Positions 1 to 64,000 of a stretch of DNA of 64,000 bases are shown here, in pieces. Source of the stretch: Candidatus Latescibacterota bacterium (GTDB taxonomy: Bacteria > Latescibacterota > UBA2968 > UBA8231); NCBI GenBank assembly GCA_965248355.1, contig OZ252098.1:5248001-5312000 (forward strand). Reading direction: 5' to 3'. The position numbers and the translations under genes are program-made. Numbering within the stretch: position 1 is the first letter of the stretch; each line of letters opens with the position of its first letter. The notes under the pieces were generated by a model. That model did no database searches, was not told where the DNA came from, and was given only the letters and a program-made list of their open reading frames with translations.

Positions 1-1094
1 TCTCCCTGGGGACCTGATCCTCCTCACCACTTCCTTCGTCCTGATCCCGGGATCCGAGTTTGAAAGGTGGGTATTGAAGGGACTGAGAAGGTCCAGTGGC
101 CCGGTTACCTGGTCGGAAGCCTCCGCCCTGAGAGAGCTCAATCTCGGTCGCCAGCAAATCGTCGACGTGAGTCCCCTGGCCGCCCTGACCGGGTTGGAAC
201 GCCTGATTCTGAATGACAACGAGATACCCGATGTGAGCTCTCTTGCGCACTTGGCCGGCTTGCGAGTCCTGGAGCTGAACAAGAACCGGATCGTCGATGT
301 GAGCCCTCTCTCCGGCCTGACCCGCCTGGTAGAGTTGCGGCTGGGTGCGAACCAGGTCGTCGATGTGAGCCCCTTGTCCGGCCTGTCCAACCTGGAACAG
401 CTGGATCTGTGGCACAACGAGATCATCGATGTGACCTCTCTGGGCGTCTTGGCCAGCTTGCGGTCGCTGCACCTGGGCTACAACGAGATCGTCGATCCAA
501 GCCCCCTGGCGGCGTTGACCAACCTGGAAAATCTGGCGATATGGAACAACGAAATTGCCGATGCGGGCCCTCTGGCCGCCTTGAACAACCTCACATTCCT
601 GGGTCTGAGCGGGAACCCGGTCGTCGATGTGAGCGCTCTGTCTGCCTTGACCCAACCTGACGGATCTTGACCTGGTCCGGAACGAGATCGTCGACGTGAG
701 TCCCTTGGCCTCCCTGACCGGCTTGAGAACGCTGTTCCTGACTGACAACGAGATCGTTGATGTGAGTCCCCTGGCCTCCCTGACCGACTTGGAAGAGCTG
801 GGGCTGTCCAGGAACCGGATCGTCGATATGAGTCCCCTGGCCTCCCTGACCGGCTTGATAACCCTGTTCCTGAATTACAACGAGATCACCGATGTGAGCC
901 CACTGGCCTCCCTGACCAACCTGGCCTGGCTGTGGCTGCGTGGCAACGAGATTGAGGACATCAGTCCCCTGGTAGCCAACACCGGACTGCGAAAAGGCGA
1001 CGAGTTGGACTTGCGAGACAACCCCCTCAGCGGCCTCGCCATCAAGGAGCAGGTCCGCGCCTTGAGAGACCGGGGCGTCATGGTCTCCTGGTGA
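1..1094 (+). pseudogene. Internalin-like leucine-rich repeat protein, 5'-partial, split by a +1 frameshift near 651-653 (ORFs 74..670 and 696..1094)
   Basis: 22-aa repeats LxxLxLxxNxIxDVSPLAxLT. The frame is open from base 2. Removing one C from 'acccaacc' restores TNLTDLDLVRNEIVDVSPL into the 696..1094 frame. Ends in a typical cap (NTGLRKGDELDLRDNPLS). Confidence 0.85.
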
Positions 1095-2140
1095 GTGGAC
1101 CTCCGACCCGGCCTGTCCCGCCCCTCGTCCGAGCCGGAGTTTTTCTGTCCCTGACCGCCACCGCCACGGCGGCGCAGACGGAGTTCCCCTATGCCGCCGG
1201 CACCGACAGCACCGGCCGCGCGCAGGCGGTGAGCGATGCCGCCGGCCGGGTGCTGATCGAGTCGCCGGAGTTCCCCCGCGGCCTGTGGCTGGACCTGGCG
1301 GACGAGGCGGGACAGGCGGTGGCCGGCATGCAGGTTGAGTACCAGGGCCGGGCGGACAGCCTGATAGCCCTTCGCTGCGTCGATCCGTCCGGTTTGCTCC
1401 AGGAGACGCTGCTGTGGGCGCGCCCCGGAGGGGACCCCCTGCGCCTCGCGCTGAGGACCAGTGAGCCCGCAGACCTGCCGGCGGGACTGGCCGCCATCGA
1501 CTGGCGGGTCCAGCCGGGCGCTGAGATGCTGGTGCAGGAGGAAGGGCAGGAGCTCACGGGCTGGGAGGCGGTAACCGCCTTTCTGCAAGAGCGCTGGCGG
1601 GGCCGCACGGGGCGGGTGGCGGTACAGATCGACAGCAACACCGCACTGGCTCTTGACCTGGCGCACGCGGAGCCTGCCGCCCGGTTGGTCGACTACCTCC
1701 AAGACCAATACCGGAGATCACTGGGAGAAGTGAGCGGCTTTCTTGTAGGTACTCCTGAGTCCCTACGCACTGGGCGAAAACCTGGCTCTCCTCGAGGACT
1801 CGATTGCTCTCACCACGTCCTTCGTTCTGGTCCCGGGATCGGACTTGGAAAAGTGGGTATTGACGAGACTGCGCAGATCCAGGGGTCCGGTTACCTTGTC
1901 GGAAGCCTCTGCCTTGACAAGACTCGATCTCACATGGCATCAGATCGTGGACGTGAGCCCTCTGGTCTTTCTGACCAGCTTGGAGAGTCTGGGGCTGTCC
2001 GAAAACCGGATCGTCGATGTGAGTCCTCTGGCCTCCCTGACCCGCCTGAAATGGCTGCGCCTTGGCAACAACGAGATCGCAGAGTTGAGCCCTCTGGCTT
2101 CCTTGACCCGCCTGGAATGGCTGATCCTGAGGGAGAACCG
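1091..2140 (+). pseudogene. Second, paralogous secreted LRR protein; frameshifted at ~1748-1790 and truncated at ~2140
   Basis: GTGA overlap with the upstream stop and a signal-peptide-like N-terminus. The +1 frame encodes TTSFVLVPGSDLEKWVLTRLRRSRGPVTLSEASAL, which matches TTSFVLIPGSEFERWVLKGLRRSSGPVTWSEASAL of the first gene, followed by 3-4 LRRs. Confidence 0.75.
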
Positions 2141-4160
2141 GCGCCTGCACCACACCAGTCCGGGAGCGAAGAGTCTCGCCGAGTGGGTCGGCGAGAACGG
2201 GGAGCTTCTCGAACTCGAGGATGATGGAGAAGAGGAGGAGGATGACCCGCAGGTGTACGAGAGAAAGCTGTCCGCGAGGGAATGGCGGCGCCTGAGGGAG
2301 ACTCTCGAGGGGGCCCACTCCGTCTGCGAAGGGGCTCCGCCCGACCGCACGGCGCAGCGGCTCCGGCTTCTCGGACGGGAGATGGACCTGGCGACGGAGG
2401 ACGTGGCCATCCTCGAGTTGCTGTTGCGCTACCGCGCCCAGCCGGCCCTGGAGTCGCTGATCGATGCCGTCGGTGATGGTCTCCGGCGCCACAGGTTGAC
2501 TCTCAACGTCACCAACCCCTACTTGGTCTGCCTTCTCGGCCTGTCGTCCGGCGCCTTCCTGTCCCGTTTCACGGCGGACGCGCCGCTCATGAAGGCCGGG
2601 CTCGTCTCCGTCGACTACGATGGCGACCTGGAGCCCGTCAAGAGGCTGTACCGGCTGGTCCACCTCCCCGACGAAGACGGCCTCGATGTGCGGGGCCTGC
2701 TGCTCGACGCGGCGGCGCCGGGAGAGCTGGAGTGGTCGGACTTCGATCACCTGGCGGAGGAGCGGGACCACATCGAAAAGGTCGTGAAGGGCGCTCTGCG
2801 CTCCGGCGCCAGGGGGGTGAACGTCCTGGTATACGGCCCGCCGGGGACGGGCAAGACCGAGTTCTGCAAGAGCCTGGCCGCCCGGCTCGGGACGAACCTC
2901 TACAGCGTCGGCGAGGTGGACGAAGAGGGCGACGAGCCGGCCCGGCGCGAGCGGCTCCAGGACCTCCGGTTCGCCCAGCGCCTGCTGGCCGGGGGCCGCG
3001 GGTCGGTGCTGCTCTTCGACGAGATGGAGGACCTGCTCTCGGACCCGGGCCCGGGCTGGATGCCGTTCGCTCCCTTCGGCTCTTCCAAGCTGCGGTCCGG
3101 CGGCTCCAAGGTGTTCCTGAACCGCCTCCTCGAACGCGCGCCCGTGCCCACCCTGTGGACCTCGAACTCCGCCCGCGAGACCTGTCCCACCGTCCTGCGC
3201 CGCATGACCTTCGCCCTGGAGCTTCGGCCGCCGCCGTGCCGGACCCGGGCGCGCATCTGGAGCCGGGAGCTGGCCCGCCACGGGATCGAGGCGGCCGAGG
3301 AGGACGCGCACTCGCTGGCCCGGGAGTTCGAGGTGGCGCCGGGACTGGCCTCCGGGGCCGTGGCCGCGGCCCGTCTCTGCGGCGGCGACCTGGCCGCGGT
3401 GCGCCGCGGCGTGCGCAGCCTGTCCCGGGTGATCTCGGGCGAGAAGCCGCCCGTGGGGCAGGGGGCGCCTGAAAGGTTCGACCCCGCCCTGATCCGGGCC
3501 GACGTCGACCCGGTCCGGCTCGCCGAGCGCCTCGAAGGGACCGGCAAGAAACGCTTCTCCCTCTGCCTGCAGGGGCCGCCCGGCACCGGCAAGAGCGCCT
3601 TCGTCCGCTATCTGGCCGAACGCCTCGGCCTGCAGGTCACCCAGAAGCGGGCCTCCGACCTGATGTCCATGTGGGTGGGACAGACCGAGCAGCAGATCGC
3701 CGCCGCCTTCGCCGAGGCCCGCGCCGAGGAGTCCATCCTCGTCTTCGACGAGGCCGACTCGCTGCTGGCCGACCGCCGCGGCGCCGTCCGCTCCTGGGAG
3801 GTCAGCCAGGTCAACGAGATGCTGACCTGGATGGAGAACCACCCCCTGCCCTTCGCGTGCACCACCAACTTCGGCGAGCACCTCGACCCCGCCACCCTGC
3901 GGCGCTTCACCTTCAAGATCGCCCTGGGCTACCTCACGTCCGCCCAGTCGGGAGCCGCCTTCCGCGCCTATTTCGAGGTCGAGGCCCCGCCCGAAGTCGA
4001 GGAGCTCACCACCCTGACCCCGGGCGATTTCGCGGTGGTGCGCCGCAAGGCGGAGATCCTCGACCACCTGCAGGAGCCGAAGGCCCTGGCCGGATTGCTG
4101 CGCGCCGAGTGCGAGGCCAAGCCGGGCCACCGCGGCAAGATCGGATTCCGGAACCTCTGA
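1845..4160 (+). CDS. Double-domain AAA+ ATPase, fused in frame to LRR repeats at its N-terminus
   Basis: Walker A GPPGTGKT and GPPGTGKS; Walker B LLFDEMED and LVFDEADS; PATLRRF arginine finger; C-terminal KIGF. Confidence 0.85.
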   Translation: MEKWVLTRLRRSRGPVTLSEASALTRLDLTWHQIVDVSPLVFLTSLESLGLSENRIVDVSPLASLTRLKWLRLGNNEIAELSPLASLTRLEWLILRENRRLHHTSPGAKSLAEWVGENGELLELEDDGEEEEDDPQVYERKLSAREWRRLRETLEGAHSVCEGAPPDRTAQRLRLLGREMDLATEDVAILELLLRYRAQPALESLIDAVGDGLRRHRLTLNVTNPYLVCLLGLSSGAFLSRFTADAPLMKAGLVSVDYDGDLEPVKRLYRLVHLPDEDGLDVRGLLLDAAAPGELEWSDFDHLAEERDHIEKVVKGALRSGARGVNVLVYGPPGTGKTEFCKSLAARLGTNLYSVGEVDEEGDEPARRERLQDLRFAQRLLAGGRGSVLLFDEMEDLLSDPGPGWMPFAPFGSSKLRSGGSKVFLNRLLERAPVPTLWTSNSARETCPTVLRRMTFALELRPPPCRTRARIWSRELARHGIEAAEEDAHSLAREFEVAPGLASGAVAAARLCGGDLAAVRRGVRSLSRVISGEKPPVGQGAPERFDPALIRADVDPVRLAERLEGTGKKRFSLCLQGPPGTGKSAFVRYLAERLGLQVTQKRASDLMSMWVGQTEQQIAAAFAEARAEESILVFDEADSLLADRRGAVRSWEVSQVNEMLTWMENHPLPFACTTNFGEHLDPATLRRFTFKIALGYLTSAQSGAAFRAYFEVEAPPEVEELTTLTPGDFAVVRRKAEILDHLQEPKALAGLLRAECEAKPGHRGKIGFRNL

Positions 4161-4259
4161 GCGGCTGATGGGTATATTCTGAGATAGAGCGGCAGCGTCT
4201 GCCCCGATCCACGCGTGCCCACGTAGGCGGCCGCAGGCACCGCAACGAGGAGGCTTCCC

Positions 4260-5054
4260 ATGCCCACCCGATACATCGCATCTCTCCTCCTGCCGGCCCT
4301 GATCCTGGCCGGCTGCGACCGTTCCACGGACCCCGACGAAGGATACCTCGAGATACGGGAGGTGACCGTCGGCCCCGCCCTGGCCAAGTGCTACGGCGTG
4401 GGCCTGCAGTCCTGCATGGTGGTGGACGGCGGGTTCTTCTACGATGGCATCGAAGGCTTCGAGTACGAGCCCGGCTACGACTATCGCCTGCGCATCGGGA
4501 AATACGATCCCTGGGACGGGAAGGAGCCGCCCCAGGATGCCGGCCAGTACGCCTACCGCCTGCTGGAGCAACTGCAGAAGACCCCGGCACCATCCACCCC
4601 CGCGACCTTGTCCGTGGGCCCGGCGCGGGTGACATGCGCCGGCAGCGACGACTTCTGCATGGTGGTGGACGGCGTCCCGTACGACGACATGATCACCAGC
4701 TTCGAGTACGAAGCCGGCTACCACTACATCCTCGAGGTCAACAGGTATGCCGACGGCCGCTACCTGCTGAGTGAGATCACCTCGAGGAGCGAAGCGTCGG
4801 GTGCGGAGGAGGAGATCACAGTGGATGCCCACAGGGTCGAGTGCGGCGACGGCTATCCCGGGTACTGCAAGGTCGTCAACGGCGCCCCCTTCCGCGGCGA
4901 GATCGTGGGCTTCCACCCCTGGCACGACTACGGCTACCGTCTCCGCGTCGAGAGGTTCAGCATGTTCGTGGACGGCGCGGAAGCCTCGTCGGCCCATGTC
5001 CCGGCCCACGGCTACCGCTGGCTGGAGACCCTGGAGCGCACTCCCAGGGAGTGA
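4260..5054 (+). CDS. Lipoprotein with three DUF4377-like repeats
   Basis: RBS gaggagg and lipobox LAGC. Three repeats of the pattern VGP..C..C.VVDG..Y..I.GF.YE.GY.Y.L. Confidence 0.8.
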   Translation: MPTRYIASLLLPALILAGCDRSTDPDEGYLEIREVTVGPALAKCYGVGLQSCMVVDGGFFYDGIEGFEYEPGYDYRLRIGKYDPWDGKEPPQDAGQYAYRLLEQLQKTPAPSTPATLSVGPARVTCAGSDDFCMVVDGVPYDDMITSFEYEAGYHYILEVNRYADGRYLLSEITSRSEASGAEEEITVDAHRVECGDGYPGYCKVVNGAPFRGEIVGFHPWHDYGYRLRVERFSMFVDGAEASSAHVPAHGYRWLETLERTPRE

Positions 5055-5170
5055 TTCGCCCCTGACCTGCCACAGGTGAGCACCGGCTGGCTCGAGTCGA
5101 CTCGGGCCGGCCGATTGTCGTTCTGGTGCAGGCCGGGCGAATCGCCCTCCCGCTGAGAAAGCTGCTGACC

Positions 5171-5204
5171 TGCGACGCGATCTGTCGCACCTCCTGCGCA
5201 GGTT
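5171..5204 (+). promoter_or_regulatory. Palindromic operator/promoter motif, copy 1
   Basis: TGCGACG-cgatc-TGTCGCA-cctcctgcg-CAGGTT, ~50 bp upstream of ATG 5237. Confidence 0.7.
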
Positions 5205-5236
5205 CATCCATGAACCCGAAAAAAGGAGGTGTCCAG

Positions 5237-5645
5237 ATGCGCAGCAGAACTACCTCGACGCTCGTTGTTTCCGCCCTCGTCCTTCTCGCCTGCCAGGGTC
5301 CGGAGGGACCGATGGGGCCGGCGGGGCCCCCGGGGAAGGGGTCACCATTGAGCGGCGGCTGACCGGTTCCCTCTACGACGAGGATGGCTACATCCTCATC
5401 GAGGATGACCGCATCACCCCGACGAGCTTCCGGGCTCTCTACCTCAAGGCCACCGACCTGGAATCCGACTTCGTCATTTACATGCCCCTCGACTATCTGC
5501 ATCGGAGGAGCTGGAGACACCGATCCTCGCCGTCGCCGAGGGCGCGCTCCTGATACAGGATCGCAACAGGGATCTGCTGAGGGTAGCGCTGGAGTCCTTT
5601 CTCGACGAGACGGTCATCCACCTGGCGGTTCTGGTGGCGCGGTGA
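5237..5645 (+). pseudogene. Small lipoprotein with collagen-like GPx linker and two frameshifts (~5340, ~5500)
   Basis: RBS aaggaggt, lipobox LLAC, GPEGPMGPAGPPG. Protein-like sequence continues in shifted frames (VTIERRLTGSLYDEDGY..., then ELETPILAVAEGALLIQD...LVAR*). Confidence 0.6.
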
Positions 5646-5652
5646 AGGTCCC

Positions 5653-8616
5653 TCAGAACCGCAGCCCCACCTGCCCGAAGACCAACCGCCCCACCTCCGG
5701 GGCCCCGACGAAGGACTGGTAGGGCTGGTCCAGCACGTTGCTCGCGTCGATCTGCAGCACGATGTCCTGCTCCAGGGGAAGCTCGCAGCTCAGGTTGAGG
5801 TCCAGCACCGTGTAGGTATCCACCACGCCCGCGTACACCCCCGAGCTCATGCGGAAGGCATCGGTGTAGCGCATGCGGCCTCCCACCGTCAGTCCCAGGT
5901 CGGCGAAGTCGTAGTCGAGCCCCAGCTTGGTCTTGTGCCGGGGCGCGTTGAGGGCGACGTCGGCGCCGCCCTCGGCGCCTGCGTATTGCAGGTTCTCGAA
6001 CCAGTTGTCGTCCACGAAGGAGTAGTTTCCCGTGAGCCGCAACGGGTCGGTGGGGTACCAGGCCAGGCTCAGGTCGATCCCGCGGATGGTGACGGCCTCG
6101 AAGTTGCGGTAGCTCATGACCATCGCATGGGGATCGGAGGCCTGCTCGGGTGAGACCGTGCCGTAGGGAATGGCCGCCGCCCCCGCGGTGAGGAGGCCGG
6201 CCATCTCGTCCACCGGCGTGCCGTTGTTGTTGCCCTGCACCACCCCCGGCACCTGCGCCGAGTCGAGGGCCGCAAGGGCCGCGGCCAGCTCGGCGTTGTC
6301 CGGGTCGGCCAGGGCCTGTGCGATGCCCTCGCCAAGGGCCTTCCCCAAGCTCTCGGGATCGAGGAAGACGTTGGGCGTCACCACCGACACGGAGCCCACG
6401 AAGTTCTCGACCCGTGACTGGTACACGTCGGCGGCCACCACCACTTTGTCGGCCACGACCCCTTTGTAGCCCAACTCGAAGGTCTGGGTGACGGCCGACT
6501 GGATGCGCGGCACGTCGTGGGCGGTGACCGGCGTGGTGCCGTCGGCCTCCACGAAGAAGAAGGACTGTCGATTCGGGTCGGGCTCCTCGCCGAGGGGCTC
6601 GGTCTCGATGTTCAGCCGGCCCAGCCGGTTGCGCAGCCCGGGCAGCTGCTCGGGCACGATGCCGGGCAGGTCGGCGGCCAACTGGCCGGCCGCCGCCTGG
6701 GCCTCCTCGGCCCCCATGCCCCGGTCCATCAGGGCTCCGGCGGCCAGTTGCTGGAAGGCGGGTCCGAGCTGGGCGAACACCGCCTGCCGGCCGATCCCCC
6801 ACATGACGTTGGTGAACAGCGGATCGTGCAGAGGCAGGTACTGGTCGGCGGGCAGACCGGCCATCGGCGCGAAGGGGGAGCGGAACAGGGGACGGCCGTT
6901 CTCGTCCCGCCGGAAGGTGAAGCCGTACTCGCCGCTTCTGTAGTTCCCCTGGGTCCACACATCGATTGGACGGAACTCCCCCAGGCCGAGGGCCGCGAAG
7001 ACCGGCGAGAAGGTCGGGCCCAGGCCGAAGGGATCCCGGCTCGTCGGCAGGTCGAGGTAGAGGTTGTTCGACGTGGGCGTGCTGAAGGCCCGGTTGTAGG
7101 TCAGCCGCAGCGTCTGGGTCTCCCGCGGTTTGTACACCAGGGCGGCCCGGGGCGACAGCTCGGGATCGGCGAGGCGGCTGTGGTGGTCGTAGCGCAGGGC
7201 CAGGACCAGGTCGAGGGGATCGCCGAGGGCGGTCTCGCTCTGCACGTAGCCGCCGACCTCGTTCAGGTCGTCGTCGTCTTCGTTGCGGCCCATGATCGTG
7301 CCCTCGGTGTCGGGCCGCGTCAGCAGGGCGTCGACGCCGTAGGTGAAACGCTGTCGCGGACCCAGCCGGGAGGTGTGCTGCGCCTGGAGCACGGTAAGCG
7401 ACGACCGGTCGACGACGGGCACGCCCGTGCGCAGCAGGTACGTGCCGCCGGCGTCGCTCCAGTTGCGGAAGGCCTGGACGAACCAGTCGCCCCAGAGCAG
7501 CCGCAGCTGCGTGTAGTTGTACTGCCAGTCCACGGTCTGGGAGGCCCCCACGCCGGTGAGCCCGAGGATGTTCGCGTTGTTGTGCCCCGCCGACAGAATG
7601 GCCGTCAGGTCGTCGGAGGCCCGCCAGTCCAGGCGCGCCTCGAGGCTCTGGTTGCGGGTGTCGGGATCGCGCTCCTTCAGGGACGGCAAGTCGGCGCCGG
7701 CGGTGATCTCCGCCTGCCGCCGCTGCCGCGCCTCCACCTCCTCCCGGTCGGTGTACTCCCACTCCGTCCCGGTGTAGTATCGCGCCGAGAGCTTGTAGCC
7801 CAGGTCGTCCCCCATCTTGCCGGCGTGGCGCATCTCGGTCTTGCGCAGATCGCGCTCGCCCAGCCCCAGGTAGACATTCGTGCCCTGCGAGGTGAGGGGC
7901 GAACGGGTGATGACGTGCATGACCCCGTCGGCGCTGTTGGGACCGTACAAAGCAGACCCAGGCCCCAGGACCACCTCGATGCGCTCCACGTCCTCGTTGG
8001 TGAGAGGGATGAAGTTCATGGCGTTGACCCGCAGGGAGGGCACGCGCGCGATGCGGTTGTCCGTCAACGTGAGCAGGGAACCGGAGAAGATGTTGTTGAA
8101 GCCGCGCACCACCACCATGTTGGTCGCCAGTCCCGTGCGGGCGAAGTCCACCGCCGGCAGGTCCTTGACGTGGTCGGCCACGGTCAGGGCCGGCTTGTTG
8201 CGCACATCGCGGCCATCGACCACGGAGACCGAGGCCGGGGCGTCCAGGATCTTCTCCTGCCGGCGCGAGGCGGTGACCACCTTCTGCCCGAGATAGAGCA
8301 CCTGCTCCACAAGGACCGCCTTCAGCCGCGTGGTCTCGCCGGCCCGCACGCGCACCGCTTCCCGTTTCTCGGTCCTGTAGCCGACAAAGGTGATCTCCAC
8401 CTCGTAGGTGCCCGCGGGCAGGGCGATGCGGAACCGCCCCTCCTCGCTGGAGATGCCACCGCTGCCATCCGGCAGGGCCGGTCCCCGTACGGCGATGCCG
8501 GCGCCGTACAGGGCCCCCCCATCCTCCCCGGTGACCGTGCCTTCGATGTAGCCCCTCGGCTGGGCCCAGGCGGCCCCGCAGGCCAGGATCAGCAACAGAA
8601 ACGGGAACTTGCTCAT
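5653..8616 (-). CDS. TonB-dependent receptor with N-terminal carboxypeptidase-regulatory-like domain
   Basis: Signal peptide MSKFPFLLLILACGAAWA; plug motifs VVTASRR and RIEVVLGPGSALYG; C-terminal VGLRF. Confidence 0.92.
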   Translation of the reverse strand: MSKFPFLLLILACGAAWAQPRGYIEGTVTGEDGGALYGAGIAVRGPALPDGSGGISSEEGRFRIALPAGTYEVEITFVGYRTEKREAVRVRAGETTRLKAVLVEQVLYLGQKVVTASRRQEKILDAPASVSVVDGRDVRNKPALTVADHVKDLPAVDFARTGLATNMVVVRGFNNIFSGSLLTLTDNRIARVPSLRVNAMNFIPLTNEDVERIEVVLGPGSALYGPNSADGVMHVITRSPLTSQGTNVYLGLGERDLRKTEMRHAGKMGDDLGYKLSARYYTGTEWEYTDREEVEARQRRQAEITAGADLPSLKERDPDTRNQSLEARLDWRASDDLTAILSAGHNNANILGLTGVGASQTVDWQYNYTQLRLLWGDWFVQAFRNWSDAGGTYLLRTGVPVVDRSSLTVLQAQHTSRLGPRQRFTYGVDALLTRPDTEGTIMGRNEDDDDLNEVGGYVQSETALGDPLDLVLALRYDHHSRLADPELSPRAALVYKPRETQTLRLTYNRAFSTPTSNNLYLDLPTSRDPFGLGPTFSPVFAALGLGEFRPIDVWTQGNYRSGEYGFTFRRDENGRPLFRSPFAPMAGLPADQYLPLHDPLFTNVMWGIGRQAVFAQLGPAFQQLAAGALMDRGMGAEEAQAAAGQLAADLPGIVPEQLPGLRNRLGRLNIETEPLGEEPDPNRQSFFFVEADGTTPVTAHDVPRIQSAVTQTFELGYKGVVADKVVVAADVYQSRVENFVGSVSVVTPNVFLDPESLGKALGEGIAQALADPDNAELAAALAALDSAQVPGVVQGNNNGTPVDEMAGLLTAGAAAIPYGTVSPEQASDPHAMVMSYRNFEAVTIRGIDLSLAWYPTDPLRLTGNYSFVDDNWFENLQYAGAEGGADVALNAPRHKTKLGLDYDFADLGLTVGGRMRYTDAFRMSSGVYAGVVDTYTVLDLNLSCELPLEQDIVLQIDASNVLDQPYQSFVGAPEVGRLVFGQVGLRF

Positions 8617-8818
8617 CTTGTGTTCCCTCCGTGAAAAGGCGGGTCGGGTGTCTCCTGCCCGCCAGAACCCGCTCGGCCGGCCGCGCTCCGGATGCACTTC
8701 CAGGCCGGTTGGCGCCAAGTCAAGACAGGCCCATCGAGCCCGTCAACGCTCAGCCAGCGGCCACTGTGAAAAGCGGCGAGTTCCCGGCCGCGCCCCGATG
8801 CCCTGGGCACCCCCTCCT

Positions 8819-8852
8819 TGCGACATGATCTGTCGCACCCCCGGGGCAGGTT
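8819..8852 (+). promoter_or_regulatory. Palindromic operator/promoter motif, copy 2 (perfect)
   Basis: TGCGACA-tgatc-TGTCGCA-cccccgggg-CAGGTT upstream of ATG 8902. Confidence 0.75.
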
Positions 8853-8901
8853 TCCATTTCCGCAGAGTCGCTTTCGGAATTCAACGAAAGGAGGGGACAC
8901 C

Positions 8902-9354
8902 ATGAGAGTCCTTGCCAGGGGAGTGCTTGTACTTGCCGTGTTGTGGCTGCCGGTTGGATGCGGCGTCGGGAAACTGCTGGAGCTGGAGGCCCCGGGGGGG
9001 ACGCCGGCCCTGATGACGAGGGTGCTCATCGTCAAGGAGGGAGGCGGATACAAGATCCAGTACTCCCTTCAGGACGGGGACCTCGCCGATACCTCGGCCG
9101 ACGGCACGCTGAGGGTGACCTTCGTCGACTATGGCAACGAAGGCAGAGTCTTCTTTGCGGAGACGTACGAGGTGGAGAAATCGGACTTCAAGAAGTACGA
9201 GACGCTGCTGGGCGGAGAAGTGTGGGGGCACGTGATCATCGTCGGTGCGTCGGAAGTAAGGCAGTACGGCAGCGACATCTTCGCCAGGATGAAGCTGCGG
9301 TTCGAGACCGCGAAGGGTGCGGTCTTCGAGGACGAGGACACGTTTTTCTTGTAG
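8902..9354 (+). CDS. Hypothetical lipoprotein
   Basis: RBS aaggagg; hydrophobic N-terminus ending VGC; protein-like beta-rich body. Confidence 0.75.
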   Translation: MRVLARGVLVLAVLWLPVGCGVGKLLELEAPGGTPALMTRVLIVKEGGGYKIQYSLQDGDLADTSADGTLRVTFVDYGNEGRVFFAETYEVEKSDFKKYETLLGGEVWGHVIIVGASEVRQYGSDIFARMKLRFETAKGAVFEDEDTFFL

Positions 9355-9387
9355 ACCGACACGATCTGTCGCACCCCCGGATAGGTT
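9355..9387 (+). promoter_or_regulatory. Palindromic operator/promoter motif, copy 3
   Basis: ACCGACA-cgatc-TGTCGCA-cccccgga-TAGGTT, starting immediately after the TAG at 9354, upstream of ATG 9430. Confidence 0.7.
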
Positions 9388-9429
9388 CAGACTGCGCAAC
9401 GTAGACGAATCCCAATTCCGAGGAGTGAC

Positions 9430-9721
9430 ATGCCTACCAAGAAGGAATCCAGCCGTCCTCTCCCACCGGTTCAGCGCCTTGAGCTTCGGCAACCACTCGG
9501 AGCTGGTGGCGCGCCGCAAGGAGGAAGACCTCCTGCACCGGCGCCTCGTGGATCACTACCTCGCCTTCTCCAACCTGACGACCGAGGAGGAGGTCGCCGA
9601 GCGGCTGCTGCGCGACGTGGACACCTGGCTGACGCCGGAGGAGGCGGTCGAGGTGGGGATCGCAGACAAGGTGCAGGAGGACCGGCCCGCCCGGCGGGGC
9701 GGGGTGGAGGTGCGGCGATGA
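9430..9721 (+). pseudogene. ClpP-like (peptidase S14) gene remnant with internal deletion
   Basis: RBS gaggag and MPTKKESS, then a frame change to VLSHRFSALSFG...RLVDHY...RDVDTWLTPEEAVEVGIADKV, which resembles the ClpP C-terminal half (His and Asp regions). The catalytic-Ser half is missing. Confidence 0.65.
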
Positions 9722-11892
9722 CGGCGCGCGAGCAGGCCCTCCCGGTGGACGGCTACGAGACGAATGCGGAGTTCCTGAAGGCGAAATACGACGAGGTGGC
9801 CCTGCAGCTGGAGTGCGCCGGGCTGCGAGGCCAATTGCGGCAGTGGGACCGGCCTTGGTCAACTGGGTCGTATGGCACCTCGCAGGAGACGATGAGGATG
9901 CCGGCGAACCACCTTCGGCAACGGCTGGAAACCTCGGAGTTGGCCCTGCGGCGCCATCAGGCGGTCGTCGAGGAGCGACTGACGGCGAGCGATGTCTCGG
10001 AGGTGCCCTTCCTGGACCTGCTGGAGCGTTGTGGCCTGCCCGTCTTCGACGGGGAGGTGCTCTGGCTGCTGTTCTTCATGGCCGTGTCGCCGGAGTTCCG
10101 GGACCTGTACGAGCAACTGAAGCTCGGCGAGTGGGACGGCCACGATGGGCACGGGATGTGCATCGGTGATCTGCTGAGGGTGCTGTGCTCGAAGGGGATC
10201 GGCGATTCCATGGAGGCGCGCTCGCGGTTCGGGGTCGACGCGCCGCTCATGGCGCACCACCTCGTCCGCATGGACCGATCCGGTGGGAAGCCGTCGATAC
10301 TGGACGTTGAGCTGGAACTGCCCCAGCGGGTGGTCTCGTGGATGAGCGGGGACACGCATCGCTACACGGACGACAGTCCGTGCCGGGTGGAGTGGCCCAC
10401 GGAGGAGGTCGATCAGGTCGTGATGGAGGACGGCGTGGTCGGCCGGCTGCTGAGGATGGTGGACCACTACGAGGAGTTCCGCGCCCGCCGCCTGGATCTG
10501 GGGCTGGCGGACGCGGCCTCCTACGGGAGCGGCCTCGTCATCCTGGAGCACGGGCCGCCGGGGACGGGGAAGACCCTGCTGGCGCGGGCCCTGGCCCGCC
10601 GCACCGGGAAACCCCTCGTGAGTCTGATGGACCTGAGCAGGCGCCATCTCGAAGCCGAGGATCTGGAGTGTCTGTTCCGCGAGGCTCGTCTCCAGGACGG
10701 CATCCTGTTCATCGACGAATGCGAGGGCCTGTGCTCCGAACACAGCTTTGAACTGCCGGTCCTGCTGCGCGAGCTGGAGCACTTCGAGGGCATCGTCGTC
10801 ATGGCGACCAACCACCCGAAAAAACTGGCGACGCAGATCGACAGGCGATGTACGGTGAAGGTGCCCTTTGATCTGCCCTCGGAGCCGGCGCGGCTGCGGA
10901 TCTGGCAACTGCACCTGGGGAAGGCTCCCCTGGCGGCGGACGTGGACCTGGCGCGGCTGGCGCGGGAGTATCCCATGGCCGGGGGCTACATCAAGAACGC
11001 GGCCCAGACGGCGGTGAACGAAGCCCTGGCGCGCGAAGGGGAGTTGGTCTTGCGGCAGGGCGATCTCGAGGCCGCCTGCCGGCTGCAGGAGGACCGGGTC
11101 TGTGAGGAGCCGAGGGTTGGCCGGCGTTACCGGCCGCAACAACCAGTGGAAGACCTGATGGCCGGCGAGAAGCTTCGGGAGCGCCTGCGGAGCTTGGCGC
11201 TGGCCCTTGCCCGGAAGGGCGATATCCTGCGCTCCTGGCTGGGTGCGGAGGGCTCGGACACCGGTGGAGTGCGCGTGCTGTTCCACGGCGGGGACTTCGA
11301 GGCGGCCATGGAGGCAGCGGACGCCTTGGCTGCGGAGATGGATCGCGCCGTGCTGAGAGTGAGGATGCGGGAGTTGTGTCGGGGACCGGATGTTTCCGAG
11401 AGAAGGTCGAAGTGGGTGCAGGACTGGCCCTTCGGGCTGATCGAGGCCGCGGCCCAGGCGGGGCAGATCGTTGCCATCGCGGATCCCCTTGGGCAGCTCG
11501 GGGACGATCAGGAGAGTGAGGGGAAGACCGCCAGAGGTGTTCTGTCAGAATGTGCGCGGTCACCGGCGGATCTGTTCGTCGTCAGCGGCCGGAGGTTCCG
11601 CACCATGAAGGGTTGGGGGGATCTGTTCCACGAGAGCGTGGATGTGACGCCGGCAGAGGTGGAGGTACGGGCCGACCAGTGGCGGCGCCTGCTCGGCAGT
11701 CGGGCCGGAGCCATCGACCTGGACAGGCTGGCGGAGGCTTTCCCGGCGACCGGCGCGCAGATGCGCATGGCGCTGGAGAGGGCGGCCCTCCGGGCGGGGG
11801 CGGCGGGGGAGGAAGACCTGGCCGAGGAGGAGTTGTGGGAGGCGGTGCGCGGTGTGATGGGCAGGCGGTGGGAGGAGGGACTGTTCGGGTGA
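9718..11892 (+). CDS. AAA+ ATPase with one intact and one degenerate AAA domain
   Basis: ATGA overlap and RBS ggagg. Motifs GPPGTGKT, LFIDECE, MATN, GGYIKNAA. The second domain (VLFHGGDFEAA) lacks GKT. Confidence 0.88.
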   Translation: MTAREQALPVDGYETNAEFLKAKYDEVALQLECAGLRGQLRQWDRPWSTGSYGTSQETMRMPANHLRQRLETSELALRRHQAVVEERLTASDVSEVPFLDLLERCGLPVFDGEVLWLLFFMAVSPEFRDLYEQLKLGEWDGHDGHGMCIGDLLRVLCSKGIGDSMEARSRFGVDAPLMAHHLVRMDRSGGKPSILDVELELPQRVVSWMSGDTHRYTDDSPCRVEWPTEEVDQVVMEDGVVGRLLRMVDHYEEFRARRLDLGLADAASYGSGLVILEHGPPGTGKTLLARALARRTGKPLVSLMDLSRRHLEAEDLECLFREARLQDGILFIDECEGLCSEHSFELPVLLRELEHFEGIVVMATNHPKKLATQIDRRCTVKVPFDLPSEPARLRIWQLHLGKAPLAADVDLARLAREYPMAGGYIKNAAQTAVNEALAREGELVLRQGDLEAACRLQEDRVCEEPRVGRRYRPQQPVEDLMAGEKLRERLRSLALALARKGDILRSWLGAEGSDTGGVRVLFHGGDFEAAMEAADALAAEMDRAVLRVRMRELCRGPDVSERRSKWVQDWPFGLIEAAAQAGQIVAIADPLGQLGDDQESEGKTARGVLSECARSPADLFVVSGRRFRTMKGWGDLFHESVDVTPAEVEVRADQWRRLLGSRAGAIDLDRLAEAFPATGAQMRMALERAALRAGAAGEEDLAEEELWEAVRGVMGRRWEEGLFG

Positions 11893-11978
11893 TGAGAGGT
11901 TCGGGTGCCGAACCAGTTGGGCAAGGCGCGACCCTCACCGAGCGTTACCATCACCGAGGTTCAGGGGTCCATACAGGC

Positions 11979-13658
11979 ATGGAGACCGCAGGAACCGGCG
12001 ACGGCTCCCTGGCCCGGGCCGCGGCGGCTGGGGACCTGGCCGCCTTCGAGGCCCTCGTCCGGCGCCATCAGCACCAGCTCTACCGCGACGCCCTCGGATA
12101 TCTGGGCTCGCACGACGAGGCCCTCGACGCGGTGCAGGAGGCCCTGATCGGGGCGCTGAAGCGCTTCCACCAGCTGCGAGAGCCGGTCCGGGTAGGCTCC
12201 TGGCTGCGCACGGCGGTGCGGCATCGGAGTCTCAACATGCTGCGCGACCGCAGGCGCCGGGTCGAGGCCCACGCCCGCTACGGAGAGGCCCTGGTGGATG
12301 ACGAATGGTCGGAAAGCGGGGCACCCGGCCCCGCCGCCCGCCTGCTGGACCGCCTGCCCCAGGAAACCGCCGCCGCCTTTCTGCTCCACTACATCGACGG
12401 GCGGACGCTGGAGGCGGTGGCTCGCGAGCTCGACGCGACTCCGTCAAGCGTCAAGCAGCGGCTCTACCGTGCCCGCCGCCACCTTAGAGAGGAAGCCCTC
12501 GCCATGGCCAGGAAACACGGAGACGCCCTGCCCGACGACTTCGCCGCCCGCGTCGTCGCCCATCTGCTGAAGAGCGGGCGGGACGACCGGCTCCACATGC
12601 GCTACGAGGCGGCCCGGGCCCACTTCCGGGAGATCCTGGATCTGCAGCCCGGGCATTCGACAGCCCTGCTCGAGTGGGGCCGCACCTATGGTCCCTTTGA
12701 CTTGCCCGGCGAGGATCAGGTCGGCGCCCTGGAGAGGGCGGCCAGGGCCGCCCCCGACTCCCTCGAGGTGATGGCCGAGCTGGAGTTGGCCTGCCGCCGG
12801 CCCGGCTCCGAGGAACGGAGCAGGGAGCTGAGACCGCGAGTGCTGGCCCTGGCGGACCGGCGCTTGGCGGCGGATGAAGCCGATTTGGAGGCCCTCTACT
12901 GCAAGGCGAGGCTGATCCGGGGAGCCGGGGAATTCGCACAGGCCCTGCCTCTGCTGGCGGTCCTCGTGGAACGGGCACCGGAGGACCAGGCCTTTCTCTA
13001 CGAGTACGGGCTGTGCCTGTCGCGGCTCGACCGCCACGGCGAGGCGGCGCCCGTGTACGAGAGCGTGCTGCGCGGAGACCGGATAACCTTCTGGGCCTTC
13101 TCGGCCCACCGCCAGCTGGCCACCCACCATGCGTACCGGACCGGCGAAATGGCCGAAGCGGTCCGCCACATGGAAGCGGCGTGGCGGCAGATGCCGTCAG
13201 CCGGCGAAGCGGGCAACCTCATCTACTTCCACAGCGGCGTTGGAAGGCCCGACCGGGGGCTGGAGCTGTACGAGGACAACCAGGAGCACCCCCATCCCCC
13301 GCGCGTTCACGCAACGGCCGGCGTGGGTTACCTGTTGGCCGGCCGTCGAGAGGAGGCGGAGGCGGCCTTCCAGCAGGCCCTGGAAGGGGCCTCAGACGAT
13401 GATTTCGTGGCGGAGATTCACCTCCATCTGGCGCGGATCTCGCAGGAAGCGGATCGGCCCGGGCGGGTGGGTTCTCACCTGCGCCGGGGCCTCTCCCTGG
13501 ACTTGGCAGGCCGCCGCCAACTGGCCGGCCCGCCGGGCAGTCCCTTCCGGCGATGGTGGACGCGGTGGCTCGCCGAGTCGCTTCAGGCCGTGGGCGTGGA
13601 GCGCGGCAGTGTGAAGGGCTTGTTGACCGCGGTGAAGCGGGAGCTGGACTCCCCTTAA
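11979..13658 (+). CDS. ECF sigma-70 factor fused to C-terminal TPR domain
   Basis: Region 2 AFEALVRRH...DAVQEALI...WLRTAVRH; region 4 SVKQRLYRARRHL; downstream TPR-like helices. Confidence 0.85.
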   Translation: METAGTGDGSLARAAAAGDLAAFEALVRRHQHQLYRDALGYLGSHDEALDAVQEALIGALKRFHQLREPVRVGSWLRTAVRHRSLNMLRDRRRRVEAHARYGEALVDDEWSESGAPGPAARLLDRLPQETAAAFLLHYIDGRTLEAVARELDATPSSVKQRLYRARRHLREEALAMARKHGDALPDDFAARVVAHLLKSGRDDRLHMRYEAARAHFREILDLQPGHSTALLEWGRTYGPFDLPGEDQVGALERAARAAPDSLEVMAELELACRRPGSEERSRELRPRVLALADRRLAADEADLEALYCKARLIRGAGEFAQALPLLAVLVERAPEDQAFLYEYGLCLSRLDRHGEAAPVYESVLRGDRITFWAFSAHRQLATHHAYRTGEMAEAVRHMEAAWRQMPSAGEAGNLIYFHSGVGRPDRGLELYEDNQEHPHPPRVHATAGVGYLLAGRREEAEAAFQQALEGASDDDFVAEIHLHLARISQEADRPGRVGSHLRRGLSLDLAGRRQLAGPPGSPFRRWWTRWLAESLQAVGVERGSVKGLLTAVKRELDSP

Positions 13659-13692
13659 ACGCCTCTCCGGCGAAGGAGGGCAAGGAGTATTG

Positions 13693-14544
13693 TCACCCCG
13701 TCTCCTCGTCGTCCCGCCGCACCAGCAGGTAGACAACGAGGGCCATGACGTTGCCCAGGAGGCCGAAGAGGCCCCACACCCCCGCCCGTTCCCTCCGCTT
13801 GTGGGCGTCCAGGCTCATCCACGAGGGGATGCTGATCCAGAAGGCGATCAGGCTGGCCAGAAACAGGTAGTGGATGCTGGTCCCCAGCAACCTCAGGCGT
13901 TCGCTTCTCCGCAAGTAAGGATCGTCCGGTAGAGAGACTACGGCGGCGATCAGGCCGTCCCTCAGCCGGCTCATTTCGACCCGTGTACCTTTCACGCTGG
14001 TATGACGGGAATGGACGAGGTGCTCTGGGAACATCTGACTGAGTGGCCCGAGAGGCGAGGTTTCGTAGCCGCCTATGACCGAGATCAGCAGGATCCCGGT
14101 TCGCTGCATGGGCTGGAGCAGGCCTTCGGGAAGACTGTCCAGCCGTCGATGCAGGGTGGGAAGAGGGTAGTTCTCGACATTACGCAACGGGGGGCTGTGC
14201 CTGCCGTAGTACACGATGTGGCCCTCAGAATCGGTCACCCACACCTCGCCGATGGCTTTCTCCCGGGCCACGGCGTTCCCTAGGGCCTCCTGGGTCTGGC
14301 GGTTGCCGTCGAGCGTATTGATGACGCTGGCGACTCGGTCCAGGGCGGCCCTGAGCTCTCCTTCCCTCGCCTTCAAGGCCTCCTTCTTGAGCCGTTGTGC
14401 TTCATAGTAGCCTTCCATCTCGACGCCCTTCCTGGGTCCCACATAGTACGCGTAGAAAAGCCTGGAGGAGAGGAAAACCAGCAGGCTCAGGACGGCCACT
14501 CTGGGCAGCCACCGGTGAAGCTTCTCTTGCATGCGCCTGTTCAT
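13693..14544 (-). CDS. Membrane protein (ECF operon accessory)
   Basis: N-terminal TM; C-terminal LDAHKRRERAGVWGLFGLLGNVMALVVYLLVRR pattern; ATGA-coupled to the upstream gene. Confidence 0.75.
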   Translation of the reverse strand: MNRRMQEKLHRWLPRVAVLSLLVFLSSRLFYAYYVGPRKGVEMEGYYEAQRLKKEALKAREGELRAALDRVASVINTLDGNRQTQEALGNAVAREKAIGEVWVTDSEGHIVYYGRHSPPLRNVENYPLPTLHRRLDSLPEGLLQPMQRTGILLISVIGGYETSPLGPLSQMFPEHLVHSRHTSVKGTRVEMSRLRDGLIAAVVSLPDDPYLRRSERLRLLGTSIHYLFLASLIAFWISIPSWMSLDAHKRRERAGVWGLFGLLGNVMALVVYLLVRRDDEETG

Positions 14545-14885
14545 GGGGTCCTCTCCCGTCTTCGGCAGTTGAGTAGGATGACCGGGCTTGCCAGCAGGGT
14601 TGCCAAGTTCAGACCGGCCAGGCCGAGGAGGACACCCCGCAGGAGCTGGTCCGCATCGAGCCTCGCACCAGCAGTCCACAGCAGGGCGACCAGCTCCAGC
14701 CCGATCAGCCCTGCCGCGATCCTCTCGGGCCACGGCACGTGGATCGCCCCCACGCCGGTCCGTTTCCGGGACCAGCCCAGGGCCGCCGCCCTCACCCCCT
14801 CCTCCACCCCGCGGGGCACCGGCACCTCGGGCGCGGGTCCCAGCAGCGCCCGGATCTCCTCTACGGCGCGGTCCTCCGGATTCAT
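14541..14885 (-). CDS. Putative anti-sigma membrane protein
   Basis: Two TM segments; ATGA-coupled directly downstream of the ECF sigma. Confidence 0.65.
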   Translation of the reverse strand: MNPEDRAVEEIRALLGPAPEVPVPRGVEEGVRAAALGWSRKRTGVGAIHVPWPERIAAGLIGLELVALLWTAGARLDADQLLRGVLLGLAGLNLATLLASPVILLNCRRRERTP

Positions 14886-15409
14886 GACTCGCCCGCCATC
14901 CGGCGCAGTTGCTTCAGGGCGTGGTGCAGGCGGCTCTTCACCGTCCCCACCGGCACCCCGACGATCCCTGCCGTCTCCTCCTGCGAGTACCCGTGCAGGA
15001 CGCGGAGCACGACGACCGCGCGCAGCTCCGGCCTCAGCCCCCCGAGCAGCCGGTGCGCGGACTCGCTTTCCACCAGCCGGTCGTGGGGGTCCGTCGCCGG
15101 CGGCGGCCCTGGCAGTTCGCCCGCGGGGATGCTCATCCTCCGGCGGCGCCGGCGCAGCTCATCCATGCACAGGTTGTGGGCCACGGTGTAGAGCCAGGTC
15201 CTGAACCGGGACCGGGGATCGAAGCGGCCGGCGTTCTTCAACACCCGCATGCAGGTCTCCTGGAAGACGTCCTCGGCCAGGCTCTCGTCCCGCAGTACCC
15301 GGCGGATGAAGTTGAACAGGGGCCGGGCATGGCGTTCGTACAGCGCGTCGAAGGCCTGCATCTCCCCCCGCTGGAGATCCTGCATCAGCTCTTCGTCGCT
15401 GCATCCCAT
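14882..15409 (-). CDS. ECF RNA polymerase sigma factor
   Basis: AEDVFQETCMRV, FRTWLYTVAHN, GTVKSRLHHA. Confidence 0.93.
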   Translation of the reverse strand: MGCSDEELMQDLQRGEMQAFDALYERHARPLFNFIRRVLRDESLAEDVFQETCMRVLKNAGRFDPRSRFRTWLYTVAHNLCMDELRRRRRRMSIPAGELPGPPPATDPHDRLVESESAHRLLGGLRPELRAVVVLRVLHGYSQEETAGIVGVPVGTVKSRLHHALKQLRRMAGES

Positions 15410-15442
15410 CGGTCCTGGAATTCCACCACCTCCAACTGTCTA

Positions 15443-15467
15443 TACGGCTGAGGCAGGGATTTCGTTC
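15443..15467 (-). promoter_or_regulatory. Putative ECF autoregulatory promoter
   Basis: Minus strand reads GAAC-N17-CGTA, ~35 bp upstream of the sigma ATG; matches the AAC/CGT ECF promoter pattern. Confidence 0.55.
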
Positions 15468-15779
15468 GCGTCGACCGGGGTCCAGGTGCCGCCAGGGCCC
15501 GGATGAAGGCGGACAGTGGGCCGCGGGCCCGGGCAGCGCCGTGAGCGGAGGTCGGTCCGAGGGAGATGGGGGTCGGGGTACCGGTGATGCGTCCGCAAGG
15601 CAGTTCGTCGGAGTGCGAGCTGCTGACCGGCTTGCGGCCCCTGTGGTTTGACGGGGGCCGCAGGGCCAGTGGCGAAGGCCGCGGCGCCAAGTGAGAACCG
15701 CAGCCTCCGGGGATCTTCCTGGTCTGGGAGGTGATCGAACCGCGAGCCGGTGCGGTCTCGGCGCCCAGCTATCTCCCCC

Positions 15780-16586
15780 TTACAGCCCCACTTCCGCCGC
15801 CATCTCGCGGCACCACTTGTAGTTGGTCCGGTGGAAATCGGGCGGGAACCACGGATAGGTGACCGGCTCGATGTAGCCGGTGTAGCCGACCTCCTTCAGG
15901 GCGGTGAAGACCGCCTTCCAGTCGACGATGTCGCCCGGTGCTCCCGGGGCGCACTGCGTGGCGTAGGGGTAGTGGAGCAGCATGCCCTTGATGCGGACGT
16001 AGCGGATGTTGTCGGCGAAGTCGTGGATGGCGCGGCAGGGATCCTCCATGAGGATCGCCATGTTGGAGACGTCGAGGGTGGCCTGAAGGCGCTCCGACCC
16101 GACGTGGTGGCGCAGCAGGGCGAAGCAGTTGGAGGTGTCGATGAGCTGGTTCTCGTGGTTCTGCATCAGCAGGTCCACGCCCACCTGCTCGGCGTGGTGG
16201 CAGAGCCGCTTGCAGACCTTGACCATCGCCTTCCAGCCGTCGTTCTCGCCGGCGGGGAAGCCACCGGCCAGGAACTTCACGCTGCCGGCCTCGAACTCGG
16301 CGGCCAGGTCGAGGGCCCGCCGGAAGAACCGCTCCGTCTCGCCGGTCTCCACCTTGGTGGCGAAGCCGCCGATCTTCCAGGGATTCAGCGTGCTGATGTC
16401 CAGGTTGCGATCGGCGGCCAGCCGCTTGTAGCTCTCGATCTCGCTGCTGGTGATGGTCTCCGGATCGACGTGGCCCCCGGGGGCGAGGATCGGTCCGCAG
16501 GCGTCGTAGCCGATGTCGGCCAGCTCGTTGATCGCGTCCTCCAGGGACCACCATTCGAGGCCGCAGGTGTGGAAGCTGAGTTTCAC
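15780..16586 (-). CDS. Sugar phosphate isomerase/epimerase (xylose isomerase-like TIM barrel)
   Basis: GTG start overlapping the upstream stop; QNHEN, LDVSN, GYTGYIEP motifs. Confidence 0.85.
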   Translation of the reverse strand: MKLSFHTCGLEWWSLEDAINELADIGYDACGPILAPGGHVDPETITSSEIESYKRLAADRNLDISTLNPWKIGGFATKVETGETERFFRRALDLAAEFEAGSVKFLAGGFPAGENDGWKAMVKVCKRLCHHAEQVGVDLLMQNHENQLIDTSNCFALLRHHVGSERLQATLDVSNMAILMEDPCRAIHDFADNIRYVRIKGMLLHYPYATQCAPGAPGDIVDWKAVFTALKEVGYTGYIEPVTYPWFPPDFHRTNYKWCREMAAEVGL

Positions 16587-18007
16587 GCTGTTCCTCCCGT
16601 CTGTTGGGTCTGTTGTGATTGCTGCTCGGCGAACTCGGGCCGGCCGAGGGCGTCGGTGCCCTGGTGCTCGTAGCGCGGCAGGGCCCCCCCGGCGTCGGCC
16701 AGGATGCGCTCTTGGGCGAGGGCGATCCGCTCGGGGCACCGGGCGGCGATGTTCTGCCGGCACTCCGGGTCCGCCTCCAGGTCGAAGAGCCGCGGCTGCT
16801 GGAAGTCGACGCCGGCGAAGTACCAGCTCTTCGGGTCCTTGTACCACACGAAGTTGCCGTAGCGGCAGGTGAGGTACTCGCGGGGGCTGAATCCGGGCTC
16901 GCCCTCCACGAGGGGCAGCAGGCTCCGCCCCTCGATCTCGCCAGCCGGCTGGGCCCCGCTCGCGGCGATCACGGTGGCGGGGACGTCGAGTGTGTAGACC
17001 AGCTCGTCGCAAACCGTTCCGGCGTTGGCGCCGGAGGGATGGCGCGCGAGCAGGGGGATGTCCATGGTCCCCGGGTACATGTAGCCCGCCGGCTTTCCGG
17101 TGACGCGCTCGGCGTTGTCGGCGAAGTTGGTGCCGTGGTCGCTGAGGAAGAGGATCAGGGTGCTCTTCTTCAGCCCCAGCCGGTCGATGGTATCCACCAG
17201 CTTTCCGAACCAGGTGTCGACCAGCGTCACCAGGCCGGCGTAGTTGGCCTTGACGCTCTCCAGCCGCGCCTCGACGGCCGCGTCCTCGAGGGGGCGGTAG
17301 GGCAGGTTGAGGAGGATGGGCTCGCGCTCCTCGCGGCGGCCGTAGAGGTCGTAGTAGTGCAGCGGCGCCTCCCACGTCTCGTGGGGCGTGAATCCGTCCA
17401 CGTACAGGTAGAAAGGCGTGTTTCTCGCGTTGTGCTCCACGAACTCGATGGCCGAGCGGAAGAGCCGCGCCGTGGGCCACGTCTCCTCGGGGCGATGGGG
17501 CTGCACGTTGACGAGGTGGGCCCGGATCCGCGGCGGGTTGCCCTGGTAGCGGGAGACCAGCGCCTCGTCGGCGCGGGCCGTGGCCCGGTAGCGGTCCTCG
17601 GCCTGGCCCCGAACGAACTCCCACTGCCGGAAGCCGCGGGTGAAGTTCATCCCCGGGACGAAGTAGTGGGGCACGTCGGCGAAGAAGCCGGTATGGTAGC
17701 CGCCGCCCACCAGCGCCTCGGCGATGGCCGGCTCGTCGGCCGACATGGGCTGCCAGCCGGGGATGTAGACGTTGTCCCAGGGCACGGGGGCATAGCTGGA
17801 GAAGGGGAAGGCCCGGCGGCCCGTGTGCAGGGTGCGTCGCGTCGGGATGGTGGGCAGGCATTCGGGATGGGCGTTGGTGAAGCGAACGCCCTGAGCAGCG
17901 AAGCGGTCCAGGTTGGGCGTGTGGACCCAGTCGTTGCCGTAGGCGCCGAGATAGGCGGTGCGCAGCGTATCCGCCACGACGACGACGATGTTGCAGCCCT
18001 GGCTCAT
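16583..18007 (-). CDS. Sulfatase-like (alkaline phosphatase superfamily) hydrolase
   Basis: NIVVVVADTLR, TPNLDRFA, TPH, FLSDHG, RLFDLEADP. Active-site motif is TIPTR rather than CxPxR. Confidence 0.9.
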   Translation of the reverse strand: MSQGCNIVVVVADTLRTAYLGAYGNDWVHTPNLDRFAAQGVRFTNAHPECLPTIPTRRTLHTGRRAFPFSSYAPVPWDNVYIPGWQPMSADEPAIAEALVGGGYHTGFFADVPHYFVPGMNFTRGFRQWEFVRGQAEDRYRATARADEALVSRYQGNPPRIRAHLVNVQPHRPEETWPTARLFRSAIEFVEHNARNTPFYLYVDGFTPHETWEAPLHYYDLYGRREEREPILLNLPYRPLEDAAVEARLESVKANYAGLVTLVDTWFGKLVDTIDRLGLKKSTLILFLSDHGTNFADNAERVTGKPAGYMYPGTMDIPLLARHPSGANAGTVCDELVYTLDVPATVIAASGAQPAGEIEGRSLLPLVEGEPGFSPREYLTCRYGNFVWYKDPKSWYFAGVDFQQPRLFDLEADPECRQNIAARCPERIALAQERILADAGGALPRYEHQGTDALGRPEFAEQQSQQTQQTGGTA

Positions 18008-20019
18008 CGATTCGTCTCCAGTGTCACATGAAGGGCGAGCAGGTCGCAGTCGCCCGGGATATTCAGAGGGATCCGCGCCGTGCCGCCGGCGCCCGCCTCC
18101 ACGCGGCCGCTCCAGTCCTGCCCGGACCAGATCTCCCGCACCGCCCCCAGGGACTTGCCCTCCGGCGGCTCGATCACCAGCGACGTGCGGCAGCCCACCG
18201 GCGTGTAGGGGAAGAGGATGGCCAGCAGGGAGTCGTCGTTGGTCATGGGCAGCATCTCCATCGTGGGCACGGCGCGCCCGTCGGCGGGCCTCAGGGTGCG
18301 GTAGTCGTCCTCCGGCGGGAAGGGGTCCAGCCGCGTCAGGGGCCGGCGCCCCGAGGTCCACAGGATCAGCCGGCGCAGCAGTTCCACGTTGCTGGTCTCC
18401 TCCACGAGGGAGCTGGCGGGGATCCTCCCGGTCCAGGTGACCGCCGGCATGCCGGCGAGCCAGGCCTCCCGGCGGCCGCCCTCCTCCACCAGGACCAGCG
18501 CCGGACGGCCTTCGACCGTGCCGAGGACCTCGCCCTCCGGACCCGCGTCCACCCGCGTGGCGAGGATCACCGGGTCGTCCAGGCCATCGGTCAGCGGGTG
18601 ATCACCCAGCAGCTCCATCTCGAAGGCGCCGGAGTGGATCTCCTGCGGCAGCGGGCAGGGGCCGCGACCCTCCCACGGGCCGGCCGGCCGGTTGCCGATC
18701 CACAGCAGGCCTTCGCCCCCTTCGGCGAGAGCGTCGATGCGGTCGATCTGGCCGGCCGTGAGGCAGTGCGTCTCGGGCAGGATCAGCGGGCCCCGCAGGT
18801 GGTGGCCGGCGTCGTCGAGGCGCTCGTCCCAGAACCAGCCCCAGGGCAGGCCCGTGCGATAGAGCATGTCCACCATGCCGATGAGGGGGCCGTGCCCCCA
18901 GGCCGAGTCGTGATGGCCGTAGATCTCGGACTGCTGGGGCATGAGCATGGTGGCGAAGGCGTAGGGCCGGTGGGAGGCGAAGGCCGGCATCAGCCGCCGC
19001 GCTTCGTCGAAGGCCTCGAAGAACCCGGGGATGATCTTCATCTGCTCGTAGGTGTAGGGCATGACCAGGTCGGCGCCCAGGGCGAAGGGCACGACCGCGG
19101 CCAGCAGCCCGTCCTGCCGGCCCATGGGCACGGCCCGGGCCGGCGGCATGAAGCCCTGGGGATAGATGTCGACCTGCCGGTCCAGGCAGGCGCCCACCAG
19201 GCTGCGCGTCGTCTCCGAGAGGATGCGGCGGTGCGGCCGGTGCAGGATGAGATGGTGGTGGTTGAAGTGGTAGGGGTCGGTGGCGATGACGTCGTGGGCG
19301 AGGGCGTCGAGGCCCAGGCGGATGCCGGTCTGCCAGGCGTTGTAGTTGCGCTCGGGGACGACGGGGCTGTGCTGGATGCCCACGGTCACGTCGGGCCGGA
19401 CCTCCTTGATGGCGGCGCGCAGCTCCGAATGCACGGCCTGCCAGTTGTCGAACCGGGCCTCGAGCCACGCGTACCACAGGGGGTCGTCCCAATCGCGCGC
19501 AATGGGCGGATCCTGGCCCGTGCTGTTGCGGAACTCCGACCGGCAGAAGTCGCAGTAGCAGCCGATGCTGCCGTCCCCGAAGCCGAGGGAGGCCTCGTCG
19601 TTGAGGTGGATCTCCACCACCGCCGGCCACCGGCAGACCTCCATGAGCAGGGACAGGTACCAGTCCTTGTTCTCCGGCCGGAAGGGGCACAGCCACCGCA
19701 CCCGCAGCCCGTCGAGGTCCTGCACCGCGCCGTCGCCGGCCAGGTGCATGAGCCGGTGGGGCTCCTGCGCCAGCAGGGTTTCCTGGTACTTCATGTAACC
19801 GGTGAAGGCGATGAGGCCCAGGCCGCGGTCCCCGCACTGGCGGGCCAGCCACTCGCCCTGCTCCAGGGAGAAGCCGTGGTACTGCTTGGGCAGCACCACC
19901 AGGCCGGCGCCCACGTCGGAGAACTCCTCGCCCACGATCTGGTCGAGTGTCTCCTCGTTGAGCGACACCCTCGGAAAGCTGAGCAGCGCCGCGCGCCGGA
20001 GTGTCCTCTGCCCGGCCAT
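18004..20019 (-). CDS. Putative glycoside hydrolase (GH42-like TIM barrel plus trimerization-like domain)
   Basis: LCPFRPE, HLNDEA, GCYCDFC metal motif, ATDPY. Confidence 0.6.
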   Translation of the reverse strand: MAGQRTLRRAALLSFPRVSLNEETLDQIVGEEFSDVGAGLVVLPKQYHGFSLEQGEWLARQCGDRGLGLIAFTGYMKYQETLLAQEPHRLMHLAGDGAVQDLDGLRVRWLCPFRPENKDWYLSLLMEVCRWPAVVEIHLNDEASLGFGDGSIGCYCDFCRSEFRNSTGQDPPIARDWDDPLWYAWLEARFDNWQAVHSELRAAIKEVRPDVTVGIQHSPVVPERNYNAWQTGIRLGLDALAHDVIATDPYHFNHHHLILHRPHRRILSETTRSLVGACLDRQVDIYPQGFMPPARAVPMGRQDGLLAAVVPFALGADLVMPYTYEQMKIIPGFFEAFDEARRLMPAFASHRPYAFATMLMPQQSEIYGHHDSAWGHGPLIGMVDMLYRTGLPWGWFWDERLDDAGHHLRGPLILPETHCLTAGQIDRIDALAEGGEGLLWIGNRPAGPWEGRGPCPLPQEIHSGAFEMELLGDHPLTDGLDDPVILATRVDAGPEGEVLGTVEGRPALVLVEEGGRREAWLAGMPAVTWTGRIPASSLVEETSNVELLRRLILWTSGRRPLTRLDPFPPEDDYRTLRPADGRAVPTMEMLPMTNDDSLLAILFPYTPVGCRTSLVIEPPEGKSLGAVREIWSGQDWSGRVEAGAGGTARIPLNIPGDCDLLALHVTLETNR

Positions 20020-20021
20020 GG

Positions 20022-21359
20022 CTACATGACCTCCCTTTCCGCGGCGGCGAGGGACGCCTCGGCGATGTCGAGGAGCGTGTCCAGCTCGGGCCGGGTGATG
20101 GTCAGGGGAGGGTAGAAGCGGAGGTCGTCGCCGTTGACGCCGTCGGCGCAGCCGGAGGTGGAGGCGGCGTTGAGGCCGCGCTCCCGCATGTGACCGGCCA
20201 CCCGGCGGCCGAAGCCGACGCCGGCGGGGAAGGGCTGGCGGCGCTCCCGGTCGCGCACCAGCTCGATGCCCAGGATCAGGCCGAAGGTGCGCACCTCCCC
20301 GACGCTGGGGTGGCCGCGGAAGCGCCGGGCCTCCGCCGCCAGGTGCGCGGCCATCCCGGTGACGTGGCCGAGGATGTCCTCGCGCTCGATGATGTCGAGG
20401 ACCTCCAGCCCCACGCGCATGGCCACGGGGTTGTTGACGTAGGTGAAGATGTGATGGAACTCCTGCCCGGCGTCGGCGAAGGCGCCGGCCACGGCCTGCC
20501 GCATGAGCACCCCCCCGAGAGGGATGTAGCCGCTGCTGGCGCCCTTGCCGAAGACGATCATGTCGGGCTGCACGTCCCAGTGCTCCATGGCGAAGAGGCG
20601 GCCGCTGCGGCCGAAGCCGGTGACGATCTCGTCGGCGATGAAGAGCACGTCGTGGCGGTCGCAGATCTCGCGCACCCGGGCGAAGTAGCCCTCGGGCGGC
20701 ACGCCGCAGACGAAGGCGGCGATGGGCACGGGCTCGCAGACGAAGGCGGCCACGTTTTCGGAGCCGCGGCGCCGGATCGTCGCATCGAGGTCGTCGGCGC
20801 AGGTGAGGTTGCAGGCGCCGTTGCAGCCCTCGAAGCGGCAGCGGTAGGGATAGCAGGGGGCGATGTGGGGGAAGTCGGCCAGCCACGGGGCGAAGGGGGC
20901 CCGCGGTCCCGGCACGCCGCTGAGGGACATGGCCCCCAGGGTGCCGCCGTGGTAGCCGCCCCGGCGGGAGATCACCAGCTGCTTGCCCTCGTTGCCCCGC
21001 AGCAGGTGGTACTGGCGGGCGATCTTCAGGGCCGACTCGATCGCCTCGGAGCCGCCGGAGACGAAGTAGACCTTGTCCAGGTCGCCCGGGGCCAGTGTCG
21101 TCAGCCTCTCCGCCAGGTCGCGGGCCGGCTTGTTCTCGAAGTGGACGGAGAAGGCGTAGGCCAGGGTCGCGGCCTGCTCGCCCATGACGCCGGCGATGTC
21201 GCGCCGCCCGTGGCCCAGGGTCACGTTGCTGGCGCCGGCGGTGCCGTCGATGTAGCGCCGCCCCTCGTCGTCGTAGAGATGGATGCCCTCGCCGCGGACG
21301 ATGGTGGGGTAGCCGCCGGCCGGGTTCTTGAGAAAGAGGGCGTTCTCCTTCGTCGCCAT
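20022..21359 (-). CDS. Class III PLP aminotransferase
   Basis: SGGSEAIESALK, YHGGTLGA, FIADEIVTGFGRSG, FGKGASSGY. Confidence 0.93.
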   Translation of the reverse strand: MATKENALFLKNPAGGYPTIVRGEGIHLYDDEGRRYIDGTAGASNVTLGHGRRDIAGVMGEQAATLAYAFSVHFENKPARDLAERLTTLAPGDLDKVYFVSGGSEAIESALKIARQYHLLRGNEGKQLVISRRGGYHGGTLGAMSLSGVPGPRAPFAPWLADFPHIAPCYPYRCRFEGCNGACNLTCADDLDATIRRRGSENVAAFVCEPVPIAAFVCGVPPEGYFARVREICDRHDVLFIADEIVTGFGRSGRLFAMEHWDVQPDMIVFGKGASSGYIPLGGVLMRQAVAGAFADAGQEFHHIFTYVNNPVAMRVGLEVLDIIEREDILGHVTGMAAHLAAEARRFRGHPSVGEVRTFGLILGIELVRDRERRQPFPAGVGFGRRVAGHMRERGLNAASTSGCADGVNGDDLRFYPPLTITRPELDTLLDIAEASLAAAEREVM

Positions 21360-21370
21360 GACAGCCGCTT

Positions 21371-22207
21371 TCAACCGATGCGCGCCAGGGTCCGGCGCAG
21401 GAACCTCAAGGAAGCGGGCACCTGCTCCTCGTCGAGGCTGTGGAGGATGAGGGCGCCGTCGAAGCCGGCCTCGCGCAGCCGGCGCAGGTAGCGCTCGTAG
21501 TCCAGCAGCCCCGTGCCCGCCGCCACGTGGCCGGCCTCGCCGTCGCGCACCAGGTCCTTGGCGTGGGCCATCTCGATATCGGGGCCGAGCAGGTCGAAGG
21601 CCTCGTCCAGGATCTCGGCCATGCGCGGCAGGTCCCCGGCCCCGAAGAGGTTGGCGCCGTCGATCACGACCTTGAGGAAGGGGGACCCGAAGTGGTCGAG
21701 CAGCCGCCGGGCCTTCTTCGCCGAATCGACGACGTTGGAGACCTCGGGCTCGAAGACCAGGGGCACGCCGTGAGCGGCGGCGATCTCGACGGCCTCGGAC
21801 ATGGCCTCGAGCATGTCGGCCCAGGCCGCGGGGGAGCCGTTGTCGGGATGCGACCCCCACATGTAGTCGGCGTTGCGGGTGCCGGTGGAGAACGTGATCC
21901 GCGGCGCCCCCATGAGCGGACAGGCGGCGGCCAGCTGGCGGAGGCTGCGGAAGTTGCGGGCGCGCTCCTCGAGATCGGGGTGGATGATGTTGAAGGTGCC
22001 GGAGACCGCGTCCAGGGTCAGCCCCCGAGCCGCCGCCTGGTCGCGGACCCGGCGGCACAGGTCGGGCTCGAGGCGGTCGGGCATCGGCGGCAGGCCGAGG
22101 GACTCGAGATTGAGCTGGAGGGCTTGCAGGCCGTGGCCGGCGGCGGCGTCGAGGACCTCTTCGAAGGAGGAGCGGTCGAAGATCCGGGTGAAGCCGCCGA
22201 TGCGCAT
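21371..22207 (-). CDS. Sugar phosphate isomerase/epimerase
   Basis: FEPEVSNVV, DGAN, AHAKD, GTGLLDY. Confidence 0.88.
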   Translation of the reverse strand: MRIGGFTRIFDRSSFEEVLDAAAGHGLQALQLNLESLGLPPMPDRLEPDLCRRVRDQAAARGLTLDAVSGTFNIIHPDLEERARNFRSLRQLAAACPLMGAPRITFSTGTRNADYMWGSHPDNGSPAAWADMLEAMSEAVEIAAAHGVPLVFEPEVSNVVDSAKKARRLLDHFGSPFLKVVIDGANLFGAGDLPRMAEILDEAFDLLGPDIEMAHAKDLVRDGEAGHVAAGTGLLDYERYLRRLREAGFDGALILHSLDEEQVPASLRFLRRTLARIG

Positions 22208-22364
22208 TCGGGGTCCGTCGTGGTGGGCGCGGGCCTGAGGTTTGCCGCCGCCGCCTCCTTCGCTATGCTAGGTTGAAGAAGCGGCTGAACGAGCCGCCAT
22301 AGTAGCGCCCCCGTACAACACGAGCAACGGACTCCGGCATGGAAGGCGAGACCCGCCGTCCCGC

Positions 22365-23324
22365 ATGAATGGCAAGGACGCCTACCGTTCCCTCATGCAG
22401 GAGAGCGGAGTCCACCTGCCCCTGTTCTGCCGGGACTGGTGGCTCGACGCCGTCTGCGGCCCCGGCGGCTGGGACGCGGCCGTCGTCGAGCAGGGCGGAG
22501 AGGTGGCCGCGGCCATGCCCTTCTACGTGCGCCGGCGCCTGGGGCTGACCCTGCTCGTGCAGCCGCCGCTGACGCAGACCCTCGGCCCCTGGGTGCGGGA
22601 GACGGGCGCCGGCCCAACGGGGACCCTGGAGCGCCAGAAGCGGGTCATGTCGAGCCTCATCGACCAGCTGCCCCCCTTCGCCCACTTCGAGCAGGCCTGG
22701 AACCACCGCGTCACCAACTGGCTCCCCTTCTTCTGGAGGGGGTTCTCGCAGACGACCCGCTATACCTACGTCCTGCCCGATCTTGGCGACGAGGGGGCTC
22801 TGTGGGCCAACCTGCGGGAGAACATCCGCCGCGAGATCCGCAAGGCCGAGGGCCGCCACGCCCTGACCGTGCGCAGCGCCGACTCGCCCGCGGAGCTGCA
22901 AGACCTCAACCGCAAGACCTTCGAGAGACAGGGCCGGGCCGTGCCCTATGCCCCCGAGATCGTCGAGCGCATCGACCGCGCCTGCGAGTCCCGCGGCTGC
23001 CGCCGCATCTGGATCGCCGAGGACGGCGAGGGGCGGCCCCACGCCGGCGCCTACGTCGTCTGGGACGAGGACAGCGCCTACTATCTGATCGGGGGAGGCG
23101 ATCCCGAGCTGCGCCGCAGCGGGGCCACCAGTCTCTGCCTGTGGCACGCCATCCGCCACGCGGCGACGGTGACCCGCGGCTTCGACTTCGAGGGTTCCAT
23201 GCTCGAGCCGGTCGAGCGGTTCTTCCGCGCCTTCGGCGCGCGCCAGGTCCCCTATCACCTGGTGAGCAAGACGCCGTCGCGCCTGTGGCGGCTGCGCCGC
23301 TTCATGCAGAGACCGGCCGGCTGA
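22365..23324 (+). CDS. GNAT/FemAB-like acyltransferase
   Basis: PLFCRDWWLDAVC, NIRREIRKAE, AYYLIGG, FDFEGSM. Confidence 0.85.
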   Translation: MNGKDAYRSLMQESGVHLPLFCRDWWLDAVCGPGGWDAAVVEQGGEVAAAMPFYVRRRLGLTLLVQPPLTQTLGPWVRETGAGPTGTLERQKRVMSSLIDQLPPFAHFEQAWNHRVTNWLPFFWRGFSQTTRYTYVLPDLGDEGALWANLRENIRREIRKAEGRHALTVRSADSPAELQDLNRKTFERQGRAVPYAPEIVERIDRACESRGCRRIWIAEDGEGRPHAGAYVVWDEDSAYYLIGGGDPELRRSGATSLCLWHAIRHAATVTRGFDFEGSMLEPVERFFRAFGARQVPYHLVSKTPSRLWRLRRFMQRPAG

Positions 23325-23348
23325 CCGCCGGGCAGAAAGGAGAGACGG

Positions 23349-24479
23349 GTGGACGTTCTCGTCATGGGAGGCACCGGGTACTTCGGACTGGCCGCCGTCG
23401 AGCAGATGCTCGAGGCCGGGCATCGCGTGTCGATCTTCAGCCGGGGCAACTCGCGCCCCTGGTTCTGGGACGACATCGAGCACATCGAGGGCGACCGCCA
23501 GGACGCCGACGGCCTGGCCGGGAGCCTGGCGGGACGGAGCTTCGACGGCGTCATCGACAACCAGTGCTTCAACCGCGAGGAGGCCGAGGGCGCCATCCGC
23601 GCCCTGCGGGGCCGCGTCGGACGCTATGTCGTGGCCAGCACCGTCTCGGTCTACGGCGAGGCCGGCCACTGCGACCGCCGGTCCACGGGGACCGAGCCCC
23701 TCACCGACGAGGAGCGCTTCGCCGTCGACTACCGTCCCCTCGAGCCGGTGCGCGAGGTCGATCCGGACGTGGCCGGCCAGTCCTGGGAGTACCGCCGGAA
23801 CCTCTCCGAGTACGGCGAGGGCAAGCGCATGATGGAGCGGGTCATGCTCGAATCGCCCGCCGACTGGCCCTGGATCGTGGTACGCGTGCCCGCCACCCTG
23901 GGCCCGGGGGATCCCTCCGGGCGGTTCGCCTGGTGGCTGACCCGGATCCTCGACGGCGGGCCGATCCTGCTGCCCGACGGCGGCGTCCACGCCGTGCAGG
24001 TGGGCTTCTCCGAGGACCTGGCCCGCTTCCTGGTGCGGCTGCTCGAGGTCGGTCCGCGGCGCCGGGTCTACAACTACGCTCAGGCGGAGATGCCGGCCCT
24101 GGTCAACTGGCTGCGGGTCATGGCCGCGGCCGCGGACCGGCCCCTGCGGACGGTGGCCGTCCCTTCCGAGGTCCTGGAGCGCCACTCGCGTCTGCCCTGG
24201 CGGGAGTGGTCCTTCGCCCCCTTCAGCTCCTGCCCCCTGCTGATGAGCCTCGACAGGGCCCAGGTCGACGTGGGCCTGGACTTCCGCGCCTCGGGCGTCC
24301 GGTGGACGCGCAAGACCGTCGACTGGTACGCCGCCGATCCCGGACGCCTGTCCACGGCCAGGCACGGGGAGGAGCGGACCACCGAGATCGAGTTCGCCGG
24401 CCGCTGGTCCCGGACCCTGGAGGATCTCGGCCGACAGCTGAACGTCCAAGGCGTGGCGGCGCCCCCGGCCGCGACCTGA
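23349..24479 (+). CDS. NAD-dependent epimerase/dehydratase
   Basis: GGTGYFG Rossmann motif, STVSVYG, YGEGK. Confidence 0.88.
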   Translation: MDVLVMGGTGYFGLAAVEQMLEAGHRVSIFSRGNSRPWFWDDIEHIEGDRQDADGLAGSLAGRSFDGVIDNQCFNREEAEGAIRALRGRVGRYVVASTVSVYGEAGHCDRRSTGTEPLTDEERFAVDYRPLEPVREVDPDVAGQSWEYRRNLSEYGEGKRMMERVMLESPADWPWIVVRVPATLGPGDPSGRFAWWLTRILDGGPILLPDGGVHAVQVGFSEDLARFLVRLLEVGPRRRVYNYAQAEMPALVNWLRVMAAAADRPLRTVAVPSEVLERHSRLPWREWSFAPFSSCPLLMSLDRAQVDVGLDFRASGVRWTRKTVDWYAADPGRLSTARHGEERTTEIEFAGRWSRTLEDLGRQLNVQGVAAPPAAT

Positions 24480-24619
24480 CGCCCAGGAGTGGCGCGCCCC
24501 GGGGCCGGCGGCGTCCCGTCCCCAGCGGGGGCTCTTCCGGCTCACGCCCGGGCGGCGGGACCTTTCCCCTTGTGCGAGTCCGGGTTTCGGGGGTTCCTTG
24601 GCCCACCCGGAATACTGGC

Positions 24620-25510
24620 ATGAGAATCGAGATACAGGGGCTGACCAAGCGCTACCGCGGCGGCTTCCACGCCCTGAGGGACGTGGACCTGGAGATCGGC
24701 AGCGGCATGTTCGGCCTCCTCGGGCCCAACGGCGCCGGCAAGACCACCCTCATCCGCATCCTCGTCACCCTGCTCAAGGCGACCTCCGGCCGCGTCCTGG
24801 TGGACGGCATGGACATCGACCGCCACCGGGGGCAGGTGCGGCGCCTGGTCAGCTACCTGCCCCAGGAGTTCAGCCGCTTTCCGCGGCTGGCGGCGTGGGA
24901 GGTCCTCGACTACCAGGCCTGCCTGCGGGGGCTGGGCCGCCGGGAGCGGGCCGAGCGCATAGACCGGCTCCTGGAGCTGGTGGGCCTCTTCGAGGTGCGC
25001 GACCGCCAGGCGGGCAAGCTCTCGGGCGGCATGAAGCGCCGTCTGGGCATCGCCCAGACCCTGATCGGCGATCCCTCGATCCTGGTGGTGGACGAGCCCA
25101 CGGTGGGGCTCGATCCCCAGGAGCGGCTGCGCTTCCGCAACCTGCTGGCCGACCTCGCCAAGGGGGACATCGTCATCCTCCTCTCCACCCACATCGTGGG
25201 GGACATCTCCTCCACCTGCACCGACATGGCGCTGTTGAACCGGGGCCGCGTCGCCTGGCGGGGCCCGCCGGCGGGACTGATCGAATCGGCCCGGGGCCGG
25301 GTGTGGAAGGTGGCGGCCACCCACGCCGAGCTGGACGGGCTGAAGGAGCGCTTCGCCGTCGTCTCCACGGTACCGTCGGTGGAGGGATACGAGGTCCGCC
25401 TGGTGGCCGACGAGCCGCCGGCGGCCTCGGCGGCGGCGGCGGCCCCCGGCCTGGAGGACGCCTACCTCCATCACCTGCAGTCCATCGAGCGCGACGGCCG
25501 GGGACCATGA
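24620..25510 (+). CDS. ABC transporter ATP-binding protein
   Basis: GPNGAGKT, LSGGM, VVDEPT, STH. Confidence 0.95.
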   Translation: MRIEIQGLTKRYRGGFHALRDVDLEIGSGMFGLLGPNGAGKTTLIRILVTLLKATSGRVLVDGMDIDRHRGQVRRLVSYLPQEFSRFPRLAAWEVLDYQACLRGLGRRERAERIDRLLELVGLFEVRDRQAGKLSGGMKRRLGIAQTLIGDPSILVVDEPTVGLDPQERLRFRNLLADLAKGDIVILLSTHIVGDISSTCTDMALLNRGRVAWRGPPAGLIESARGRVWKVAATHAELDGLKERFAVVSTVPSVEGYEVRLVADEPPAASAAAAAPGLEDAYLHHLQSIERDGRGP

Positions 25511-28500
25511 CCCTGTCCGGCCGATGGTGGACGGTGGCCCGCTACGAGTGCCGGCTGCTGTGGCGGTCCTGGGCCTTCCGCCTGTCGGCCCTGGCCGCGG
25601 TCGGGTTCCTGCTGCTCCTCCAGATCGTCTTCACCGCCCCTTTCAGCGGCGCCCCCTTCTCCTTCCGCTCCTTCTCCGGGGCCCTGCCCCTCACCGCCGT
25701 CCGCCTCCTCAACCTCTACCTCGGACTGGTGACGGCCCTGCTGGCCACCGAGTTCGTCAAGCGCGACCGCCAGCTCGACAGCTCCGAGGCGGTGCTCGCC
25801 AACTCCTTCACCAACCCCGGGTACGTGGCCGGCAAGATGCTGGGGATCGGCCTGGCCGTGGGCGGGCTGGTGGCGGCGGCCCTGGCGGTGGTGGCCGTGA
25901 ACCACCGGTTCTTCACCGACGCGCCCTTCGCCTGGCAGCCGTACCTGCTGCTGCCCCTGCTGGGCACCCTGCCGACCCTGGCCCTCACCAGCGGCCTGGC
26001 GTGCCTGCTGATCACCCTGCTGCGCAGCCAGGCGGTGGTGCTCATGCTGATGCTGGGCCTGTGGGCGGCGGCCGTCTTCGGGGGCCAGGGGCAGTTCCAG
26101 CTCTTCGACATCTTCGCGTTCTGGATCCCCATGGCCTGGTCGGACTTCGTCGGCTTCGGGAATGAGGAGCAGCTCGTGCGCGTGCGCGGCGCCCACCTGC
26201 TCGCGGGCCTGGGATGCATGGCGGCGGCGGCCCTGCTCATGGGCCGGCTGCGCCAGTCGCTGGCGGCCAACGCGGCGGCGGCGGTCCTGGCCGTGGCCTG
26301 CCTCGGGGGGGCCGTCTGGATGGGGCACACGTACCTGGAGGACCGCCTCGCCGGCCGCGAGCGCCGCGAGCACCTGGTCTCCCTGAGCCGCGCCGCGGCC
26401 ACGGCGCCGGCGGCCTCGGCCACCGCCTGCGAGATCGAGGTCGAGCACCGGGGCCGCGAGCTGGCCGTCACCGGCGTGGTCGACCTCCTCAACCCCCACG
26501 CCGAGCCCCTCGACTCGCTGCTGTTCACGCTCAATCCGGGGCTGCGGGTGGCGGCGGTCACCGTCGACGGTGTGGAGGTCCCCTTCCGGCGCGACGGCCA
26601 CCTGCTGCGGGTCGCCCCCGCCGCGCCCCTGGCTCCCGGCGACAGCGCCCGGGTGCGCATCGACTACCGCGGCGCCCCCGACGACGGCGCCGCCTACCTC
26701 GACGTGGACCGCGAGCGCTTGGAGGCCGGGTTCAGCTACTGGGTGATCGGCGTGCCCAAGGCCTACAGCTTCGTCACCCCCGGTTTCCTGCACCTGACGC
26801 CGGAGGCCGCCTGGTACCCCGTGAGCGGACTGCCGCCGGGGGCCGCCTTCCCGGCCGCCGGCCGGCGCGACTACCCCCGCTTCCGGCTGTCCGTGGAGGT
26901 GCCCCGCGGCTGGACGGCCTTCTCCCAGGGGCGGACCCAGGTGGACACCACCGAGGCCGGCCTGCGCTTCCGCTTCGAGAGCGGGCCCCTGCCGGGGATC
27001 TCGCTCACGGCGGGCGAGTACGAACGCCGGCAGGTCGAGGTGGACGGGGTCGCCTACAGCCTCGGCGTCCGGCCGGGGCACGCCTACTTCGACGCCCACC
27101 TGGATTCCCTCGGCGAGGCCCTGCCGGGGCTGATCCGGCGGCTGCGCGCCGACTACGAGGCGGCCCTGGGCCTCGAGTATCCGTACCCGCGCCTGTCGCT
27201 GGTGGAGGTGCCCCTGCAGGCCTGGTCCTACCGCCGGCTGTGGACCCTGGCCCAGGAGTCGGTGCAGCCGGAGATCGTCTTCCTGCCGGAGATGGGCACC
27301 CTCTGCGATGCCAGCGACTTCCGCCGGCTGAAACGGCGCTCGCGGCGCAGCCAGGAGCGGGCCAACCAGGCGGAGAGCGCCGAGGACCTGCAGTCCGGGT
27401 ACCTGCGCACCTTCTTCGAGGTCGACCTGATGGGCACGCGGTCCCTCGGGTGGTCGCCCCTGGGCAGCCCGGAGCTGCGAAGGCGTTACCACCTGCTGCC
27501 CAACTTCGTCTCCTTCGGCACCCACCTGTCGTCGCCCCGGTGGCCGGTGCTCAACGCCGCCTTCGAGACCTGGTTCGAGCTGGGTCTGGCGCCGGCGGGG
27601 AACCCCTGGTCCCGGCGATGGAGCGGGCTCACGGCAGCGGAGCGGGCCAACCTCACCCTGCAGGAGCACGGTCTGCGGGAGCTGCTGGCCTCCCCGGAAG
27701 AGGCCGGGGAGGAGGGCCTCGAGGCGGCGGTCCGGGCCAAGGCCCGGCAGCTGCTCCTGGGCTTCGCCGCCGCCGCCGGTCCCGAACGGTTCGACCGGGA
27801 GATGACCGCCTTCCTGCGGCGGCACCGCGGCCGGCCGGCGTCGGAGGCCGACCTGCTGGAGATGCTGGAAGGGCTCGGGGTGGAGGGGGTGGAGGCGCGG
27901 CTGGAGGCCTGGTTCGGCGGCACCGAGCTGCCCGGGTACGAGATCGAGGGCGCCGACGCCTGGCTGGTGCGCCAGGGGGAGCGGACGCGGACCCAGGTCG
28001 AGCTGACCATCTCCAACCCCACGGCGGTGGACGGCGTCGTCGAGGTGGGCCTCCGCTTCCGCGGGACCGAGCAGGAGGCCTGGTTCGACCGCGGCGCCGG
28101 CTCCGACCACCGGCGCATGGTGGCGTTGCCGGCGGCCTCGAGCAAGCGCGTCGGCCTCGTCGTCGACACCCCGGTGGCGGAGATGGTGGTCGACACCTAC
28201 GTCTCCCGGAACCTGCCGGCCCACATCCAGGTGCCCCTGCCGGAGGCCCGGCTGCGCCGCGGCGCCGAGCCCTTCGACGGCGAGCGCCTGGAGGCCCTGG
28301 CCGGGGACGGGGCGGAGGGCGAGTACGTCGTCGACAACGAGGACCCCGGCTTCGAGGTCATGGAGGCGGAGCGGCCCAACTGGCTGCGCCGGCAGATCGC
28401 CGACCTCTTCGACCTGGAGGCCGACGCCGTGCCGTACGTGGGCTTTCATTTCTGGAGCCCGCCGCGCACGTGGGAGGCGGCCACGGCCCCCGGGTTCTAC

Positions 28501-28863
28501 GGCCGCTTCGTGCTCTCCGGCTACTACAAGCGGGCCGGCGACGGCCGCAGCCGGGTCTCGTGGCGCACCGAGATCGGCGAGGCCGGCCGCTACGATCTCT
28601 TCTACTACCTGGGTTCCTTCGAGGAGCTGCGGTGGCGGGGACGGGGGCGGGGACAGGAGCTGAGCTTCCTCGTCTATCACGAGGACGGCGTCGAGTCGTC
28701 GAGCCTGGACATGGCCGGGGCCGAGGAAGGATGGAACCTGCTGGGAACCTATCCGCTGGCCGCCGGTCCGGCCCACGTGGAGCTGACCGACCGGGGACCG
28801 GAGCGCACCGTCGTGGCCGATGCCGTGAAGTGGGTGCGGCAGGACGCGCCCCGGCGCAACTGA
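25507..28863 (+). CDS. ABC-2-type permease fused to an M1-aminopeptidase-like periplasmic region and a C-terminal Golvesin/xanthan-lyase-like CBD
   Basis: About 7 N-terminal TMs; FTLNPGLRV, WYP, YPYPRLSLVEVP; C-terminal VDNEDPGF...GWNLLGTY...VVADAVKWV. No HExxH seen. Confidence 0.75.
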   Translation: MTLSGRWWTVARYECRLLWRSWAFRLSALAAVGFLLLLQIVFTAPFSGAPFSFRSFSGALPLTAVRLLNLYLGLVTALLATEFVKRDRQLDSSEAVLANSFTNPGYVAGKMLGIGLAVGGLVAAALAVVAVNHRFFTDAPFAWQPYLLLPLLGTLPTLALTSGLACLLITLLRSQAVVLMLMLGLWAAAVFGGQGQFQLFDIFAFWIPMAWSDFVGFGNEEQLVRVRGAHLLAGLGCMAAAALLMGRLRQSLAANAAAAVLAVACLGGAVWMGHTYLEDRLAGRERREHLVSLSRAAATAPAASATACEIEVEHRGRELAVTGVVDLLNPHAEPLDSLLFTLNPGLRVAAVTVDGVEVPFRRDGHLLRVAPAAPLAPGDSARVRIDYRGAPDDGAAYLDVDRERLEAGFSYWVIGVPKAYSFVTPGFLHLTPEAAWYPVSGLPPGAAFPAAGRRDYPRFRLSVEVPRGWTAFSQGRTQVDTTEAGLRFRFESGPLPGISLTAGEYERRQVEVDGVAYSLGVRPGHAYFDAHLDSLGEALPGLIRRLRADYEAALGLEYPYPRLSLVEVPLQAWSYRRLWTLAQESVQPEIVFLPEMGTLCDASDFRRLKRRSRRSQERANQAESAEDLQSGYLRTFFEVDLMGTRSLGWSPLGSPELRRRYHLLPNFVSFGTHLSSPRWPVLNAAFETWFELGLAPAGNPWSRRWSGLTAAERANLTLQEHGLRELLASPEEAGEEGLEAAVRAKARQLLLGFAAAAGPERFDREMTAFLRRHRGRPASEADLLEMLEGLGVEGVEARLEAWFGGTELPGYEIEGADAWLVRQGERTRTQVELTISNPTAVDGVVEVGLRFRGTEQEAWFDRGAGSDHRRMVALPAASSKRVGLVVDTPVAEMVVDTYVSRNLPAHIQVPLPEARLRRGAEPFDGERLEALAGDGAEGEYVVDNEDPGFEVMEAERPNWLRRQIADLFDLEADAVPYVGFHFWSPPRTWEAATAPGFYGRFVLSGYYKRAGDGRSRVSWRTEIGEAGRYDLFYYLGSFEELRWRGRGRGQELSFLVYHEDGVESSSLDMAGAEEGWNLLGTYPLAAGPAHVELTDRGPERTVVADAVKWVRQDAPRRN

Positions 28864-28873
28864 AGGAGACCGC

Positions 28874-30331
28874 ATGAGGGGGGGGAGATTGATGCTGCCG
28901 CTGGTCCTGTGGGCCGCGGCGCCGGCGCCGGGCGAGGTGCTGCGGCTCGAGGACGCGCTGCGCATCGCCGGCGACCGCAGTCCGATCCTGGCCGAGGCGC
29001 GCCACGGCCTCGAGACCAGCCGCCACGAGCTGGAGGCGCAGCGGGCGGGGCTCAAGTCGAGGCTCGGCCTCACGGTGACGCCCTTCGAGCACAGCCGCGA
29101 CCGGACCTTCAACGAGCTGGTCTCCGGGTACAACACCCAGGAGCAGACCCACGCCGGGGCCCGGTTCACCATCCAGCAGACCATCGAGCCCACCGACGGC
29201 ACCCTCAGCCTGGTGCAGGCCTTCGACTGGCGCGACGCCTCCAGCTCCTTCGCCGGGGCCGGCTCGCGGCGCTCGTACAGCAATGCCCTGTTCCTGCGCT
29301 ACAGCCAGCCGCTGTTCACCTACAACCGGACCCGCCTGGAGCTCAAGCGCCTGGAGCTGGGCCTGGAGAACGCCCTCCTCGGCTTCGCCGTCCAGGAGCT
29401 GCAGATCGAGAGCCGGGTGACGCGCCAGTTCCTCAACCTCTACTACCTGCAGCGCAACCTGGCCATCGCCGTGGAGGAGATGCGCAACGCCGAGGAGAGC
29501 CTGGAGATCGTCGGCGCCAAGGTGGAGGCCGGCATCACCGCCCGCGAGGAGCTGCTCCAGGCGGGCCTGACCCGGGCCAACAGCCGCGCCGCTGTCGAGA
29601 ACGCGCGGCTCCAGTACGAGGACGGCCTGGACGACTTCAAGATCCTCCTGGGCCTGCCCCTGGACATGGAGCTGAAGGTCGAGGCCGATGTCCGCAAGCG
29701 CCTCGTGGAGGTCGATGCCCGGCTGGCCGAGCGCCACGGGCTGGACCACCGCATGGAGATCCGCCAGCGCCAGATCGAGGTGGACAACGCCCTCGACGAG
29801 TTGATCCAGACCGGGGCGCAGAACGAGTTCAAGGGCTCCGTGGACCTGACCTACGGCCTCACCGGCACCGACCCCGCCCTGGCCTATCTCTACGACTCGC
29901 CCACGCGCAACCAGGAGGTCGGCATCCGTTTCGAGGTGCCGATCTTCGACTGGGGCGAGAACGAGCACCGCCTGGCCGCGGCCCGCGAGCGGGTGGGCAG
30001 CCGCAAGCTGTCGGCGGCCGAGGAGGAGCGGCGCATCCTCAAGGAGATCCGCCAGGGCTGCCGCGGCCTGGGCAACCAGGCGGCGCAGATCGAGATCGCC
30101 GAGAAGAGCGTCGAGAGCGCCCGCCAGACCTACCGCCTCAACCTGGAGCGCTACCGCAACGGCGACCTGCCGTCGAAGGACATCGCCTTCTACCAGACCC
30201 AGCTGTCGCGGGAGCAGCTCAACGAGGTGCGGGCCCTGATCGACTACCGGCTGGCCCTGCTCGATCTGAAGGTGCGCACCTTGTGGGACTTCGCCGCCGG
30301 CGAGCCCGTCATCAACCTCGAACCACGCTAG
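28874..30331 (+). CDS. TolC-family outer membrane efflux protein
   Basis: LRLEDALRIA, YSQPLF, EVPIFDWG, ERYRNG. Confidence 0.9.
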   Translation: MRGGRLMLPLVLWAAAPAPGEVLRLEDALRIAGDRSPILAEARHGLETSRHELEAQRAGLKSRLGLTVTPFEHSRDRTFNELVSGYNTQEQTHAGARFTIQQTIEPTDGTLSLVQAFDWRDASSSFAGAGSRRSYSNALFLRYSQPLFTYNRTRLELKRLELGLENALLGFAVQELQIESRVTRQFLNLYYLQRNLAIAVEEMRNAEESLEIVGAKVEAGITAREELLQAGLTRANSRAAVENARLQYEDGLDDFKILLGLPLDMELKVEADVRKRLVEVDARLAERHGLDHRMEIRQRQIEVDNALDELIQTGAQNEFKGSVDLTYGLTGTDPALAYLYDSPTRNQEVGIRFEVPIFDWGENEHRLAAARERVGSRKLSAAEEERRILKEIRQGCRGLGNQAAQIEIAEKSVESARQTYRLNLERYRNGDLPSKDIAFYQTQLSREQLNEVRALIDYRLALLDLKVRTLWDFAAGEPVINLEPR

Positions 30332-30339
30332 GAGGCGAC

Positions 30340-31407
30340 ATGCTGCGACATCGGATCCGCCGGCTCGCGGGACTCGCCGCCGGCGCCGGTCTGCTCGGCG
30401 GCGGCTGCGACCAGGAAGGACCGAGGATCGACGTGGAGTCGGCGATCCCGGTTCGGGTACAGCCGGTGGCCCGGGGGCCGATCGCCGAGTACGTGGCCGC
30501 CACCGGCACCGTGGAGGCGGCGCGGGAGGGCCTGCTGGCCTGCGAGCAGGCCGGCCGCTACCGGCTGCAGGACAACCCGCGCACCGGCGCCGCCTGGGCC
30601 ATGGGCGACCGGGTGGAGGCCGGCGACCTCATCGTGCGCCTCGACAACGCCGAGTTCGAGAACCAGGTGAGCATCGAGTCGAAGGTCCTGCAGCAAGCCT
30701 CGGCCCAGCGCGAGCACGACAAGCAGAAGGCCCTCTTCGAGCATGGCGGCATCACCCTGCGCGAGTTGACCGACGCCGAGCGCCAGGCCATCGACGCGCG
30801 CTACGACCTGGAGAACGCGCGCCTGCAGCTGGCCAAGCTCGAGGTGCGCGCCCCCTGCGCCGGGATCCTGGTCGACCTGGAGCACCACAACCCGGGGCAG
30901 CGGCTGCAGGCCGGGGACGCCCTCGGCAAGGTCATGGAGTACGCCGAGCTCTACGCCGAGACCTCCCTGCCGGGCAAGGAGATGGGCCGAGTCGCGCCGG
31001 GCCAGGAGGCGCTGGTGACCCACTACGGCGCCGCCGGGGACACCCTGCGAGGCCGGGTGACCCAGGTCTCGCCCGTGCTAGACGCCGACAGCCGCACCTT
31101 CAAGGCGGCCCTGACCATCGACAACCCCGGGCTGCGCCTGCGGCCGGGCATGTTCGTCAAGATCGAGCTGGTGGCGGCCTCCCGCGACTCGGCCCTGGTG
31201 ATCCCCCGGGACGTGATCGTCGACCGCGGCCACGAGAAGGTCGTCTTCGTCGTGGAGAAGGGGATCGCCGTGCGCCGCCGCCTGGAGACCGGTCTGGGGA
31301 ACCGCCACGAGGTCGAGGTGCTGAGCGGGCTCATGGACGGGGAGCGCCTGGTGGTGGAGGGCTTCGAGACCCTGCGCGACCACTCGCGGGTGAAGACCAC
31401 CAACTGA
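30340..31407 (+). CDS. RND periplasmic adaptor (membrane fusion) lipoprotein
   Basis: GGGC lipobox, VRAPCAG, LRPGMF, VEVLSGL. Confidence 0.92.
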   Translation: MLRHRIRRLAGLAAGAGLLGGGCDQEGPRIDVESAIPVRVQPVARGPIAEYVAATGTVEAAREGLLACEQAGRYRLQDNPRTGAAWAMGDRVEAGDLIVRLDNAEFENQVSIESKVLQQASAQREHDKQKALFEHGGITLRELTDAERQAIDARYDLENARLQLAKLEVRAPCAGILVDLEHHNPGQRLQAGDALGKVMEYAELYAETSLPGKEMGRVAPGQEALVTHYGAAGDTLRGRVTQVSPVLDADSRTFKAALTIDNPGLRLRPGMFVKIELVAASRDSALVIPRDVIVDRGHEKVVFVVEKGIAVRRRLETGLGNRHEVEVLSGLMDGERLVVEGFETLRDHSRVKTTN

Positions 31408-34400
31408 TGGAATCCCTGGCGCGGTTCTCGGTCTCCCGCCCGGCGACGGTGCTCATGCTCGTCCTGGCCGTCCTGCTCCTGGGCGGCCTCTCCTTCGGGC
31501 GTCTGGGCGTGGAGCTGCTGCCGGACCTGGCCAACCCGAGGCTGTTCGTCGAGGTCGAGGCCGGGGACCTGCCGCCGGCCGAGGTGGAGGCGCGCATCGC
31601 GGCCCCCGTCGAGGCGGCCGCCTCCCTGACCCGCGGGGTCGTCGACGTCGCCTCGGTATCGCGCACCGGCGGCGCCCAGGTCACCGTCGAGTACGGCTGG
31701 CACGTCGACATGGACGAGGCCTTCCTCGACCTGCAGAAGGGCATGGCCGAGTTCGCCCGGCGTCCGGACGTGGGGGAGATCTCGGTGAGCCGGCACGACC
31801 CCAACGGCCGGCCCGTGGTGGTGGCCGCCTTCCGCCACCCGGAGGTGGAGGACCTCGACGCCCTGCGGCGCACGGCCGAGAGCATCGTGCGCAGCGAGCT
31901 GGTGCGCCTGCCCGGAGTGGCCGCCGTCGAGGTCGTCGGCGCCCGCCGCCGCGAGGTGGAGGTGCTCACCGACGCCTACACCCTCGAGGCCTACGGCCTC
32001 ACCCTCGAGCAGCTGGCCGCGGCGATCCGGAGCGCCAACCGCAACATGTCGGGCGGCTCCATCGTCGAGATGGGCCGCCGCTACCTGATCCGGGGCGTGG
32101 GGGAGTTCTCCTCGGCGGCCGACCTCGAGGCCCTCGTGGTCGCCCAGGTCTCGGGGCCGGCGGCGGGACCGCAGGGGGCTGGCCCTCAGGCGCAGGAGGC
32201 CCCCGAGCCGAAGCCCGTCTTCCTGCGCGACCTGGCCGAGGTGCGCCAGGTCCTGAGCGAGCCCCGGAGCATCGTGCGCCTCGACGGCCGCCGCTGCCTC
32301 GGCCTGGAGATCTACAAGGAGGCCCGCTTCAACACCCTCGACGCGGCCCGGGCCGTGCACGACCAGCTGGAGTCGCTGCGCCGGAGCCTGCCGGGCTACG
32401 AGATCGAGGTGATCCAGGACCAGTCGCGGTTCATCGCCGCGGCCGTCTCCGAGGTGGAGGAGACCGGCCTCATCGGGGTGCTGCTGGCGGTGGTCGTGCT
32501 CTTCGTCTTCCTGCGCCGGGTGGGGGTGACGGCGGTGATCAGCCTGGCGATCCCGATCTCGGTGGTGGCCACCTTCAACCTGATGTACTTCGGCGAGCTG
32601 AGCCTGAACCTCATGACCCTGGGCGGTCTCGCCCTCGGCGCCGGCATGCTCGTTGACAACGCCATCGTGGTGGTGGAGAACGTCTTCCGCCACCTGGAGC
32701 AGGGCGAGTCCCCGTCGCGGGCGGCGATCCGGGGCGCCGGCGAGGTGGGGGGCGCGATCACCAGCGCCACCCTGACCACCATCGTCGTCTTCCTGCCCAT
32801 CGTCTACCTCCAGGGCGCGGCCGGGGAGCTGTTCCGGGAGCAGGCCTGGACCGTGGCCTTCTCGCTGCTGTCGTCGCTGTTCGTCGCCCTCCTCGTCATC
32901 CCCATGCTGTGCTCCCGGCTCCTCGGCGACGGCGGCGGCGCCCCGCCGGCCGGCCGGGTTCCCTTCCCGCGCTACGGGGCCCTGCTGACGGCCCTGCTGC
33001 GCCGCCGGGTGGCGGTGGCGCTGACGGCCGCGGCCCTGGTGGCGGCCACGGCCGCCGTCCTGTCCCGCCTGGGCAGCGAGTTCATGCCCCACCTCGACCC
33101 CGGGCAGCTGTCCCTGCGCCTGACCCTGCCCGAGGGCACCACCCTGGCCCGCACGGAGGGGGCGGTGGGCAACGTGGAGGCGTCGATCGCGCAGTCCCTC
33201 GGCCCGGAGCTGGGGCACCTCTACTCCCGCGTCGGCCGGACGGCCGGCGCCGGGGGGGGCGAGTCCCTGGCCGGCGAGAACCACGCCGTGATCCACGTGC
33301 AGCTCCGCCCGGGCAGCCCGGTCTCCCCGGCGGCGCTGGCCCAGGCCCTGGGCGAGGCCCCGGCCGGGCCCGACGCGCAGGTCCGCTACCTGCTGCGGGA
33401 GACGGCCCTGGAGACCAGTCTAGGGCGCTCGGACGCGCCGGTGGTGGTGGAGATCCACGGCCGGGCCCTCGGGGTGCTGGCCGGCCTGGCGGGGCAGGTG
33501 GAGGAGCGGCTGGCCGCGGTCGAGGGGCTCACCGGCGTGGAGTCGAGCCTGGGGCCCGGCCGGCCGGAGATCGAGATCGTGGTGGACCGCGCCGCGGCGG
33601 CCGTCTTCGGCCTGAGCAGCGACGCCGTCGGCTCGCAGCTGGAGGGCCTGCTCTCCGGACAGGAGGCCGGCCGCCTGCGGCAGCGGGGGGAGGCCGCCGA
33701 CATCGTCATCCGGCGGCCCCGGGTGACCCCGGCGGAGCTGCGCGGCCTGCTGCTGGAGGCGCCCGGGGGGCGGCGGGTGCGCCTCGACGAGGTGGCCCGG
33801 CTGCGGGACACCGTGACGCCCCGGGAGATCCTGCGCCGCAACCAGCAACGGGTGGTCACGGTGAGCGCCCGCCTCGATGGGGAGGAGCCCTTCGACCGGG
33901 TCGCCGGGCGCGTCGACGAGGCCCTCCGGCAGGTGGACCGGCCGCCGGAGTACGGCTTCGTCCTCACCGGCGAGGAGAAGCTGCGCCGGGACTCGTTCGA
34001 CAACCTGCGCTTCGCCCTGGTGCTGGCGGTGGTCCTCGTCTACATGGTGATGGCCGCCCAGTTCGAGTCCCTCGTGCACCCCTTCGTCATCCTCCTGACC
34101 ATCCCCCTGGCCGGGGTCGGCGCCGTGGCCCTGCTCCTGGCCCTCGGCATGCCCCTCAACGTGATGTCCTTCATCGGCGTCATCCTGCTGGCCGGGATCG
34201 CCGTCAACGACTCCATCGTGCTCGTGGACCGCATCAACCGCAACCGCCGGGCCGGGCAGGATCTCGAGGCGGCCATCGTGCACGCCGGCCGGACGCGCCT
34301 GCGGCCGATCCTGATGACGAGCCTGACCACCATGCTCGCCCTGCTGCCCCTGGCCGCCGGCGCCGGCGAGGGCGCCATGCTGCGGGCGCCCATGGCGGTG

Positions 34401-34517
34401 GCCGTCATCGGCGGCCTGTTCAGCTCCACGGCCCTCACCCTGGTCGTGGTCCCCTGCGTCTACCACCTCCTGGCCCGCATCGACCGGCTCCGTCCGGCGC
34501 AGGCCCCGGCGCCGTGA
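31407..34517 (+). CDS. RND efflux permease (AcrB/CzcA superfamily)
   Basis: GMLVDNAIVVVEN, AAQFES, RLRPILMTSLTT. Confidence 0.95.
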   Translation: MESLARFSVSRPATVLMLVLAVLLLGGLSFGRLGVELLPDLANPRLFVEVEAGDLPPAEVEARIAAPVEAAASLTRGVVDVASVSRTGGAQVTVEYGWHVDMDEAFLDLQKGMAEFARRPDVGEISVSRHDPNGRPVVVAAFRHPEVEDLDALRRTAESIVRSELVRLPGVAAVEVVGARRREVEVLTDAYTLEAYGLTLEQLAAAIRSANRNMSGGSIVEMGRRYLIRGVGEFSSAADLEALVVAQVSGPAAGPQGAGPQAQEAPEPKPVFLRDLAEVRQVLSEPRSIVRLDGRRCLGLEIYKEARFNTLDAARAVHDQLESLRRSLPGYEIEVIQDQSRFIAAAVSEVEETGLIGVLLAVVVLFVFLRRVGVTAVISLAIPISVVATFNLMYFGELSLNLMTLGGLALGAGMLVDNAIVVVENVFRHLEQGESPSRAAIRGAGEVGGAITSATLTTIVVFLPIVYLQGAAGELFREQAWTVAFSLLSSLFVALLVIPMLCSRLLGDGGGAPPAGRVPFPRYGALLTALLRRRVAVALTAAALVAATAAVLSRLGSEFMPHLDPGQLSLRLTLPEGTTLARTEGAVGNVEASIAQSLGPELGHLYSRVGRTAGAGGGESLAGENHAVIHVQLRPGSPVSPAALAQALGEAPAGPDAQVRYLLRETALETSLGRSDAPVVVEIHGRALGVLAGLAGQVEERLAAVEGLTGVESSLGPGRPEIEIVVDRAAAAVFGLSSDAVGSQLEGLLSGQEAGRLRQRGEAADIVIRRPRVTPAELRGLLLEAPGGRRVRLDEVARLRDTVTPREILRRNQQRVVTVSARLDGEEPFDRVAGRVDEALRQVDRPPEYGFVLTGEEKLRRDSFDNLRFALVLAVVLVYMVMAAQFESLVHPFVILLTIPLAGVGAVALLLALGMPLNVMSFIGVILLAGIAVNDSIVLVDRINRNRRAGQDLEAAIVHAGRTRLRPILMTSLTTMLALLPLAAGAGEGAMLRAPMAVAVIGGLFSSTALTLVVVPCVYHLLARIDRLRPAQAPAP

Positions 34518-37500
34518 CCGGCGCCCTGGTCCGGCGGCCCGTGGCGGTGACCATGCTGCTGGCCGCCGGCTGCCTGCTGGGGGCCGTCTCCTACGGGCGT
34601 CTGCCCGTGGAGCTGATCCCCTTCGCCGAGCTGCCCATGCTCGTGGTGCAGGTGCAGGGGGGGCGCGACTCGGAGCCGGAGCAGGTCGAGAGCCGGGCCG
34701 TCATCCCCCTCGAAGGGGCGATCGCGGGACTGCCCGGGATCGAGCGGATCGAGTCCTACGTCGAGTCGCGGGGGGCCCGGATCCTGGTCTACTACAGCAG
34801 CCGCGTCGACCCCGGGCACGCCTACCTGCGCCTGGAGCAGCGGGTGACGGCGGCGGCGGCCGGCCTCGACGAGGAGATCGGCGTGCGGGTGCTCAAGGTC
34901 GACACGGAGCAGCTGTCGACGCAGTTCATGTCCCTCGAGGCGCGCGGCGAGGGCGGCCTCGACCGGATCCGGCACGTGGTCGACCGCAAGGTGGTGGAGG
35001 AGCTGAGGCACGTGGACGGCGTCGCCAACGTCTCCGTGTACGGGGGCCGGCGGCGCTCGATCGAGGTGCGCCTCGACGAGGAGGTCCTGGCCGGCCACGG
35101 ACTCACGGTGGCGCAGGTGGGGGCCCAGGTCGCCCAGGGCTCCCGTCGCCGGCGTCATCTCGGCGAGGTGGCCGACGGCGGCGGACGGCTCTTCGTCAGC
35201 CTGGTCTCCGACTACACCTCCATGGCCGACCTCGAGGAGACCGTCCTGCGGGACGGGTTGCGCCTGGGGCACGTGGCGTCGGTGGTCGACGGGGGGGCGG
35301 AGCGCCAGACCATCGCCCGCGTGAACGGCCAGGAAGCGGTGGCCCTGTCCCTGATGCGCGACCCCGAGGCCAACCTGCTGGAGCTGTCGGAGGCCGCCGC
35401 GGCCGTGGTGGAGGACCTGAACCGGCAGCTGGCCCCGGAGGGCGTGGAGCTGGTGGTCCGCAGCGACGCCGCCGAGCCGGTGCGCGAGAACATCGGGGAC
35501 ATCCAGTCCCTGGCCCTGCTCGGCGGGGGGCTGGCGGTGGCCGTGCTCTGGGTCTTCCTGCGCAACCTGGTCCTGGTGGCCGTGGTGGCCCTGTCGATCC
35601 CGGTGTCGGTGCTGATCTCCCTGAACCTGTTCCACGCCCTGGACCTCACCCTCAACTCCCTGTCCCTGGTGGGCATGGCCGTGGCCGTGGGCATGCTCAT
35701 CGACAACAGCATCGTCGTCCTGGAGAGCATCTACCGGCGGCTGGCCCGGGGCGAGGCGCCGGACGAGGCCGTGACCGGGGGCGTGGCCGACGTGCGCCGC
35801 GCCGTGGTGGCGGCGACCCTGACCACGGTCTGCGTCTTCCTGCCCTTCGTCTTCGCCGAGGGCTACCTGATCCGCCTCCTGGGGCGCGAGGTGGGCGTGG
35901 CCATCATCTCGACGCTGCTCGTCTCCCTGGCCGTGGCCCTGCTGCTGATCCCCGTGGTCACCTGGCGCCTCGCGGTGCGCCGGTCCGGGGCAGGGCTCGC
36001 CTTCAACGCCGTCTCCCAGCGCCAGCGGGCGGTGCAGGTCTACTCGCTGCTGCTCAAGTCGTGCCTGCGCTTCCCGGCGCGCACCGTCATCGCCGCCGTG
36101 GCCGGCTTCTTCCTCACCGTGGCCGTCTGCCTGGCCCTCAGCATCGACCGCTCGCGCCCGGTGGAGCTGGACCGCTTCGACGTGTACGCGGGGCTGCCGG
36201 GCGGGGCCACCCTCGAGCTGGCCGACGAGCTGGCCCTGGCCATGGACGCGCGCCTGGCGAGGGTGGAGGAGCTGGAGGAGCGCCGCATCGCCGTGCGGCC
36301 CGATCTCCTGCACCTCGACCTGGGTCTGCGCGAGGACTTCCGGGAGATCGCCGGCCGCGGCGTGGGCGAGGTGCGGGAGGAGGTGCGCCAGGAGCTGAGG
36401 GAGGCCTTTCCGGCCCTGTGGTTCACCTTCGACGCGCCCCGGGGCGGCGCCGGGTTTCGCGGCGGCGGCGGTGGAGGAGGGGGCGGCATGGGCGGGGCCT
36501 TCGGCCGGCTGCTGGGGATCGGGGAGAGCGGCGATCGCCTCCTCCTCCGGGGCCGGGACATGGGGCTCCTGCGCCGGGTGGCCGACGACCTGCGCTACAA
36601 CCTCGAGCGCCTGACGGCGGTCCAGTACGCCAGGGTGGCCGAGGCCGAGCGCCAGCCGGAGATCTCCCTGTTCCTCGACCGGGCCGCCCTCAAGCACCAC
36701 GGCGTCACCGAGGAGGCCGTCTCCGGGGAGCTGGCCAGCTTCCAGCCGCAGGTGTCGTCGCCGGCGCGGGTGCGGCGGGGCGCGGAGGAGCTGGAGGTCC
36801 TGCTGCGCAGCGGTGAGCCGGGGGACCGCCGCATCGAGGACCTGCGGCGGGTGCAGGTGCCGGCCGAGGGGGGAGGATCGGTGCCCCTGCCGCGGCTGGC
36901 GGACCTCGTGTACACCAGCGGCAGCGGGCGCATCGCGCGCGTCAATCAGGAGAAGGAGCTGGCGGTCAGCTACCGGTTCCAGAGCGAGGTGAGCAGCTCG
37001 GCGGGACTGCTGGCCGAGGGGCGGTCCGCCGTCGACCAGCTGGTCTCGGACCTGTCCCCGCCGTCGGGGGTGTCGGTCGAGGTCGTCCGCGACGAGACCG
37101 ACCTGGAGCCCTTCTACTTCCTCCTCGCCGCCTCGGTGGTGCTCATCTACATGATCCTGGCCGCGGTCTTCGAGTCCCTCGTGGCGCCCCTGGCGATGAT
37201 GATCACCCTGCCCCTGGCCACGGTGGGGGGGCTCTGGGCGCTGGTCCTCACGGGCCACTCCATCCTCGACACCAACGCCCTCGTGGGCTTCGTGATCCTC
37301 CTGGGGGTGGTGGTCAACAACGGCATCATGCTCATCGACTCGGCCCGCGCCCGGCAGCGCCGCGGGGCGCGTCTCTCCCGGGCCCTGCTGCAGGCCGGCC
37401 AGGGCCGCCTGCGGCCGATCGCGATCACCGCCCTGAGCACGATCCTGGCGCTGCTGCCCCTGGCCATGGGCAAGGCCGAGTACGTGGCCGTCATCGGCGT

Positions 37501-39199
37501 GCCCTTCGCCGTGGCCGTCATCGGCGGCCTGCTGGCGGGGACCCTCTTCACCCTGGTCCTGGTGCCCACGGTCTACGCCGGCCTGGAGCACACCCTGGCC
37601 TGGCTGCGCGGCCTCGGCGGCTGGACCCGGGCGGCGCAGCTGGCGGCGCTGGCCCTGGGGGCCTGGCTGATCCAGGAGCAGGTGGACGGCCTCCTGTGGC
37701 GGGTCGTCGACGGCACGGTGCTGCTGGGCGGGGTCCCGGCCCTGACCTGGTTCCTGCAGACCAGCCTGCGGCGCAGCCGCGCCGACCCGATCCCCCGCGA
37801 CCGGCCCCTGCGCATCTCGGTGGCCAACCTGGTGAAGGTCTACGACGACGAGCCGCGGTTCCTGCGCCAGTGGCGCCGGGGGGAGCGGCAGCGGGCGCGC
37901 CTGCGCGCGGCGGGGGAGGCGGAGGCGGTGGGCCGCCTGGGGGCCCTGCGCTGGCAGCTGCCGCTGCTCGGCTTCCACTTCTACTTCGCCTACCTCTACC
38001 TGGAGAGCGACTTCTGGGCGATGGTGTTCTCGGTGGCCTTTGTCCTCTTCCTGGCCGGCGCCGTGCGCCCCTTCCTGCCGCCGCCGCAGGGCCGCCGGCG
38101 ACGCCTCGTCCGCGGGCTCTGGTCGACCCTGTTCTGGCTGCTGCCCCTGCCCCACCTGCTCTGGTACCAGGACCGCTGGGACAACTGGGCGCTCACCGTC
38201 CTCGTGGGCATCCTCTGGTACCTCGGGGCCGTGGTGCACCGCGGTGCCCGCCGGCTCTACCGCGGCCAGGTCAACGTCGACGGTCTGGCCGGACGCTTCC
38301 GGCGCAGCCGCCGCCTGCTCTACCGGCTCGTGGCCTGGCTGCCGCTCATCGGCCGCCGCCGCCGGCCCTTCCCGGCCCTGAAGCAGGCCTCCCTCGAGAT
38401 CGAGAGCGGCATGTTCGGACTCATCGGGCCCAACGGCGCCGGCAAGACCACGCTCATGCGCGTCCTCTGCGGCATCCTGGAGCCGACGCGGGGCAAGGTG
38501 CGGGTCAACGGCATCGACCTGTCGGCCCGGCGCGAGGAGCTGCAGGCCCTGATCGGCTACCTGCCCCAGGCCTTCGGCACCTACGAGAACCTGACGGCGT
38601 ACCGGTTCCTCGACTACCAGGCGATGCTGAAGGGCCGGTGGGACGCCGGAGAGCGGCGCCGGGCCGTGGAAGAGGCGATCCGCGCCGTGCACCTGGAGGA
38701 CAGCCGCGATCGCAGGATCGGGGGGTTCTCGGGGGGGATGAAGCAGCGGGTGGGGATCGCCCAGACCCTGCTGCACCTGCCCCGCATCCTGGTGGTCGAC
38801 GAGCCGACGGCGGGCCTCGACCCGAGGGAGCGCATCCGCTTCCGCAACCTGCTCGCCGAGCTGGCCCGCGACCGGGTGGTGGTGTTCTCGACCCACATCA
38901 TCGAGGACATCTCCAGCTCCTGCAACCGGCTGGCCGTGCTCGGCGATGGCGAGGTCCGGTTCCTCGGGACCCCCCGGGAGATGGTGGAGCTGACCCGCGG
39001 GGCCGTGTGGCAGGCGTCGGTCCCCGAGGCCGGCTTCGAGGCCCTGCGCCGGACGGCGCGGATCGTGCACCACATGCGCGACCAGGACCGCATCCGCGTG
39101 CGCCTGCTCGCCGCCGAGCGGCCCCTGCCCGGGGCCGCCGAGGTCACGCCGACCCTGGAGGACTCCTACCTGTGGCTGCTGGAGGGCCGCGAGAGGTGA
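34514..39199 (+). CDS. RND permease - ABC ATPase fusion protein (~1561 aa)
   Basis: RND motifs GMLIDNSIVVLE, AAVFES, RLRPIAIT; extra TMs; then GPNGAGKT, FSGGM, DEPTAGLD, STH. One uninterrupted frame. Confidence 0.9.
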   Translation: MTGALVRRPVAVTMLLAAGCLLGAVSYGRLPVELIPFAELPMLVVQVQGGRDSEPEQVESRAVIPLEGAIAGLPGIERIESYVESRGARILVYYSSRVDPGHAYLRLEQRVTAAAAGLDEEIGVRVLKVDTEQLSTQFMSLEARGEGGLDRIRHVVDRKVVEELRHVDGVANVSVYGGRRRSIEVRLDEEVLAGHGLTVAQVGAQVAQGSRRRRHLGEVADGGGRLFVSLVSDYTSMADLEETVLRDGLRLGHVASVVDGGAERQTIARVNGQEAVALSLMRDPEANLLELSEAAAAVVEDLNRQLAPEGVELVVRSDAAEPVRENIGDIQSLALLGGGLAVAVLWVFLRNLVLVAVVALSIPVSVLISLNLFHALDLTLNSLSLVGMAVAVGMLIDNSIVVLESIYRRLARGEAPDEAVTGGVADVRRAVVAATLTTVCVFLPFVFAEGYLIRLLGREVGVAIISTLLVSLAVALLLIPVVTWRLAVRRSGAGLAFNAVSQRQRAVQVYSLLLKSCLRFPARTVIAAVAGFFLTVAVCLALSIDRSRPVELDRFDVYAGLPGGATLELADELALAMDARLARVEELEERRIAVRPDLLHLDLGLREDFREIAGRGVGEVREEVRQELREAFPALWFTFDAPRGGAGFRGGGGGGGGGMGGAFGRLLGIGESGDRLLLRGRDMGLLRRVADDLRYNLERLTAVQYARVAEAERQPEISLFLDRAALKHHGVTEEAVSGELASFQPQVSSPARVRRGAEELEVLLRSGEPGDRRIEDLRRVQVPAEGGGSVPLPRLADLVYTSGSGRIARVNQEKELAVSYRFQSEVSSSAGLLAEGRSAVDQLVSDLSPPSGVSVEVVRDETDLEPFYFLLAASVVLIYMILAAVFESLVAPLAMMITLPLATVGGLWALVLTGHSILDTNALVGFVILLGVVVNNGIMLIDSARARQRRGARLSRALLQAGQGRLRPIAITALSTILALLPLAMGKAEYVAVIGVPFAVAVIGGLLAGTLFTLVLVPTVYAGLEHTLAWLRGLGGWTRAAQLAALALGAWLIQEQVDGLLWRVVDGTVLLGGVPALTWFLQTSLRRSRADPIPRDRPLRISVANLVKVYDDEPRFLRQWRRGERQRARLRAAGEAEAVGRLGALRWQLPLLGFHFYFAYLYLESDFWAMVFSVAFVLFLAGAVRPFLPPPQGRRRRLVRGLWSTLFWLLPLPHLLWYQDRWDNWALTVLVGILWYLGAVVHRGARRLYRGQVNVDGLAGRFRRSRRLLYRLVAWLPLIGRRRRPFPALKQASLEIESGMFGLIGPNGAGKTTLMRVLCGILEPTRGKVRVNGIDLSARREELQALIGYLPQAFGTYENLTAYRFLDYQAMLKGRWDAGERRRAVEEAIRAVHLEDSRDRRIGGFSGGMKQRVGIAQTLLHLPRILVVDEPTAGLDPRERIRFRNLLAELARDRVVVFSTHIIEDISSSCNRLAVLGDGEVRFLGTPREMVELTRGAVWQASVPEAGFEALRRTARIVHHMRDQDRIRVRLLAAERPLPGAAEVTPTLEDSYLWLLEGRER

Positions 39200-39900
39200 A
39201 GGGGCCTCTCGGCAGCGCCCCCGCCTTCCTGCGCTACAGCGCCGGGCAGGTCTTCGCCGGCCGGTTCCCCTGGTTCCTGCTGCTGGCCGTGGCCCTGTTC
39301 CTCACCATCGCCGTCATATACACGGCCTCCGAGAAGGTGCCGCCGGGCCCCGATCTCATCTACTACTTCCTGCTGGCGCCCGGGGTGGTGCTGGTGATCT
39401 ACCCCTCGGCCTACGCCGTGCAGAGCGAGGTCGACGCCGGCATGGTGGAAACCCTCTTCGGGATCCCGGACTACCGCTACAAGGTGTGGCTGGCGCGGCA
39501 CGCCGTGCAGCTGCTGACCGCGGCCGTCCTGCTGGCCGGGCTGGCCTCGTTCTGCCGCCTCGCCCTCACCGACTTCGCCGTCCACGAGATGGTCTTCCAC
39601 CTCATGTTCCCGGTGGCCTTCCTCTCCAGCGCCGGCTTCCTGCTGGCCACCCTCACGCGCGGCGGCAACGGCGCCCTGGCCGTGCTCGTGCTGGTCGTGC
39701 TCGCTCTGTGGATCGCCGCCGAGCCCCTCGAGGGCAGCCGCTGGAACCCGTTCTACAACCCCTTCGCGCTGCTCGACGAGGTGGAGGGCCTGGTGCGCTC
39801 GGGGACCACCTTCCACAACCGCGCCTACCTGCTCTCCGGGTCGGTCCTGGCCGTCCTCGGAGGCCTGCTGCGCCTGCAGCACCGCGAGCGCTTCGTCTGA
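39196..39900 (+). CDS. ABC-2-type permease
   Basis: GTGA overlap; about 6 TMs; SEVDAGMVETLFGIP coupling-helix-like segment. Confidence 0.8.
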   Translation: MKGPLGSAPAFLRYSAGQVFAGRFPWFLLLAVALFLTIAVIYTASEKVPPGPDLIYYFLLAPGVVLVIYPSAYAVQSEVDAGMVETLFGIPDYRYKVWLARHAVQLLTAAVLLAGLASFCRLALTDFAVHEMVFHLMFPVAFLSSAGFLLATLTRGGNGALAVLVLVVLALWIAAEPLEGSRWNPFYNPFALLDEVEGLVRSGTTFHNRAYLLSGSVLAVLGGLLRLQHRERFV

Positions 39901-39913
39901 CCCGGCTCCGCGG

Positions 39914-40750
39914 TCAGACGGCCATGTCGGCGCGGATGGCGGGGTGGCTCCGGTAGCCTTCCAGCTCGAAGTCGTCGAAGACGAAGTCGTCGATCTCGCC
40001 CTGGCCGCGGTCGCGGAGCCGCAGGCGCGGCAGCGGCAGGGGCTCGCGGCGGAGCTGCTCGCGCACGGCGTCGAGGTGGTTCAGGTAGATGTGGCAGTCG
40101 CCGAGGGTGTGGATGAACTCGTGGGCCACGAAGCCGGTGACGCGGGCCACCATGTGCAGCAGCAGGGAGTAGGAGGCGATGTTGAGGGGCACGCCGAGGA
40201 ACATGTCGCAGGAGCGCTGGTACATCTGCAGGGAGAGGCGGTCCCCGGCGGTGTAGAACTGGAAGAAGTTGTGGCACGGCGGCAGGGCCACGTCGGCGGG
40301 ACCGGTCTCGGCGGCGTTCCAGGCGTCCACCATGATCCGCCTCGAGCCGGGGTCCGTGCGCAGCAGGTCGACGGCCTCCTGCAGCTGGTCCACGGTGCGG
40401 TCCGCCCCCCGCCAGCGGCGCCACTGCACCCCGTAGATGCGGCCCATGGCGCCGTCGTTCTCCTCCACGCCGAGGCGGGAGAGGTAGTCGCGGTAGTTGG
40501 CGTCCCAGAGCTTGTTGTGGGGGTAGATCGCCTTGAGGTCGTGGATGTTGTCGGACCCCGAGACGAACCACAGCAGCTCCGACAGCATCGACTTCCACAC
40601 CAGCCTCTTGGTGGTGACCGCGGGGAAGCCGTCGGCCATGGCGTAGCGCGCCTGCATGCCGAAGAGGGAGAGGGTGCCCACGCCGGTGCGGTCAGCCTTC
40701 TCCACGCCGTGGTCGAGGATGCGCTGCAGCTGGTCGAGGCAGGTCTGCAT
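39914..40750 (-). CDS. thyA: Thymidylate synthase
   Basis: DRTGVGT, ELLWF, IYGVQWR, LPPCH, YQRSCDMFLGVPLNIASY. Confidence 0.97.
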   Translation of the reverse strand: MQTCLDQLQRILDHGVEKADRTGVGTLSLFGMQARYAMADGFPAVTTKRLVWKSMLSELLWFVSGSDNIHDLKAIYPHNKLWDANYRDYLSRLGVEENDGAMGRIYGVQWRRWRGADRTVDQLQEAVDLLRTDPGSRRIMVDAWNAAETGPADVALPPCHNFFQFYTAGDRLSLQMYQRSCDMFLGVPLNIASYSLLLHMVARVTGFVAHEFIHTLGDCHIYLNHLDAVREQLRREPLPLPRLRLRDRGQGEIDDFVFDDFELEGYRSHPAIRADMAV

Positions 40751-40911
40751 CAGGGATCCTGGCGGCGCAACTCGGCGCCCGGTTGCGTGTTTCGCCGTGC
40801 GATCCGCTCGAGCTGCGGTTGGATGGCCGACATGACCGCGGCGAAGACGACCGCCACCTGCACGGACCGCCAGATCACGTCGGCTGCCGCGGACAGCCGC
40901 GTGGGGCTCGG

Positions 40912-41112
40912 CTATTGGGCATGGTCCGCAATCATCGCTCGTACCACGGGTGCCAGCTCTCTGGGGACCGCGATTGCTGCCTGAGCAGAGTCCTCGAATG
41001 CGGCCTCGTCTTCTGCAACTGCCTCGTCTTCGCTCAGCGACTCGTAGTGCCGGAGTACGCGCTGGACACGTTCCTCGTTCCATCCAGGCGGGAACTTGGT
41101 GGCATTCTTCAT
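40912..41112 (-). CDS. Small hypothetical protein (antitoxin-like)
   Basis: 66 aa, FPPGWNEERVQRVLRHYE...VPRELAPVVRAMIA; resembles small TA-associated proteins. Confidence 0.6.
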   Translation of the reverse strand: MKNATKFPPGWNEERVQRVLRHYESLSEDEAVAEDEAAFEDSAQAAIAVPRELAPVVRAMIADHAQ

Positions 41113-41162
41113 CGGCTGTGCTCATCGTGAGTCGTCGGGGGTCGGAACATGGAAGTGCCGGA

Positions 41163-41846
41163 TCAATGTATTCTGCGTTCAAGAACGATTCTCAAACCTA
41201 TGAAATCCGCTTCGACGCGTACGTTGAAGCGCTTCGAGAGGCGATTCCTCACTCCAAGCCCAATGCGGTAGAACTCCGGACCGGAATTGTTGTCATCGCG
41301 GGCACTGAGCCTCCAGCCGGGACCCAGGCCCAAGAGTAGATAGGTCCTGGGAATGGCCGTATAGAAGTGGGCATTGACAACTATTCCAATCCACCGGTAG
41401 TGTCCACCCGCTCCTGCAGCAACACTCCCCTCTATTGAATTCAGATAGCTTCGATACCGGAGAGAGATCCCCGCACCTTCCAAACGTCTCTCGATGGGCA
41501 GTTCCTGCGGCCGGCCTTCCAGGGCCAGGAATGTACCCGCTGACAAGCCCACATACACGCGCTCCTTGGCCGGTCGCCTGACGCTATGGATCCATCGGTA
41601 GGGGATGTCAAGGACGCCCAGTCTCCGCACATCCAACCTGACCGAATCCTCATCCCCACTGAGAACGATACCTCTTCTGGTTCTGACGATCCCTGCCCTG
41701 TCCTGATAGGTGATCCACACCTGGTCGCGCTCTTCGAACAGGTTCTGCCCGATCCCGCTCTCGCGGGTGGCTGCGACCTCCGTCAGGGGCGCCGCACATC
41801 CAGCAGCAAGAAGCGCCGCGGCGGTGAGAGACCGGAGCTGGTTCAC
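41163..41846 (-). CDS. Hypothetical lipoprotein with outer-membrane beta-strand-like C-terminus
   Basis: GTGA overlap; lipobox AAGC; visibly lower GC. Confidence 0.6.
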
Positions 41847-44622
41847 GGACTCTGGGGCTTCTTCCTGGAATTCACGGTTCGGGGGTGGGGCCGCCTGCCC
41901 ACGTCGTACTTCCTCCAACCGGGCACGTGGAGGGTCATCAGCGTTTTGAACAGCTTTCCGTGGTTGGGCACGCGCAGGTGCAGCAGTTCGTGGGCGATGA
42001 CGAAGTCCCGGAACGCCGGCTCCTGGTCGGCCAGGTCGATGGCGAGAGTGACGATGCCGGCCGTGGAGCAGGAACCCCACTTTCGGATGATGGCATCCAC
42101 GACCCGCCCCCGTTCATCCCGCTCGACACCGAGTAGAGGTCGGTAGAGAGAGGCCCGCAACCGCCGCTGCTCGTCGGGGTTCAGAGCCGCATTCGGGAAC
42201 CGGGCGAGCAGCGTTTCCGCCTCCTGCGCCAGCTCGGAGGCGGAGATACCCGCGGCCTTGAGCGCCCTATCGTCCTTGAGAGTCCAGTAGACGCCGAAGG
42301 CTCGGGGAGCCAGGCCGCTCTCCCTCGCCGCCCTGGCCGCCTCTTCTTTCTCCTCCGCCAACGTCGACAACTGGTCCAGGGCCACGAGGCTGGTACTGTT
42401 GCGGTTCTCGAGATCCTCGAGGATATGCTCGGCGCGCTCCCTCAGGGGTCGAAGCAAAGCTGCCGAGTCCGGGTCGCTGTCGATCTCGGCCCGCAGGCCC
42501 CGCACGAGGTTGAAGATCTTGGCCTCGTCGGAGCCCGGATCGCCTCGCAGGACTTCGATGGTGTCCACGTCGAAGGTCACCGTCCTCACCAAATCGCCAA
42601 GGCTGCCCTGGATGACTCTGTCCTGCACCAGGTCGTGCGTCTTGCGGCCGAGGGCGGCCTCGTAACGGACCGGCCCTTCGTAGGCGTTGCGGAGGACGGT
42701 GTACAGCTCGGCCAGCCGCTTGAAGATGTCCACGTGGCCGCGCAGCTCCGGCGAGGGGGACAGGATCTCCCAAAGCGCCTCGATCTCCTTGTAGGCTTCG
42801 AAGAAATCCTTGCGCGACTCCGGCGTGAGGAAGCGGCCGTAGACAAGCCTCTCCAGGCGCTCGTCCTCGCCGCCGCGCCCCTCGTCGTCAAGAAACTCCG
42901 ACCTCGCCCGCTCGATCTTGTCCAGGTACATGCAGTAAAGCAGCGGCGCGTCGTAGCCGGTCAGGAGCTTATCCGTGACGATCAGGATCTTCGGCTCCTC
43001 CCCGGTCTTCTTGAAGGTGAGGCGCACGTCCGCCTCGCGTTCCGGCGAGAGCTGCAACTCGGCGACGAGGGGCCGGTCCACGACATCGGCGGCGTTCTCG
43101 GTGTACACGGCTTCCGACCACTCGGCCGGCAGCAACCTGTCCAGGGCGCGCTTGTACTTGGCGCAAGCCTCGCGGTTCACCCCCACGAGGAAGGCCTTGT
43201 ACCCCAGGGGCAGCACGTTTTCCCGGAAGTGTTGCGCCACGTAGCTCGCCACTTTCTCGATGCGTTCATCGGCCGTAAGGAAGGTGCGCAGGCCCACGGC
43301 CCGGTCGAGGACTCTGTTCAATTGGTCAACATCGGTCACGTCTTCGGCCTCTGCCAGCTCGAAGAACTCCCTGTCGAGCCGCTCGACCGGCACCGTCATC
43401 TCGCTCGGCGCCATGGTATGGCGGAGAGGCAGGGTGGTCTCGTCCTCGATCGATTCCCGAATCGAGTACTTGTCGAGATAGCCCCGCTCGTCGTCGACGC
43501 CGAAGATCTTGAAGGTCCCTTCGCCCTGGGCGGTTCGGGCCACCGGGGTGCCGGTGAAGCCGATGATGGTCGCATTTGGCACGGCCGCCATCATGTATGT
43601 GCCAAGATCCCTGGCCACCGAGCGGTGCGCTTCGTCGATGAAGAGGTAGATGTTGCCGCGGGTGTTCGCATCGCGGTCGATCCCCTCGAACTTGTGGATC
43701 ATGGAGAGGATCAGACCGCGCTTGTCGGTCCGGAGCAGCTCCTGCACCTCGTCCCTGGACCGAGCCCGCCAGACCGGGATCTCCTGTTGCTGCATCTCGC
43801 CCAAGAGCCTCTCCACCCAGCCCTTGAGCTGACCCTCCAGCTCGATCCGGTCGACAACGAGGAGGACGGTGGCGTTCTCGAAGCGCTGCTTGTCTTCCAG
43901 GATCAGGCGCGCGGCGGTCAGCAGGGTGAAGGTCTTGCCCGACCCCTGGGTGTGCCAGATCAACCCGCGTGTCTTCGCCCGGTCCTGGCAGCGCTCGACG
44001 ACCTTGCCGATGGCGATGCGCTGGTGCTGGCGCAACACGGACTTCCGGGTCTCGCCGTCCTCGACGTAGAAGAGGATCCAGCGCTCGAGGGTGCGCAGGA
44101 AGTCCGTTGGCTCGAAGAAGGTCTGAACGGCGAACCTGTAGCTCTCCTCGGGCTCCTCCTTCCACCGTGCCATGAAGCGCCGGGTAGCGTTCCAGGTCAC
44201 GCCGTACCAGTACTCCAGCAGATGGGTCACGTTGAAGAGCTGAGGCGCGGCGATCAGCTCGACGTGCAGGCTGTTGGCGGCGGGGCGCTCGAAGTCCACA
44301 AGCCGGACGCGCCGGTTGCGCTCCTCGGCCTCGTCGTACACCTGCCGCTCGCCGCGCAGCCAGGCGAGCACCTCGCGGTTGCCTTCGATGGAGGGAGGGA
44401 TCGCCTCGAGCCGCTCGATGACCTGGCGTACGGCAATCTCGCTCATCCAGGGGTTTAGCTGGGCCAGCTCGCTCCGAGGTCGTCGCGGAACAGCATCCCG
44501 GCGGCGCTGCCCCGCTTGCGCATCGCCTGCTGCGGGGAGATGGCAGTCCAACCGATCTCGGCCGCGTGCTGAACCATGGGGAATTGGATCGACCCTGCTT
44601 CGGTGATCTGCAGATCGGTCAT
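41843..44622 (-). pseudogene. hsdR: Type I restriction enzyme R subunit remnant fused to an M48/YgjP-like metallopeptidase C-terminus
   Basis: [30 protein letters not shown]. Frameshift near 44470-44480 and in-frame gaps. Terminal KWGSCS...[13 protein letters not shown]. Confidence 0.88.
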
Positions 44623-44632
44623 GGAGGTCGGG

Positions 44633-44980
44633 CTACTGACCTGATTCAAACGGGACGACCCGCTCGAGATCAGCGATCAGTGACGGCAGGTCTTCCTGCA
44701 GGGTCTGCCAGAGGATGTCGAGGTTGATGCTGAAGTAGGCATGGACCAGACGATTGCGCATCCCGACAATGACCGCCCAAGGGATGTCTTTCAGTTCACC
44801 GCGGGTCGACTCCATCACCTGGGAGGCGGCTTCCCCGACAATCTCGATGTCCTTGACCAGCGACAAGACCAACTGGCGGTCTGTATCCAGATCCTTGCGG
44901 GACCGACCACAGGCAAACGATAGGGCTTCCCGCGCGGCCTCAAGCATGTGCCGCAAGCGGAATTGGTCATCCCTGATCAT
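44633..44980 (-). CDS. HEPN (DUF86/HepT-like) ribonuclease toxin
   Basis: [22 protein letters not shown] (Rx4H). Confidence 0.9.
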
Positions 44981-45266
44981 ATTGGATTTCCGCTGTGGCC
45001 AGAACGTCCTGTCGGAAGTACGGACTCAGATCCTCGGGGGTTCTGAGATCAACCTTGCGGCCCCCGAACAGCTCGGATAGCGCCAGCTCCATGCCCGCAA
45101 TTCCCAGCAGTCCGGGAATGCGGCCCGGCTGGAACTCGACGAGCACATCTATGTCGCTCTCGGGGCCGAAGTCATCTCGTAGCGCCGAGCCAAAGATGGA
45201 GAGCCGACTAATGCCGCTCGTTTTGCAGAACGAGGTGAGCGCGGTTTTCGATAGCGAGAGGCTCAT
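44967..45266 (-). CDS. Minimal nucleotidyltransferase (MntA-like) antitoxin
   Basis: IFGSALRDDFGPESDIDVLVEF, GRKVDL. Confidence 0.9.
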   Translation of the reverse strand: MSLSLSKTALTSFCKTSGISRLSIFGSALRDDFGPESDIDVLVEFQPGRIPGLLGIAGMELALSELFGGRKVDLRTPEDLSPYFRQDVLATAEIQYDQG

Positions 45267-45282
45267 GTGCTTCTGCTCCAAT

Positions 45283-45540
45283 CTAGAACAGTGCCCAATG
45301 TGGATAGACCATCCTAAGGCTGGGATGGGCTCTGATTGCTTCACGGGCGGCCTTCTGCGGCCGGGTCCCGCCCCCTTCCCAGCGATTGACCGTGGTGAAG
45401 GAAACCCCAAGCCGCTCGGCGAGTTGCTCCTGGGTGAGGTTGAGATTGGCGCGGATCACCCGCAGGACAGCGGAGAAGCCCTGATTGTCTGCTATATTCG
45501 CCATATTGGAGAAGCCCTGATTGTCTGCTATATTCGCCAT
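45283..45540 (-). CDS. XRE-family HTH protein (probably truncated)
   Basis: [25 protein letters not shown]. Confidence 0.75.
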
Positions 45541-45543
45541 ATT
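45472..45543. repeat. Exact 36-bp tandem duplication
   Basis: ggagaagccctgattgtctgctatattcgccatatt at 45472-45507 and 45508-45543. Confidence 0.95.
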
Positions 45544-45675
45544 TGGAATGTGGTGTACTCTTGGGCCCTGTCAACCCGGATCTTCGGGGTCTCTGACCTC
45601 GTTGGTCCGGGGCCGGCGCTGTTCCACGGGGATAGAGCATCCTAAGATTGGGCCGCTCGATCCTCCCCTCCTCCT

Positions 45676-46434
45676 ATGATGAAGACCTCGACCACCCAAT
45701 CCCCCCAGGGCCGGCTGAGCGATTACAAGGCCCACTACAAGGCCGACGCCGAGTCGATCGTCGATCCCCAGGCCCTGCCATCGGGACGCAGGGCCTCCGA
45801 GGAGCGGCGGCTGGAGACGCTGGTGCGTCTGCTCGCCCCGGCCCCCGGCGAGGGCGTCCTCGACATCGGCTGCGGATCGGGCTGGCTGGGGGCCTGCTGC
45901 CAGCCCCGGGGAGCGCGTGTCTGCGCCATGGACATCGGCCGGGTCGGAGTGTCCGGCGCCCGGGCGCGCTTCCCGGAGGCGGCCTCCTACCAGGTCGGCG
46001 ACGTCTACCACCTGCCCTTCGCGGAGGGGAGTTTCGACGCCGTGGCGCTGTCGGAGGTGGTCGAGCACCTCGAGGATGTCGACGCGGCGCTGGGAGAAGC
46101 GTGGCGGGTGCTGCGCCCCGGGGGGCGGATGGTGGTGAGCGTTCCCTACCGCGAGACCATCATCGAGCACCTGTGCATCCACTGCAACCGGCTGACGCCG
46201 GCCAACGCCCATCTTCACCGCTTTGACCGGGATACCCTGTCCACCTGCCTGCGGCGACAGGGGCTCGAGATCGCCAAGGTGCGGTTGATGTCCAACAAGC
46301 TGCTGGAGCTGGCCGGTTTCCCCCGCTTCAGCGCCGGCTGGCCCTACCGGGCCTGGCGTCTCACCGACGCGATCTTCAACAGGGTCCTGCCGAAGCCGGC
46401 CTTCCTCTGCATGTTGGGGGTCCGCCCCGAGTGA
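45676..46434 (+). CDS. Class I SAM-dependent methyltransferase
   Basis: VLDIGCGSG, LPFAEGSFDAV, EVVEHL, RVLRPGG; CxHC insert. Confidence 0.9.
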   Translation: MMKTSTTQSPQGRLSDYKAHYKADAESIVDPQALPSGRRASEERRLETLVRLLAPAPGEGVLDIGCGSGWLGACCQPRGARVCAMDIGRVGVSGARARFPEAASYQVGDVYHLPFAEGSFDAVALSEVVEHLEDVDAALGEAWRVLRPGGRMVVSVPYRETIIEHLCIHCNRLTPANAHLHRFDRDTLSTCLRRQGLEIAKVRLMSNKLLELAGFPRFSAGWPYRAWRLTDAIFNRVLPKPAFLCMLGVRPE

Positions 46435-46529
46435 GGCGCGTCCGGGCGGCGCCGGGACCGGGACAACACGCCGGTTACCGGCTTGCGGGTGATTCGCTCA
46501 TGTCCCCCGCCCGGCTCAGGTACTCCGTG

Positions 46530-46967
46530 CTATGGCGAACCGCGAGAGACCTTTGATCGGGGGGCATGCGGATTTGAGAAAATCATCCTGTGCCACCGCC
46601 GGAGGGCCCTGCGCTGCGCGGGACCAAGGGCCTCCAGCGTCTGCAGGGGCCGCTGACCGCCCCGGGCCGGGAAGAGGCCCCGGGGCCGCTTGCCCGGGGA
46701 TTCCTGCCGGCCGCCCAGGACGACGCTACCCACGTCCACGGTGCCGCTGTCGATGGCGCCCGCCTCCACGGTGTCCGCCTCCACGCTGTCGATGGCGCCG
46801 GCTTCGGCAACCACTGGAGGCAGAGGTGGTGCGGCCGCCGGGCTCGCGGGCGCGTCGACAAGGCCGACAGGCAGCAGCAGGGCCGCGGCCAGGAAAGCGG
46901 GCCCGGCAAGACGCACGGTCCGGTGTCCACGGGGGACAGCGAGCCGGCCGTGCGTCGTCGATGTCAT
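46530..46967 (-). CDS. Hypothetical secreted protein
   Basis: Hydrophobic N-terminal stretch and a short EAGAIDS repeat; weak support. Confidence 0.3.
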   Translation of the reverse strand: MTSTTHGRLAVPRGHRTVRLAGPAFLAAALLLPVGLVDAPASPAAAPPLPPVVAEAGAIDSVEADTVEAGAIDSGTVDVGSVVLGGRQESPGKRPRGLFPARGGQRPLQTLEALGPAQRRALRRWHRMIFSNPHAPRSKVSRGSP

Positions 46968-46977
46968 GGGGAAAGTG

Positions 46978-47053
46978 TGGTAGCCCCTACGGGATTCGAA
47001 CCCGTGTTACCGGCGTGAGAGGCCGGCGTCCTAGGCCTCTAGACGAAGGGGCC
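46978..47053 (-). tRNA. tRNA-Glu (anticodon CTC)
   Basis: GGCCCCTTCGTCTAGAGGCCTAGGACGCCGGCCTCTCACGCCGGTAACACGGGTTCGAATCCCGTAGGGGCTACCA: cloverleaf, TTCGAAT T-loop, encoded CCA. Confidence 0.97.
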
Positions 47054-47221
47054 ACAATCCTTCGGGATCGTCTGCCAAGGAGCAGAAAAAGCTAGCCACG
47101 AGGGCCGGAGATGTCAACTTTGCGGCAGGAGCGGGATCCGGGATCCGGGGCGGTCTCCGCCGGGCGCGGAGGCGGCCCATTCCTTACCCTTGATCGCGGT
47201 TCCAGCCCCGAGGAGATGAGG

Positions 47222-48049
47222 ATGACCGAGGAGGAGCGCTACGAGTTTGACCGCGACGGGTACGTCGTCGTCGAGGACATGCTCACCGCCGGCGAGGTGG
47301 CGTCGCTGAAAGCGGCCGTCGACCGCCTGGAGGAGCACGCCGCCGCCCACGTGGACCGGCCGCCGCGCAAGAAGTCGCCCTGGGGGGCGGAGTACCACGC
47401 CGACGAGGCCCTGGGCTATCACGTGCAGGGCGAGCGGGCCGAGGGGAAGACGCTGATCGTCGAGGACTTCTGGAACGCCGACGAGGCCTTCGACGTGCTC
47501 GTGGGGCACGAGCGCACCCTGGAGTACGTGGGCGCCGTGGTGGCGCCGCGGCCCACGGTGAACAACTCGGAGATCCGCATCCGCTACAAGGGCAACGCCA
47601 GCCCCCATCACGGCGGCAGCCGCGGCGAGGACCAGAAGTACCGCTACAACTTCACCTCCGGGCGCATCGACTGCATGATGGTGCGCATGATCTACTTCCT
47701 CCACGACAACGATGCCGAGGGCGGCGCCTTCACCGTGGTCCCCGGCACCCACAAGTCCAACCTGCCGCCCCCCTACGGCAACGATCCCGACAGCGAGCCG
47801 GGGACGGTGGCGCTGGAGGTGAAGGCGGGCTGGGGGATCTTCTTCACCGAGGCCCTGCGCCACGGCGGGCGCACGAACCGCTCGGACCGGGTGCGCAAGA
47901 CGATCCACGTGGGCTACGCGCCGTACTGGATGCAGTCGCAGAACATGGCCACCATGGACGAGCCCCCCTTCGTCACGAAGGCTACCCGCGCCCGGTGGTC
48001 CGATGAGCAGCGGCAGCTGTTCCGGTCGTGGCCGGAGCACTGGGGATGA
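47222..48049 (+). CDS. PhyH-family Fe(II)/2-oxoglutarate enzyme with HxG motif
   Basis: FDRDGYVVVEDML, FTVVPGTHK, EALRHGG, RKT. HHGG sits at the HxD position. Start could be 47216. Confidence 0.85.
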   Translation: MTEEERYEFDRDGYVVVEDMLTAGEVASLKAAVDRLEEHAAAHVDRPPRKKSPWGAEYHADEALGYHVQGERAEGKTLIVEDFWNADEAFDVLVGHERTLEYVGAVVAPRPTVNNSEIRIRYKGNASPHHGGSRGEDQKYRYNFTSGRIDCMMVRMIYFLHDNDAEGGAFTVVPGTHKSNLPPPYGNDPDSEPGTVALEVKAGWGIFFTEALRHGGRTNRSDRVRKTIHVGYAPYWMQSQNMATMDEPPFVTKATRARWSDEQRQLFRSWPEHWG

Positions 48050-48801
48050 AGATCGATCTCACCGGGGGACTCGGGCCGGTGGAGCAGACCGGCCTCGGCG
48101 AGCGGATGCTGGCCGTCTTCCACGCGCCGCGCCGCGCCTTCGAGGCCGTGGCCGACGGGGGGAAGTGGATCGACTGGGTGGTGCCCGTGGCCCTGGGCGC
48201 CGGGGTCTGGGCGGCGCACAACCTGGCGACCCTGTCCATGGCGGCGCCCGAGGAGCCGGCGGCCATCAGCGGCTGGGAGCGGCTCGACGAGGCCGGGAAG
48301 GAGACCGTTGCGCTGCGGAACGAGGCGTGGCGGGGCCACGGCTGGATCAGCTTTCCCCTCGTCGGCCGGTTCTCGGGTCTGGCGGCCGTGGCCCTGGTGC
48401 TGGTCGGTCTGGCGCGCTGGGTGCTGCGTTCGGAGGCCGGTCTGAGGCAGATGCTGGCCATCAAGAGCTACGCCGGTCTGGTCACCATTCCGCAGTGGAT
48501 CCTGCTGACCCTGCTGGTCCGCCTCGGCGCCTGCGAACCGGCGGCGCCCTTCTCCGGTCCGGGGGTCTTCCACGCCGGCTTCCTGCTGCCGGCCGGCGGG
48601 GAGCCGAGCTTCGCGGGCCGGTTCCTCATGGGCGTGAACTTCTTCGACCTGTGGCAGGCCGTTCTCCTCGGCATCGGCCTGGCGGTGGTCACCGGGGTCC
48701 CGCGAAGCCGGGCCCTGGTGGTGGTGCTGGTGCCCTGGCTCATCTGGACCGCCATGGGGGCCCTGGCCGCCGCCCCGGGGGACGCGCCAGCGCCGTCCTG
48801 A
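48046..48801 (+). CDS. YIP1-family-like membrane protein
   Basis: VFHAPRRAFE, NFFDLWQAVLLGIGL; about 5 TMs. Confidence 0.75.
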   Translation: MKIDLTGGLGPVEQTGLGERMLAVFHAPRRAFEAVADGGKWIDWVVPVALGAGVWAAHNLATLSMAAPEEPAAISGWERLDEAGKETVALRNEAWRGHGWISFPLVGRFSGLAAVALVLVGLARWVLRSEAGLRQMLAIKSYAGLVTIPQWILLTLLVRLGACEPAAPFSGPGVFHAGFLLPAGGEPSFAGRFLMGVNFFDLWQAVLLGIGLAVVTGVPRSRALVVVLVPWLIWTAMGALAAAPGDAPAPS

Positions 48802-49032
48802 TCCGCGGCTGCCCCCGGGCGCCGCGCTGGAGCCGACTGACCCACCGGGGGCCGTCCTCTTGCTGTCCCAAGGCTGCGGCCGGGAGGCCTAGGCCACGGC
48901 ATTCCGGCCGCCGGGTCCCTATCTTGATCGAGCGGCCCAGCGGCGGGTCCCCACCCTCGCCGGACCGCCAACCCTCAGCACCCCCTCTCCCCGGGTCCAT
49001 CCACAGGACGGCGCGCCCGTCCCGGAGGTGGA

Positions 49033-49728
49033 TTGCCGGCACCCCCGCACATCGGCGTCCTGCGCGAGCGTTCCCTGCACGCGGCCGTGAAGTCCTGGTA
49101 CGCGCGGCCCCAGGACCGCCTGGAGACCCGGGTCGACGGCTACGTCGTCGACATCAAGCGCGACGACGACCTGCTGGTGGAGATCCAGACGCGAGGCTTC
49201 TCGCCCCTGAAGGTCAAGCTGCGCCGGCTCACCGAGCGGCGGCGGGTGCGCCTCGTGCACCCCATCGCCGCGGAGAAGTGGATCCTGCGCGTCGACGGCT
49301 CGGGCGAGCGCCTCGGAAGGCGCAAGTCCCCGAAGCGCGGGCGCGTCGAGGACGTCTTCACCGAGCTGGTCCGCATCCCGGACCTGCCGGCGCGTCCGGG
49401 CTTCGCCCTGGAGGTGCTGCTGATCCAGGAGGAGGAGGTGCGCTGCTACGACGGCCGCGGCTCCTGGCGGCACCCGGAGTGGCGGCGCGCCGACCGCCGC
49501 CTGCTGAAGGTGGTGCGCCGCTGCGACCTGGCGACGCCGGCCCGGCTGCTGGCCCTGCTGCCTTCCGCCGGGGAGCTGCCCCGGCCCTTCACCAACCGCT
49601 CGCTGGCCGAGGCCGCGGGCCTGAGCCTGACCCTTGCCGCGCGCATGACCTACTGCCTGAGGGCGGTGGACGGGCTCGCCGTGGTCGGCCGCGGCCGGCA
49701 CGGGGCCCAGCTCCTGGCCGAAGCCTGA
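49033..49728 (+). CDS. Hypothetical protein, PD-(D/E)xK nuclease-like fold with C-terminal HTH
   Basis: RBS ggaggt with TTG start; ERSLHAAVK, GYVVDI, LVEIQT. Confidence 0.65.
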   Translation: MPAPPHIGVLRERSLHAAVKSWYARPQDRLETRVDGYVVDIKRDDDLLVEIQTRGFSPLKVKLRRLTERRRVRLVHPIAAEKWILRVDGSGERLGRRKSPKRGRVEDVFTELVRIPDLPARPGFALEVLLIQEEEVRCYDGRGSWRHPEWRRADRRLLKVVRRCDLATPARLLALLPSAGELPRPFTNRSLAEAAGLSLTLAARMTYCLRAVDGLAVVGRGRHGAQLLAEA

Positions 49729-49946
49729 ACGGGGAAGTGCCTGGCGGCTGACCCGGCCGCGTCCCTCCGGTGCGTCTGCTGCGCCCCTCGTCGAGGTTCC
49801 TTCCCGCCGCCTGCTCATCCCGAGCGTGCAGGTAGCCTGGACCCACGCGGCCATGTAGCCGGCGCCCGGCGCCCCTGCTTAGATTGCCGCCCCGGCTGGA
49901 CAAAGGGCGCGGCTGGTTGAGCCGCCCAAGACGAGAGGAGAGAGCG

Positions 49947-50747
49947 ATGACCGACCTGGCGACGATGACCAGCGTCTGCCCCGACTGGAGCCTGGACGAG
50001 GTCGTGGCCGGCATGAAGCGCCACGGGTACAAGGGCCTGGAGCCGCGCGTCGAGTGGGGCCACGCCAGCGGCATCGAGGCCGGTCTGTCCAAGGCCGCCC
50101 GGGCCGAGGTGCGGCGCCGCTTCGCCGGCGAGGGGCTGGCGATCTGCTGCATCGCCACCGGGGCGCGCATGGCGGCGGAGGAACCGGAACGGGCGGCCCA
50201 CGTGGAGGACGTGCGCCGCTACATCGAGCTGGCCGCCGATCTCGGCTGCGGACTCCTGCGCACCTTCGGCGGCCGGCGCGACTCGTCGCGGGAGCTGGCC
50301 GCGGCGGTGGAGCACACGGCCGGCGGCTACCGCCAGGTGGCGGCCGAGGCCGGGGCGGCGGGGGTCACGGTGCTGATGGAGACCCACGACGACTGGTGCT
50401 GCTCGGCGCCGGTGCGGGCCGTGGTCGAGGCCGTGGACCACCCTGCGGTGCAGGTCCTGTGGGACGTGATGCACACCCAGCGCATGATGGAGACGTCCGA
50501 GGAGTCCTTCCAGGCCCTCGGCCCGCTGACGCGGCACCTCCACGCCCACGACGGCCGCTACGTGGACGGCCGCCTGCAGGTGTGCGGCCTCGGCGACGGC
50601 GTCATCGATCACGCCGGGCCGGTGCGCTTGCTGGAGGCCGCGGGGTACCAGGGCTACTTCTCGGTGGAGGTGATCCACGCGCGCGGCAGCGATCACGACG
50701 CCGACGCCGTGCTCGCCGGGTACGCCGCGGGGTTCCACGGTTTCTGA
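49947..50747 (+). CDS. Sugar phosphate isomerase/epimerase
   Basis: METHDD, LWDVMH, HAHDG, GYFSVE. Confidence 0.88.
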   Translation: MTDLATMTSVCPDWSLDEVVAGMKRHGYKGLEPRVEWGHASGIEAGLSKAARAEVRRRFAGEGLAICCIATGARMAAEEPERAAHVEDVRRYIELAADLGCGLLRTFGGRRDSSRELAAAVEHTAGGYRQVAAEAGAAGVTVLMETHDDWCCSAPVRAVVEAVDHPAVQVLWDVMHTQRMMETSEESFQALGPLTRHLHAHDGRYVDGRLQVCGLGDGVIDHAGPVRLLEAAGYQGYFSVEVIHARGSDHDADAVLAGYAAGFHGF

Positions 50748-50807
50748 GGAAGTCCTCGTCCGCCAGCGCGATCTCTCCCACGACTCCGGGCAGCGCGCCG
50801 CCACCGC

Positions 50808-51950
50808 CTACCAGTCCTGCACGGCCCCGTCCGGCCGGCGCAGGTGGGGCGGCTCGTGATCGTCGGCGCCGAGCCGCCGGGCCGCCTGCACGTCCAGGTC
50901 GATCCCCAGCCCCGGCCGATCCGAGGCCAGCAGGTACCCGTCCTCGACGCGCAGGTCGTGCTCCACCACCTCGCTCATGGCCGCCGAGGGCGGCGCGAAC
51001 TCCTGCACGGCGCAGTTGGCGATCGACAGGTTCAGATGCAGCATGGCCGCCGAGCTCACCGGGCTCGAGGTGTAGTGGGTGGCCAGCTCCTGGTAGTGGA
51101 CCTCGGCCAGGTGGGCCAGCTTCCGGCCCTCGGTGATGCCGCCGGTGTGGCAGATGTCGACGCGCAGGTAGTCGATCAGCTCGCCCTCGATCAGCTCGCG
51201 GTAGGCCCACTTGTCGTGCAGCTGCTCGCCGGTGCCGATCGGTACCGAGGTGTGCTCGCGCAGGGTGCGGAAGGCGCCGGGGTTCTCCGAGCGGATCGGG
51301 TCTTCGACGAAGAACGGCCGCAGCCCCTCCAGTTGCCGGCACAACTCGATGGCTCGCGCCGGCGACAGCCGCGTGTGGACCTCGAAGATGATCTCCACCT
51401 CCGGCCCGACCGCCTCGCGCAGAGCGGTCATGTGAGCGACTCCGTTGAGGATCGCGCGGCGCGGGTCGAAACCGACGTCGGCCCGGTGGTCGGTGCCGCG
51501 GCCGGCGACGATCGGCGAGATGCGCAACACCTTCCAGCCCTCGTCGAGCAGGGCGCGGGAGCTCTCGACCAGCCGGTCCGGCGTGGCGCCGCCGACGTGC
51601 CGGTAGAGGAGGACCTTGTCGCGGGCGAGGCCGCCGAGGAGGCGGTACGCGGGCACGCCGAGGGCCTTGGCGTTGAGGTCCCACAGGGCGATGTCGACGC
51701 CGGCCAGCGCCGACTGCAGCACCGGTCCTCCGCGCCAGAAGGTACCGCGGAACAGATCCTGCCAGATGAACTCGATGCGGGTGGCGTCCTGGCCGATCAG
51801 CAGGGGCGTGAGGTGGTCGAACGCGGCCACCACGGCCCGGTTGCGGCCGCTGAGGCTGGCCTCGCCGATGCCGTACACGCCTTCGTCGGTATCGATCTTG
51901 ACGTAGACGAAGCTGGCGAAGGGAACCACGTCGACCCGGGTGATCTTCAC
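50808..51950 (-). CDS. Mandelate racemase/galactonate dehydratase-like enolase-superfamily enzyme
   Basis: GVYGIGE, DIALWDL, FVEDP, IGTGEQ, GGITE, PGLGIDLD. Confidence 0.92.
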   Translation of the reverse strand: MKITRVDVVPFASFVYVKIDTDEGVYGIGEASLSGRNRAVVAAFDHLTPLLIGQDATRIEFIWQDLFRGTFWRGGPVLQSALAGVDIALWDLNAKALGVPAYRLLGGLARDKVLLYRHVGGATPDRLVESSRALLDEGWKVLRISPIVAGRGTDHRADVGFDPRRAILNGVAHMTALREAVGPEVEIIFEVHTRLSPARAIELCRQLEGLRPFFVEDPIRSENPGAFRTLREHTSVPIGTGEQLHDKWAYRELIEGELIDYLRVDICHTGGITEGRKLAHLAEVHYQELATHYTSSPVSSAAMLHLNLSIANCAVQEFAPPSAAMSEVVEHDLRVEDGYLLASDRPGLGIDLDVQAARRLGADDHEPPHLRRPDGAVQDW

Positions 51951-52020
51951 GGGGGACTTCCTTTCCGTTGGAGAGGCCCGGAAATAGGCTGTACCAGCCC
52001 CGTTCGGCAACCGGCGGTCC
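51907..52020. repeat. Imperfect direct repeat, copy A (~114 bp)
   Basis: Matches 53753-53865 with 6 substitutions and 1 indel; covers the upstream region, RBS and first ~14 codons. Confidence 0.92.
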
Positions 52021-52119
52021 GATGCGAGCACGGGTGGTCCGCCCGCTTCTCCGCCTCCATCGCCACCTCGTGCCGGTCCCGGGTTCCGACGGATCGCAGT
52101 TCGAGCCTGGTGCCTCGGC

Positions 52120-53796
52120 TCACGAGGGCATCACGGTGACGTCAATCTCGTCGATGACGATATCGCCACCGGAGCCGTTTTCCACCTCCGCCAGCCTTGC
52201 GCCGAGTGTATTGTCCCCATCGAGCATGTAGTCCGTGCCGAGGTCGAACATGAGGGTCGAGTAGGCTGGGAGCGGACGCCCGATGTTGGTAGAGCGGCCG
52301 TTTGCGTGCCACATCCGACGGACGCGCTCGTCGGGGATCGCCACCCCGTTCATGTCGAACACCAGACGCTCTTCGGGCCGAAGGTTCTGGGCACGGACCG
52401 CCATGCAGGCGTGGCCGACTTCGTCCCACTGCTCGCACAGACGCAGCCGGTACTCTTGACGGACGCCGGGCGCCTCACGGCTCAGGACGATCCTGTCGTC
52501 CTTCATGGCGCCGGTCGAAGCCATGCCAGGCGCGCCTTGGTAGTCCACCCCTCCGAACATCGACCGGAACAGGTATGTGCGGTGGCGTGCCTTGATGGTT
52601 TCGGGGTCCTTGAGCTCCCTGAGCAGGGCCAATTCTCCGGGGAACCCGCCAATGAGATTCCCCGTGTACTGCTCCTGGAAGTTGAAGCTCGAAACGCCGT
52701 CGGCCCCGGCTCCGTACATGTTGTTGGCGAGTGCGCGGTAGTTGTCCGAGGTCATCGGACGCAGGTATACCCGGGACTGAAACGCCATATGGTCCCCCGT
52801 GCCGCTCTCGCCGGTATCCGGCTGGAGCGCCCAAGGGACAGTGTCGCTCCGTGCGTCGGTTGCCGAGCAGAACGGCAGGACTCCCGGAAGCAGGCGGCAG
52901 GCAGTCCCTTCCGCAAGCCTGGAAAATTCCTCCCATGGCGCGTTGTGGTTCGAGTACATGGAGTTGCTTGGGCTCGCGTAGTCAAGAATACCCGTGGTGA
53001 TCCACGTGGGAAGATCAAGGCCGCAATCGTGGCACTCGTCGACGGTCTCCGGAACACGGACGCCAAGAAGCAGTTTCCTACCCTTGTTGCGCGCCTCATC
53101 GTCCAGCATATCGCGGATGCGTTGCACCAGTTCCGTCATCAGGTGCTGCCGTTCCCGAGAAATCGAGCGGGGGTAAGGGAAGTGATTGTCGCTGCGGAAG
53201 GTTATCTCGATGCCGTCCACGTCGAAACGGCGCGCGATCTCCTCAATCGCCCCGAAATGGAAGTCCCTCACCTCGCGGAACGAGAAATCGAGCGTGTTAC
53301 CCGGCTTGCTCAGCGGCCCCGGCGGGGGGGCTCTCAGGATGAACTCCGGGTGATCGAACATCCACCGGGCGCCCTGTGTGGGCGCGCCGTGGTCGTCGCC
53401 GAACCGGGCCCCCGCGATGAACTTCATCCCGCGCTGGTGCGCCTGGTCGCTGAATACCTCGATGGGATTGATGCCCCGATCCAGCATGGGCATCCAGCGG
53501 CGATGCTGCGGCCGCTGATCGTACTCGTAGGTGTCGGAGTAGAAGTGCAGCACCCACCCCTGTCCGAAGACCTCCTGCCCAAGCGCGTCCGCCCCACTCA
53601 GAGCGAAGTGGTCGACGAGCTTGCGGATCTGTTCGGGAGTTGCCGGATCGCTGACGAACGGTTCCCGTGCGTGACTCGAAAGGTCGGCGACGAACAGCAG
53701 GCGGATATCGCCCCTGGGCTTGATCGGTCTCGGTCCCGGCGGTGTCGAAGCCACGAAGCCGGCGAAGGGAACCACGTCGACCCGGGTGATCTTCAC
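52120..53796 (-). CDS. Putative glycoside hydrolase (GHL10/DUF187-like) with a borrowed N-terminus
   Basis: LDFSFREVR, FDVDGIEITF, GLDLPTWI, GADGVSSFNF. The first residues VKITRVDVVPFA are identical to the dehydratase. Confidence 0.7.
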   Translation of the reverse strand: MKITRVDVVPFAGFVASTPPGPRPIKPRGDIRLLFVADLSSHAREPFVSDPATPEQIRKLVDHFALSGADALGQEVFGQGWVLHFYSDTYEYDQRPQHRRWMPMLDRGINPIEVFSDQAHQRGMKFIAGARFGDDHGAPTQGARWMFDHPEFILRAPPPGPLSKPGNTLDFSFREVRDFHFGAIEEIARRFDVDGIEITFRSDNHFPYPRSISRERQHLMTELVQRIRDMLDDEARNKGRKLLLGVRVPETVDECHDCGLDLPTWITTGILDYASPSNSMYSNHNAPWEEFSRLAEGTACRLLPGVLPFCSATDARSDTVPWALQPDTGESGTGDHMAFQSRVYLRPMTSDNYRALANNMYGAGADGVSSFNFQEQYTGNLIGGFPGELALLRELKDPETIKARHRTYLFRSMFGGVDYQGAPGMASTGAMKDDRIVLSREAPGVRQEYRLRLCEQWDEVGHACMAVRAQNLRPEERLVFDMNGVAIPDERVRRMWHANGRSTNIGRPLPAYSTLMFDLGTDYMLDGDNTLGARLAEVENGSGGDIVIDEIDVTVMPS

Positions 53797-53865
53797 GGGG
53801 GACTCCTTTCCGTTGGGGAGGCCCGGAAATAGGTTGTACCCGCCCCGTCCGGCAACCCGCGGTCC
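53753..53865. repeat. Imperfect direct repeat, copy B
   Basis: Matches 51907-52020. Confidence 0.92.
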
Positions 53866-53890
53866 CGGGCTGCCACCGGCGAGCCGAGCC

Positions 53891-55000
53891 ATCCCTTCTC
53901 CCATTCCACATCTCTGGCCGTTGCCGGCCCTGGTCGTCATCGCCTGCGCGCCGACGCTGGAGAGCCAGCTGTGGAAGGCGACCCGCAAGACGGACACGAT
54001 CCCGGCCTACGAGTCGTTTCTCGAAAGCTACTCCGGCGGCCCCCGGTCCGAGGCGGCGCGGGAGCGCCTGCGGGCGCTCTACGAGGCCCTGCGGCGGGTC
54101 GAGTCCGTCCACCTCGAGATCCGCCAGAGCTACGTCCACGGTCGCGCCGGCCGGGAGATCGACGGCCTTGCGCTGCCCGTCGCGCAGACGGCGGCGGCCC
54201 TGCTGCGGCAGGCGGGGCTGAGGATCGCGCCGGACGGGGCCGGGGCCGCCGATGGTATGCTGCGCCTGCGCCTCGAGGGACGCGCCGTGAGCCGGCCCTA
54301 CGCGCCGGTGAACGAGCGCAACCTGCCCCTGAGCGCCGTGACGAGGCGGTACGCCGGCGCCGTCCTGCGCGGGTCGATCTTGCTGTCGACAGGGGGGGAA
54401 AGGCTCTACGACCAGTCCTTCGACGGCATGTACAGCCCGCCGGAGCGCATCGACTCGGAGGACTTCCCGCGGCCCGAGAACGCGCCCTTCGAGGCAGCCT
54501 TCCACACCATCGTGGCGCCCGAGCTGGCGGTCATGATCGGACGGCTCTACGGCCCCGGGCCGCTGGTCGATACCGCGATGGAAGGCTCGTTGCCCCTGCG
54601 GGTCGCGGCCATCGAGGCCCTGGGCGGCGTGGGCGACTCGACATCGGTACAACCGCTGCGGACGATGCTGGGCGGGACTGCCAACTTCCAGCTCCAGCAG
54701 GCTCTTGTGACCGCCCTCGGCCGGATCGGGGACGCCCGCGCCGCGGTGGACCTGGTGGAGGTGCTGCGCTCCGCCTTCGATCCGGCGCTGCGCGCTGGCG
54801 CCGCCGAGGCCCTGGGCCGGATCGGCGGCGAGACCGCCGTGCCGCTGCTGATCGAGGTGCTGCGCCGTGACGCCCCACCCGTGCGGCGGCAGGCGGCCAA
54901 CGCCCTGGGGTCGCTGACCGGCCAGAGCTGGGGCACCGACGCCGACGCCTGGAGCCGCTGGTGGGAGAGCCGTGGGTCGACGCCGGCGCCGCCACCCTGA
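53891..55000 (+). CDS. HEAT-repeat lipoprotein (start uncertain)
   Basis: VVIAC lipobox; repeats ALGRIGD..AV..L; C-terminal WGTDADAWSRWW. No ATG; TTG at 53921 possible. Confidence 0.7.
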   Translation: MPSPIPHLWPLPALVVIACAPTLESQLWKATRKTDTIPAYESFLESYSGGPRSEAARERLRALYEALRRVESVHLEIRQSYVHGRAGREIDGLALPVAQTAAALLRQAGLRIAPDGAGAADGMLRLRLEGRAVSRPYAPVNERNLPLSAVTRRYAGAVLRGSILLSTGGERLYDQSFDGMYSPPERIDSEDFPRPENAPFEAAFHTIVAPELAVMIGRLYGPGPLVDTAMEGSLPLRVAAIEALGGVGDSTSVQPLRTMLGGTANFQLQQALVTALGRIGDARAAVDLVEVLRSAFDPALRAGAAEALGRIGGETAVPLLIEVLRRDAPPVRRQAANALGSLTGQSWGTDADAWSRWWESRGSTPAPPP

Positions 55001-55102
55001 CGAGGGGCGAAGCCCGTGGTGGGGGGGTCACCCTTTCCTTACCGGCCAGGCTCCGTGTACCCTTTCCGGGGCGGCTGCTTCGGGACCGCTGCCGAAACCG
55101 AG

Positions 55103-55960
55103 ATGATACCCTTGAATGAGTTGCTGAAACCGCAAGCGTACCCGACCGGCAGGTCGTCGCCGCGGCGCGTTGCGCTGCTGGCCGCCCATGAACAGCCGCC
55201 CTGTGAGGTCGTCAACCCGTCGGGCCGGGGGTTGATGGTGCTCACCTGCGACCACGCCTCCCACGCCGTGCCCGCGGCCTTGAAAGACCTGGGCCTCGAC
55301 CCGGCGGACCTGCGGCGCCACATCGGCTGGGACGCGGGCGCCGCCGAGCTGGCCCGCCGGCTCTCGCGGCGGTTCGATGTTCCCGCCGTGCTGTCCGGGT
55401 ACTCGCGCCTGGTCATCGACTGCAACCGCAGGCCCGGCCATCCGGAGTCGATCCTGTCCGAGAGCGACGGCACCCCGGTCCCCGGCAACCGCGGCCTCAC
55501 GCCGCAGGAGGCGGAGGGGCGCGCGCGGGCCCTGTTCTTTCCCTATCACGAGGCCATCGCCGGGATCCTCGGCCGCTTCCGCTCGCGGGGGGAGACACCG
55601 GCCTTCGTCGCCCTCCACACCTTCACGCCGAATCTCAACGGCCGGGACCGCCCCTGGCACTTCGGCGTGCTCTGGGACCGCGACGCCCGCATCGCCCGGC
55701 CCCTGATCGAGGCCCTGCGCCGGCACCCGGGGCTGACCGTCGGCGACAACGAGCCCTACTCCGGCCGCGATCTCTACACCTTCTCCAACGCCTACCACGC
55801 CGTGCCGGCCAGGCTCCCGAACGCCATGATCGAGATCCGCCAGGACCTGCTGGCCGACGAGGCCGGGATCGCGCGTTGCGAGCGGATCCTGGCCGGGGCG
55901 CTGGAGGAGGTTCTGACCGGGTCCAGCCTGCGCCAGGAGAGTGACGATGACCTTGCGTGA
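55103..55960 (+). CDS. N-formylglutamate amidohydrolase family protein
   Basis: TCDHAS, HIGWDAG, SRLVIDCNR, LHTFTP, GDNEPYS, IEIRQDL. Confidence 0.92.
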   Translation: MIPLNELLKPQAYPTGRSSPRRVALLAAHEQPPCEVVNPSGRGLMVLTCDHASHAVPAALKDLGLDPADLRRHIGWDAGAAELARRLSRRFDVPAVLSGYSRLVIDCNRRPGHPESILSESDGTPVPGNRGLTPQEAEGRARALFFPYHEAIAGILGRFRSRGETPAFVALHTFTPNLNGRDRPWHFGVLWDRDARIARPLIEALRRHPGLTVGDNEPYSGRDLYTFSNAYHAVPARLPNAMIEIRQDLLADEAGIARCERILAGALEEVLTGSSLRQESDDDLA

Positions 55961-57083
55961 GCCCAGCTTCAGCCTCGGCGTCGAGGAGGAGTATCTGTTG
56001 GTCGACCGGGGCACGCGGGACCTGGTGAGTGAGCCGCATCCGGAGCTGATCGAGCGTTTGGAGAGGGAACTGGGCGGACACTTCAGCCCGGAGTTCCTGC
56101 GGCCCCAGGTCGAGGTCGGCACCTCGGTGCGCGCCTCCACGGCCGAGGTGCGCGCCGACCTGGAGCACCTGCGGCGCACCGTCGCCGGCATCGCCGCCGG
56201 TCACGGCCTCGGCCTCATCGCCGCCTCCACCCATCCCTTCGCCCGCTGGCGGGACCAGAAGCACACCGACAAGCCGCGCTACAACATCCTCCAGGAGGAC
56301 ATGCAGGTCGTCGCCCAGCGCCTGCTCATCTGCGGCATGCACGTCCACGTGGGCATCGAGGACGACGAGCTGCGCGTCGACATCCTCAACCAGGTCTCCT
56401 ACTTCCTCCCCCACCTGCTGGCTTTGAGCACCTCCTCGCCCTTCTGGGAGGGCACCGAGACGGGCCTGCAGTCCTACCGCCTGTGCGTCTTCGACGAGCT
56501 GCCCCGCACCGGCCTGCCCGAGCGCTTCGAGAGCCACGACGAGTACCGCCGCACGGTGGACCTGATGACCGCGGCGGGCCTGATCGAGGACGCCACCAAG
56601 CTGTGGTGGGACGTGCGCCCGAGCGCCCGCTTCCCCACCCTCGAGATGCGCGTCACCGACGTGTGCACGCGCCTGGAGGACGCCCTCTGCTGCACCGCCC
56701 TGTTCCGCTGCATCTGCCGCATGCTCTTCCGGCTGCGGCGCGACAACCAGCGCTGGCGGATCTACACCCGCACCCTGGTGGACGAGAACCGCTGGCGCGC
56801 CCAGCGCTACGGCATCGACGAGGGCATGGTCGACTTCGGCCGCGGCGAGATCGTGGCCTTCCCGCAGCTGGTGGACGAGCTGCTGAACCTGGTCCGGGAG
56901 GACGCCGAGCACTTCGGCTGCGTCGCCGAGGTGGAGCACGCCCGCACGATCGTCGAGCGGGGGACCAGCTCCCACATGCAGGCGGAGTGCTACCGGAAGG
57001 CGTTGCAGGACGGCGCCACGCGCGAGGAGGCGCTGAGGGGGGTGGTGGATGTTCTCATGAAGGCGACGCTGGCGGGGTTCTAA
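55947..57083 (+). CDS. Carboxylate-amine ligase (glutamate-cysteine ligase family 2, YbdK-like)
   Basis: LGVEEEY, QVEVGT, GMHVHVG, SSPFW, WWDVRP, TLEMRVTD. Confidence 0.93.
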   Translation: MTLREPSFSLGVEEEYLLVDRGTRDLVSEPHPELIERLERELGGHFSPEFLRPQVEVGTSVRASTAEVRADLEHLRRTVAGIAAGHGLGLIAASTHPFARWRDQKHTDKPRYNILQEDMQVVAQRLLICGMHVHVGIEDDELRVDILNQVSYFLPHLLALSTSSPFWEGTETGLQSYRLCVFDELPRTGLPERFESHDEYRRTVDLMTAAGLIEDATKLWWDVRPSARFPTLEMRVTDVCTRLEDALCCTALFRCICRMLFRLRRDNQRWRIYTRTLVDENRWRAQRYGIDEGMVDFGRGEIVAFPQLVDELLNLVREDAEHFGCVAEVEHARTIVERGTSSHMQAECYRKALQDGATREEALRGVVDVLMKATLAGF

Positions 57084-57125
57084 GGGTGAGGTCCGGCCGG
57101 AACGGAGCCCGCGTTCACCTGTGCA

Positions 57126-57157
57126 TTGACCCGAAAACGCCAGGGGGGGGGTATGCT
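57126..57157 (+). promoter_or_regulatory. Putative sigma70 promoter with a G9 tract in the spacer
   Basis: TTGACC-N20 (ending in G9)-TATGCT upstream of the methyltransferase. Confidence 0.45.
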
Positions 57158-57217
57158 GCTTGGAGCATGCTTGAAGACGGTTGTCTTCCCCGCATGCCTC
57201 AAGAGGAAAGGAACAAG

Positions 57218-58177
57218 ATGGCGAAGAGTCAGGAATCTGGTCGGACCGAAATGGATGACATCGTTGTCGAACTCACTGAGTTCCGGCAAACATCGCACGG
57301 CGCCGAAATCATCCTCTATCAGCGGGATTGCATCTCGGGGATGCAGGAGTTGCTGGAGCCGGAGTCGATCGACGTCGTGGTGACTTCGCCTCCCTACAAC
57401 CTCGGCGTCGCCTACCGGTCCTACGACGACACCGTGCCGCGAGCCGAGTACCTGGACTGGATCGAGGCCTGGGGGGAGGCGCTCCGGAGGGTGCTGAGTC
57501 GCGGAGGATCGCTGTTCCTCAATGTCGGGGGGAAACCGTCGGAGCCTTGGGGGCCCTTCGACATTCTTCAGCGGCTTCGGAAGCTGTTCGCACTGCAGAA
57601 CACGTTCCACTGGATCAAGTCGATCGCCATCGACGCTGACCACGCCGGGAGCGCTGGTGCCCGAAGCGGTCGTGCTCTCGCCAACAGTGTCTCGGTAGGT
57701 CACTACAAGCCCATAAACAGCAGTCGGTACGTCAACGACTGCCACGAGTACATCTTTCACCTGACCAGGTTCGGGGACGTCGAACTGGATCGACTTGCGG
57801 TCGGCGTGGAGTACCAGGACAAGTCCAACATAGGCCGATGGTCAGCGGCAAAGGAAGATCTGCGATGCCGCGGCAACACGTGGTTCGTTCCCTACCAGAC
57901 GATCCAGAGCCGCGAGAAGGAACGGCCGCACCCGGCGACGTTTCCGATCCGATTGCCCGAGATGTGCATCCGGCTGCACGGACTGCAACGGGTCGATCGC
58001 GTCATGGATCCGTTCCTGGGACTCGGACACACGGCGCTGGCATGCAAGGCGCTGGGAGTCCCTTTCCTGGGTTTCGAGCTGGATGAGGGATACTTCGAGG
58101 AAGCGCGCCACTTGCTCGAAACCTTCGACCCTGCGGCGATGGACAGGGCGAGCCGGGATCAGTTGTCTCTTTTCTGA
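57218..58177 (+). CDS. Orphan site-specific DNA methyltransferase (N4/N6, beta-type order)
   Basis: VVTSPPYN precedes HPATFP and VMDPFLGLGHT, GFELD. Confidence 0.92.
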   Translation: MAKSQESGRTEMDDIVVELTEFRQTSHGAEIILYQRDCISGMQELLEPESIDVVVTSPPYNLGVAYRSYDDTVPRAEYLDWIEAWGEALRRVLSRGGSLFLNVGGKPSEPWGPFDILQRLRKLFALQNTFHWIKSIAIDADHAGSAGARSGRALANSVSVGHYKPINSSRYVNDCHEYIFHLTRFGDVELDRLAVGVEYQDKSNIGRWSAAKEDLRCRGNTWFVPYQTIQSREKERPHPATFPIRLPEMCIRLHGLQRVDRVMDPFLGLGHTALACKALGVPFLGFELDEGYFEEARHLLETFDPAAMDRASRDQLSLF

Positions 58178-58280
58178 GGGCGGCGGACACTGCGCCGGCG
58201 GGCATCGGGCTTGACTTCGTCCACGAAAAGGGGATGATAGGGGAGCTTGTGCCCGGGACCCAGCAGAAGGAGGCCCTCCC

Positions 58281-58682
58281 TTGGGACTCACCTACCTCGA
58301 CATCGACCTCGCCAATCCCGCCCGGCCGGAGGACTTCCGCACCGAGCAGTTTCTGATCGACTCGGGGGCCGTCTATTCGGTGGTCCAAGGTCCGGTCCTG
58401 GAGGACCTGGGCATCCAGCCCCACTCACGCCGGACCTTTACCCTGGCCAATGGCGATCAGATCGAACGCCCCTTGGGGGATGCCCTGTTCCGTTACAAGG
58501 AGCACCGGGGGGCCGCGCCGGTCATCTTCGGCGAGCCCGGCGACAGCAATCTTCTGGGTGTGGTCACCCTCGAGGCTCTGGGCTACGTGCTGGATCCCCT
58601 GAAGCGGGAACTGCGCTCCCTGCCGATGCTGCTGGCGGGGTTGGCTACCGCGCCCGCATCAGAAACACCCGGTCCGTATTGA
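58281..58682 (+). CDS. Clan AA (retropepsin-like) aspartic protease
   Basis: RBS aaggagg with TTG start; LIDSGA; LLGVVTLEALG. Confidence 0.85.
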   Translation: MGLTYLDIDLANPARPEDFRTEQFLIDSGAVYSVVQGPVLEDLGIQPHSRRTFTLANGDQIERPLGDALFRYKEHRGAAPVIFGEPGDSNLLGVVTLEALGYVLDPLKRELRSLPMLLAGLATAPASETPGPY

Positions 58683-60510
58683 GCACGTCGTTGACGCGGT
58701 CGTCCCAGAAGGCGCCGCCGGCGATCAGCAGCCGGCCGTCGGCGTCGGCCGCCGCGGCCCAGCTCAGCTTCAGGGGCAGGTCGGGGCCCCGGGTCCAGCG
58801 GCCGCTGGCCGGGTCGTAGGCGTAGCTCTCGGTGCGGCCCCCGGCGGCGCTCCCGCCCAACACCCAGACTCGATCCTGAAAGGCCGTGCACAGGGGGGCG
58901 TTGGGCGCCTTGACCGGGTGCTCCACCTCGCTCCAGTGGTCCCGGCCGGGATCGTAGACGAACAGGCCCGGGCACTGGCTCTTGGGTCCCGCGGCGATGT
59001 AGAGGCGGTCGTCGAGGACGCAGCCGCTGGCCTGGTAGACCGTGCCCGGGGGCGGGGTGTCGACGCGCCAGTCCGACTCTCCGGGGCCGATGCTGAGGAG
59101 TTGCGCCACGGGACCTTCCTCGCCGGCGCCGCCCACACCGTAGAGCCGGCCTGCGGCGGTCAGGGCCACCACCTGGCCGGCCTTCTGGGGCAGGGACGGG
59201 CCGAGACGGTAGCGCTGTGTGGCCGGATCGAAGATCTCCACCGTCGCCGTGGGCCGCGTGGCGTCGCCCTCGCCGTGGCGGAAAAGCCCCCCCAGCAGCC
59301 ACAGTTCGTCCTCGAGGACGGCGATGCCGGAGTAGGCCTTGCCGGGCTCCAGCATGGGCGCCTCCACGCGCCAGGTGCCGGTGGGGACGTGGTAGGACCA
59401 CACGTGGTCCAGGTTGACCCACTCGTTGGCGGGCCAGCCGAAGAAGGTCTTGCCGCCGGCGGTGTAGAGGCGGTCGCCGATGCGGGCGAAGATGTTGTCG
59501 TGGTTGCCCGCCGGCATGAGGGGCAGCTCCTCCCAGTGCTCGTGCCAGGGCTTCTCCAGGTCGGCGAAGCGCTGCACCCGCCCCGCCCTCAGCACCCAGA
59601 GACCGCCGGAGCCGGCGTGCAGAATCGCCCGCACCGGGCCCTCGCCCGCCGGCAGGACGTCCCGCCAGGCGGGCGGGTCGTCGGCGTTGACCATCAGCTC
59701 CCGCAGGCTGCCGTCGCCGAACCCCACCAGGAGCTGGGCGCCGCCGCGGCCGATGGCGGTGATGGGGGCGTCCACGGGGTTGGCGAAGGAGCGGTGGCCG
59801 GCCGAGCGGGCGTCGGCGCGCACGAGGGTGTTCTCCACCGCCGCCCAGACGAAGCCGGCGTCGTCGTCGGCCGCGCCGCTCCAGGGGCCGGCGAGCAGGT
59901 CCTCGGGGAGGTCGAGGCGCTGCCAGGCGTGGGGGCCCCGGTCGGTGAGCACGGCCAGGTCCCGCCGCTCGCCGTCGGCGGCCACGGCCCAGACGTTGCC
60001 GAAGGGATCGTCGCAGACGGGGGTGATCTCCCAGCCTGGGGGGACCAGGGGCGCTGCCTCGAAGAGGGCGTCGCCCCGGCGCACGTCGGCGCACCCGGCG
60101 CACCAGACGTCTCCCCAGCGGGTCGCCAGCATCCGCCCCGGCGGCCCCTCGGGACGGAAGGATGGCGTCCGCGAGACCGGGGAGCCCCCGGCCCTCGGAT
60201 AGCGCATGACCTCGTCCCCGAGGGCCATCCACAGGTCGCCGTCCGGGGTGATCTGCAGGCCTCCGATGTGCCCCTCGGCGAAGGTCTCCCAGGAGCCGTT
60301 GTCCTCACCGCCCCGGGCGACCACGCCCCCGGCGCCGGGGACGGCGGCGTAGATGCGGCCGCCGCGGTCCTCGAGCAGGAGACCCGGCCCCTCGGGCAAG
60401 CCCTCGTGCAGGGTCTCGGCGGCGGCGGGAAGGGCCGCGAGGATCCCGGCGGCGGCAAGGAGGCACAGGGTGAGGCCGGTCCGTCGGAGTCGGGGCTGAT
60501 CGGGCGCCAT
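58645..60510 (-). CDS. Secreted beta-propeller/Kelch-repeat protein
   Basis: Signal peptide; LYTAGG, LWLLGG, VEIFDP, YDP..W repeats. Start could be 60522 or 60525. Confidence 0.85.
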   Translation of the reverse strand: MAPDQPRLRRTGLTLCLLAAAGILAALPAAAETLHEGLPEGPGLLLEDRGGRIYAAVPGAGGVVARGGEDNGSWETFAEGHIGGLQITPDGDLWMALGDEVMRYPRAGGSPVSRTPSFRPEGPPGRMLATRWGDVWCAGCADVRRGDALFEAAPLVPPGWEITPVCDDPFGNVWAVAADGERRDLAVLTDRGPHAWQRLDLPEDLLAGPWSGAADDDAGFVWAAVENTLVRADARSAGHRSFANPVDAPITAIGRGGAQLLVGFGDGSLRELMVNADDPPAWRDVLPAGEGPVRAILHAGSGGLWVLRAGRVQRFADLEKPWHEHWEELPLMPAGNHDNIFARIGDRLYTAGGKTFFGWPANEWVNLDHVWSYHVPTGTWRVEAPMLEPGKAYSGIAVLEDELWLLGGLFRHGEGDATRPTATVEIFDPATQRYRLGPSLPQKAGQVVALTAAGRLYGVGGAGEEGPVAQLLSIGPGESDWRVDTPPPGTVYQASGCVLDDRLYIAAGPKSQCPGLFVYDPGRDHWSEVEHPVKAPNAPLCTAFQDRVWVLGGSAAGGRTESYAYDPASGRWTRGPDLPLKLSWAAAADADGRLLIAGGAFWDDRVNDVLNTDRVFLMRAR

Positions 60511-60800
60511 GGCGGGGAACATCATCTTGGTCCTCCGGAGGGGGACGGGTTTCTGCGGTCTTGCGAGCCGACAACTCACCCGACGGCCGGCGGTGGGCAC
60601 CGGGCCGACGCGGGTCGTGGCGGCTGCGGCGAGAGCCGACAACATACCCCGAGGGCCGGCGGCGGGCCAAGGAGGAAGCCCAGCCGGCCGGCGTTGGGCC
60701 AAGGAGGCGGCCCCCGGCCAGGCGGCGCCTGCGGGTCCCCGCCGCCATGTCCTACCTTTGACAGCGCAACCGATCCACACCGTCACCCCGGGGGCAAAGC

Positions 60801-61823
60801 GTGAAACCCTTTCTCGATTCCACCGACGCCGTCGACGACGGCCCCGAGCTGGCGCGGCGCATGGACCGCAACGGCTACCTGTTCGTGCGCGGCCTGCTGC
60901 CCGCGGACCAACTGGAGATCGTGCGCCGGCGCTTCCTCGGCTTTGCCCGCGACGCCGGCTGGCTCGTGGAGGGCACGGATCTCGCCGAGGCCCTGGCCGA
61001 TCTCGAGGGCTTCTGCGTCGAGCCGCAGCCGGAGTACATGGCCGTGATCCGCGCCGTCCACGAGCTGGAGGAGTTCCACGCCCTGCAGCACTCGCCCGAG
61101 CTGCTGGCCCTGCTCGGGCGCCTGTGCGGCGGTTCCGAGATCCTGCCCCACCCGAGGCTCATCCCGCGCGCCATCTTCCCCCGGCGGGAGGCGTACACGA
61201 CCCCGCCGCACCAGGACTTCATCCCCATCCAGGGCACGGAATCGACCTACACGGCCTGGATCCCCCTGTCCGCCCTGCCCGCCGACATGGGCGGCGTGCA
61301 GATCGCCGCCGGCTCCCACCTCGGCGGCATCTACGACTTCCGGCCGGCCCTCGGCGCCGGCGGCATCGAGATCACCCGCTCCTTCGACGGCACCTGGCGC
61401 GGCGGCCCCTTCGCCCAGGGCGACGTCCTGTTCTTCCACAGCCTCGCCGTGCACCGGGGCGTGCCGAACGTCTCCGAGCGCCTGCGCATGTCCTTCGACG
61501 CCCGCTTCCAGCGCGTCGGCGACCCCATCTCGCCGGACACGCTGCTGCCCTTCACCCGGCCCCAGACGTGGGAGGAGATCTACGCCGGCTGGACGGCCGA
61601 CTCGCCGTACCGCTACTACTGGGAGGGGCATAGCCTGGACCTGAAGAAGTACGACCCCAGCTACCACCGAAAGCGGGACGCCATGGCCATGGAGATGGCC
61701 GAGGAGGGGGATCCGCGGGCGCGCTCCGCGCTGCAGCGGATCGTCGCACGAGACCAGGACCCCGGGCGCCGCGAGAAGGCCCGGGAACTGCTGGAGAGTC
61801 TCGACCGCCCGGCGCCGGGTTGA
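60801..61823 (+). CDS. PhyH-family dioxygenase
   Basis: PPHQDF (HxD), WIPL, VHRG, RMSFDARF. Confidence 0.9.
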   Translation: MKPFLDSTDAVDDGPELARRMDRNGYLFVRGLLPADQLEIVRRRFLGFARDAGWLVEGTDLAEALADLEGFCVEPQPEYMAVIRAVHELEEFHALQHSPELLALLGRLCGGSEILPHPRLIPRAIFPRREAYTTPPHQDFIPIQGTESTYTAWIPLSALPADMGGVQIAAGSHLGGIYDFRPALGAGGIEITRSFDGTWRGGPFAQGDVLFFHSLAVHRGVPNVSERLRMSFDARFQRVGDPISPDTLLPFTRPQTWEEIYAGWTADSPYRYYWEGHSLDLKKYDPSYHRKRDAMAMEMAEEGDPRARSALQRIVARDQDPGRREKARELLESLDRPAPG

Positions 61824-61889
61824 GCCGGCGGCCGCGGGTCAGGCGCCCTCGACCAGGACCCGCCGCCAGCCATCGGACCCGGGAGCGGC

Positions 61890-61907
61890 CGGAGGGTTCG
61901 CCCTCCG
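61890..61907. terminator. GC hairpin between convergent genes
   Basis: CGGAGGG-TTCG-CCCTCCG, 7-bp stem; no U-tract. Confidence 0.35.
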
Positions 61908-61939
61908 ACTGAGTTGCGCCGGCCGTTCAGGCCCGGCGC

Positions 61940-62692
61940 TCAGACGCAGCCCTCGTACTCGCGGCCGCTGAGCAAGTGGTAGCTCGGCTGGTCGCCCTCG
62001 CCGGTCCAGTGGGATCTCGCCGTCATGTAGTGGGTGGCCAGGCCGCGGCGGAAGGTCGGCGTGCGGTTCGGTCCGGAGCGGTGCTGGATCAGCCCGTGGT
62101 GGAAGGAGCAGCCGCCGGCCCGCAGGGTCACGGCCCGCTCCCGCTCCCGGTCGATGGCGGCGTCGGGGATCTTCATGTCCTTGCGGTCACCGACCATCCA
62201 CGCCTCGCTGTGATCGACGGCGCCGAGCTTGTGGCTGCCGGCGACCACGTACATGCAGCCGTTCTCCTCGGTCACGTCGTCGAGGGCCACCCAGGCCGTG
62301 ATCATCTCCATGGGCCGGATGGGGAAGTAGGGGCAGTCCTGGTGGTAGGTCTTCTCGATGCCCCCGGGGGGCTTCATGAAGAGTTGGTCGCCGAAGAGCT
62401 TCACGTCCTCGCCCAGCAGGTCGACGATGGCCTCGAGGATGCGTGGATGGCGGGCGTGGCCGACGAAGAACGAGTCGTGCCCGCTCGGCTTGTTGATCTT
62501 GCGCAGATGCTCCATGCGCCGGCCCGAGGCCCCGGGCTCGTACTCGACGGAGCTCTCGGGGAACTCCACCTCCCCGTCGGCGATCCCGCGCACCCGCTCG
62601 CGCAGGGCCTCCACCTCCCCCTCCTCCAGGCACGGGTCCAGAATGAGGTACCCCTCGTCATGAAAACGTTCGGTCTGTTCCGTGGACAGCAT
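61940..62692 (-). CDS. PhyH-family dioxygenase
   Basis: FMKPPG, YHQDCPY, AWVALDD, NGCM, HRSGPN. Confidence 0.92.
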   Translation of the reverse strand: MLSTEQTERFHDEGYLILDPCLEEGEVEALRERVRGIADGEVEFPESSVEYEPGASGRRMEHLRKINKPSGHDSFFVGHARHPRILEAIVDLLGEDVKLFGDQLFMKPPGGIEKTYHQDCPYFPIRPMEMITAWVALDDVTEENGCMYVVAGSHKLGAVDHSEAWMVGDRKDMKIPDAAIDRERERAVTLRAGGCSFHHGLIQHRSGPNRTPTFRRGLATHYMTARSHWTGEGDQPSYHLLSGREYEGCV

Positions 62693-63023
62693 GGCGGCTC
62701 CTTTTCTGGGGGCCAACGAAAGCCGGACCTCCGCTACAGGGCAAGGCGGGCGAGCCTGCGCCGACGGGGCGATCCTCCCTTGCAGCGCCGGCGGCGATCT
62801 CGTAGATGAGGGGCGCCACCCACCTGGAAGGAGAGCCGATGGCCCCGCCGATCACCAGACAGAAGGCTATCCCGCGCCGGGCCGGGACCCGGACCCCGGC
62901 CCGGGGCGACGAGGAATTCCCCAGCCGCCGGAGCCGCGCCCGCCCGGAGCCCGAGGCTCAAGCCGCGCGACGGGGCGAGGATTTCCCCCACGGCCGGATC
63001 CCTGTCCGCCCGGAGGACCGCAC

Positions 63024-64000
63024 GTGAGCGCCGAGCGCCCGCCGCCCCGGGGCTTGTGGGGCCTGCTGCGCAACATCGGGCCGGGGGTGGTGGTCTCGGG
63101 GTCCGTGGTCGGCTCCGGCGAGCTGCTGGTGACCACGCGCATGGGCGCCGAGGTCGGGTTCGTCTTCCTCTGGGGGGTGATCCTCGCCTGCGTCATCAAG
63201 TTCTTCATCCAGCTCGAGCTGGGCCGCCAGTGCCTGCTCCACGACGACACCACCATCGACGCCCTGGACCGGCTCCCCGGGTTCCGCCCCGGCGGCGTCT
63301 CGCTGGGCGCCTGGGTCTGCGTGGCCGGCTACTTCTCGGTCTTCATCGCCGTCATCGGCATCCTCGGCTCGGTGGCCGGCCTGATGCAGTCGGTCCTGCC
63401 CGCGCTGCCCCACCAGGTGTGGGCGGTCATGGTCTTCGCCGCCATGACCCTGCTGCTGTGGCGCGGTCTGTACCAGGACCTGGAGAAGATGGTGGCCGTC
63501 CTGGTGGCCACCTTCAGCAGCATCGTCATCGGCTGCCTGATCGCGCTGCAGGGCACGCCCCACGCCATGTCGGCGGCCGAGCTGGCCTCGGGGTTCGGCT
63601 TCGAGATGCCCTCCGACGGGGCCTTCGTGGCCCTGGCGGTGATGGGCTCGGTGGGGGCCACCGCGGTGGAGTTGTTCATGTATCCCTACTGGGTGCGTGA
63701 GAAAGGCTACCCGCGCTTCATCGGCCCCGACGACGGCACCCCCGAGTGGCGCCTCCGCTACCGCGGCTGGATGCGGGTGCTGGCCACCGACGCCGGCGTG
63801 TGCACGGCCATCGCCCTGGCCATCACCTGCGCCTACTACCTGCTCGGCGCCTCCGTGCTGTCGCGGCTGCAGGTCCTGCCCGCGGGCATCGACGTGGCCG
63901 ACCAAGTCTCCCTGATCTTCACCGAGACCCTGGGGCCGGCGGCCAAGGCGGTCTTCATGGTCGGCGCCTTCTGCACCCTGTTCTCCACCCTCCTGGTCTT
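63024..64000 (+). CDS. NRAMP-family-like transporter, 3'-partial
   Basis: RBS ggagg with GTG start; IGPGVVVSGSVVGSGELLVTTRMGA...IKFFIQLELGR; frame open to the window end. Confidence 0.85.
   Translation, partial: MSAERPPPRGLWGLLRNIGPGVVVSGSVVGSGELLVTTRMGAEVGFVFLWGVILACVIKFFIQLELGRQCLLHDDTTIDALDRLPGFRPGGVSLGAWVCVAGYFSVFIAVIGILGSVAGLMQSVLPALPHQVWAVMVFAAMTLLLWRGLYQDLEKMVAVLVATFSSIVIGCLIALQGTPHAMSAAELASGFGFEMPSDGAFVALAVMGSVGATAVELFMYPYWVREKGYPRFIGPDDGTPEWRLRYRGWMRVLATDAGVCTAIALAITCAYYLLGASVLSRLQVLPAGIDVADQVSLIFTETLGPAAKAVFMVGAFCTLFSTLLV

Follow-up and report, generated by a model that had tools for sequence, protein, structure and literature searches.

RND and ABC pumps are usually taught as alternatives. 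The locus described here raises the question of whether a single open reading frame can join a subunit of the one to the ATPase of the other and, if so, what kind of machine such a protein would serve. We find that the 1,561-residue fusion gene is real, is widely conserved, and belongs to a fixed cassette of seven genes for envelope export; two pump types thus appear to be combined in one machine. In keeping with the preliminary description of this DNA, which knew of no characterised example, neither an RND::ABC-ATPase fusion nor the seven-gene cassette was found described in those parts of the literature available to us, part of one large review included.

The window (the whole 64,000-nucleotide stretch analysed) is part of a closed, single-contig genome of 5.5 Mb. 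A GC3 frame plot and start-codon scan place seven tightly coupled plus-strand genes at positions 24620-39900 (Table 1), with junctions that are overlaps of 4 nt or 1 nt, or else gaps of 8-10 nt. GC3 phase, start codons and Pfam domains (both domains in the fusion; ABC_tran, OEP, HlyD and ACR_tran in the remaining genes) uphold the gene inventory first proposed, the in-frame fusion included, along with its full set of two NBDs and two permeases. The OMF matches Pfam OEP in two stretches (E 1.8e-35), its matches to TolC and NodT subfamily models both falling below cut-off, and the MFP matches RND_mfp (E 4.3e-53; 180.3 bits against a cut-off of 94.9) as well as HlyD_D23 and HlyD_3; no further MFP or OMF accompanies the two transporter types of the cassette. 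An RNA library yielded only short contigs near-identical to the cassette, for which DNA carry-over is possible. The gene neighbourhood gives no hint of substrate, the downstream neighbours in 25 loci being unrelated housekeeping genes.

Table 1. Features of the cassette, in window coordinates
Feature	Position	Strand	Size or basis
NBD1, free ABC ATPase (DrrA/GldA-like ABC-2-type NBD with C-terminal domain)	24620-25510	+	296 aa; Pfam, NCBIfam
TMD-L, large ABC-2-like permease	25507-28863	+	1118 aa; GC3 phase
OMF, outer-membrane factor, TolC-like	28874-30331	+	485 aa; Pfam OEP
MFP, periplasmic adaptor	30340-31407	+	355 aa; NCBIfam RND_mfp TIGR01730
RND1, stand-alone RND permease	31407-34517	+	1036 aa; ACR_tran
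RND2::NBD2 fusion gene	34514-39199	+	1,561 residues; ACR_tran and ABC_tran in one ORF
RND2 body of fusion (residues 1-1035)	34514-37618	+	ACR_tran E 1.1e-150
TM13-14, two predicted extra membrane helices (residues about 1036-1089), chain back to cytoplasm	37619-37780	+	AF2
Displaced first beta-strand and A-loop tyrosine of NBD2, as aligned and modelled (residues 1099-1110, 'LRISVANLVKVY')	37808-37843	+	alignment, AF2
NBD2 insertion, ~175 residues: predicted amphipathic helix, TM15-18, cytoplasmic helix	37844-38368	+	AF2
NBD2 core (residues 1286-1561) and stop codon	38369-39199	+	ABC_tran E 3.7e-29
TMD-S, small six-helix permease	39196-39900	+	234 aa; GC3 phase

Between ~34600 and ~39100 the GC3 of the fusion gene keeps to one phase, at 0.92-1.00, also across the linker, and no stop codon occurs in that frame within 32909-39199. 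Contigs from three studies span the RND-linker junction, and none of them carries an insertion or deletion across it: one (X2 record 13, 36536-38450), possibly from the window's own source sample, shows 0 differences, whilst the others (X5 record 19, 36434-38449; X6 record 26, 36434-38190) show 20 and 12 substitutions respectively, with 0 gaps. The preliminary description had allowed that homologues might always encode RND and ATPase separately and that reads might show a stop or indel near the junction; besides the indel-free contigs, RND2, linker and NBD2 share one frame at 69 of 72 loci outside the phylum.

This architecture is not confined to one genome. PF00873 and PF00005 occur together in every one of the best 120 database clusters, 112 of which reach at least 1500 aa. 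The linker is carried by half of the 168 phylum genomes (84/168); in 73 of the 84 carriers the open frame around it is 1500 aa or longer, the remaining 11 being assemblies of 170-820 contigs. When 1.84 billion representatives were searched with a linker-only profile, 138 proteins were returned; 27 are 1,550 to 1,590 aa long with the linker at about 1040 to 1300, and the remainder are shorter and look like pieces. Five short forms illustrate this: P0155 and P0223 come from contigs of 2.4 to 3.8 kb and fall in 90%-identity clusters with members of 1,567 and 1,570 aa; P0131 and P0134, on contigs of 1.6 and 5.1 kb, are singleton clusters with no full-length member for comparison; and P0125, which shares a 391-kb contig with a second piece, P0268, clusters with a 1,559-aa member. 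A word search for shorter forms gave 4 matches, all piece-like, and neither search found a free-standing linker.

Synteny across phyla, which had been suggested as a check, gave a similar picture: gene order is unchanged in 10/10 loci from the phylum, all nine segments are collinear in 48 of 80 loci from other phyla (a contig start cuts 29 of the other 32), and in every case TMD-S lies directly downstream of the fusion. The cassette does vary in content, in that the OMF was not found in four of the ten phylum loci (L023, L024, L026 and L027) and the NBD1 orthologue of Gabonibacter lies ~390 kb from the cassette.

The join between RND2 and NBD2 is not a simple tail-to-head fusion but a run of six extra membrane helices, four of which sit between the first strand of NBD2 and the remainder of the domain. 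TM13-14 are predicted by AF2 at residues 36-56 and 60-89 of the modelled fragment (add 1000 for protein numbering) and are followed by a positively charged SLRRSR stretch; P1075, S1084, L1085 and R1086 are invariant in alignment A1, and P1075 and L1085 (fragment P75 and L85) remain so in the 53-sequence alignment A2. Judged by alignment and model, NBD2 is split after its first strand by a membrane-helix insertion. AF2 predicts a strand at fragment 101-110, in which K108 and Y110 do not vary among 53 sequences, and VIA alignments to solved NBDs start at model residue 97-100 and take in almost all of the solved chain, from its residue 1-2 onwards (for 1vpl, Z 27.7, rmsd 1.8, 234/238 residues). 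Positions 1-20 of an NBD1-family HMM also map to the displaced strand in 9/53 targets, which alone is not significant. The insertion has no Pfam match; its predicted helices (fragment 115-132, 138-162, 166-187, 194-222, 225-250 and 263-275) keep their length and hydrophobic pattern across phyla in the 53 sequences, the extra helices are paired, and the Arg-rich loops fall on the predicted cytoplasmic side. The fragment model has a pTM of 0.60, with a pLDDT of 55-66 at the TM12-TM13 junction.

Both ATPases look catalytically competent from their motifs. NBD1 (ABC_tran E 1.9e-29; NCBIfam DrrA subfamily E 4.3e-60, below cut-off) has Walker A, Q-loop, an LSGGMKRR signature, Walker B with E, and H-loop; all 53 NBD2 sequences keep the Walker A motif (GPNGAGKT), the Q-loop, FSGGMKQR, STH, and VVDEPT, which includes the catalytic Glu. 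The two are paralogs, as originally proposed, being 48% identical across 287 residues (E 3e-82) and carrying the motifs then quoted. Foldseek relatives of NBD2 include TM_1403 (4yer, E 9e-19) and NosF (7osf_B at rank 4, 7o0y_B at rank 22).

The two RND subunits likewise differ as first described, at 32% identity over their full length. RND1 covers the ACR_tran profile from 2 to 1020 of 1021 (E 1.4e-220), and MdtB (9lyq_B) is the nearest solved chain for both, matching RND1 with E 2.1e-90 and RND2 in two stretches, 5-538 and 760-1032. At the positions of AcrB 407/408 and 940/941, RND1 has D-N in TM4 and N-D in TM10; RND2 has D397-N398 and N935-N936, invariant in 14 homologues and present in 60/63 orthologues. 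D408 and K940 of AcrB are thus absent from both, whilst equivalents of R971 and T978 are retained. Since unfused RND paralogues of the same genome (L004, L005, L006 and L008) also have DN (or DS) / NN motifs, we regard their absence as a lineage trait rather than a consequence of fusion, and therefore as no evidence for an ATP-driven RND; equally, with both residues missing, proton coupling is assumed by family.

TMD-L begins with an ABC-2-like membrane domain (about 1-297; below cut-off for ABC2_membrane_2, E 0.0019), continues with a part of M1-aminopeptidase fold (Peptidase_M1 E 0.39) and ends in a Golvesin_C-like beta domain (E 5e-11). In a Foldseek comparison of its AF2 model (pLDDT 87, pTM 0.85), the periplasmic part matches IRAP (8cgp_B, E 4.2e-18) and also ERAP1 and EryP, with ~640 columns at 10-14% identity and E about 1e-17 for these folds. 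HExxH and GxMEN are both absent, the former from all 42 orthologues, and on motif and modelled fold this part is a catalytically dead M1-aminopeptidase fold. TMD-S has six hydrophobic segments and matches no Pfam or NCBIfam family; against ABC-2 families, both permeases give weak matches or none.

Complex prediction, another check suggested at the outset, places TMD-S on NBD2 with a score of 0.62, the best of three controls scoring 0.00. Among solved complexes 116 of 157 come up to that mark, and among mismatched pairs 2 of 215, a guide that is only rough here because we used our own alignments; contact agreement between runs was at least 86%, and partner pLDDT at least 73. The predicted interface sets the Q-loop and helical subdomain of NBD2 (residues 1316-1381 and 1417) against loop 81-97 of TMD-S, its most conserved loop, and its confident part excludes the inserted helices. 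In this prediction the small permease docks in the canonical coupling groove of the fused ATPase. Contact between the Q-loop groove and a coupling helix is textbook for ABC transporters, and the pass may for that reason reflect likeness to solved ABC transporters. The six-helix tether, the split NBD, the dead M1 fold and the lack of D408 and K940 are not in the preliminary description.

Synthesising these observations, we tentatively favour a single envelope export assembly, in which one protomer of a heteromeric, MdtBC-like RND pump carries the tether of a heterodimeric ABC-2 transporter, and the pump receives its substrate from that transporter. One module would be a tripartite RND pump (RND1 and RND2, probably as a mixed trimer by analogy with MdtB2C, with adaptor and TolC-like channel), presumably proton-driven by family; the other would be a heterodimeric ABC-2-type transporter pairing NBD1 with TMD-L and NBD2 with TMD-S. 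The chain would run from the RND body through two extra helices to the first NBD strand, then through four membrane helices to the rest of the NBD, and the ABC module would be kept next to a single RND protomer by this six-helix tether. If each trimer has a single RND2, it would have one NBD2 to pair with one free NBD1, which would resolve the mismatch between 3-fold and 2-fold symmetry and explain why two RND genes are retained. We suggest that in a first step driven by ATP hydrolysis the ABC module would take substrate out of the cytoplasm or inner membrane, by extraction or flipping, or else capture it in the periplasm with the dead M1-peptidase clamshell of TMD-L; the substrate might then be handed to the periplasmic entry of the RND and leave through adaptor and channel. 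Contacts beyond the covalent link, stoichiometry, hand-over and energy use are what we infer here.

A somewhat unlikely alternative is that the ABC module acts as a mechanotransducer, of the kind proposed for NosDFY and MacB-type systems, and not as a membrane translocator: ATP hydrolysis would open and close the TMD-L clamshell, which would catch a substrate from the periplasm or outer leaflet (for example a peptide, a lipopeptide or a molecule bearing a glycan) and deliver it into the RND pump. M1 enzymes have open and closed states, the conserved want of a zinc motif fits a binding rather than an enzymatic role, and NosF is among the nearest solved NBDs; fold likeness, however, proves no function, and the minimal second permease and complete heterodimeric ABC-2-like set retained everywhere fit a true translocator as well.

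It is unlikely, too, that the cassette encodes two independent pumps around a common adaptor and channel, fused for co-assembly, co-localisation or fixed stoichiometry with neither hand-over nor energetic coupling. One MFP and one OMF do serve two transporter types here, the modelled tether is long and of uncertain geometry, and ABC-2-type transporters encoded with an MFP of their own exist in E. coli, as in YbhFSR, whose MFP is YbhG. Yet the linker, whose length and helix pattern are kept across phyla along with several invariant residues, was not found outside the fusion, and splitting an NBD with four membrane helices would be a costly route to mere co-localisation.

We consider it improbable that the RND is itself ATP-powered or ATP-gated, with NBD dimerisation pulling on the six-helix tether to drive or license the RND2 cycle and so replace or supplement proton coupling. 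The covalent link from TM12 into the NBD would permit this, and neither RND has the D407-D408 pair or TM10 lysine of AcrB; but the unfused paralogues share these motifs, the R971 and T978 equivalents persist, the cassette always includes two dedicated ABC permeases, and in the model NBD2 docks on TMD-S, which would give the ATPase an ordinary job. Lastly, an assembly error, frameshifted gene pair or pseudogene is refuted for the window by its closed genome, unbroken GC3 signal, indel-free contigs and the long frame conserved elsewhere, notwithstanding three loci with parts in different frames (L042, L103 and L107) and the gene in two pieces noted above.

Of known systems, the tripartite RND pumps MdtABC-TolC and MuxABC-OpmB likewise have two tandem RND paralogues behind one adaptor gene. 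In the parts of PMC4338810 available to us, MdtBC is a B2C heterotrimer, a mixed trimer whose subunits have established, unequal roles, and MdtB and MdtC are ~50% identical, against only 32% for RND1 and RND2. The cassette differs further in that one paralogue bears six more helices and an ABC ATPase, a complete ABC set is added, and its RNDs, besides lacking D408 and K940, score far below the NCBIfam MdtB and MdtC cut-offs.

The E. coli systems YbhG-YbhFSR and YhiI-RbbA-YhhJ, encoded together with an adaptor protein, likewise combine ABC-2/DrrA-type NBDs with two different membrane subunits, and an RbbA NBD model matches NBD1 (E 1e-45) and NBD2 (E 1e-41), both below cut-off. They lack an RND, their NBDs are not interrupted by membrane helices, and they have no periplasmic domain of M1 fold; the ABC-2-type architecture of YbhFSR is taken from a source available in part.

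MacAB-TolC is a tripartite ABC pump and a type VII mechanotransducer. As described in the available parts of PMC5985334 and PMC5673888, it resembles the cassette in that its ATP-driven component sits in the inner membrane, has a large periplasmic domain and acts together with adaptor and TolC. MacB, however, has four helices, a periplasmic domain between TM1 and TM2 and an N-terminal NBD, whereas the cassette has permeases of six or seven helices, a C-terminal periplasmic domain and an NBD fused to an RND. NosDFY, whose NosF likeness is given above, also combines a large periplasmic module with an ABC-2 membrane subunit of six helices, but the module is of other fold and function, and the complex has no RND, adaptor or channel. 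Finally, the NBD2 insertion falls between strands 1 and 2, at what we take to be the same site of the NBD fold as the regulatory insertion of CFTR NBD1, which lies between the first two beta-strands; there the insert is a short, soluble, disordered loop, whereas here it is ~175 residues long with four predicted membrane helices.

The joining of an RND subunit and an ABC ATPase in a single polypeptide is confirmed. Third-position GC stays at 0.92-1.00, in a single phase, from ~34600 to 39100, a span that takes in the linker, and the RND-linker junction is crossed by contigs of three public studies with 0, 20 and 12 substitutions, no gaps and no indel listed (the best-matching run, with 0 differences, may be the window's own source). 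An indel at the junction, part of what the preliminary description had named as refuting, is listed in none of these contigs, and it is scarcely conceivable that the fusion is artefactual. As a separate observation, at the Walker A codons (38415-38461) the contigs of all four public runs either stop or fork, and word depth leaps to 1,600-6,300; assemblies fragment inside the fusion gene because this P-loop DNA is common to many other ABC genes of the communities.

The window's genome is a closed, single contig of 5.5 Mb with a G+C content of ~72%, so that many long open reading frames are spurious; genes were therefore placed by third-position GC phase, together with start codons at phase changes. 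On these grounds, and from matches in Pfam and NCBIfam, the coordinates and gene list first drawn up for the cassette are correct.

Features of the cassette and its surroundings (window positions)
Feature	Coordinates	Strand	Description
Upstream gene pair	22365-24479	+	acetyltransferase-like; epimerase/dehydratase
NBD1	24620-25510	+	free ABC ATPase
TMD-L	25507-28863	+	large permease, 1118 aa
OMF	28874-30331	+	
MFP	30340-31407	+	adaptor
RND1	31407-34517	+	
RND2::NBD2	34514-39199	+	fusion
TMD-S	39196-39900	+	small permease, 234 aa
Thymidylate synthase	39914-41182	minus	
Region of lower G+C	41000-44551	minus	helicase gene with metallopeptidase tail

All seven cassette genes lie on one strand, with junctions that are either overlaps of 1-4 nt or gaps of 8-10 nt, and their family matches are ABC_tran, OEP, HlyD/RND_mfp and ACR_tran, with ACR_tran and ABC_tran falling within one open reading frame. 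The MFP (TIGR01730, above cut-off) and OEP genes sit directly upstream of the RND genes, an association by gene adjacency alone. A scan for promoters and terminators gave 0 promoter-like sites and 1 terminator-like site, the latter inside a gene, which is chance level; public RNA runs share a small proportion of words with the window, one of them (X16) giving eight short contigs at 90-99% identity, which does not in itself demonstrate transcription. Ending 140 nt upstream of NBD1 are genes for a GNAT/FemAB-like acetyltransferase (Acetyltransf_6, E 5.5e-22) and an NAD-dependent epimerase/dehydratase. On the other flank, G+C drops from ~0.72 to 0.60-0.66 across a gene whose product, a SWI2/SNF2 helicase, is like a type I restriction R-subunit and has a YgjP-like metallopeptidase tail; this region may be an acquired island adjoining thymidylate synthase.

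The fusion is widely distributed. With residues 1030-1561 as query, the best 120 database clusters all carry both PF00873 and PF00005, 112 of them at 1500 aa or longer, with source names pointing to Gemmatimonadota, Zixibacteria, Latescibacteria and Aminicenantes; the source databases call these proteins 'efflux RND transporter permease subunit', 'ATP-binding cassette domain-containing protein' or 'AcrB/ABC-type ... ATPase subunit'. Within the window's phylum, 84 of 168 genomes (34 of the 52 of high quality) match a linker query of 297 residues; in 73 of these 84 carriers the frame that holds the linker is open over 1500 aa or more, the remaining 11 being assemblies of 170-820 contigs. A search of one genome per species found 585 stretches encoding a relative, from which 80 loci were retained for cassette comparison; they come from Gemmatimonadota, Zixibacteria, Aminicenantes/Acidobacteriota, KSB1, Calditrichota, Krumholzibacteria, Zhuqueibacterota, Melioribacteraceae and many Bacteroidota, and include two cultured carriers, Gaoshiqia hydrogeniformans Z1-71 and Gabonibacter massiliensis GM7. 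Where RND2, linker and NBD2 are all present, they share one frame in 69 of 72 loci, the exceptions (L042, L103 and L107) having them in different frames.

A profile of the linker alone, run against 1.84 billion representatives, matched 138 proteins, 27 of which are 1,550-1,590 aa long with the linker at ~1040-1300; the others are, by the table of matches, shorter. Five of these short forms were inspected individually. Two (P0155 and P0223), from contigs of 2.4-3.8 kb, fall into clusters that have members of 1,567 and 1,570 aa; two more (P0131 and P0134), from contigs of 1.6 and 5.1 kb, are singletons; and the fifth, P0125, lies with a second piece, P0268, on one 391-kb metagenome contig, where the fusion gene has been called as 752 + 676 aa. 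As the 90% cluster of P0125 includes a 1,559-aa member, this pair is a frameshifted or broken copy of the fusion gene. A word search with the linker among shorter proteins gave 4 matches, read as pieces. Across these loci, carrier genomes and five inspected short forms, there is thus no sign that homologues always encode RND and ATPase separately, a finding that would have counted against the preliminary description.

Synteny across phyla, proposed at the outset as a check, is likewise conserved. The order NBD1, TMD-L, (OMF), MFP, RND1, fusion, TMD-S holds in 10 of 10 loci from five families of the window's phylum, and in other phyla nine query segments are collinear on one strand in 48 of 80 loci, with 29 of the other 32 cut by a contig start. 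Tandem RND paralogues are retained in every complete locus. Among the ten phylum loci, an OMF was not found in four (L023, L024, L026 and L027, of genomes G054, G090, G142 and G042, respectively), where TMD-L and the adaptor have no such gene separating them; the space left in L023 is only ~220 nt. The linkers of these four are 28-39% identical to that of the window over the 297-residue query, and those of Gemmatimonadota, Zixibacteria and Krumholzibacteria are 40-60% identical to it over a different, 244-residue query; taken with the OMF-less loci, this pattern of identities suggests two subfamilies or inter-phylum transfer. The NBD1 gene is absent beside TMD-L in L086 (Sanguibacteroides) and in L105 (G. 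massiliensis GM7), where the upstream genes are Ham1 and RecO, and L103 is without the first three genes. In Gabonibacter an NBD1 orthologue is nonetheless present ~390 kb away (G168:C7:1690799-1691677; 53% identity against a background of roughly 35%), so that the free ATPase is retained even when unlinked. No conserved neighbour hinting at a substrate was found among 50 downstream ORFs of 25 loci, which are unrelated housekeeping genes; the cassette is self-contained.

Both ATPases appear equipped for catalysis, with Walker A, Q-loop, signature, Walker B with its catalytic glutamate and H-loop all present in NBD1 and NBD2 (ABC_tran E ~1e-29 for each), a shared xSGGMK variant of the signature, and ATPase motifs in NBD2 that are invariant across 53 sequences. 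At 48% identity, the two bear out the original description of them as paralogues. They differ in that NBD1 is contiguous and NBD2 is not. Past RND helix 12, the fusion has two additional helices (residues ~1036-1089) and then a positive stretch, followed by LRISVANLVKVY, which resembles the NBD1 N-terminus 'RIEIQGLTKRY' and whose lysine and tyrosine are invariant in 53 sequences from many phyla. Between this segment and strand 2/Walker A lie ~175 residues, in which an amphipathic helix is joined by four predicted membrane helices, with loops rich in Arg, such that the predicted strand 1 and A-loop stand apart from strand 2.

AlphaFold2, run on residues 1001-1561 with a 53-row alignment, gave a model (mean pLDDT 80, pTM 0.60) that places a strand at 1101-1110, along with the helices of the tether. 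On realignment of the top Foldseek chains, solved NBDs match nearly whole, from their residue 1-2, at model residue 97-100 (1vpl: Z 27.7, rmsd 1.8, 234 of 238 residues; LptB 4p31_B: Z 26.9, rmsd 1.8, 222 of 230 residues). The match of an NBD1-family HMM to NBD2 starts only at HMM position 17; positions 1-20 fall on the early segment in 9 of 53 targets, without significance. The prediction from the model is that this early segment supplies the first strand of NBD2, with the four helices looping out of the strand-1/strand-2 hairpin. Foldseek and VIA found no fold relatives of the inserted helices, matching only the NBD part of a model whose residues before 97 they barely probed. The notion that the six-helix tether is a degenerate ABC-2 permease found no support, hhalign of TMD-S against the C-terminal fragment giving an E of 0.61.

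In the model of TMD-L (pLDDT 87, pTM 0.85), six or seven helices at the N-terminus precede a large extracytoplasmic part, for which Foldseek returned IRAP, ERAP1, EryP and APN (E 4e-18 to 4e-15 over ~640 columns, at 10-14% identity); TM-scores to the M1 enzymes are 0.28-0.32 when normalised to the query and 0.36-0.46 when normalised to the target, with rmsd of 9-11 Å. As modelled, then, the periplasmic part has an M1 aminopeptidase fold. Neither the zinc-binding HExxH nor the exopeptidase GxMEN motif is present in the window's TMD-L, HExxH occurs in 0 of 42 orthologues, and Pfam Peptidase_M1 (PF01433) reaches only E 0.39; we therefore read this part as a probable binding or scaffolding module, as opposed to an enzyme. 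A Golvesin_C-like domain ends the protein. Among the ABC-2 permease profiles (Pfam PF12679 and its clan), the match to ABC2_membrane_2 falls below the Pfam cut-off (E 0.0019; 17.9 bits against 27.2). In the ESM Atlas, the only names attached to the cluster of TMD-L are 'ABC transporter permease' and 'Xanthan lyase family', with Golvesin_C; clusters of M1-permease proteins there score 0.87-0.88, no more than a lead.

TMD-S has six hydrophobic segments and no family in Pfam or NCBIfam; its hhalign match to TMD-L is collinear and not significant (E 0.089). Complex prediction of residues 1030-1561 of the fusion with TMD-S scored 0.62, against 0.00 for the best of three controls, at a mark attained for 116 of 157 solved complexes and for 2 of 215 mismatched pairs, counts that are a rough guide here since our own alignments were used. 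Runs share at least 86% of contacts, with partner pLDDT of at least 73, and in the predicted interface TMD-S, through its most conserved loop (81-97) and its N-terminal helix, contacts NBD2 at the Q-loop and helical subdomain, the inserted helices not included. This points to docking of TMD-S on NBD2 by a classical coupling-helix interface; because the contact is of this classical kind, the score may owe much to solved ABC transporters.

Both RND subunits match the 12-helix body with two periplasmic loops (PF00873): RND1 at E 1.4e-220 over profile positions 2-1020 of 1021, and the fusion at E 1.1e-150 in two stretches. They are 32% identical to one another and share MdtB (9lyq_B) as closest solved chain, to which RND2 aligns at 5-538 and 760-1032. 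Neither carries the AcrB-type proton relay (D407, D408, K940): TM4 has D-N in both, against D407-D408 of AcrB/MdtB, and TM10 has N-D in RND1 and N-N in RND2, against K-N in MdtB, leaving Asn at the K940 site. DN/NN is found in 60 of 63 RND2 orthologues and DN in 51 of 56 for RND1. The TM11 arginine and threonine are kept ('RLRPIAIT' in RND2 and 'RLRPILMT' in RND1, against 'RFRPILMT' in MdtB), with R965 and T972 of RND2, the equivalents of AcrB R971 and T978, invariant in 14 homologues. We considered whether the fused RND had lost its relay as ATP took over, a reading for which these residues are no evidence, the same motifs (D-N or D-S in TM4, N-N in TM10) occurring in four unfused RND paralogues of the same genome (L004, L005, L006 and L008); judged from sequence, DN/NN is a trait of this RND lineage and carries no information on the fusion. 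The periplasmic part of RND2 also contains a conserved glycine-rich loop, 'FRGGGGGGGGG...GRLLGIG' (36437-36553; residues ~642-680), in which P642, G650, G668, G670 and G680 are invariant in 14 homologues; RND1 aligns poorly here, and contigs of the public runs break at ~36315-36565.

Synthesising these findings, we tentatively propose, at somewhat short of an even chance, that the cassette encodes a heterodimeric ABC-2-type transporter tethered to the RND2 subunit of a mixed RND trimer, with substrate leaving by way of the RND part. NBD1 with TMD-L, and NBD2 with TMD-S, would form the two halves of the transporter, and RND1 and RND2 a mixed trimer that works with the adaptor and the channel; such a trimer is known from MdtB2C, with two subunits that differ in role (PMC4338810). 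The six-helix tether would mount the ABC dimer on a single RND2 protomer. One RND2 per trimer would yield one NBD2 to pair with one NBD1, which is our proposed reason for both RND genes always being kept. ATP would then power a first step, in which substrate is either extracted from the inner membrane or captured in the periplasm by the M1-fold module, and the RND part would power exit.

Other arrangements can be envisaged around the same tether. It is rather unlikely that the ABC part acts as a mechanotransducer, and unlikely that these are two independent pumps joined only for assembly. A dual-energy pump, in which closure of NBD1 on NBD2 is passed through the tether (wired, as predicted, into the NBD β-sheet) to the membrane domain of RND2, such that ATP and the proton gradient jointly drive, or ATP gates, one cycle, is distinctly unlikely; if true, it would be the first case of mechanical coupling between an RND transporter and a primary ATPase. 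That the RND is driven or gated directly by ATP is more doubtful still. The earlier interpretation of a hybrid RND-ABC machine is partly supported.

RND pumps, which are proton-driven and trimeric, and ABC transporters, which are ATP-driven and dimeric, are seen as two alternative ways of powering tripartite efflux. The cassette joins both, and does so intact across Gemmatimonadota, Zixibacteria, Aminicenantes, KSB1, Calditrichota, Krumholzibacteria, Ignavibacteria-like lineages and many Bacteroidota. It thus offers a test bed for the passage of substrate from an inner-membrane transporter to a periplasm-sampling RND pump, for the mounting of a 2-fold machine on a 3-fold one, and for whether an NBD can function with membrane helices running through its first hairpin. 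The fusion cassette is uncharacterised and open to study in cultured strains, direct work being feasible because G. hydrogeniformans and G. massiliensis carry it; since gut Bacteroidota (Odoribacter, Rikenellaceae) also do so, its substrate range may bear on tolerance of bile, antimicrobials or their own secreted products.

Finally, each module of the cassette is of a known kind, and their combination is absent from the literature searched: no description of a natural RND-ABC fusion was found in the openly accessible literature, a body that leaves subscription journals and curated transporter databases (TCDB) outside, nor does one appear in the 'fused' and 'hybrid' passages within the first 300,000 characters of a review of tripartite pumps (PMC8277102). 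Among RND pumps, the pair stands apart from MdtB and MdtC, scoring far below the cut-offs of their equivalogs (NF007798, 1584; NF007905, 1774) with 346.7 and 354.3 bits for RND1 and 266.8 and 255.8 for the fusion. Among ABC systems, MacB-type (type VII) pumps have four helices, a periplasmic domain between TM1 and TM2 and an NBD fused to the permease; unlike these, TMD-L bears its periplasmic domain C-terminal to six or seven helices, and TMD-S has six helices and no such domain.

Follow-up and report, generated by a model that had tools for sequence, protein, structure and literature searches.

In the window, the whole 64,000-nt stretch of a Candidatus Latescibacterota genome that was analysed, one gene encodes a protein of 1561 aa that has an AcrB-like RND permease at its N-terminus and a split DrrA/GldA-type ABC ATPase at its C-terminus. 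Pfam matches on this single frame are to ACR_tran (E 3.4e-151, scoring 505 bits where 28 is the cut-off, with hydrophobic segments at the expected places) and to ABC_tran (E 2.4e-29; residues 1289–1433, 103 bits against a cut-off of 25). From Pfam and an AF2 model of the tail, the order of the domains is RND, two TM helices (TM13 and TM14), the first strand (β1) of the nucleotide-binding domain (NBD), four putative TM helices and then the remainder of the NBD. The gene starts with GTG and its start overlaps the stop codon of the preceding RND gene (GTGA). TM13 and TM14 are helices at tail residues 7–27 and 31–60 of the AF2 model and their hydrophobic cores are kept across 55 homologues. The product is probably one polypeptide of six parts, namely RND, hairpin, β1, four-helix insert, the rest of the NBD and the NBD C-terminal domain. 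In Table 1, and below, RND1 is the separate RND permease encoded upstream, and RND2 the RND part of the fusion.

Table 1. Features of the locus and the comparison ATPase, by position in the window.
Feature	Position	Strand	Basis or remark
Free paralogous ABC ATPase, 296 aa, β1-β2 hairpin uninterrupted	24620..25510	+	Comparison copy, outside the fused system
Outer membrane factor (OMF), TolC-like	28874..30331	+	Pfam OEP E 1.8e-35
Membrane fusion protein (MFP), HlyD/CusB type periplasmic adaptor	30328..31407	+	Pfam HlyD_D23 E 4.9e-22, HlyD_3 E 4.2e-17
RND1, ordinary 1036-aa AcrB-like RND permease	31407..34517	+	Pfam ACR_tran E 1.4e-220, full length
Fused gene, RND2::split NBD, 1561 aa	34514..39199	+	Pfam; equal-length frame in relatives
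RND permease domain, residues 1 to ~1029, 12 TM plus periplasmic domains	34514..37600	+	Pfam; hydropathy
TM13-TM14 hairpin, residues ~1040–1082, between RND TM12 and β1	37631..37759	+	AF2; hydropathy
NBD β1 with A-loop Tyr, residues 1099–1110 (K1108, Y1110)	37808..37843	+	K/Y invariance; AF2; superposition
175-aa insert, residues 1111–1285	37844..38368	+	AF2 helices; hydrophobic segments; charge pattern
NBD remainder (β2, Walker A, Q-loop, signature FSGGM, Walker B plus Glu, H-loop) and C-terminal domain	38369..39196	+	Pfam, NCBIfam
234-aa six-helix membrane protein, putative ABC-2 (type V) permease partner	39196..39900	+	AF2, Foldseek, complex prediction

The genes 5′ of the fused gene (matching OEP, HlyD and ACR_tran) are also upstream of it in Parabacteroides and Marivirga loci, and an adjacent RND ORF precedes it in 37 of the 40 full-length homologue loci, in addition to the window. 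For the TM10–12 region of RND2 the best solved relatives are MdtB, MexB and AcrB, with MdtB the best of these. Neither RND protein reaches the cut-off of 1250 bits for the NCBIfam profiles RND_permease_1 and _2 (HAE1-type, AcrB/MexB), RND2 scoring 442 and RND1 609. The proton relay of AcrB we take to be D407 and D408 in TM4 with K940 in TM10. At the places of AcrB D407/D408 and K940/N941, RND1 of the window has ‘DN’ and ‘ND’, and RND2 has D-N and N-N, which face the Asp-Asp and Lys columns in the MdtF and MdtB alignments. The TM4 ‘DN’ recurs in 34 of 41 RND2 and 34 of 38 RND1 sequences; the TM10 ‘NN’ is present in 40 of 41 RND2 sequences, and in RND1 there is ‘NN’ in 19 and ‘ND’ in 14 of 38. 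Retained, by contrast, are the Asp of TM4 and the Arg of TM11. As both paralogues retain only the D407 equivalent, with those of D408 and K940 replaced, the canonical AcrB relay is not conserved. The altered residues are common to RND1, which has no NBD, and are thus a trait of the RND subfamily and not of the fusion. (The notion of RND2 as a dead pump that is driven by ATP through the loss of K940 is weakened, as about half of the loci have these substitutions in RND1 too.)

Spurious long frames arise in high-GC DNA, and the window has many of them. A frame that joins RND and ABC genes could in principle be due to read-through, to a frameshift or to an assembly error, but the conservation of the fused frame rules this out and the chance that we leave to it is negligible. 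The frame, of 1550–1600 aa, occurs without stops in 81 of 153 genomes of the phylum (34 of 52 among those of high quality) and also in low-GC Bacteroidota, and source annotations name one protein with both domains. Used as a query, the insert matches 25 of 41 related genomes, in open frames of ~1570–1590 aa, and in all 20 loci examined the frame is uninterrupted from the RND part up to and including Walker A. Among the 80 named loci kept from a genome-contig search, 51 match the whole tail, and Bacteroidota, Calditrichaceae, Latescibacterota and Gemmatimonadaceae records are included in these. The earlier note considered the arrangement to have evolved as such rather than to result from accidental read-through, and it is borne out by the conservation of both the β1 motif and the insert in homologues from at least four named phylum-level groups.

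The insert is rare. It was found in only 138 of 1.84 billion representative proteins, 20 of which are 1550–1590 aa long with the insert beginning at residue 1088–1116. A word-based search among shorter proteins for split NBDs that are unfused gave only five matches, all compatible with fragments, and most of the short matches from an exhaustive insert search are pieces. Four of the six mid-length insert proteins examined begin within the RND domain. The other two (526 and 501 aa), whose start lies within or beyond TM13, may be either fragments or genuine stand-alone proteins. No description of an RND–ABC fusion, or of membrane helices inside an NBD, was found in the open-access literature searched, and the passages of PMC6281302 in which ‘RND’ occurs do not mention such a fusion.

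The claim that an NBD is interrupted here by a membrane insert right after its A-loop had come from comparison with the free ATPase encoded elsewhere in the window. That paralogue is 48% identical to the fused copy over the NBD, and has 3 residues where the fused copy has 175. The boundaries originally proposed for the split are exact: the segment before the insert is a textbook β1 ending in K-x-Y, and the β2/Walker A sequence resumes at residue 1286. (The ORF 25524..26165, a candidate for the permease of the free ATPase, is a wrong-frame artefact, the real gene being 25507..28863.) On the free ATPase the NCBIfam profiles GldA and DrrA match from position 1–2. On the fused protein they begin, after the insert, at positions 17 and 6 respectively, from which it follows that the contiguous part of the NBD is without its first strand. 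The ATPase motifs are intact, with no variation among 55 sequences in Walker A (GPNGAGKT), the Q-loop Gln, SGG, the Walker B Asp-Glu or the H-loop His. The A-loop aromatic residue is ~195 residues before Walker A, as against the usual ~25. Every homologue examined retains both the β1 motif and the insert, and the Lys and Tyr of β1 are invariant in all 55 aligned homologues, where insert identity drops to 24–37%.

A β1 PSSM built from 28 free relatives ranks the pre-insert site first of the ~1550 positions of the window protein, with a score of 5.8 that, for this protein alone, is within the range of the maxima from shuffling (4.1 ± 2.6). The pre-insert site is again on top in 27 of 41 full-length homologues and in 14 another site scores higher. 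The β1 match is beyond chance across the family, where the Lys and Tyr are also invariant, and not in the window protein by itself. The shuffled maxima and the 14 homologues with a higher-scoring site are what could favour a segment that is just β1-like, with the NBD working without a first strand and the six helices being a linker or an anchor. We regard this as very improbable given that the Lys and Tyr are invariant across phyla while the insert next to them diverges to ~25% identity, that the NBD profiles miss exactly the first 5–16 positions after the insert, and that structural modelling also points to a genuine first strand.

The AF2 model of the tail is of middling quality overall (mean pLDDT 74.6, pTM 0.54, insert blocks 46–76). 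It has a strand before the insert, at tail residues 71–81 in a block with pLDDT 87, and after it an NBD fold that VIA-align matches to TM_1403, TM0544, LptB, MlaF, MalK and MJ0796 (Z 25–28, rmsd 2.0–3.6 Å, 218–264 residues). The alignments to solved NBDs cover these almost in full and start at their first or second residue, as with LptB (4p31_B: Z 26.5, rmsd 2.1 Å, 225 of 230 residues, model 70..528 with chain 2..231) and MJ0796 (1l2t_A: 218 of 230 residues, model 71..459 with chain 1..230). Chain residue 1–2 is at model residue 68–71, and the modelled strand aligns with residues 1–13 of the solved NBDs, a placement read from alignment ranges and aligned lengths alone in a model that may follow a learned pattern. 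Within the model, the predicted position of β1 is thus that of the first NBD strand, which is what the earlier note had proposed should be sought by AlphaFold and by alignment of homologues. The strand before the insert would then fold back into the NBD sheet, and if it does so, the NBD is a normal ATPase that six extra helices tether both to the membrane and to the RND subunit.

A monomer model is blind to whether a strand closes its own sheet or that of a neighbour. With a connection of ~175 residues, which is long enough, and with NBDs that must pair anyway, β1 could complete the NBD of the neighbouring protomer, a domain swap in trans in which the insert would link subunits into a fixed oligomer. 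Nothing specific favours such a swap, the sheet of the monomer model is closed in cis (β1 block pLDDT 87), and we consider the swap quite improbable. Closure in cis is the reading retained below.

In the insert itself, four putative membrane helices are flanked by two Arg-rich parts, an amphipathic helix before them and a return segment after them. According to the earlier note, the insert may offer a route by which ATP binding is coupled to membrane components. The putative membrane helices are aromatic-rich and hydrophobic (~nt 37940–37999, 38009–38074, 38093–38179 and 38186–38260). In the AF2 model the helices of the insert are at tail residues 86–103, 114–133, 137–158, 165–193 and 196–220. 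Four hydrophobic segments are conserved, the helices being 20–29 residues long, and two of the four are weakly hydrophobic in the window sequence. Counts of Lys plus Arg per sequence are 8.9, 3.1 and 10.9 in the three segments predicted to be cytoplasmic, whereas the two loops predicted to be outside have 0.5 and 1.1. Hydropathy (Kyte-Doolittle) and these charge counts, by which membrane embedding was judged, fit four membrane spans with both ends cytoplasmic. Searches of Pfam, NCBIfam and the ESM Atlas gave no relative of the insert (the best score, 0.76, was below the lead level).

The GTG start of the next gene overlaps the stop codon of the fused gene (GTGA). This gene is 3′ of the fused gene in 42 of 46 loci, and in the remaining four the contig ends first. 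The AF2 model of its product (pLDDT 86.6, pTM 0.85) has an N-terminal helix plus six long helices. Its top Foldseek rows are the transmembrane domains of CcmB, PmtCD, ABCG2, NosY, ABCA1 and KpsM, nearly all of type V, as weak matches (no E value of 0.001 or lower, the best being 0.015; TM-score 0.5–0.66). Its Atlas neighbours carry the automatic name ‘ABC-2 type permease’. There was no Pfam ABC2_membrane match at E ≤ 1 and no NCBIfam match, and a profile of the protein gave no solved relative among PDB sequences (best E 2.1, to a designed protein). Supportive evidence for partnership comes from a complex prediction with the NBD, for which ipSAE is 0.69 (0.67–0.70 in three runs) and for the best of three controls 0.00; among solved complexes 116 of 157 reach this mark and among mismatched pairs 2 of 215, and the score, with our own alignments as input, may reflect memory of solved NBD-TMD complexes. 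The runs share at least 87% of contacts, with partner pLDDT at least 76. The predicted interface is between NBD tail residues 287–352 and partner residues 3–22 and 81–97, and includes the invariant partner residues E85, G89, I90, P91, Y93 and K96. It names no confident contact between the insert and the partner and is silent on whether the insert touches the permease. We consider the 234-aa protein to be a putative conventional membrane partner of the NBD, translationally coupled to it, whose conserved TM2–TM3 coupling helix would dock in the Q-loop groove of the NBD. [Both this gene, as the next one, and the full RND permease at the N-terminus of the same polypeptide had escaped the earlier note.]

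Probably, then, the locus encodes a hybrid tripartite efflux pump, OMF-MFP-RND1-RND2::NBD-permease, in which an ABC-2 module that runs on ATP is physically joined to an RND pump that runs on protons. Two fused subunits would bring two NBDs together with two copies of the permease. The ABC module could take up substrate in the cytoplasm or the inner leaflet and release it on the periplasmic side, and the attached RND/MFP/OMF assembly would then carry it across the outer membrane. The presence of the insert in the membrane, the NBD dimer, the stoichiometry, the hand-over of substrate and the substrate itself are what we infer in this scheme. RND pumps work as trimers and ABC engines as dimers. 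A hand-over model requires a stoichiometry that matches the one to the other.

The ABC module may instead regulate or drive the RND pump rather than form a transport stage of its own. ATP binding and hydrolysis at the split NBD would then act through the six tether helices (TM13, TM14 and the four of the insert) to gate, assemble or even energise the RND protomers. The covalent joining of the NBD to the RND transmembrane domain, the location of the insert directly after the ATP-sensing A-loop and the replacement of the D408 and K940 equivalents in both RND paralogues are consistent with such a role. However, the relay changes are also in RND1, which lacks an NBD, and the TM4 Asp and TM11 Arg are kept. 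Further, a conserved ABC-2-like permease with an invariant coupling helix follows the gene (42 of 46 loci), and this, with the textbook character of its predicted docking to the NBD, argues for a working ABC transporter. We consider a regulatory or motor function unlikely.

Elaboration of the hybrid pump into a dual-energy supercomplex is unlikely. The RND heterotrimer would contain two fused subunits, whose NBDs would clamp the permease dimer, and the insert would relay nucleotide occupancy into the membrane. ATP-driven extraction out of the cytoplasm or the inner leaflet would thereby be mechanically synchronised with proton-driven expulsion along the MFP/OMF duct. With two fused copies per RND heterotrimer there would be exactly two NBDs. 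The permease dimer would be beside the RND transmembrane domains, and the insert wired directly to the ATP-sensing A-loop strand. In the extreme form it is ATP, not protons, that would drive the RND pump, the pump concerned being one without the canonical Asp-Lys relay.

Proton-driven RND pumps and ATP-driven ABC pumps are treated as separate classes of efflux system, and cooperation of inner-membrane transporters with RND pumps is regarded as functional rather than physical. About half of the sampled genomes of the phylum have the covalent fusion of the two, as do many Bacteroidota, gut genera included. It would be a natural test case for direct substrate hand-over, for the matching of trimer to dimer and for control of an RND pump by ATP. 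A Rossmann-like soluble ATPase fold with four membrane helices in its first hairpin would also be unusual for folding and membrane insertion, as closure of the sheet by β1 would have to wait until the four helices are inserted. The β1–β2 turn, which is also the site of the regulatory insertion of CFTR, is marked as generally permissive, and possibly regulatory, in ABC NBDs.

Several known systems share features with the locus. The best NCBIfam profiles for the fused NBD are those of DrrA/GldA/NodI-type ABC-2 ATPases. The permease model resembles the type V transmembrane domains of CcmAB, NosFY, PmtCD and ABCG2, with weak Foldseek E values, and the interface of coupling helix and Q-loop predicted here is that of type V ABC-2 systems. 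As in ABC-2 systems, too, the permease gene comes after that of the NBD, and the stop codon of the one overlaps the start codon of the other. In the known systems, the NBD is either a separate soluble subunit or joined end to end to its own TMD, whereas here it is split by the insert. We know of no ABC-2 system that has membrane helices inside the NBD fold or an N-terminal RND permease.

AcrAB-TolC and MdtABC-TolC have genes for OMF, MFP and RND components in one operon, as here, and MdtBC, like the locus, has two adjacent RND paralogues. (MdtB2C is a heterotrimer, which is relevant as an analogy for RND1 and RND2 only.) Unlike in AcrAB and MdtABC, one of the RND paralogues bears an ABC ATPase and the equivalents of AcrB D408 and K940 are absent. 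In MacAB-TolC, too, an ABC ATPase works with MFP and OMF components in the Gram-negative envelope. MacB has an NBD, a four-helix type VII TMD and a large periplasmic domain, without an RND component, while here the RND permease is the periplasmic machinery and the ABC permease a small six-helix protein. MacB NBDs match the AF2 tail model as generic NBDs only.

Rad50, SMC and UvrA show that an ABC-type ATPase fold can accommodate insertions hundreds of residues long and still reassemble. What is inserted there is a soluble coiled coil or a DNA-binding module, at other positions of the fold and in proteins that are not transporters. In CFTR the A-loop residue is W401 and the regulatory insertion is between the first two strands of NBD1. 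Its extent is given as residues 405–436 in a passage of PMC3776845. Like the insert described here, it sits directly after the first strand and A-loop aromatic and before the second strand. The CFTR insertion, of ~32 residues, is soluble, disordered and regulated by phosphorylation, whereas its counterpart in position here has 175 residues, four predicted membrane helices and conserved motifs, and is in a bacterial NBD of ABC-2 type.

The ABC nucleotide-binding domain (NBD) fused 3′ of an RND permease (RND2) in this window is very probably split, its first strand, beta1, being parted from beta2 by an insert; profile coverage, conservation, a position-specific score and structure prediction concur in this. 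The coordinates and peptides that the earlier note quoted for the fused copy match the sequence exactly. The genome's closest paralogue of the fused NBD is the free ATPase at 24620..25510 (48% identity over the NBD), which has 3 residues at the site where the fused copy has 175. The RND domain of the fused protein contains, in its periplasmic portion, a low-complexity run of about nine Gly residues (36400-36450, + strand; residues ~630-650).

Features of the fused gene and its operon (window positions, or residues of the fused protein)
Feature	Position	Strand	Remarks
Outer-membrane factor (OMF)	28874-30331	+	OEP
Membrane fusion protein (MFP)	30328-31407	+	HlyD_D23
RND1, ordinary RND permease	31407-34517	+	upstream of the fused gene, co-directional
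Fused gene	34514..39199	+	1561 aa; GTG start shares GTGA with the stop of the preceding gene
RND permease, full AcrB-type	residues 5 to ~1020	+	Pfam ACR_tran, E 3.4e-151
Two hydrophobic helices 3′ of RND TM12	residues ~1040-1082	+
NBD beta1	residues 1099-1110 = nt 37808-37843	+	12 residues, textbook form, K-x-Y end
Insert	residues 1111-1285 = nt 37844-38368	+	175 residues; four hydrophobic, aromatic-rich helices, Arg-rich flanks
Beta2 / Walker A sequence resumes	from residue 1286	+
ABC ATPase domain	residues 1289-1433	+	Pfam ABC_tran, E 2.4e-29
234-aa membrane protein (putative partner)	39196..39900	+	start overlaps the fused-gene stop in GTGA

The NCBIfam profiles GldA and DrrA start at profile positions 1-2 in the free paralogue, and in the fused protein at positions 17 (residue 1288) and 6 (residue 1286), respectively. 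The first strand is exactly what the contiguous part of the fused NBD is missing. For conservation, the tail of the window protein was aligned with 54 homologues, giving 55 rows; 11 came from the loci of 19 relatives, near-duplicates being left out, and 43 from 46 usable named loci, three truncated ones being left out. In this alignment of homologues, a check which the earlier note had proposed, every sequence (55/55) has the Lys and the Tyr in its pre-insert strand, and identity of the insert to that of the window is 24-37% in most rows. In the most distant homologue group the pre-insert strand is, if anything, closer to the canonical form than is the window's. Walker A, the Q-loop Gln, the SGG signature, the Walker B Asp-Glu and the H-loop His are each invariant in the 55 sequences, and the split NBD looks like a working ATPase. 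Beta1 11-mers taken from 28 free relatives gave a position-specific score that, scanned across whole fused proteins, ranks the pre-insert site first of ~1550 positions in 27 of 41. The site is also top in the window protein, with a score of 5.8 that is within shuffled-sequence maxima (4.1 ± 2.6), and the statistical weight for beta1 rests with the family and not with the single window sequence.

An AlphaFold2 model of the tail (residues 1030-1561), from a 20-row alignment built in this analysis, is of moderate confidence (mean pLDDT 74.6, pTM 0.54). Numbered from residue 1030, the pre-insert segment is predicted to be a strand at 71-81 (pLDDT 87 for the 10-residue block), followed by helices at 86-103, 114-133, 137-158, 165-193 and 196-220, with beta2 at 257-268. 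With VIA-align, solved NBDs match the model from their own first residues, at model positions 68-71, and with near-full coverage: LptB 4p31_B has Z 26.5 and an rmsd of 2.1 Å over 225/230 residues (model 70..528, chain 2..231), and MJ0796 1l2t_A aligns over 218/230 (model 71..459, chain 1..230), so that beta1 may be placed in the NBD from alignment ranges and aligned lengths, not from model coordinates. That 37808-37843 encodes an NBD strand, as the earlier note proposed, is supported by the predicted strand and by this superposition. Closure of the NBD sheet in trans, by domain swapping, would be a minor, unlikely variant.

The earlier note also took the insert to be embedded in the membrane. 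Hydropathy averaged across the 55 rows reveals six conserved hydrophobic cores: the insert contains four, and the stretch from RND TM12 to beta1 the other two. The cores coincide with AlphaFold2 helices 20-29 residues long. Were the insert to cross the membrane an even number of times within a cytoplasmic domain, both of its ends would have to be cytoplasmic. Mean K+R counts per sequence in the predicted inner segments are 8.9 after beta1, 3.1 in the loop between insert helices 2 and 3 and 10.9 on the return to beta2; in the other loops they are 0.5 (a-b), 1.1 (c-d) and 0.7 (TM13-14). This distribution is the positive-inside pattern expected with beta1 and both insert ends cytoplasmic; topology is judged here from hydropathy and charge counts, which are supportive, not proof. 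The conserved cores and the charges speak for membrane embedding; against it, two of the four insert helices are only weakly hydrophobic in the window sequence.

A query covering the insert has matches in 25 of 41 related genomes (its own genome counted), with open frames of ~1570-1590 aa, and in all 20 relative loci fetched the frame is open from the RND part through Walker A. An insert profile matches 81 of 153 genomes of the phylum (at least 80% completeness), and 34 of 52 among high-quality ones, with one match per genome, the single exception being a genome with its match in two pieces. Open frames in these 25 related and 81 phylum genomes rule out an artefact of the fused frame. A pattern scan of genome contigs with named records gave at least 600 stretches, and 80 loci were kept among the matches listed. 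Among these 80, 51 match the whole tail and 29, ordinary free ATPases, the NBD only. Titles among the 51 loci from the matches listed include Gemmatimonadaceae, Bacteroidales, Parabacteroides, Bacteroides, Odoribacter, Prolixibacter, Draconibacterium, Marivirga, Cytophagales, Calditrichaceae and Latescibacterota. A Walker A regular expression located the fused gene in 46 of these 51, the other 5 being left out, and among the 46 the frame exceeds 1500 aa in 40 and is otherwise broken or cut by contig ends. The same open frame in relatives, phylum genomes and named records upholds an evolved architecture over read-through. When 1.84 billion representative proteins were scanned exhaustively with HMMER, the insert turned up in only 138 (E ≤ 0.001); 20 of these have 1550-1590 aa and match from residue 1088-1116 onward, and the others are shorter, mostly small pieces. 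The relative, phylum, named-record and 1.84-billion-protein searches therefore show a real fused family, narrow in sequence space and widespread across FCB-type phyla. As far as seen among the sequences examined, the split NBD is always fused; two insert proteins of 526 and 501 aa, which start within TM13 or beyond it, may be either fragments or unfused proteins.

In 42 of the 46 loci from the matches listed, the fused gene is followed by a homologue of the partner, recognised by a strict motif filter in 33 and by inspection in 9; in the remaining 4 the contig stops before that point. The partner matched no Pfam or NCBIfam model, and its profile found no relative among the sequences of solved structures. 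Its Atlas neighbours are in clusters auto-named 'ABC-2 type transport system permease', and its AlphaFold2 model (pLDDT 86.6, pTM 0.85) shows six long helices preceded by a short N-terminal one. In Foldseek, nearly all of the best-ranked rows are transmembrane domains of type V ABC transporters (CcmB, PmtCD, ABCG2, NosY, ABCA1, KpsM), with weak E-values (best 0.015, none ≤ 0.001) and TM-scores of 0.5-0.66. Complex prediction for tail and partner, from input alignments built in this analysis, gave an ipSAE of 0.69 (runs 0.67-0.70; best control 0.00), which is model confidence, not measurement, and is to be taken as likeness, not binding. Agreement between runs is at least 87% of contacts, with partner pLDDT at least 76. 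In the benchmark, 116 of the 157 solved complexes reach this ipSAE mark, as do 2 of the 215 mismatched pairs; since the predicted contact is the textbook NBD-TMD one, solved ABC complexes may have contributed to the pass. The predicted interface comprises the Q-loop/helical-subdomain region of the NBD (tail residues 287-352) and, on the partner, the N-terminal helix 3-22 and residues 81-97. The latter, the predicted coupling helix between TM2 and TM3, hold invariant E85, G89, I90, P91, Y93 and K96. No confident insert-partner contacts were reported in the complex prediction. The partner ends in a conserved R-E-K/R-F-hydrophobic tail with R230 and E231 invariant; in the complex model the confident interface residues include both this tail (230-234) and the split NBD's A-loop Tyr, a hint that the ATP-site strand may be within reach of the partner C-terminus.

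Aligned to solved pumps, the fused RND retains the first TM4 Asp, has Asn for the second and has Asn at the position of the TM10 Lys of AcrB-type pumps. Among homologues of RND2, TM4 is 'DN' in 34/41 and TM10 'NN' in 40/41; for RND1, the counts are 'DN' 34/38, 'NN' 19/38 and 'ND' 14/38. The non-canonical relay is common to RND1, which lacks an NBD, and is therefore a trait of the RND subfamily, not of the fusion; alone, it is no demonstration of proton independence for the fused subunit. With the Asp-Asp/Lys relay absent across 38-41 homologues from several phyla, both paralogues belong to an RND subfamily of their own, and its coupling chemistry may not be that of AcrB.

The order OMF-MFP-RND1-fused RND2 recurs in Parabacteroides and Marivirga loci. 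In the Marivirga tractuosa record (L055, 1732-4903), beside an intact fused RND2, RND1 is found in two ORFs (485 and 558 aa) that span ACR_tran positions ~251-453 and 471-1019; the RND1 gene is either split, frameshifted or affected by a sequencing error. Just 5′ of the OMF gene is a second ABC-2 system, the free ATPase and an overlapping 1118-aa gene (25507-28863, +). The product of the latter starts with a multi-helix membrane domain resembling ABC-2 (ABC2_membrane_2, E 0.0019, below cut-off), continues with a large extracytoplasmic region that matches no family and ends in a Golvesin_C domain (E 5e-11); a 213-aa ORF at 25524-26165 is a wrong-frame artefact. A thymidylate synthase gene (39914-41182, − strand; Thymidylat_synt, E 1e-97) converges on the operon end, with ~148 residues ahead of the domain and a start call that is probably over-long in this high-GC DNA.

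There is direct evidence or strong support for one chain in which an RND permease is joined to a DrrA/GldA-type NBD that is catalytically intact, for a conserved four-helix segment between the first strand of the NBD and its remainder, for a conserved, translationally coupled ABC-2-like permease with predicted standard docking, and for the conserved OMF-MFP-RND1 context. A hybrid pump, of split-NBD fusion, ABC-2-like permease and RND/MFP/OMF machine, is the probable overall reading. The six extra helices would keep the NBD at the membrane, adjoining the RND transmembrane domain; two fused subunits would provide the NBD dimer required by an ABC engine, and two permease copies would complete a type V exporter. 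A 1:2 heterotrimer of the RND paralogues, by analogy with the 1:2 RND heterotrimer MdtB2C, would neatly solve the trimer-dimer mismatch. The type V module would export substrate from the cytoplasm or inner leaflet, and the attached RND/MFP/OMF machine, capturing on the periplasmic side like other RND pumps, would then expel it; such a hand-over is tentative. The main rival, in which the ABC module would serve as regulator or motor of the RND pump without transport of its own, is unlikely.

No description of an RND-ABC fusion, or of membrane helices within an NBD, was found in open-access full text, and the 'RND' passages of a Bacteroides transporter census (PMC6281302) do not mention such a fusion. 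Public databases already contain the fused proteins, named only generically: 'AcrB / ABC-type multidrug transport system ATPase subunit', 'efflux RND transporter permease subunit' and 'ATP-binding cassette domain-containing protein'. The components are from known families (RND, DrrA-type NBD, type V-like permease, MFP and OMF). Other ABC-type ATPases, Rad50/SMC and UvrA, have large insertions, which are soluble and elsewhere in the fold, unlike the insert here. For the insertion site, the nearest parallel is CFTR NBD1, whose regulatory insertion likewise comes after the first strand with its A-loop Trp. As treated in PMC3776845, this insertion comprises residues 405-436. It is short, soluble and disordered, in contrast to the 175-residue four-helix insert here.
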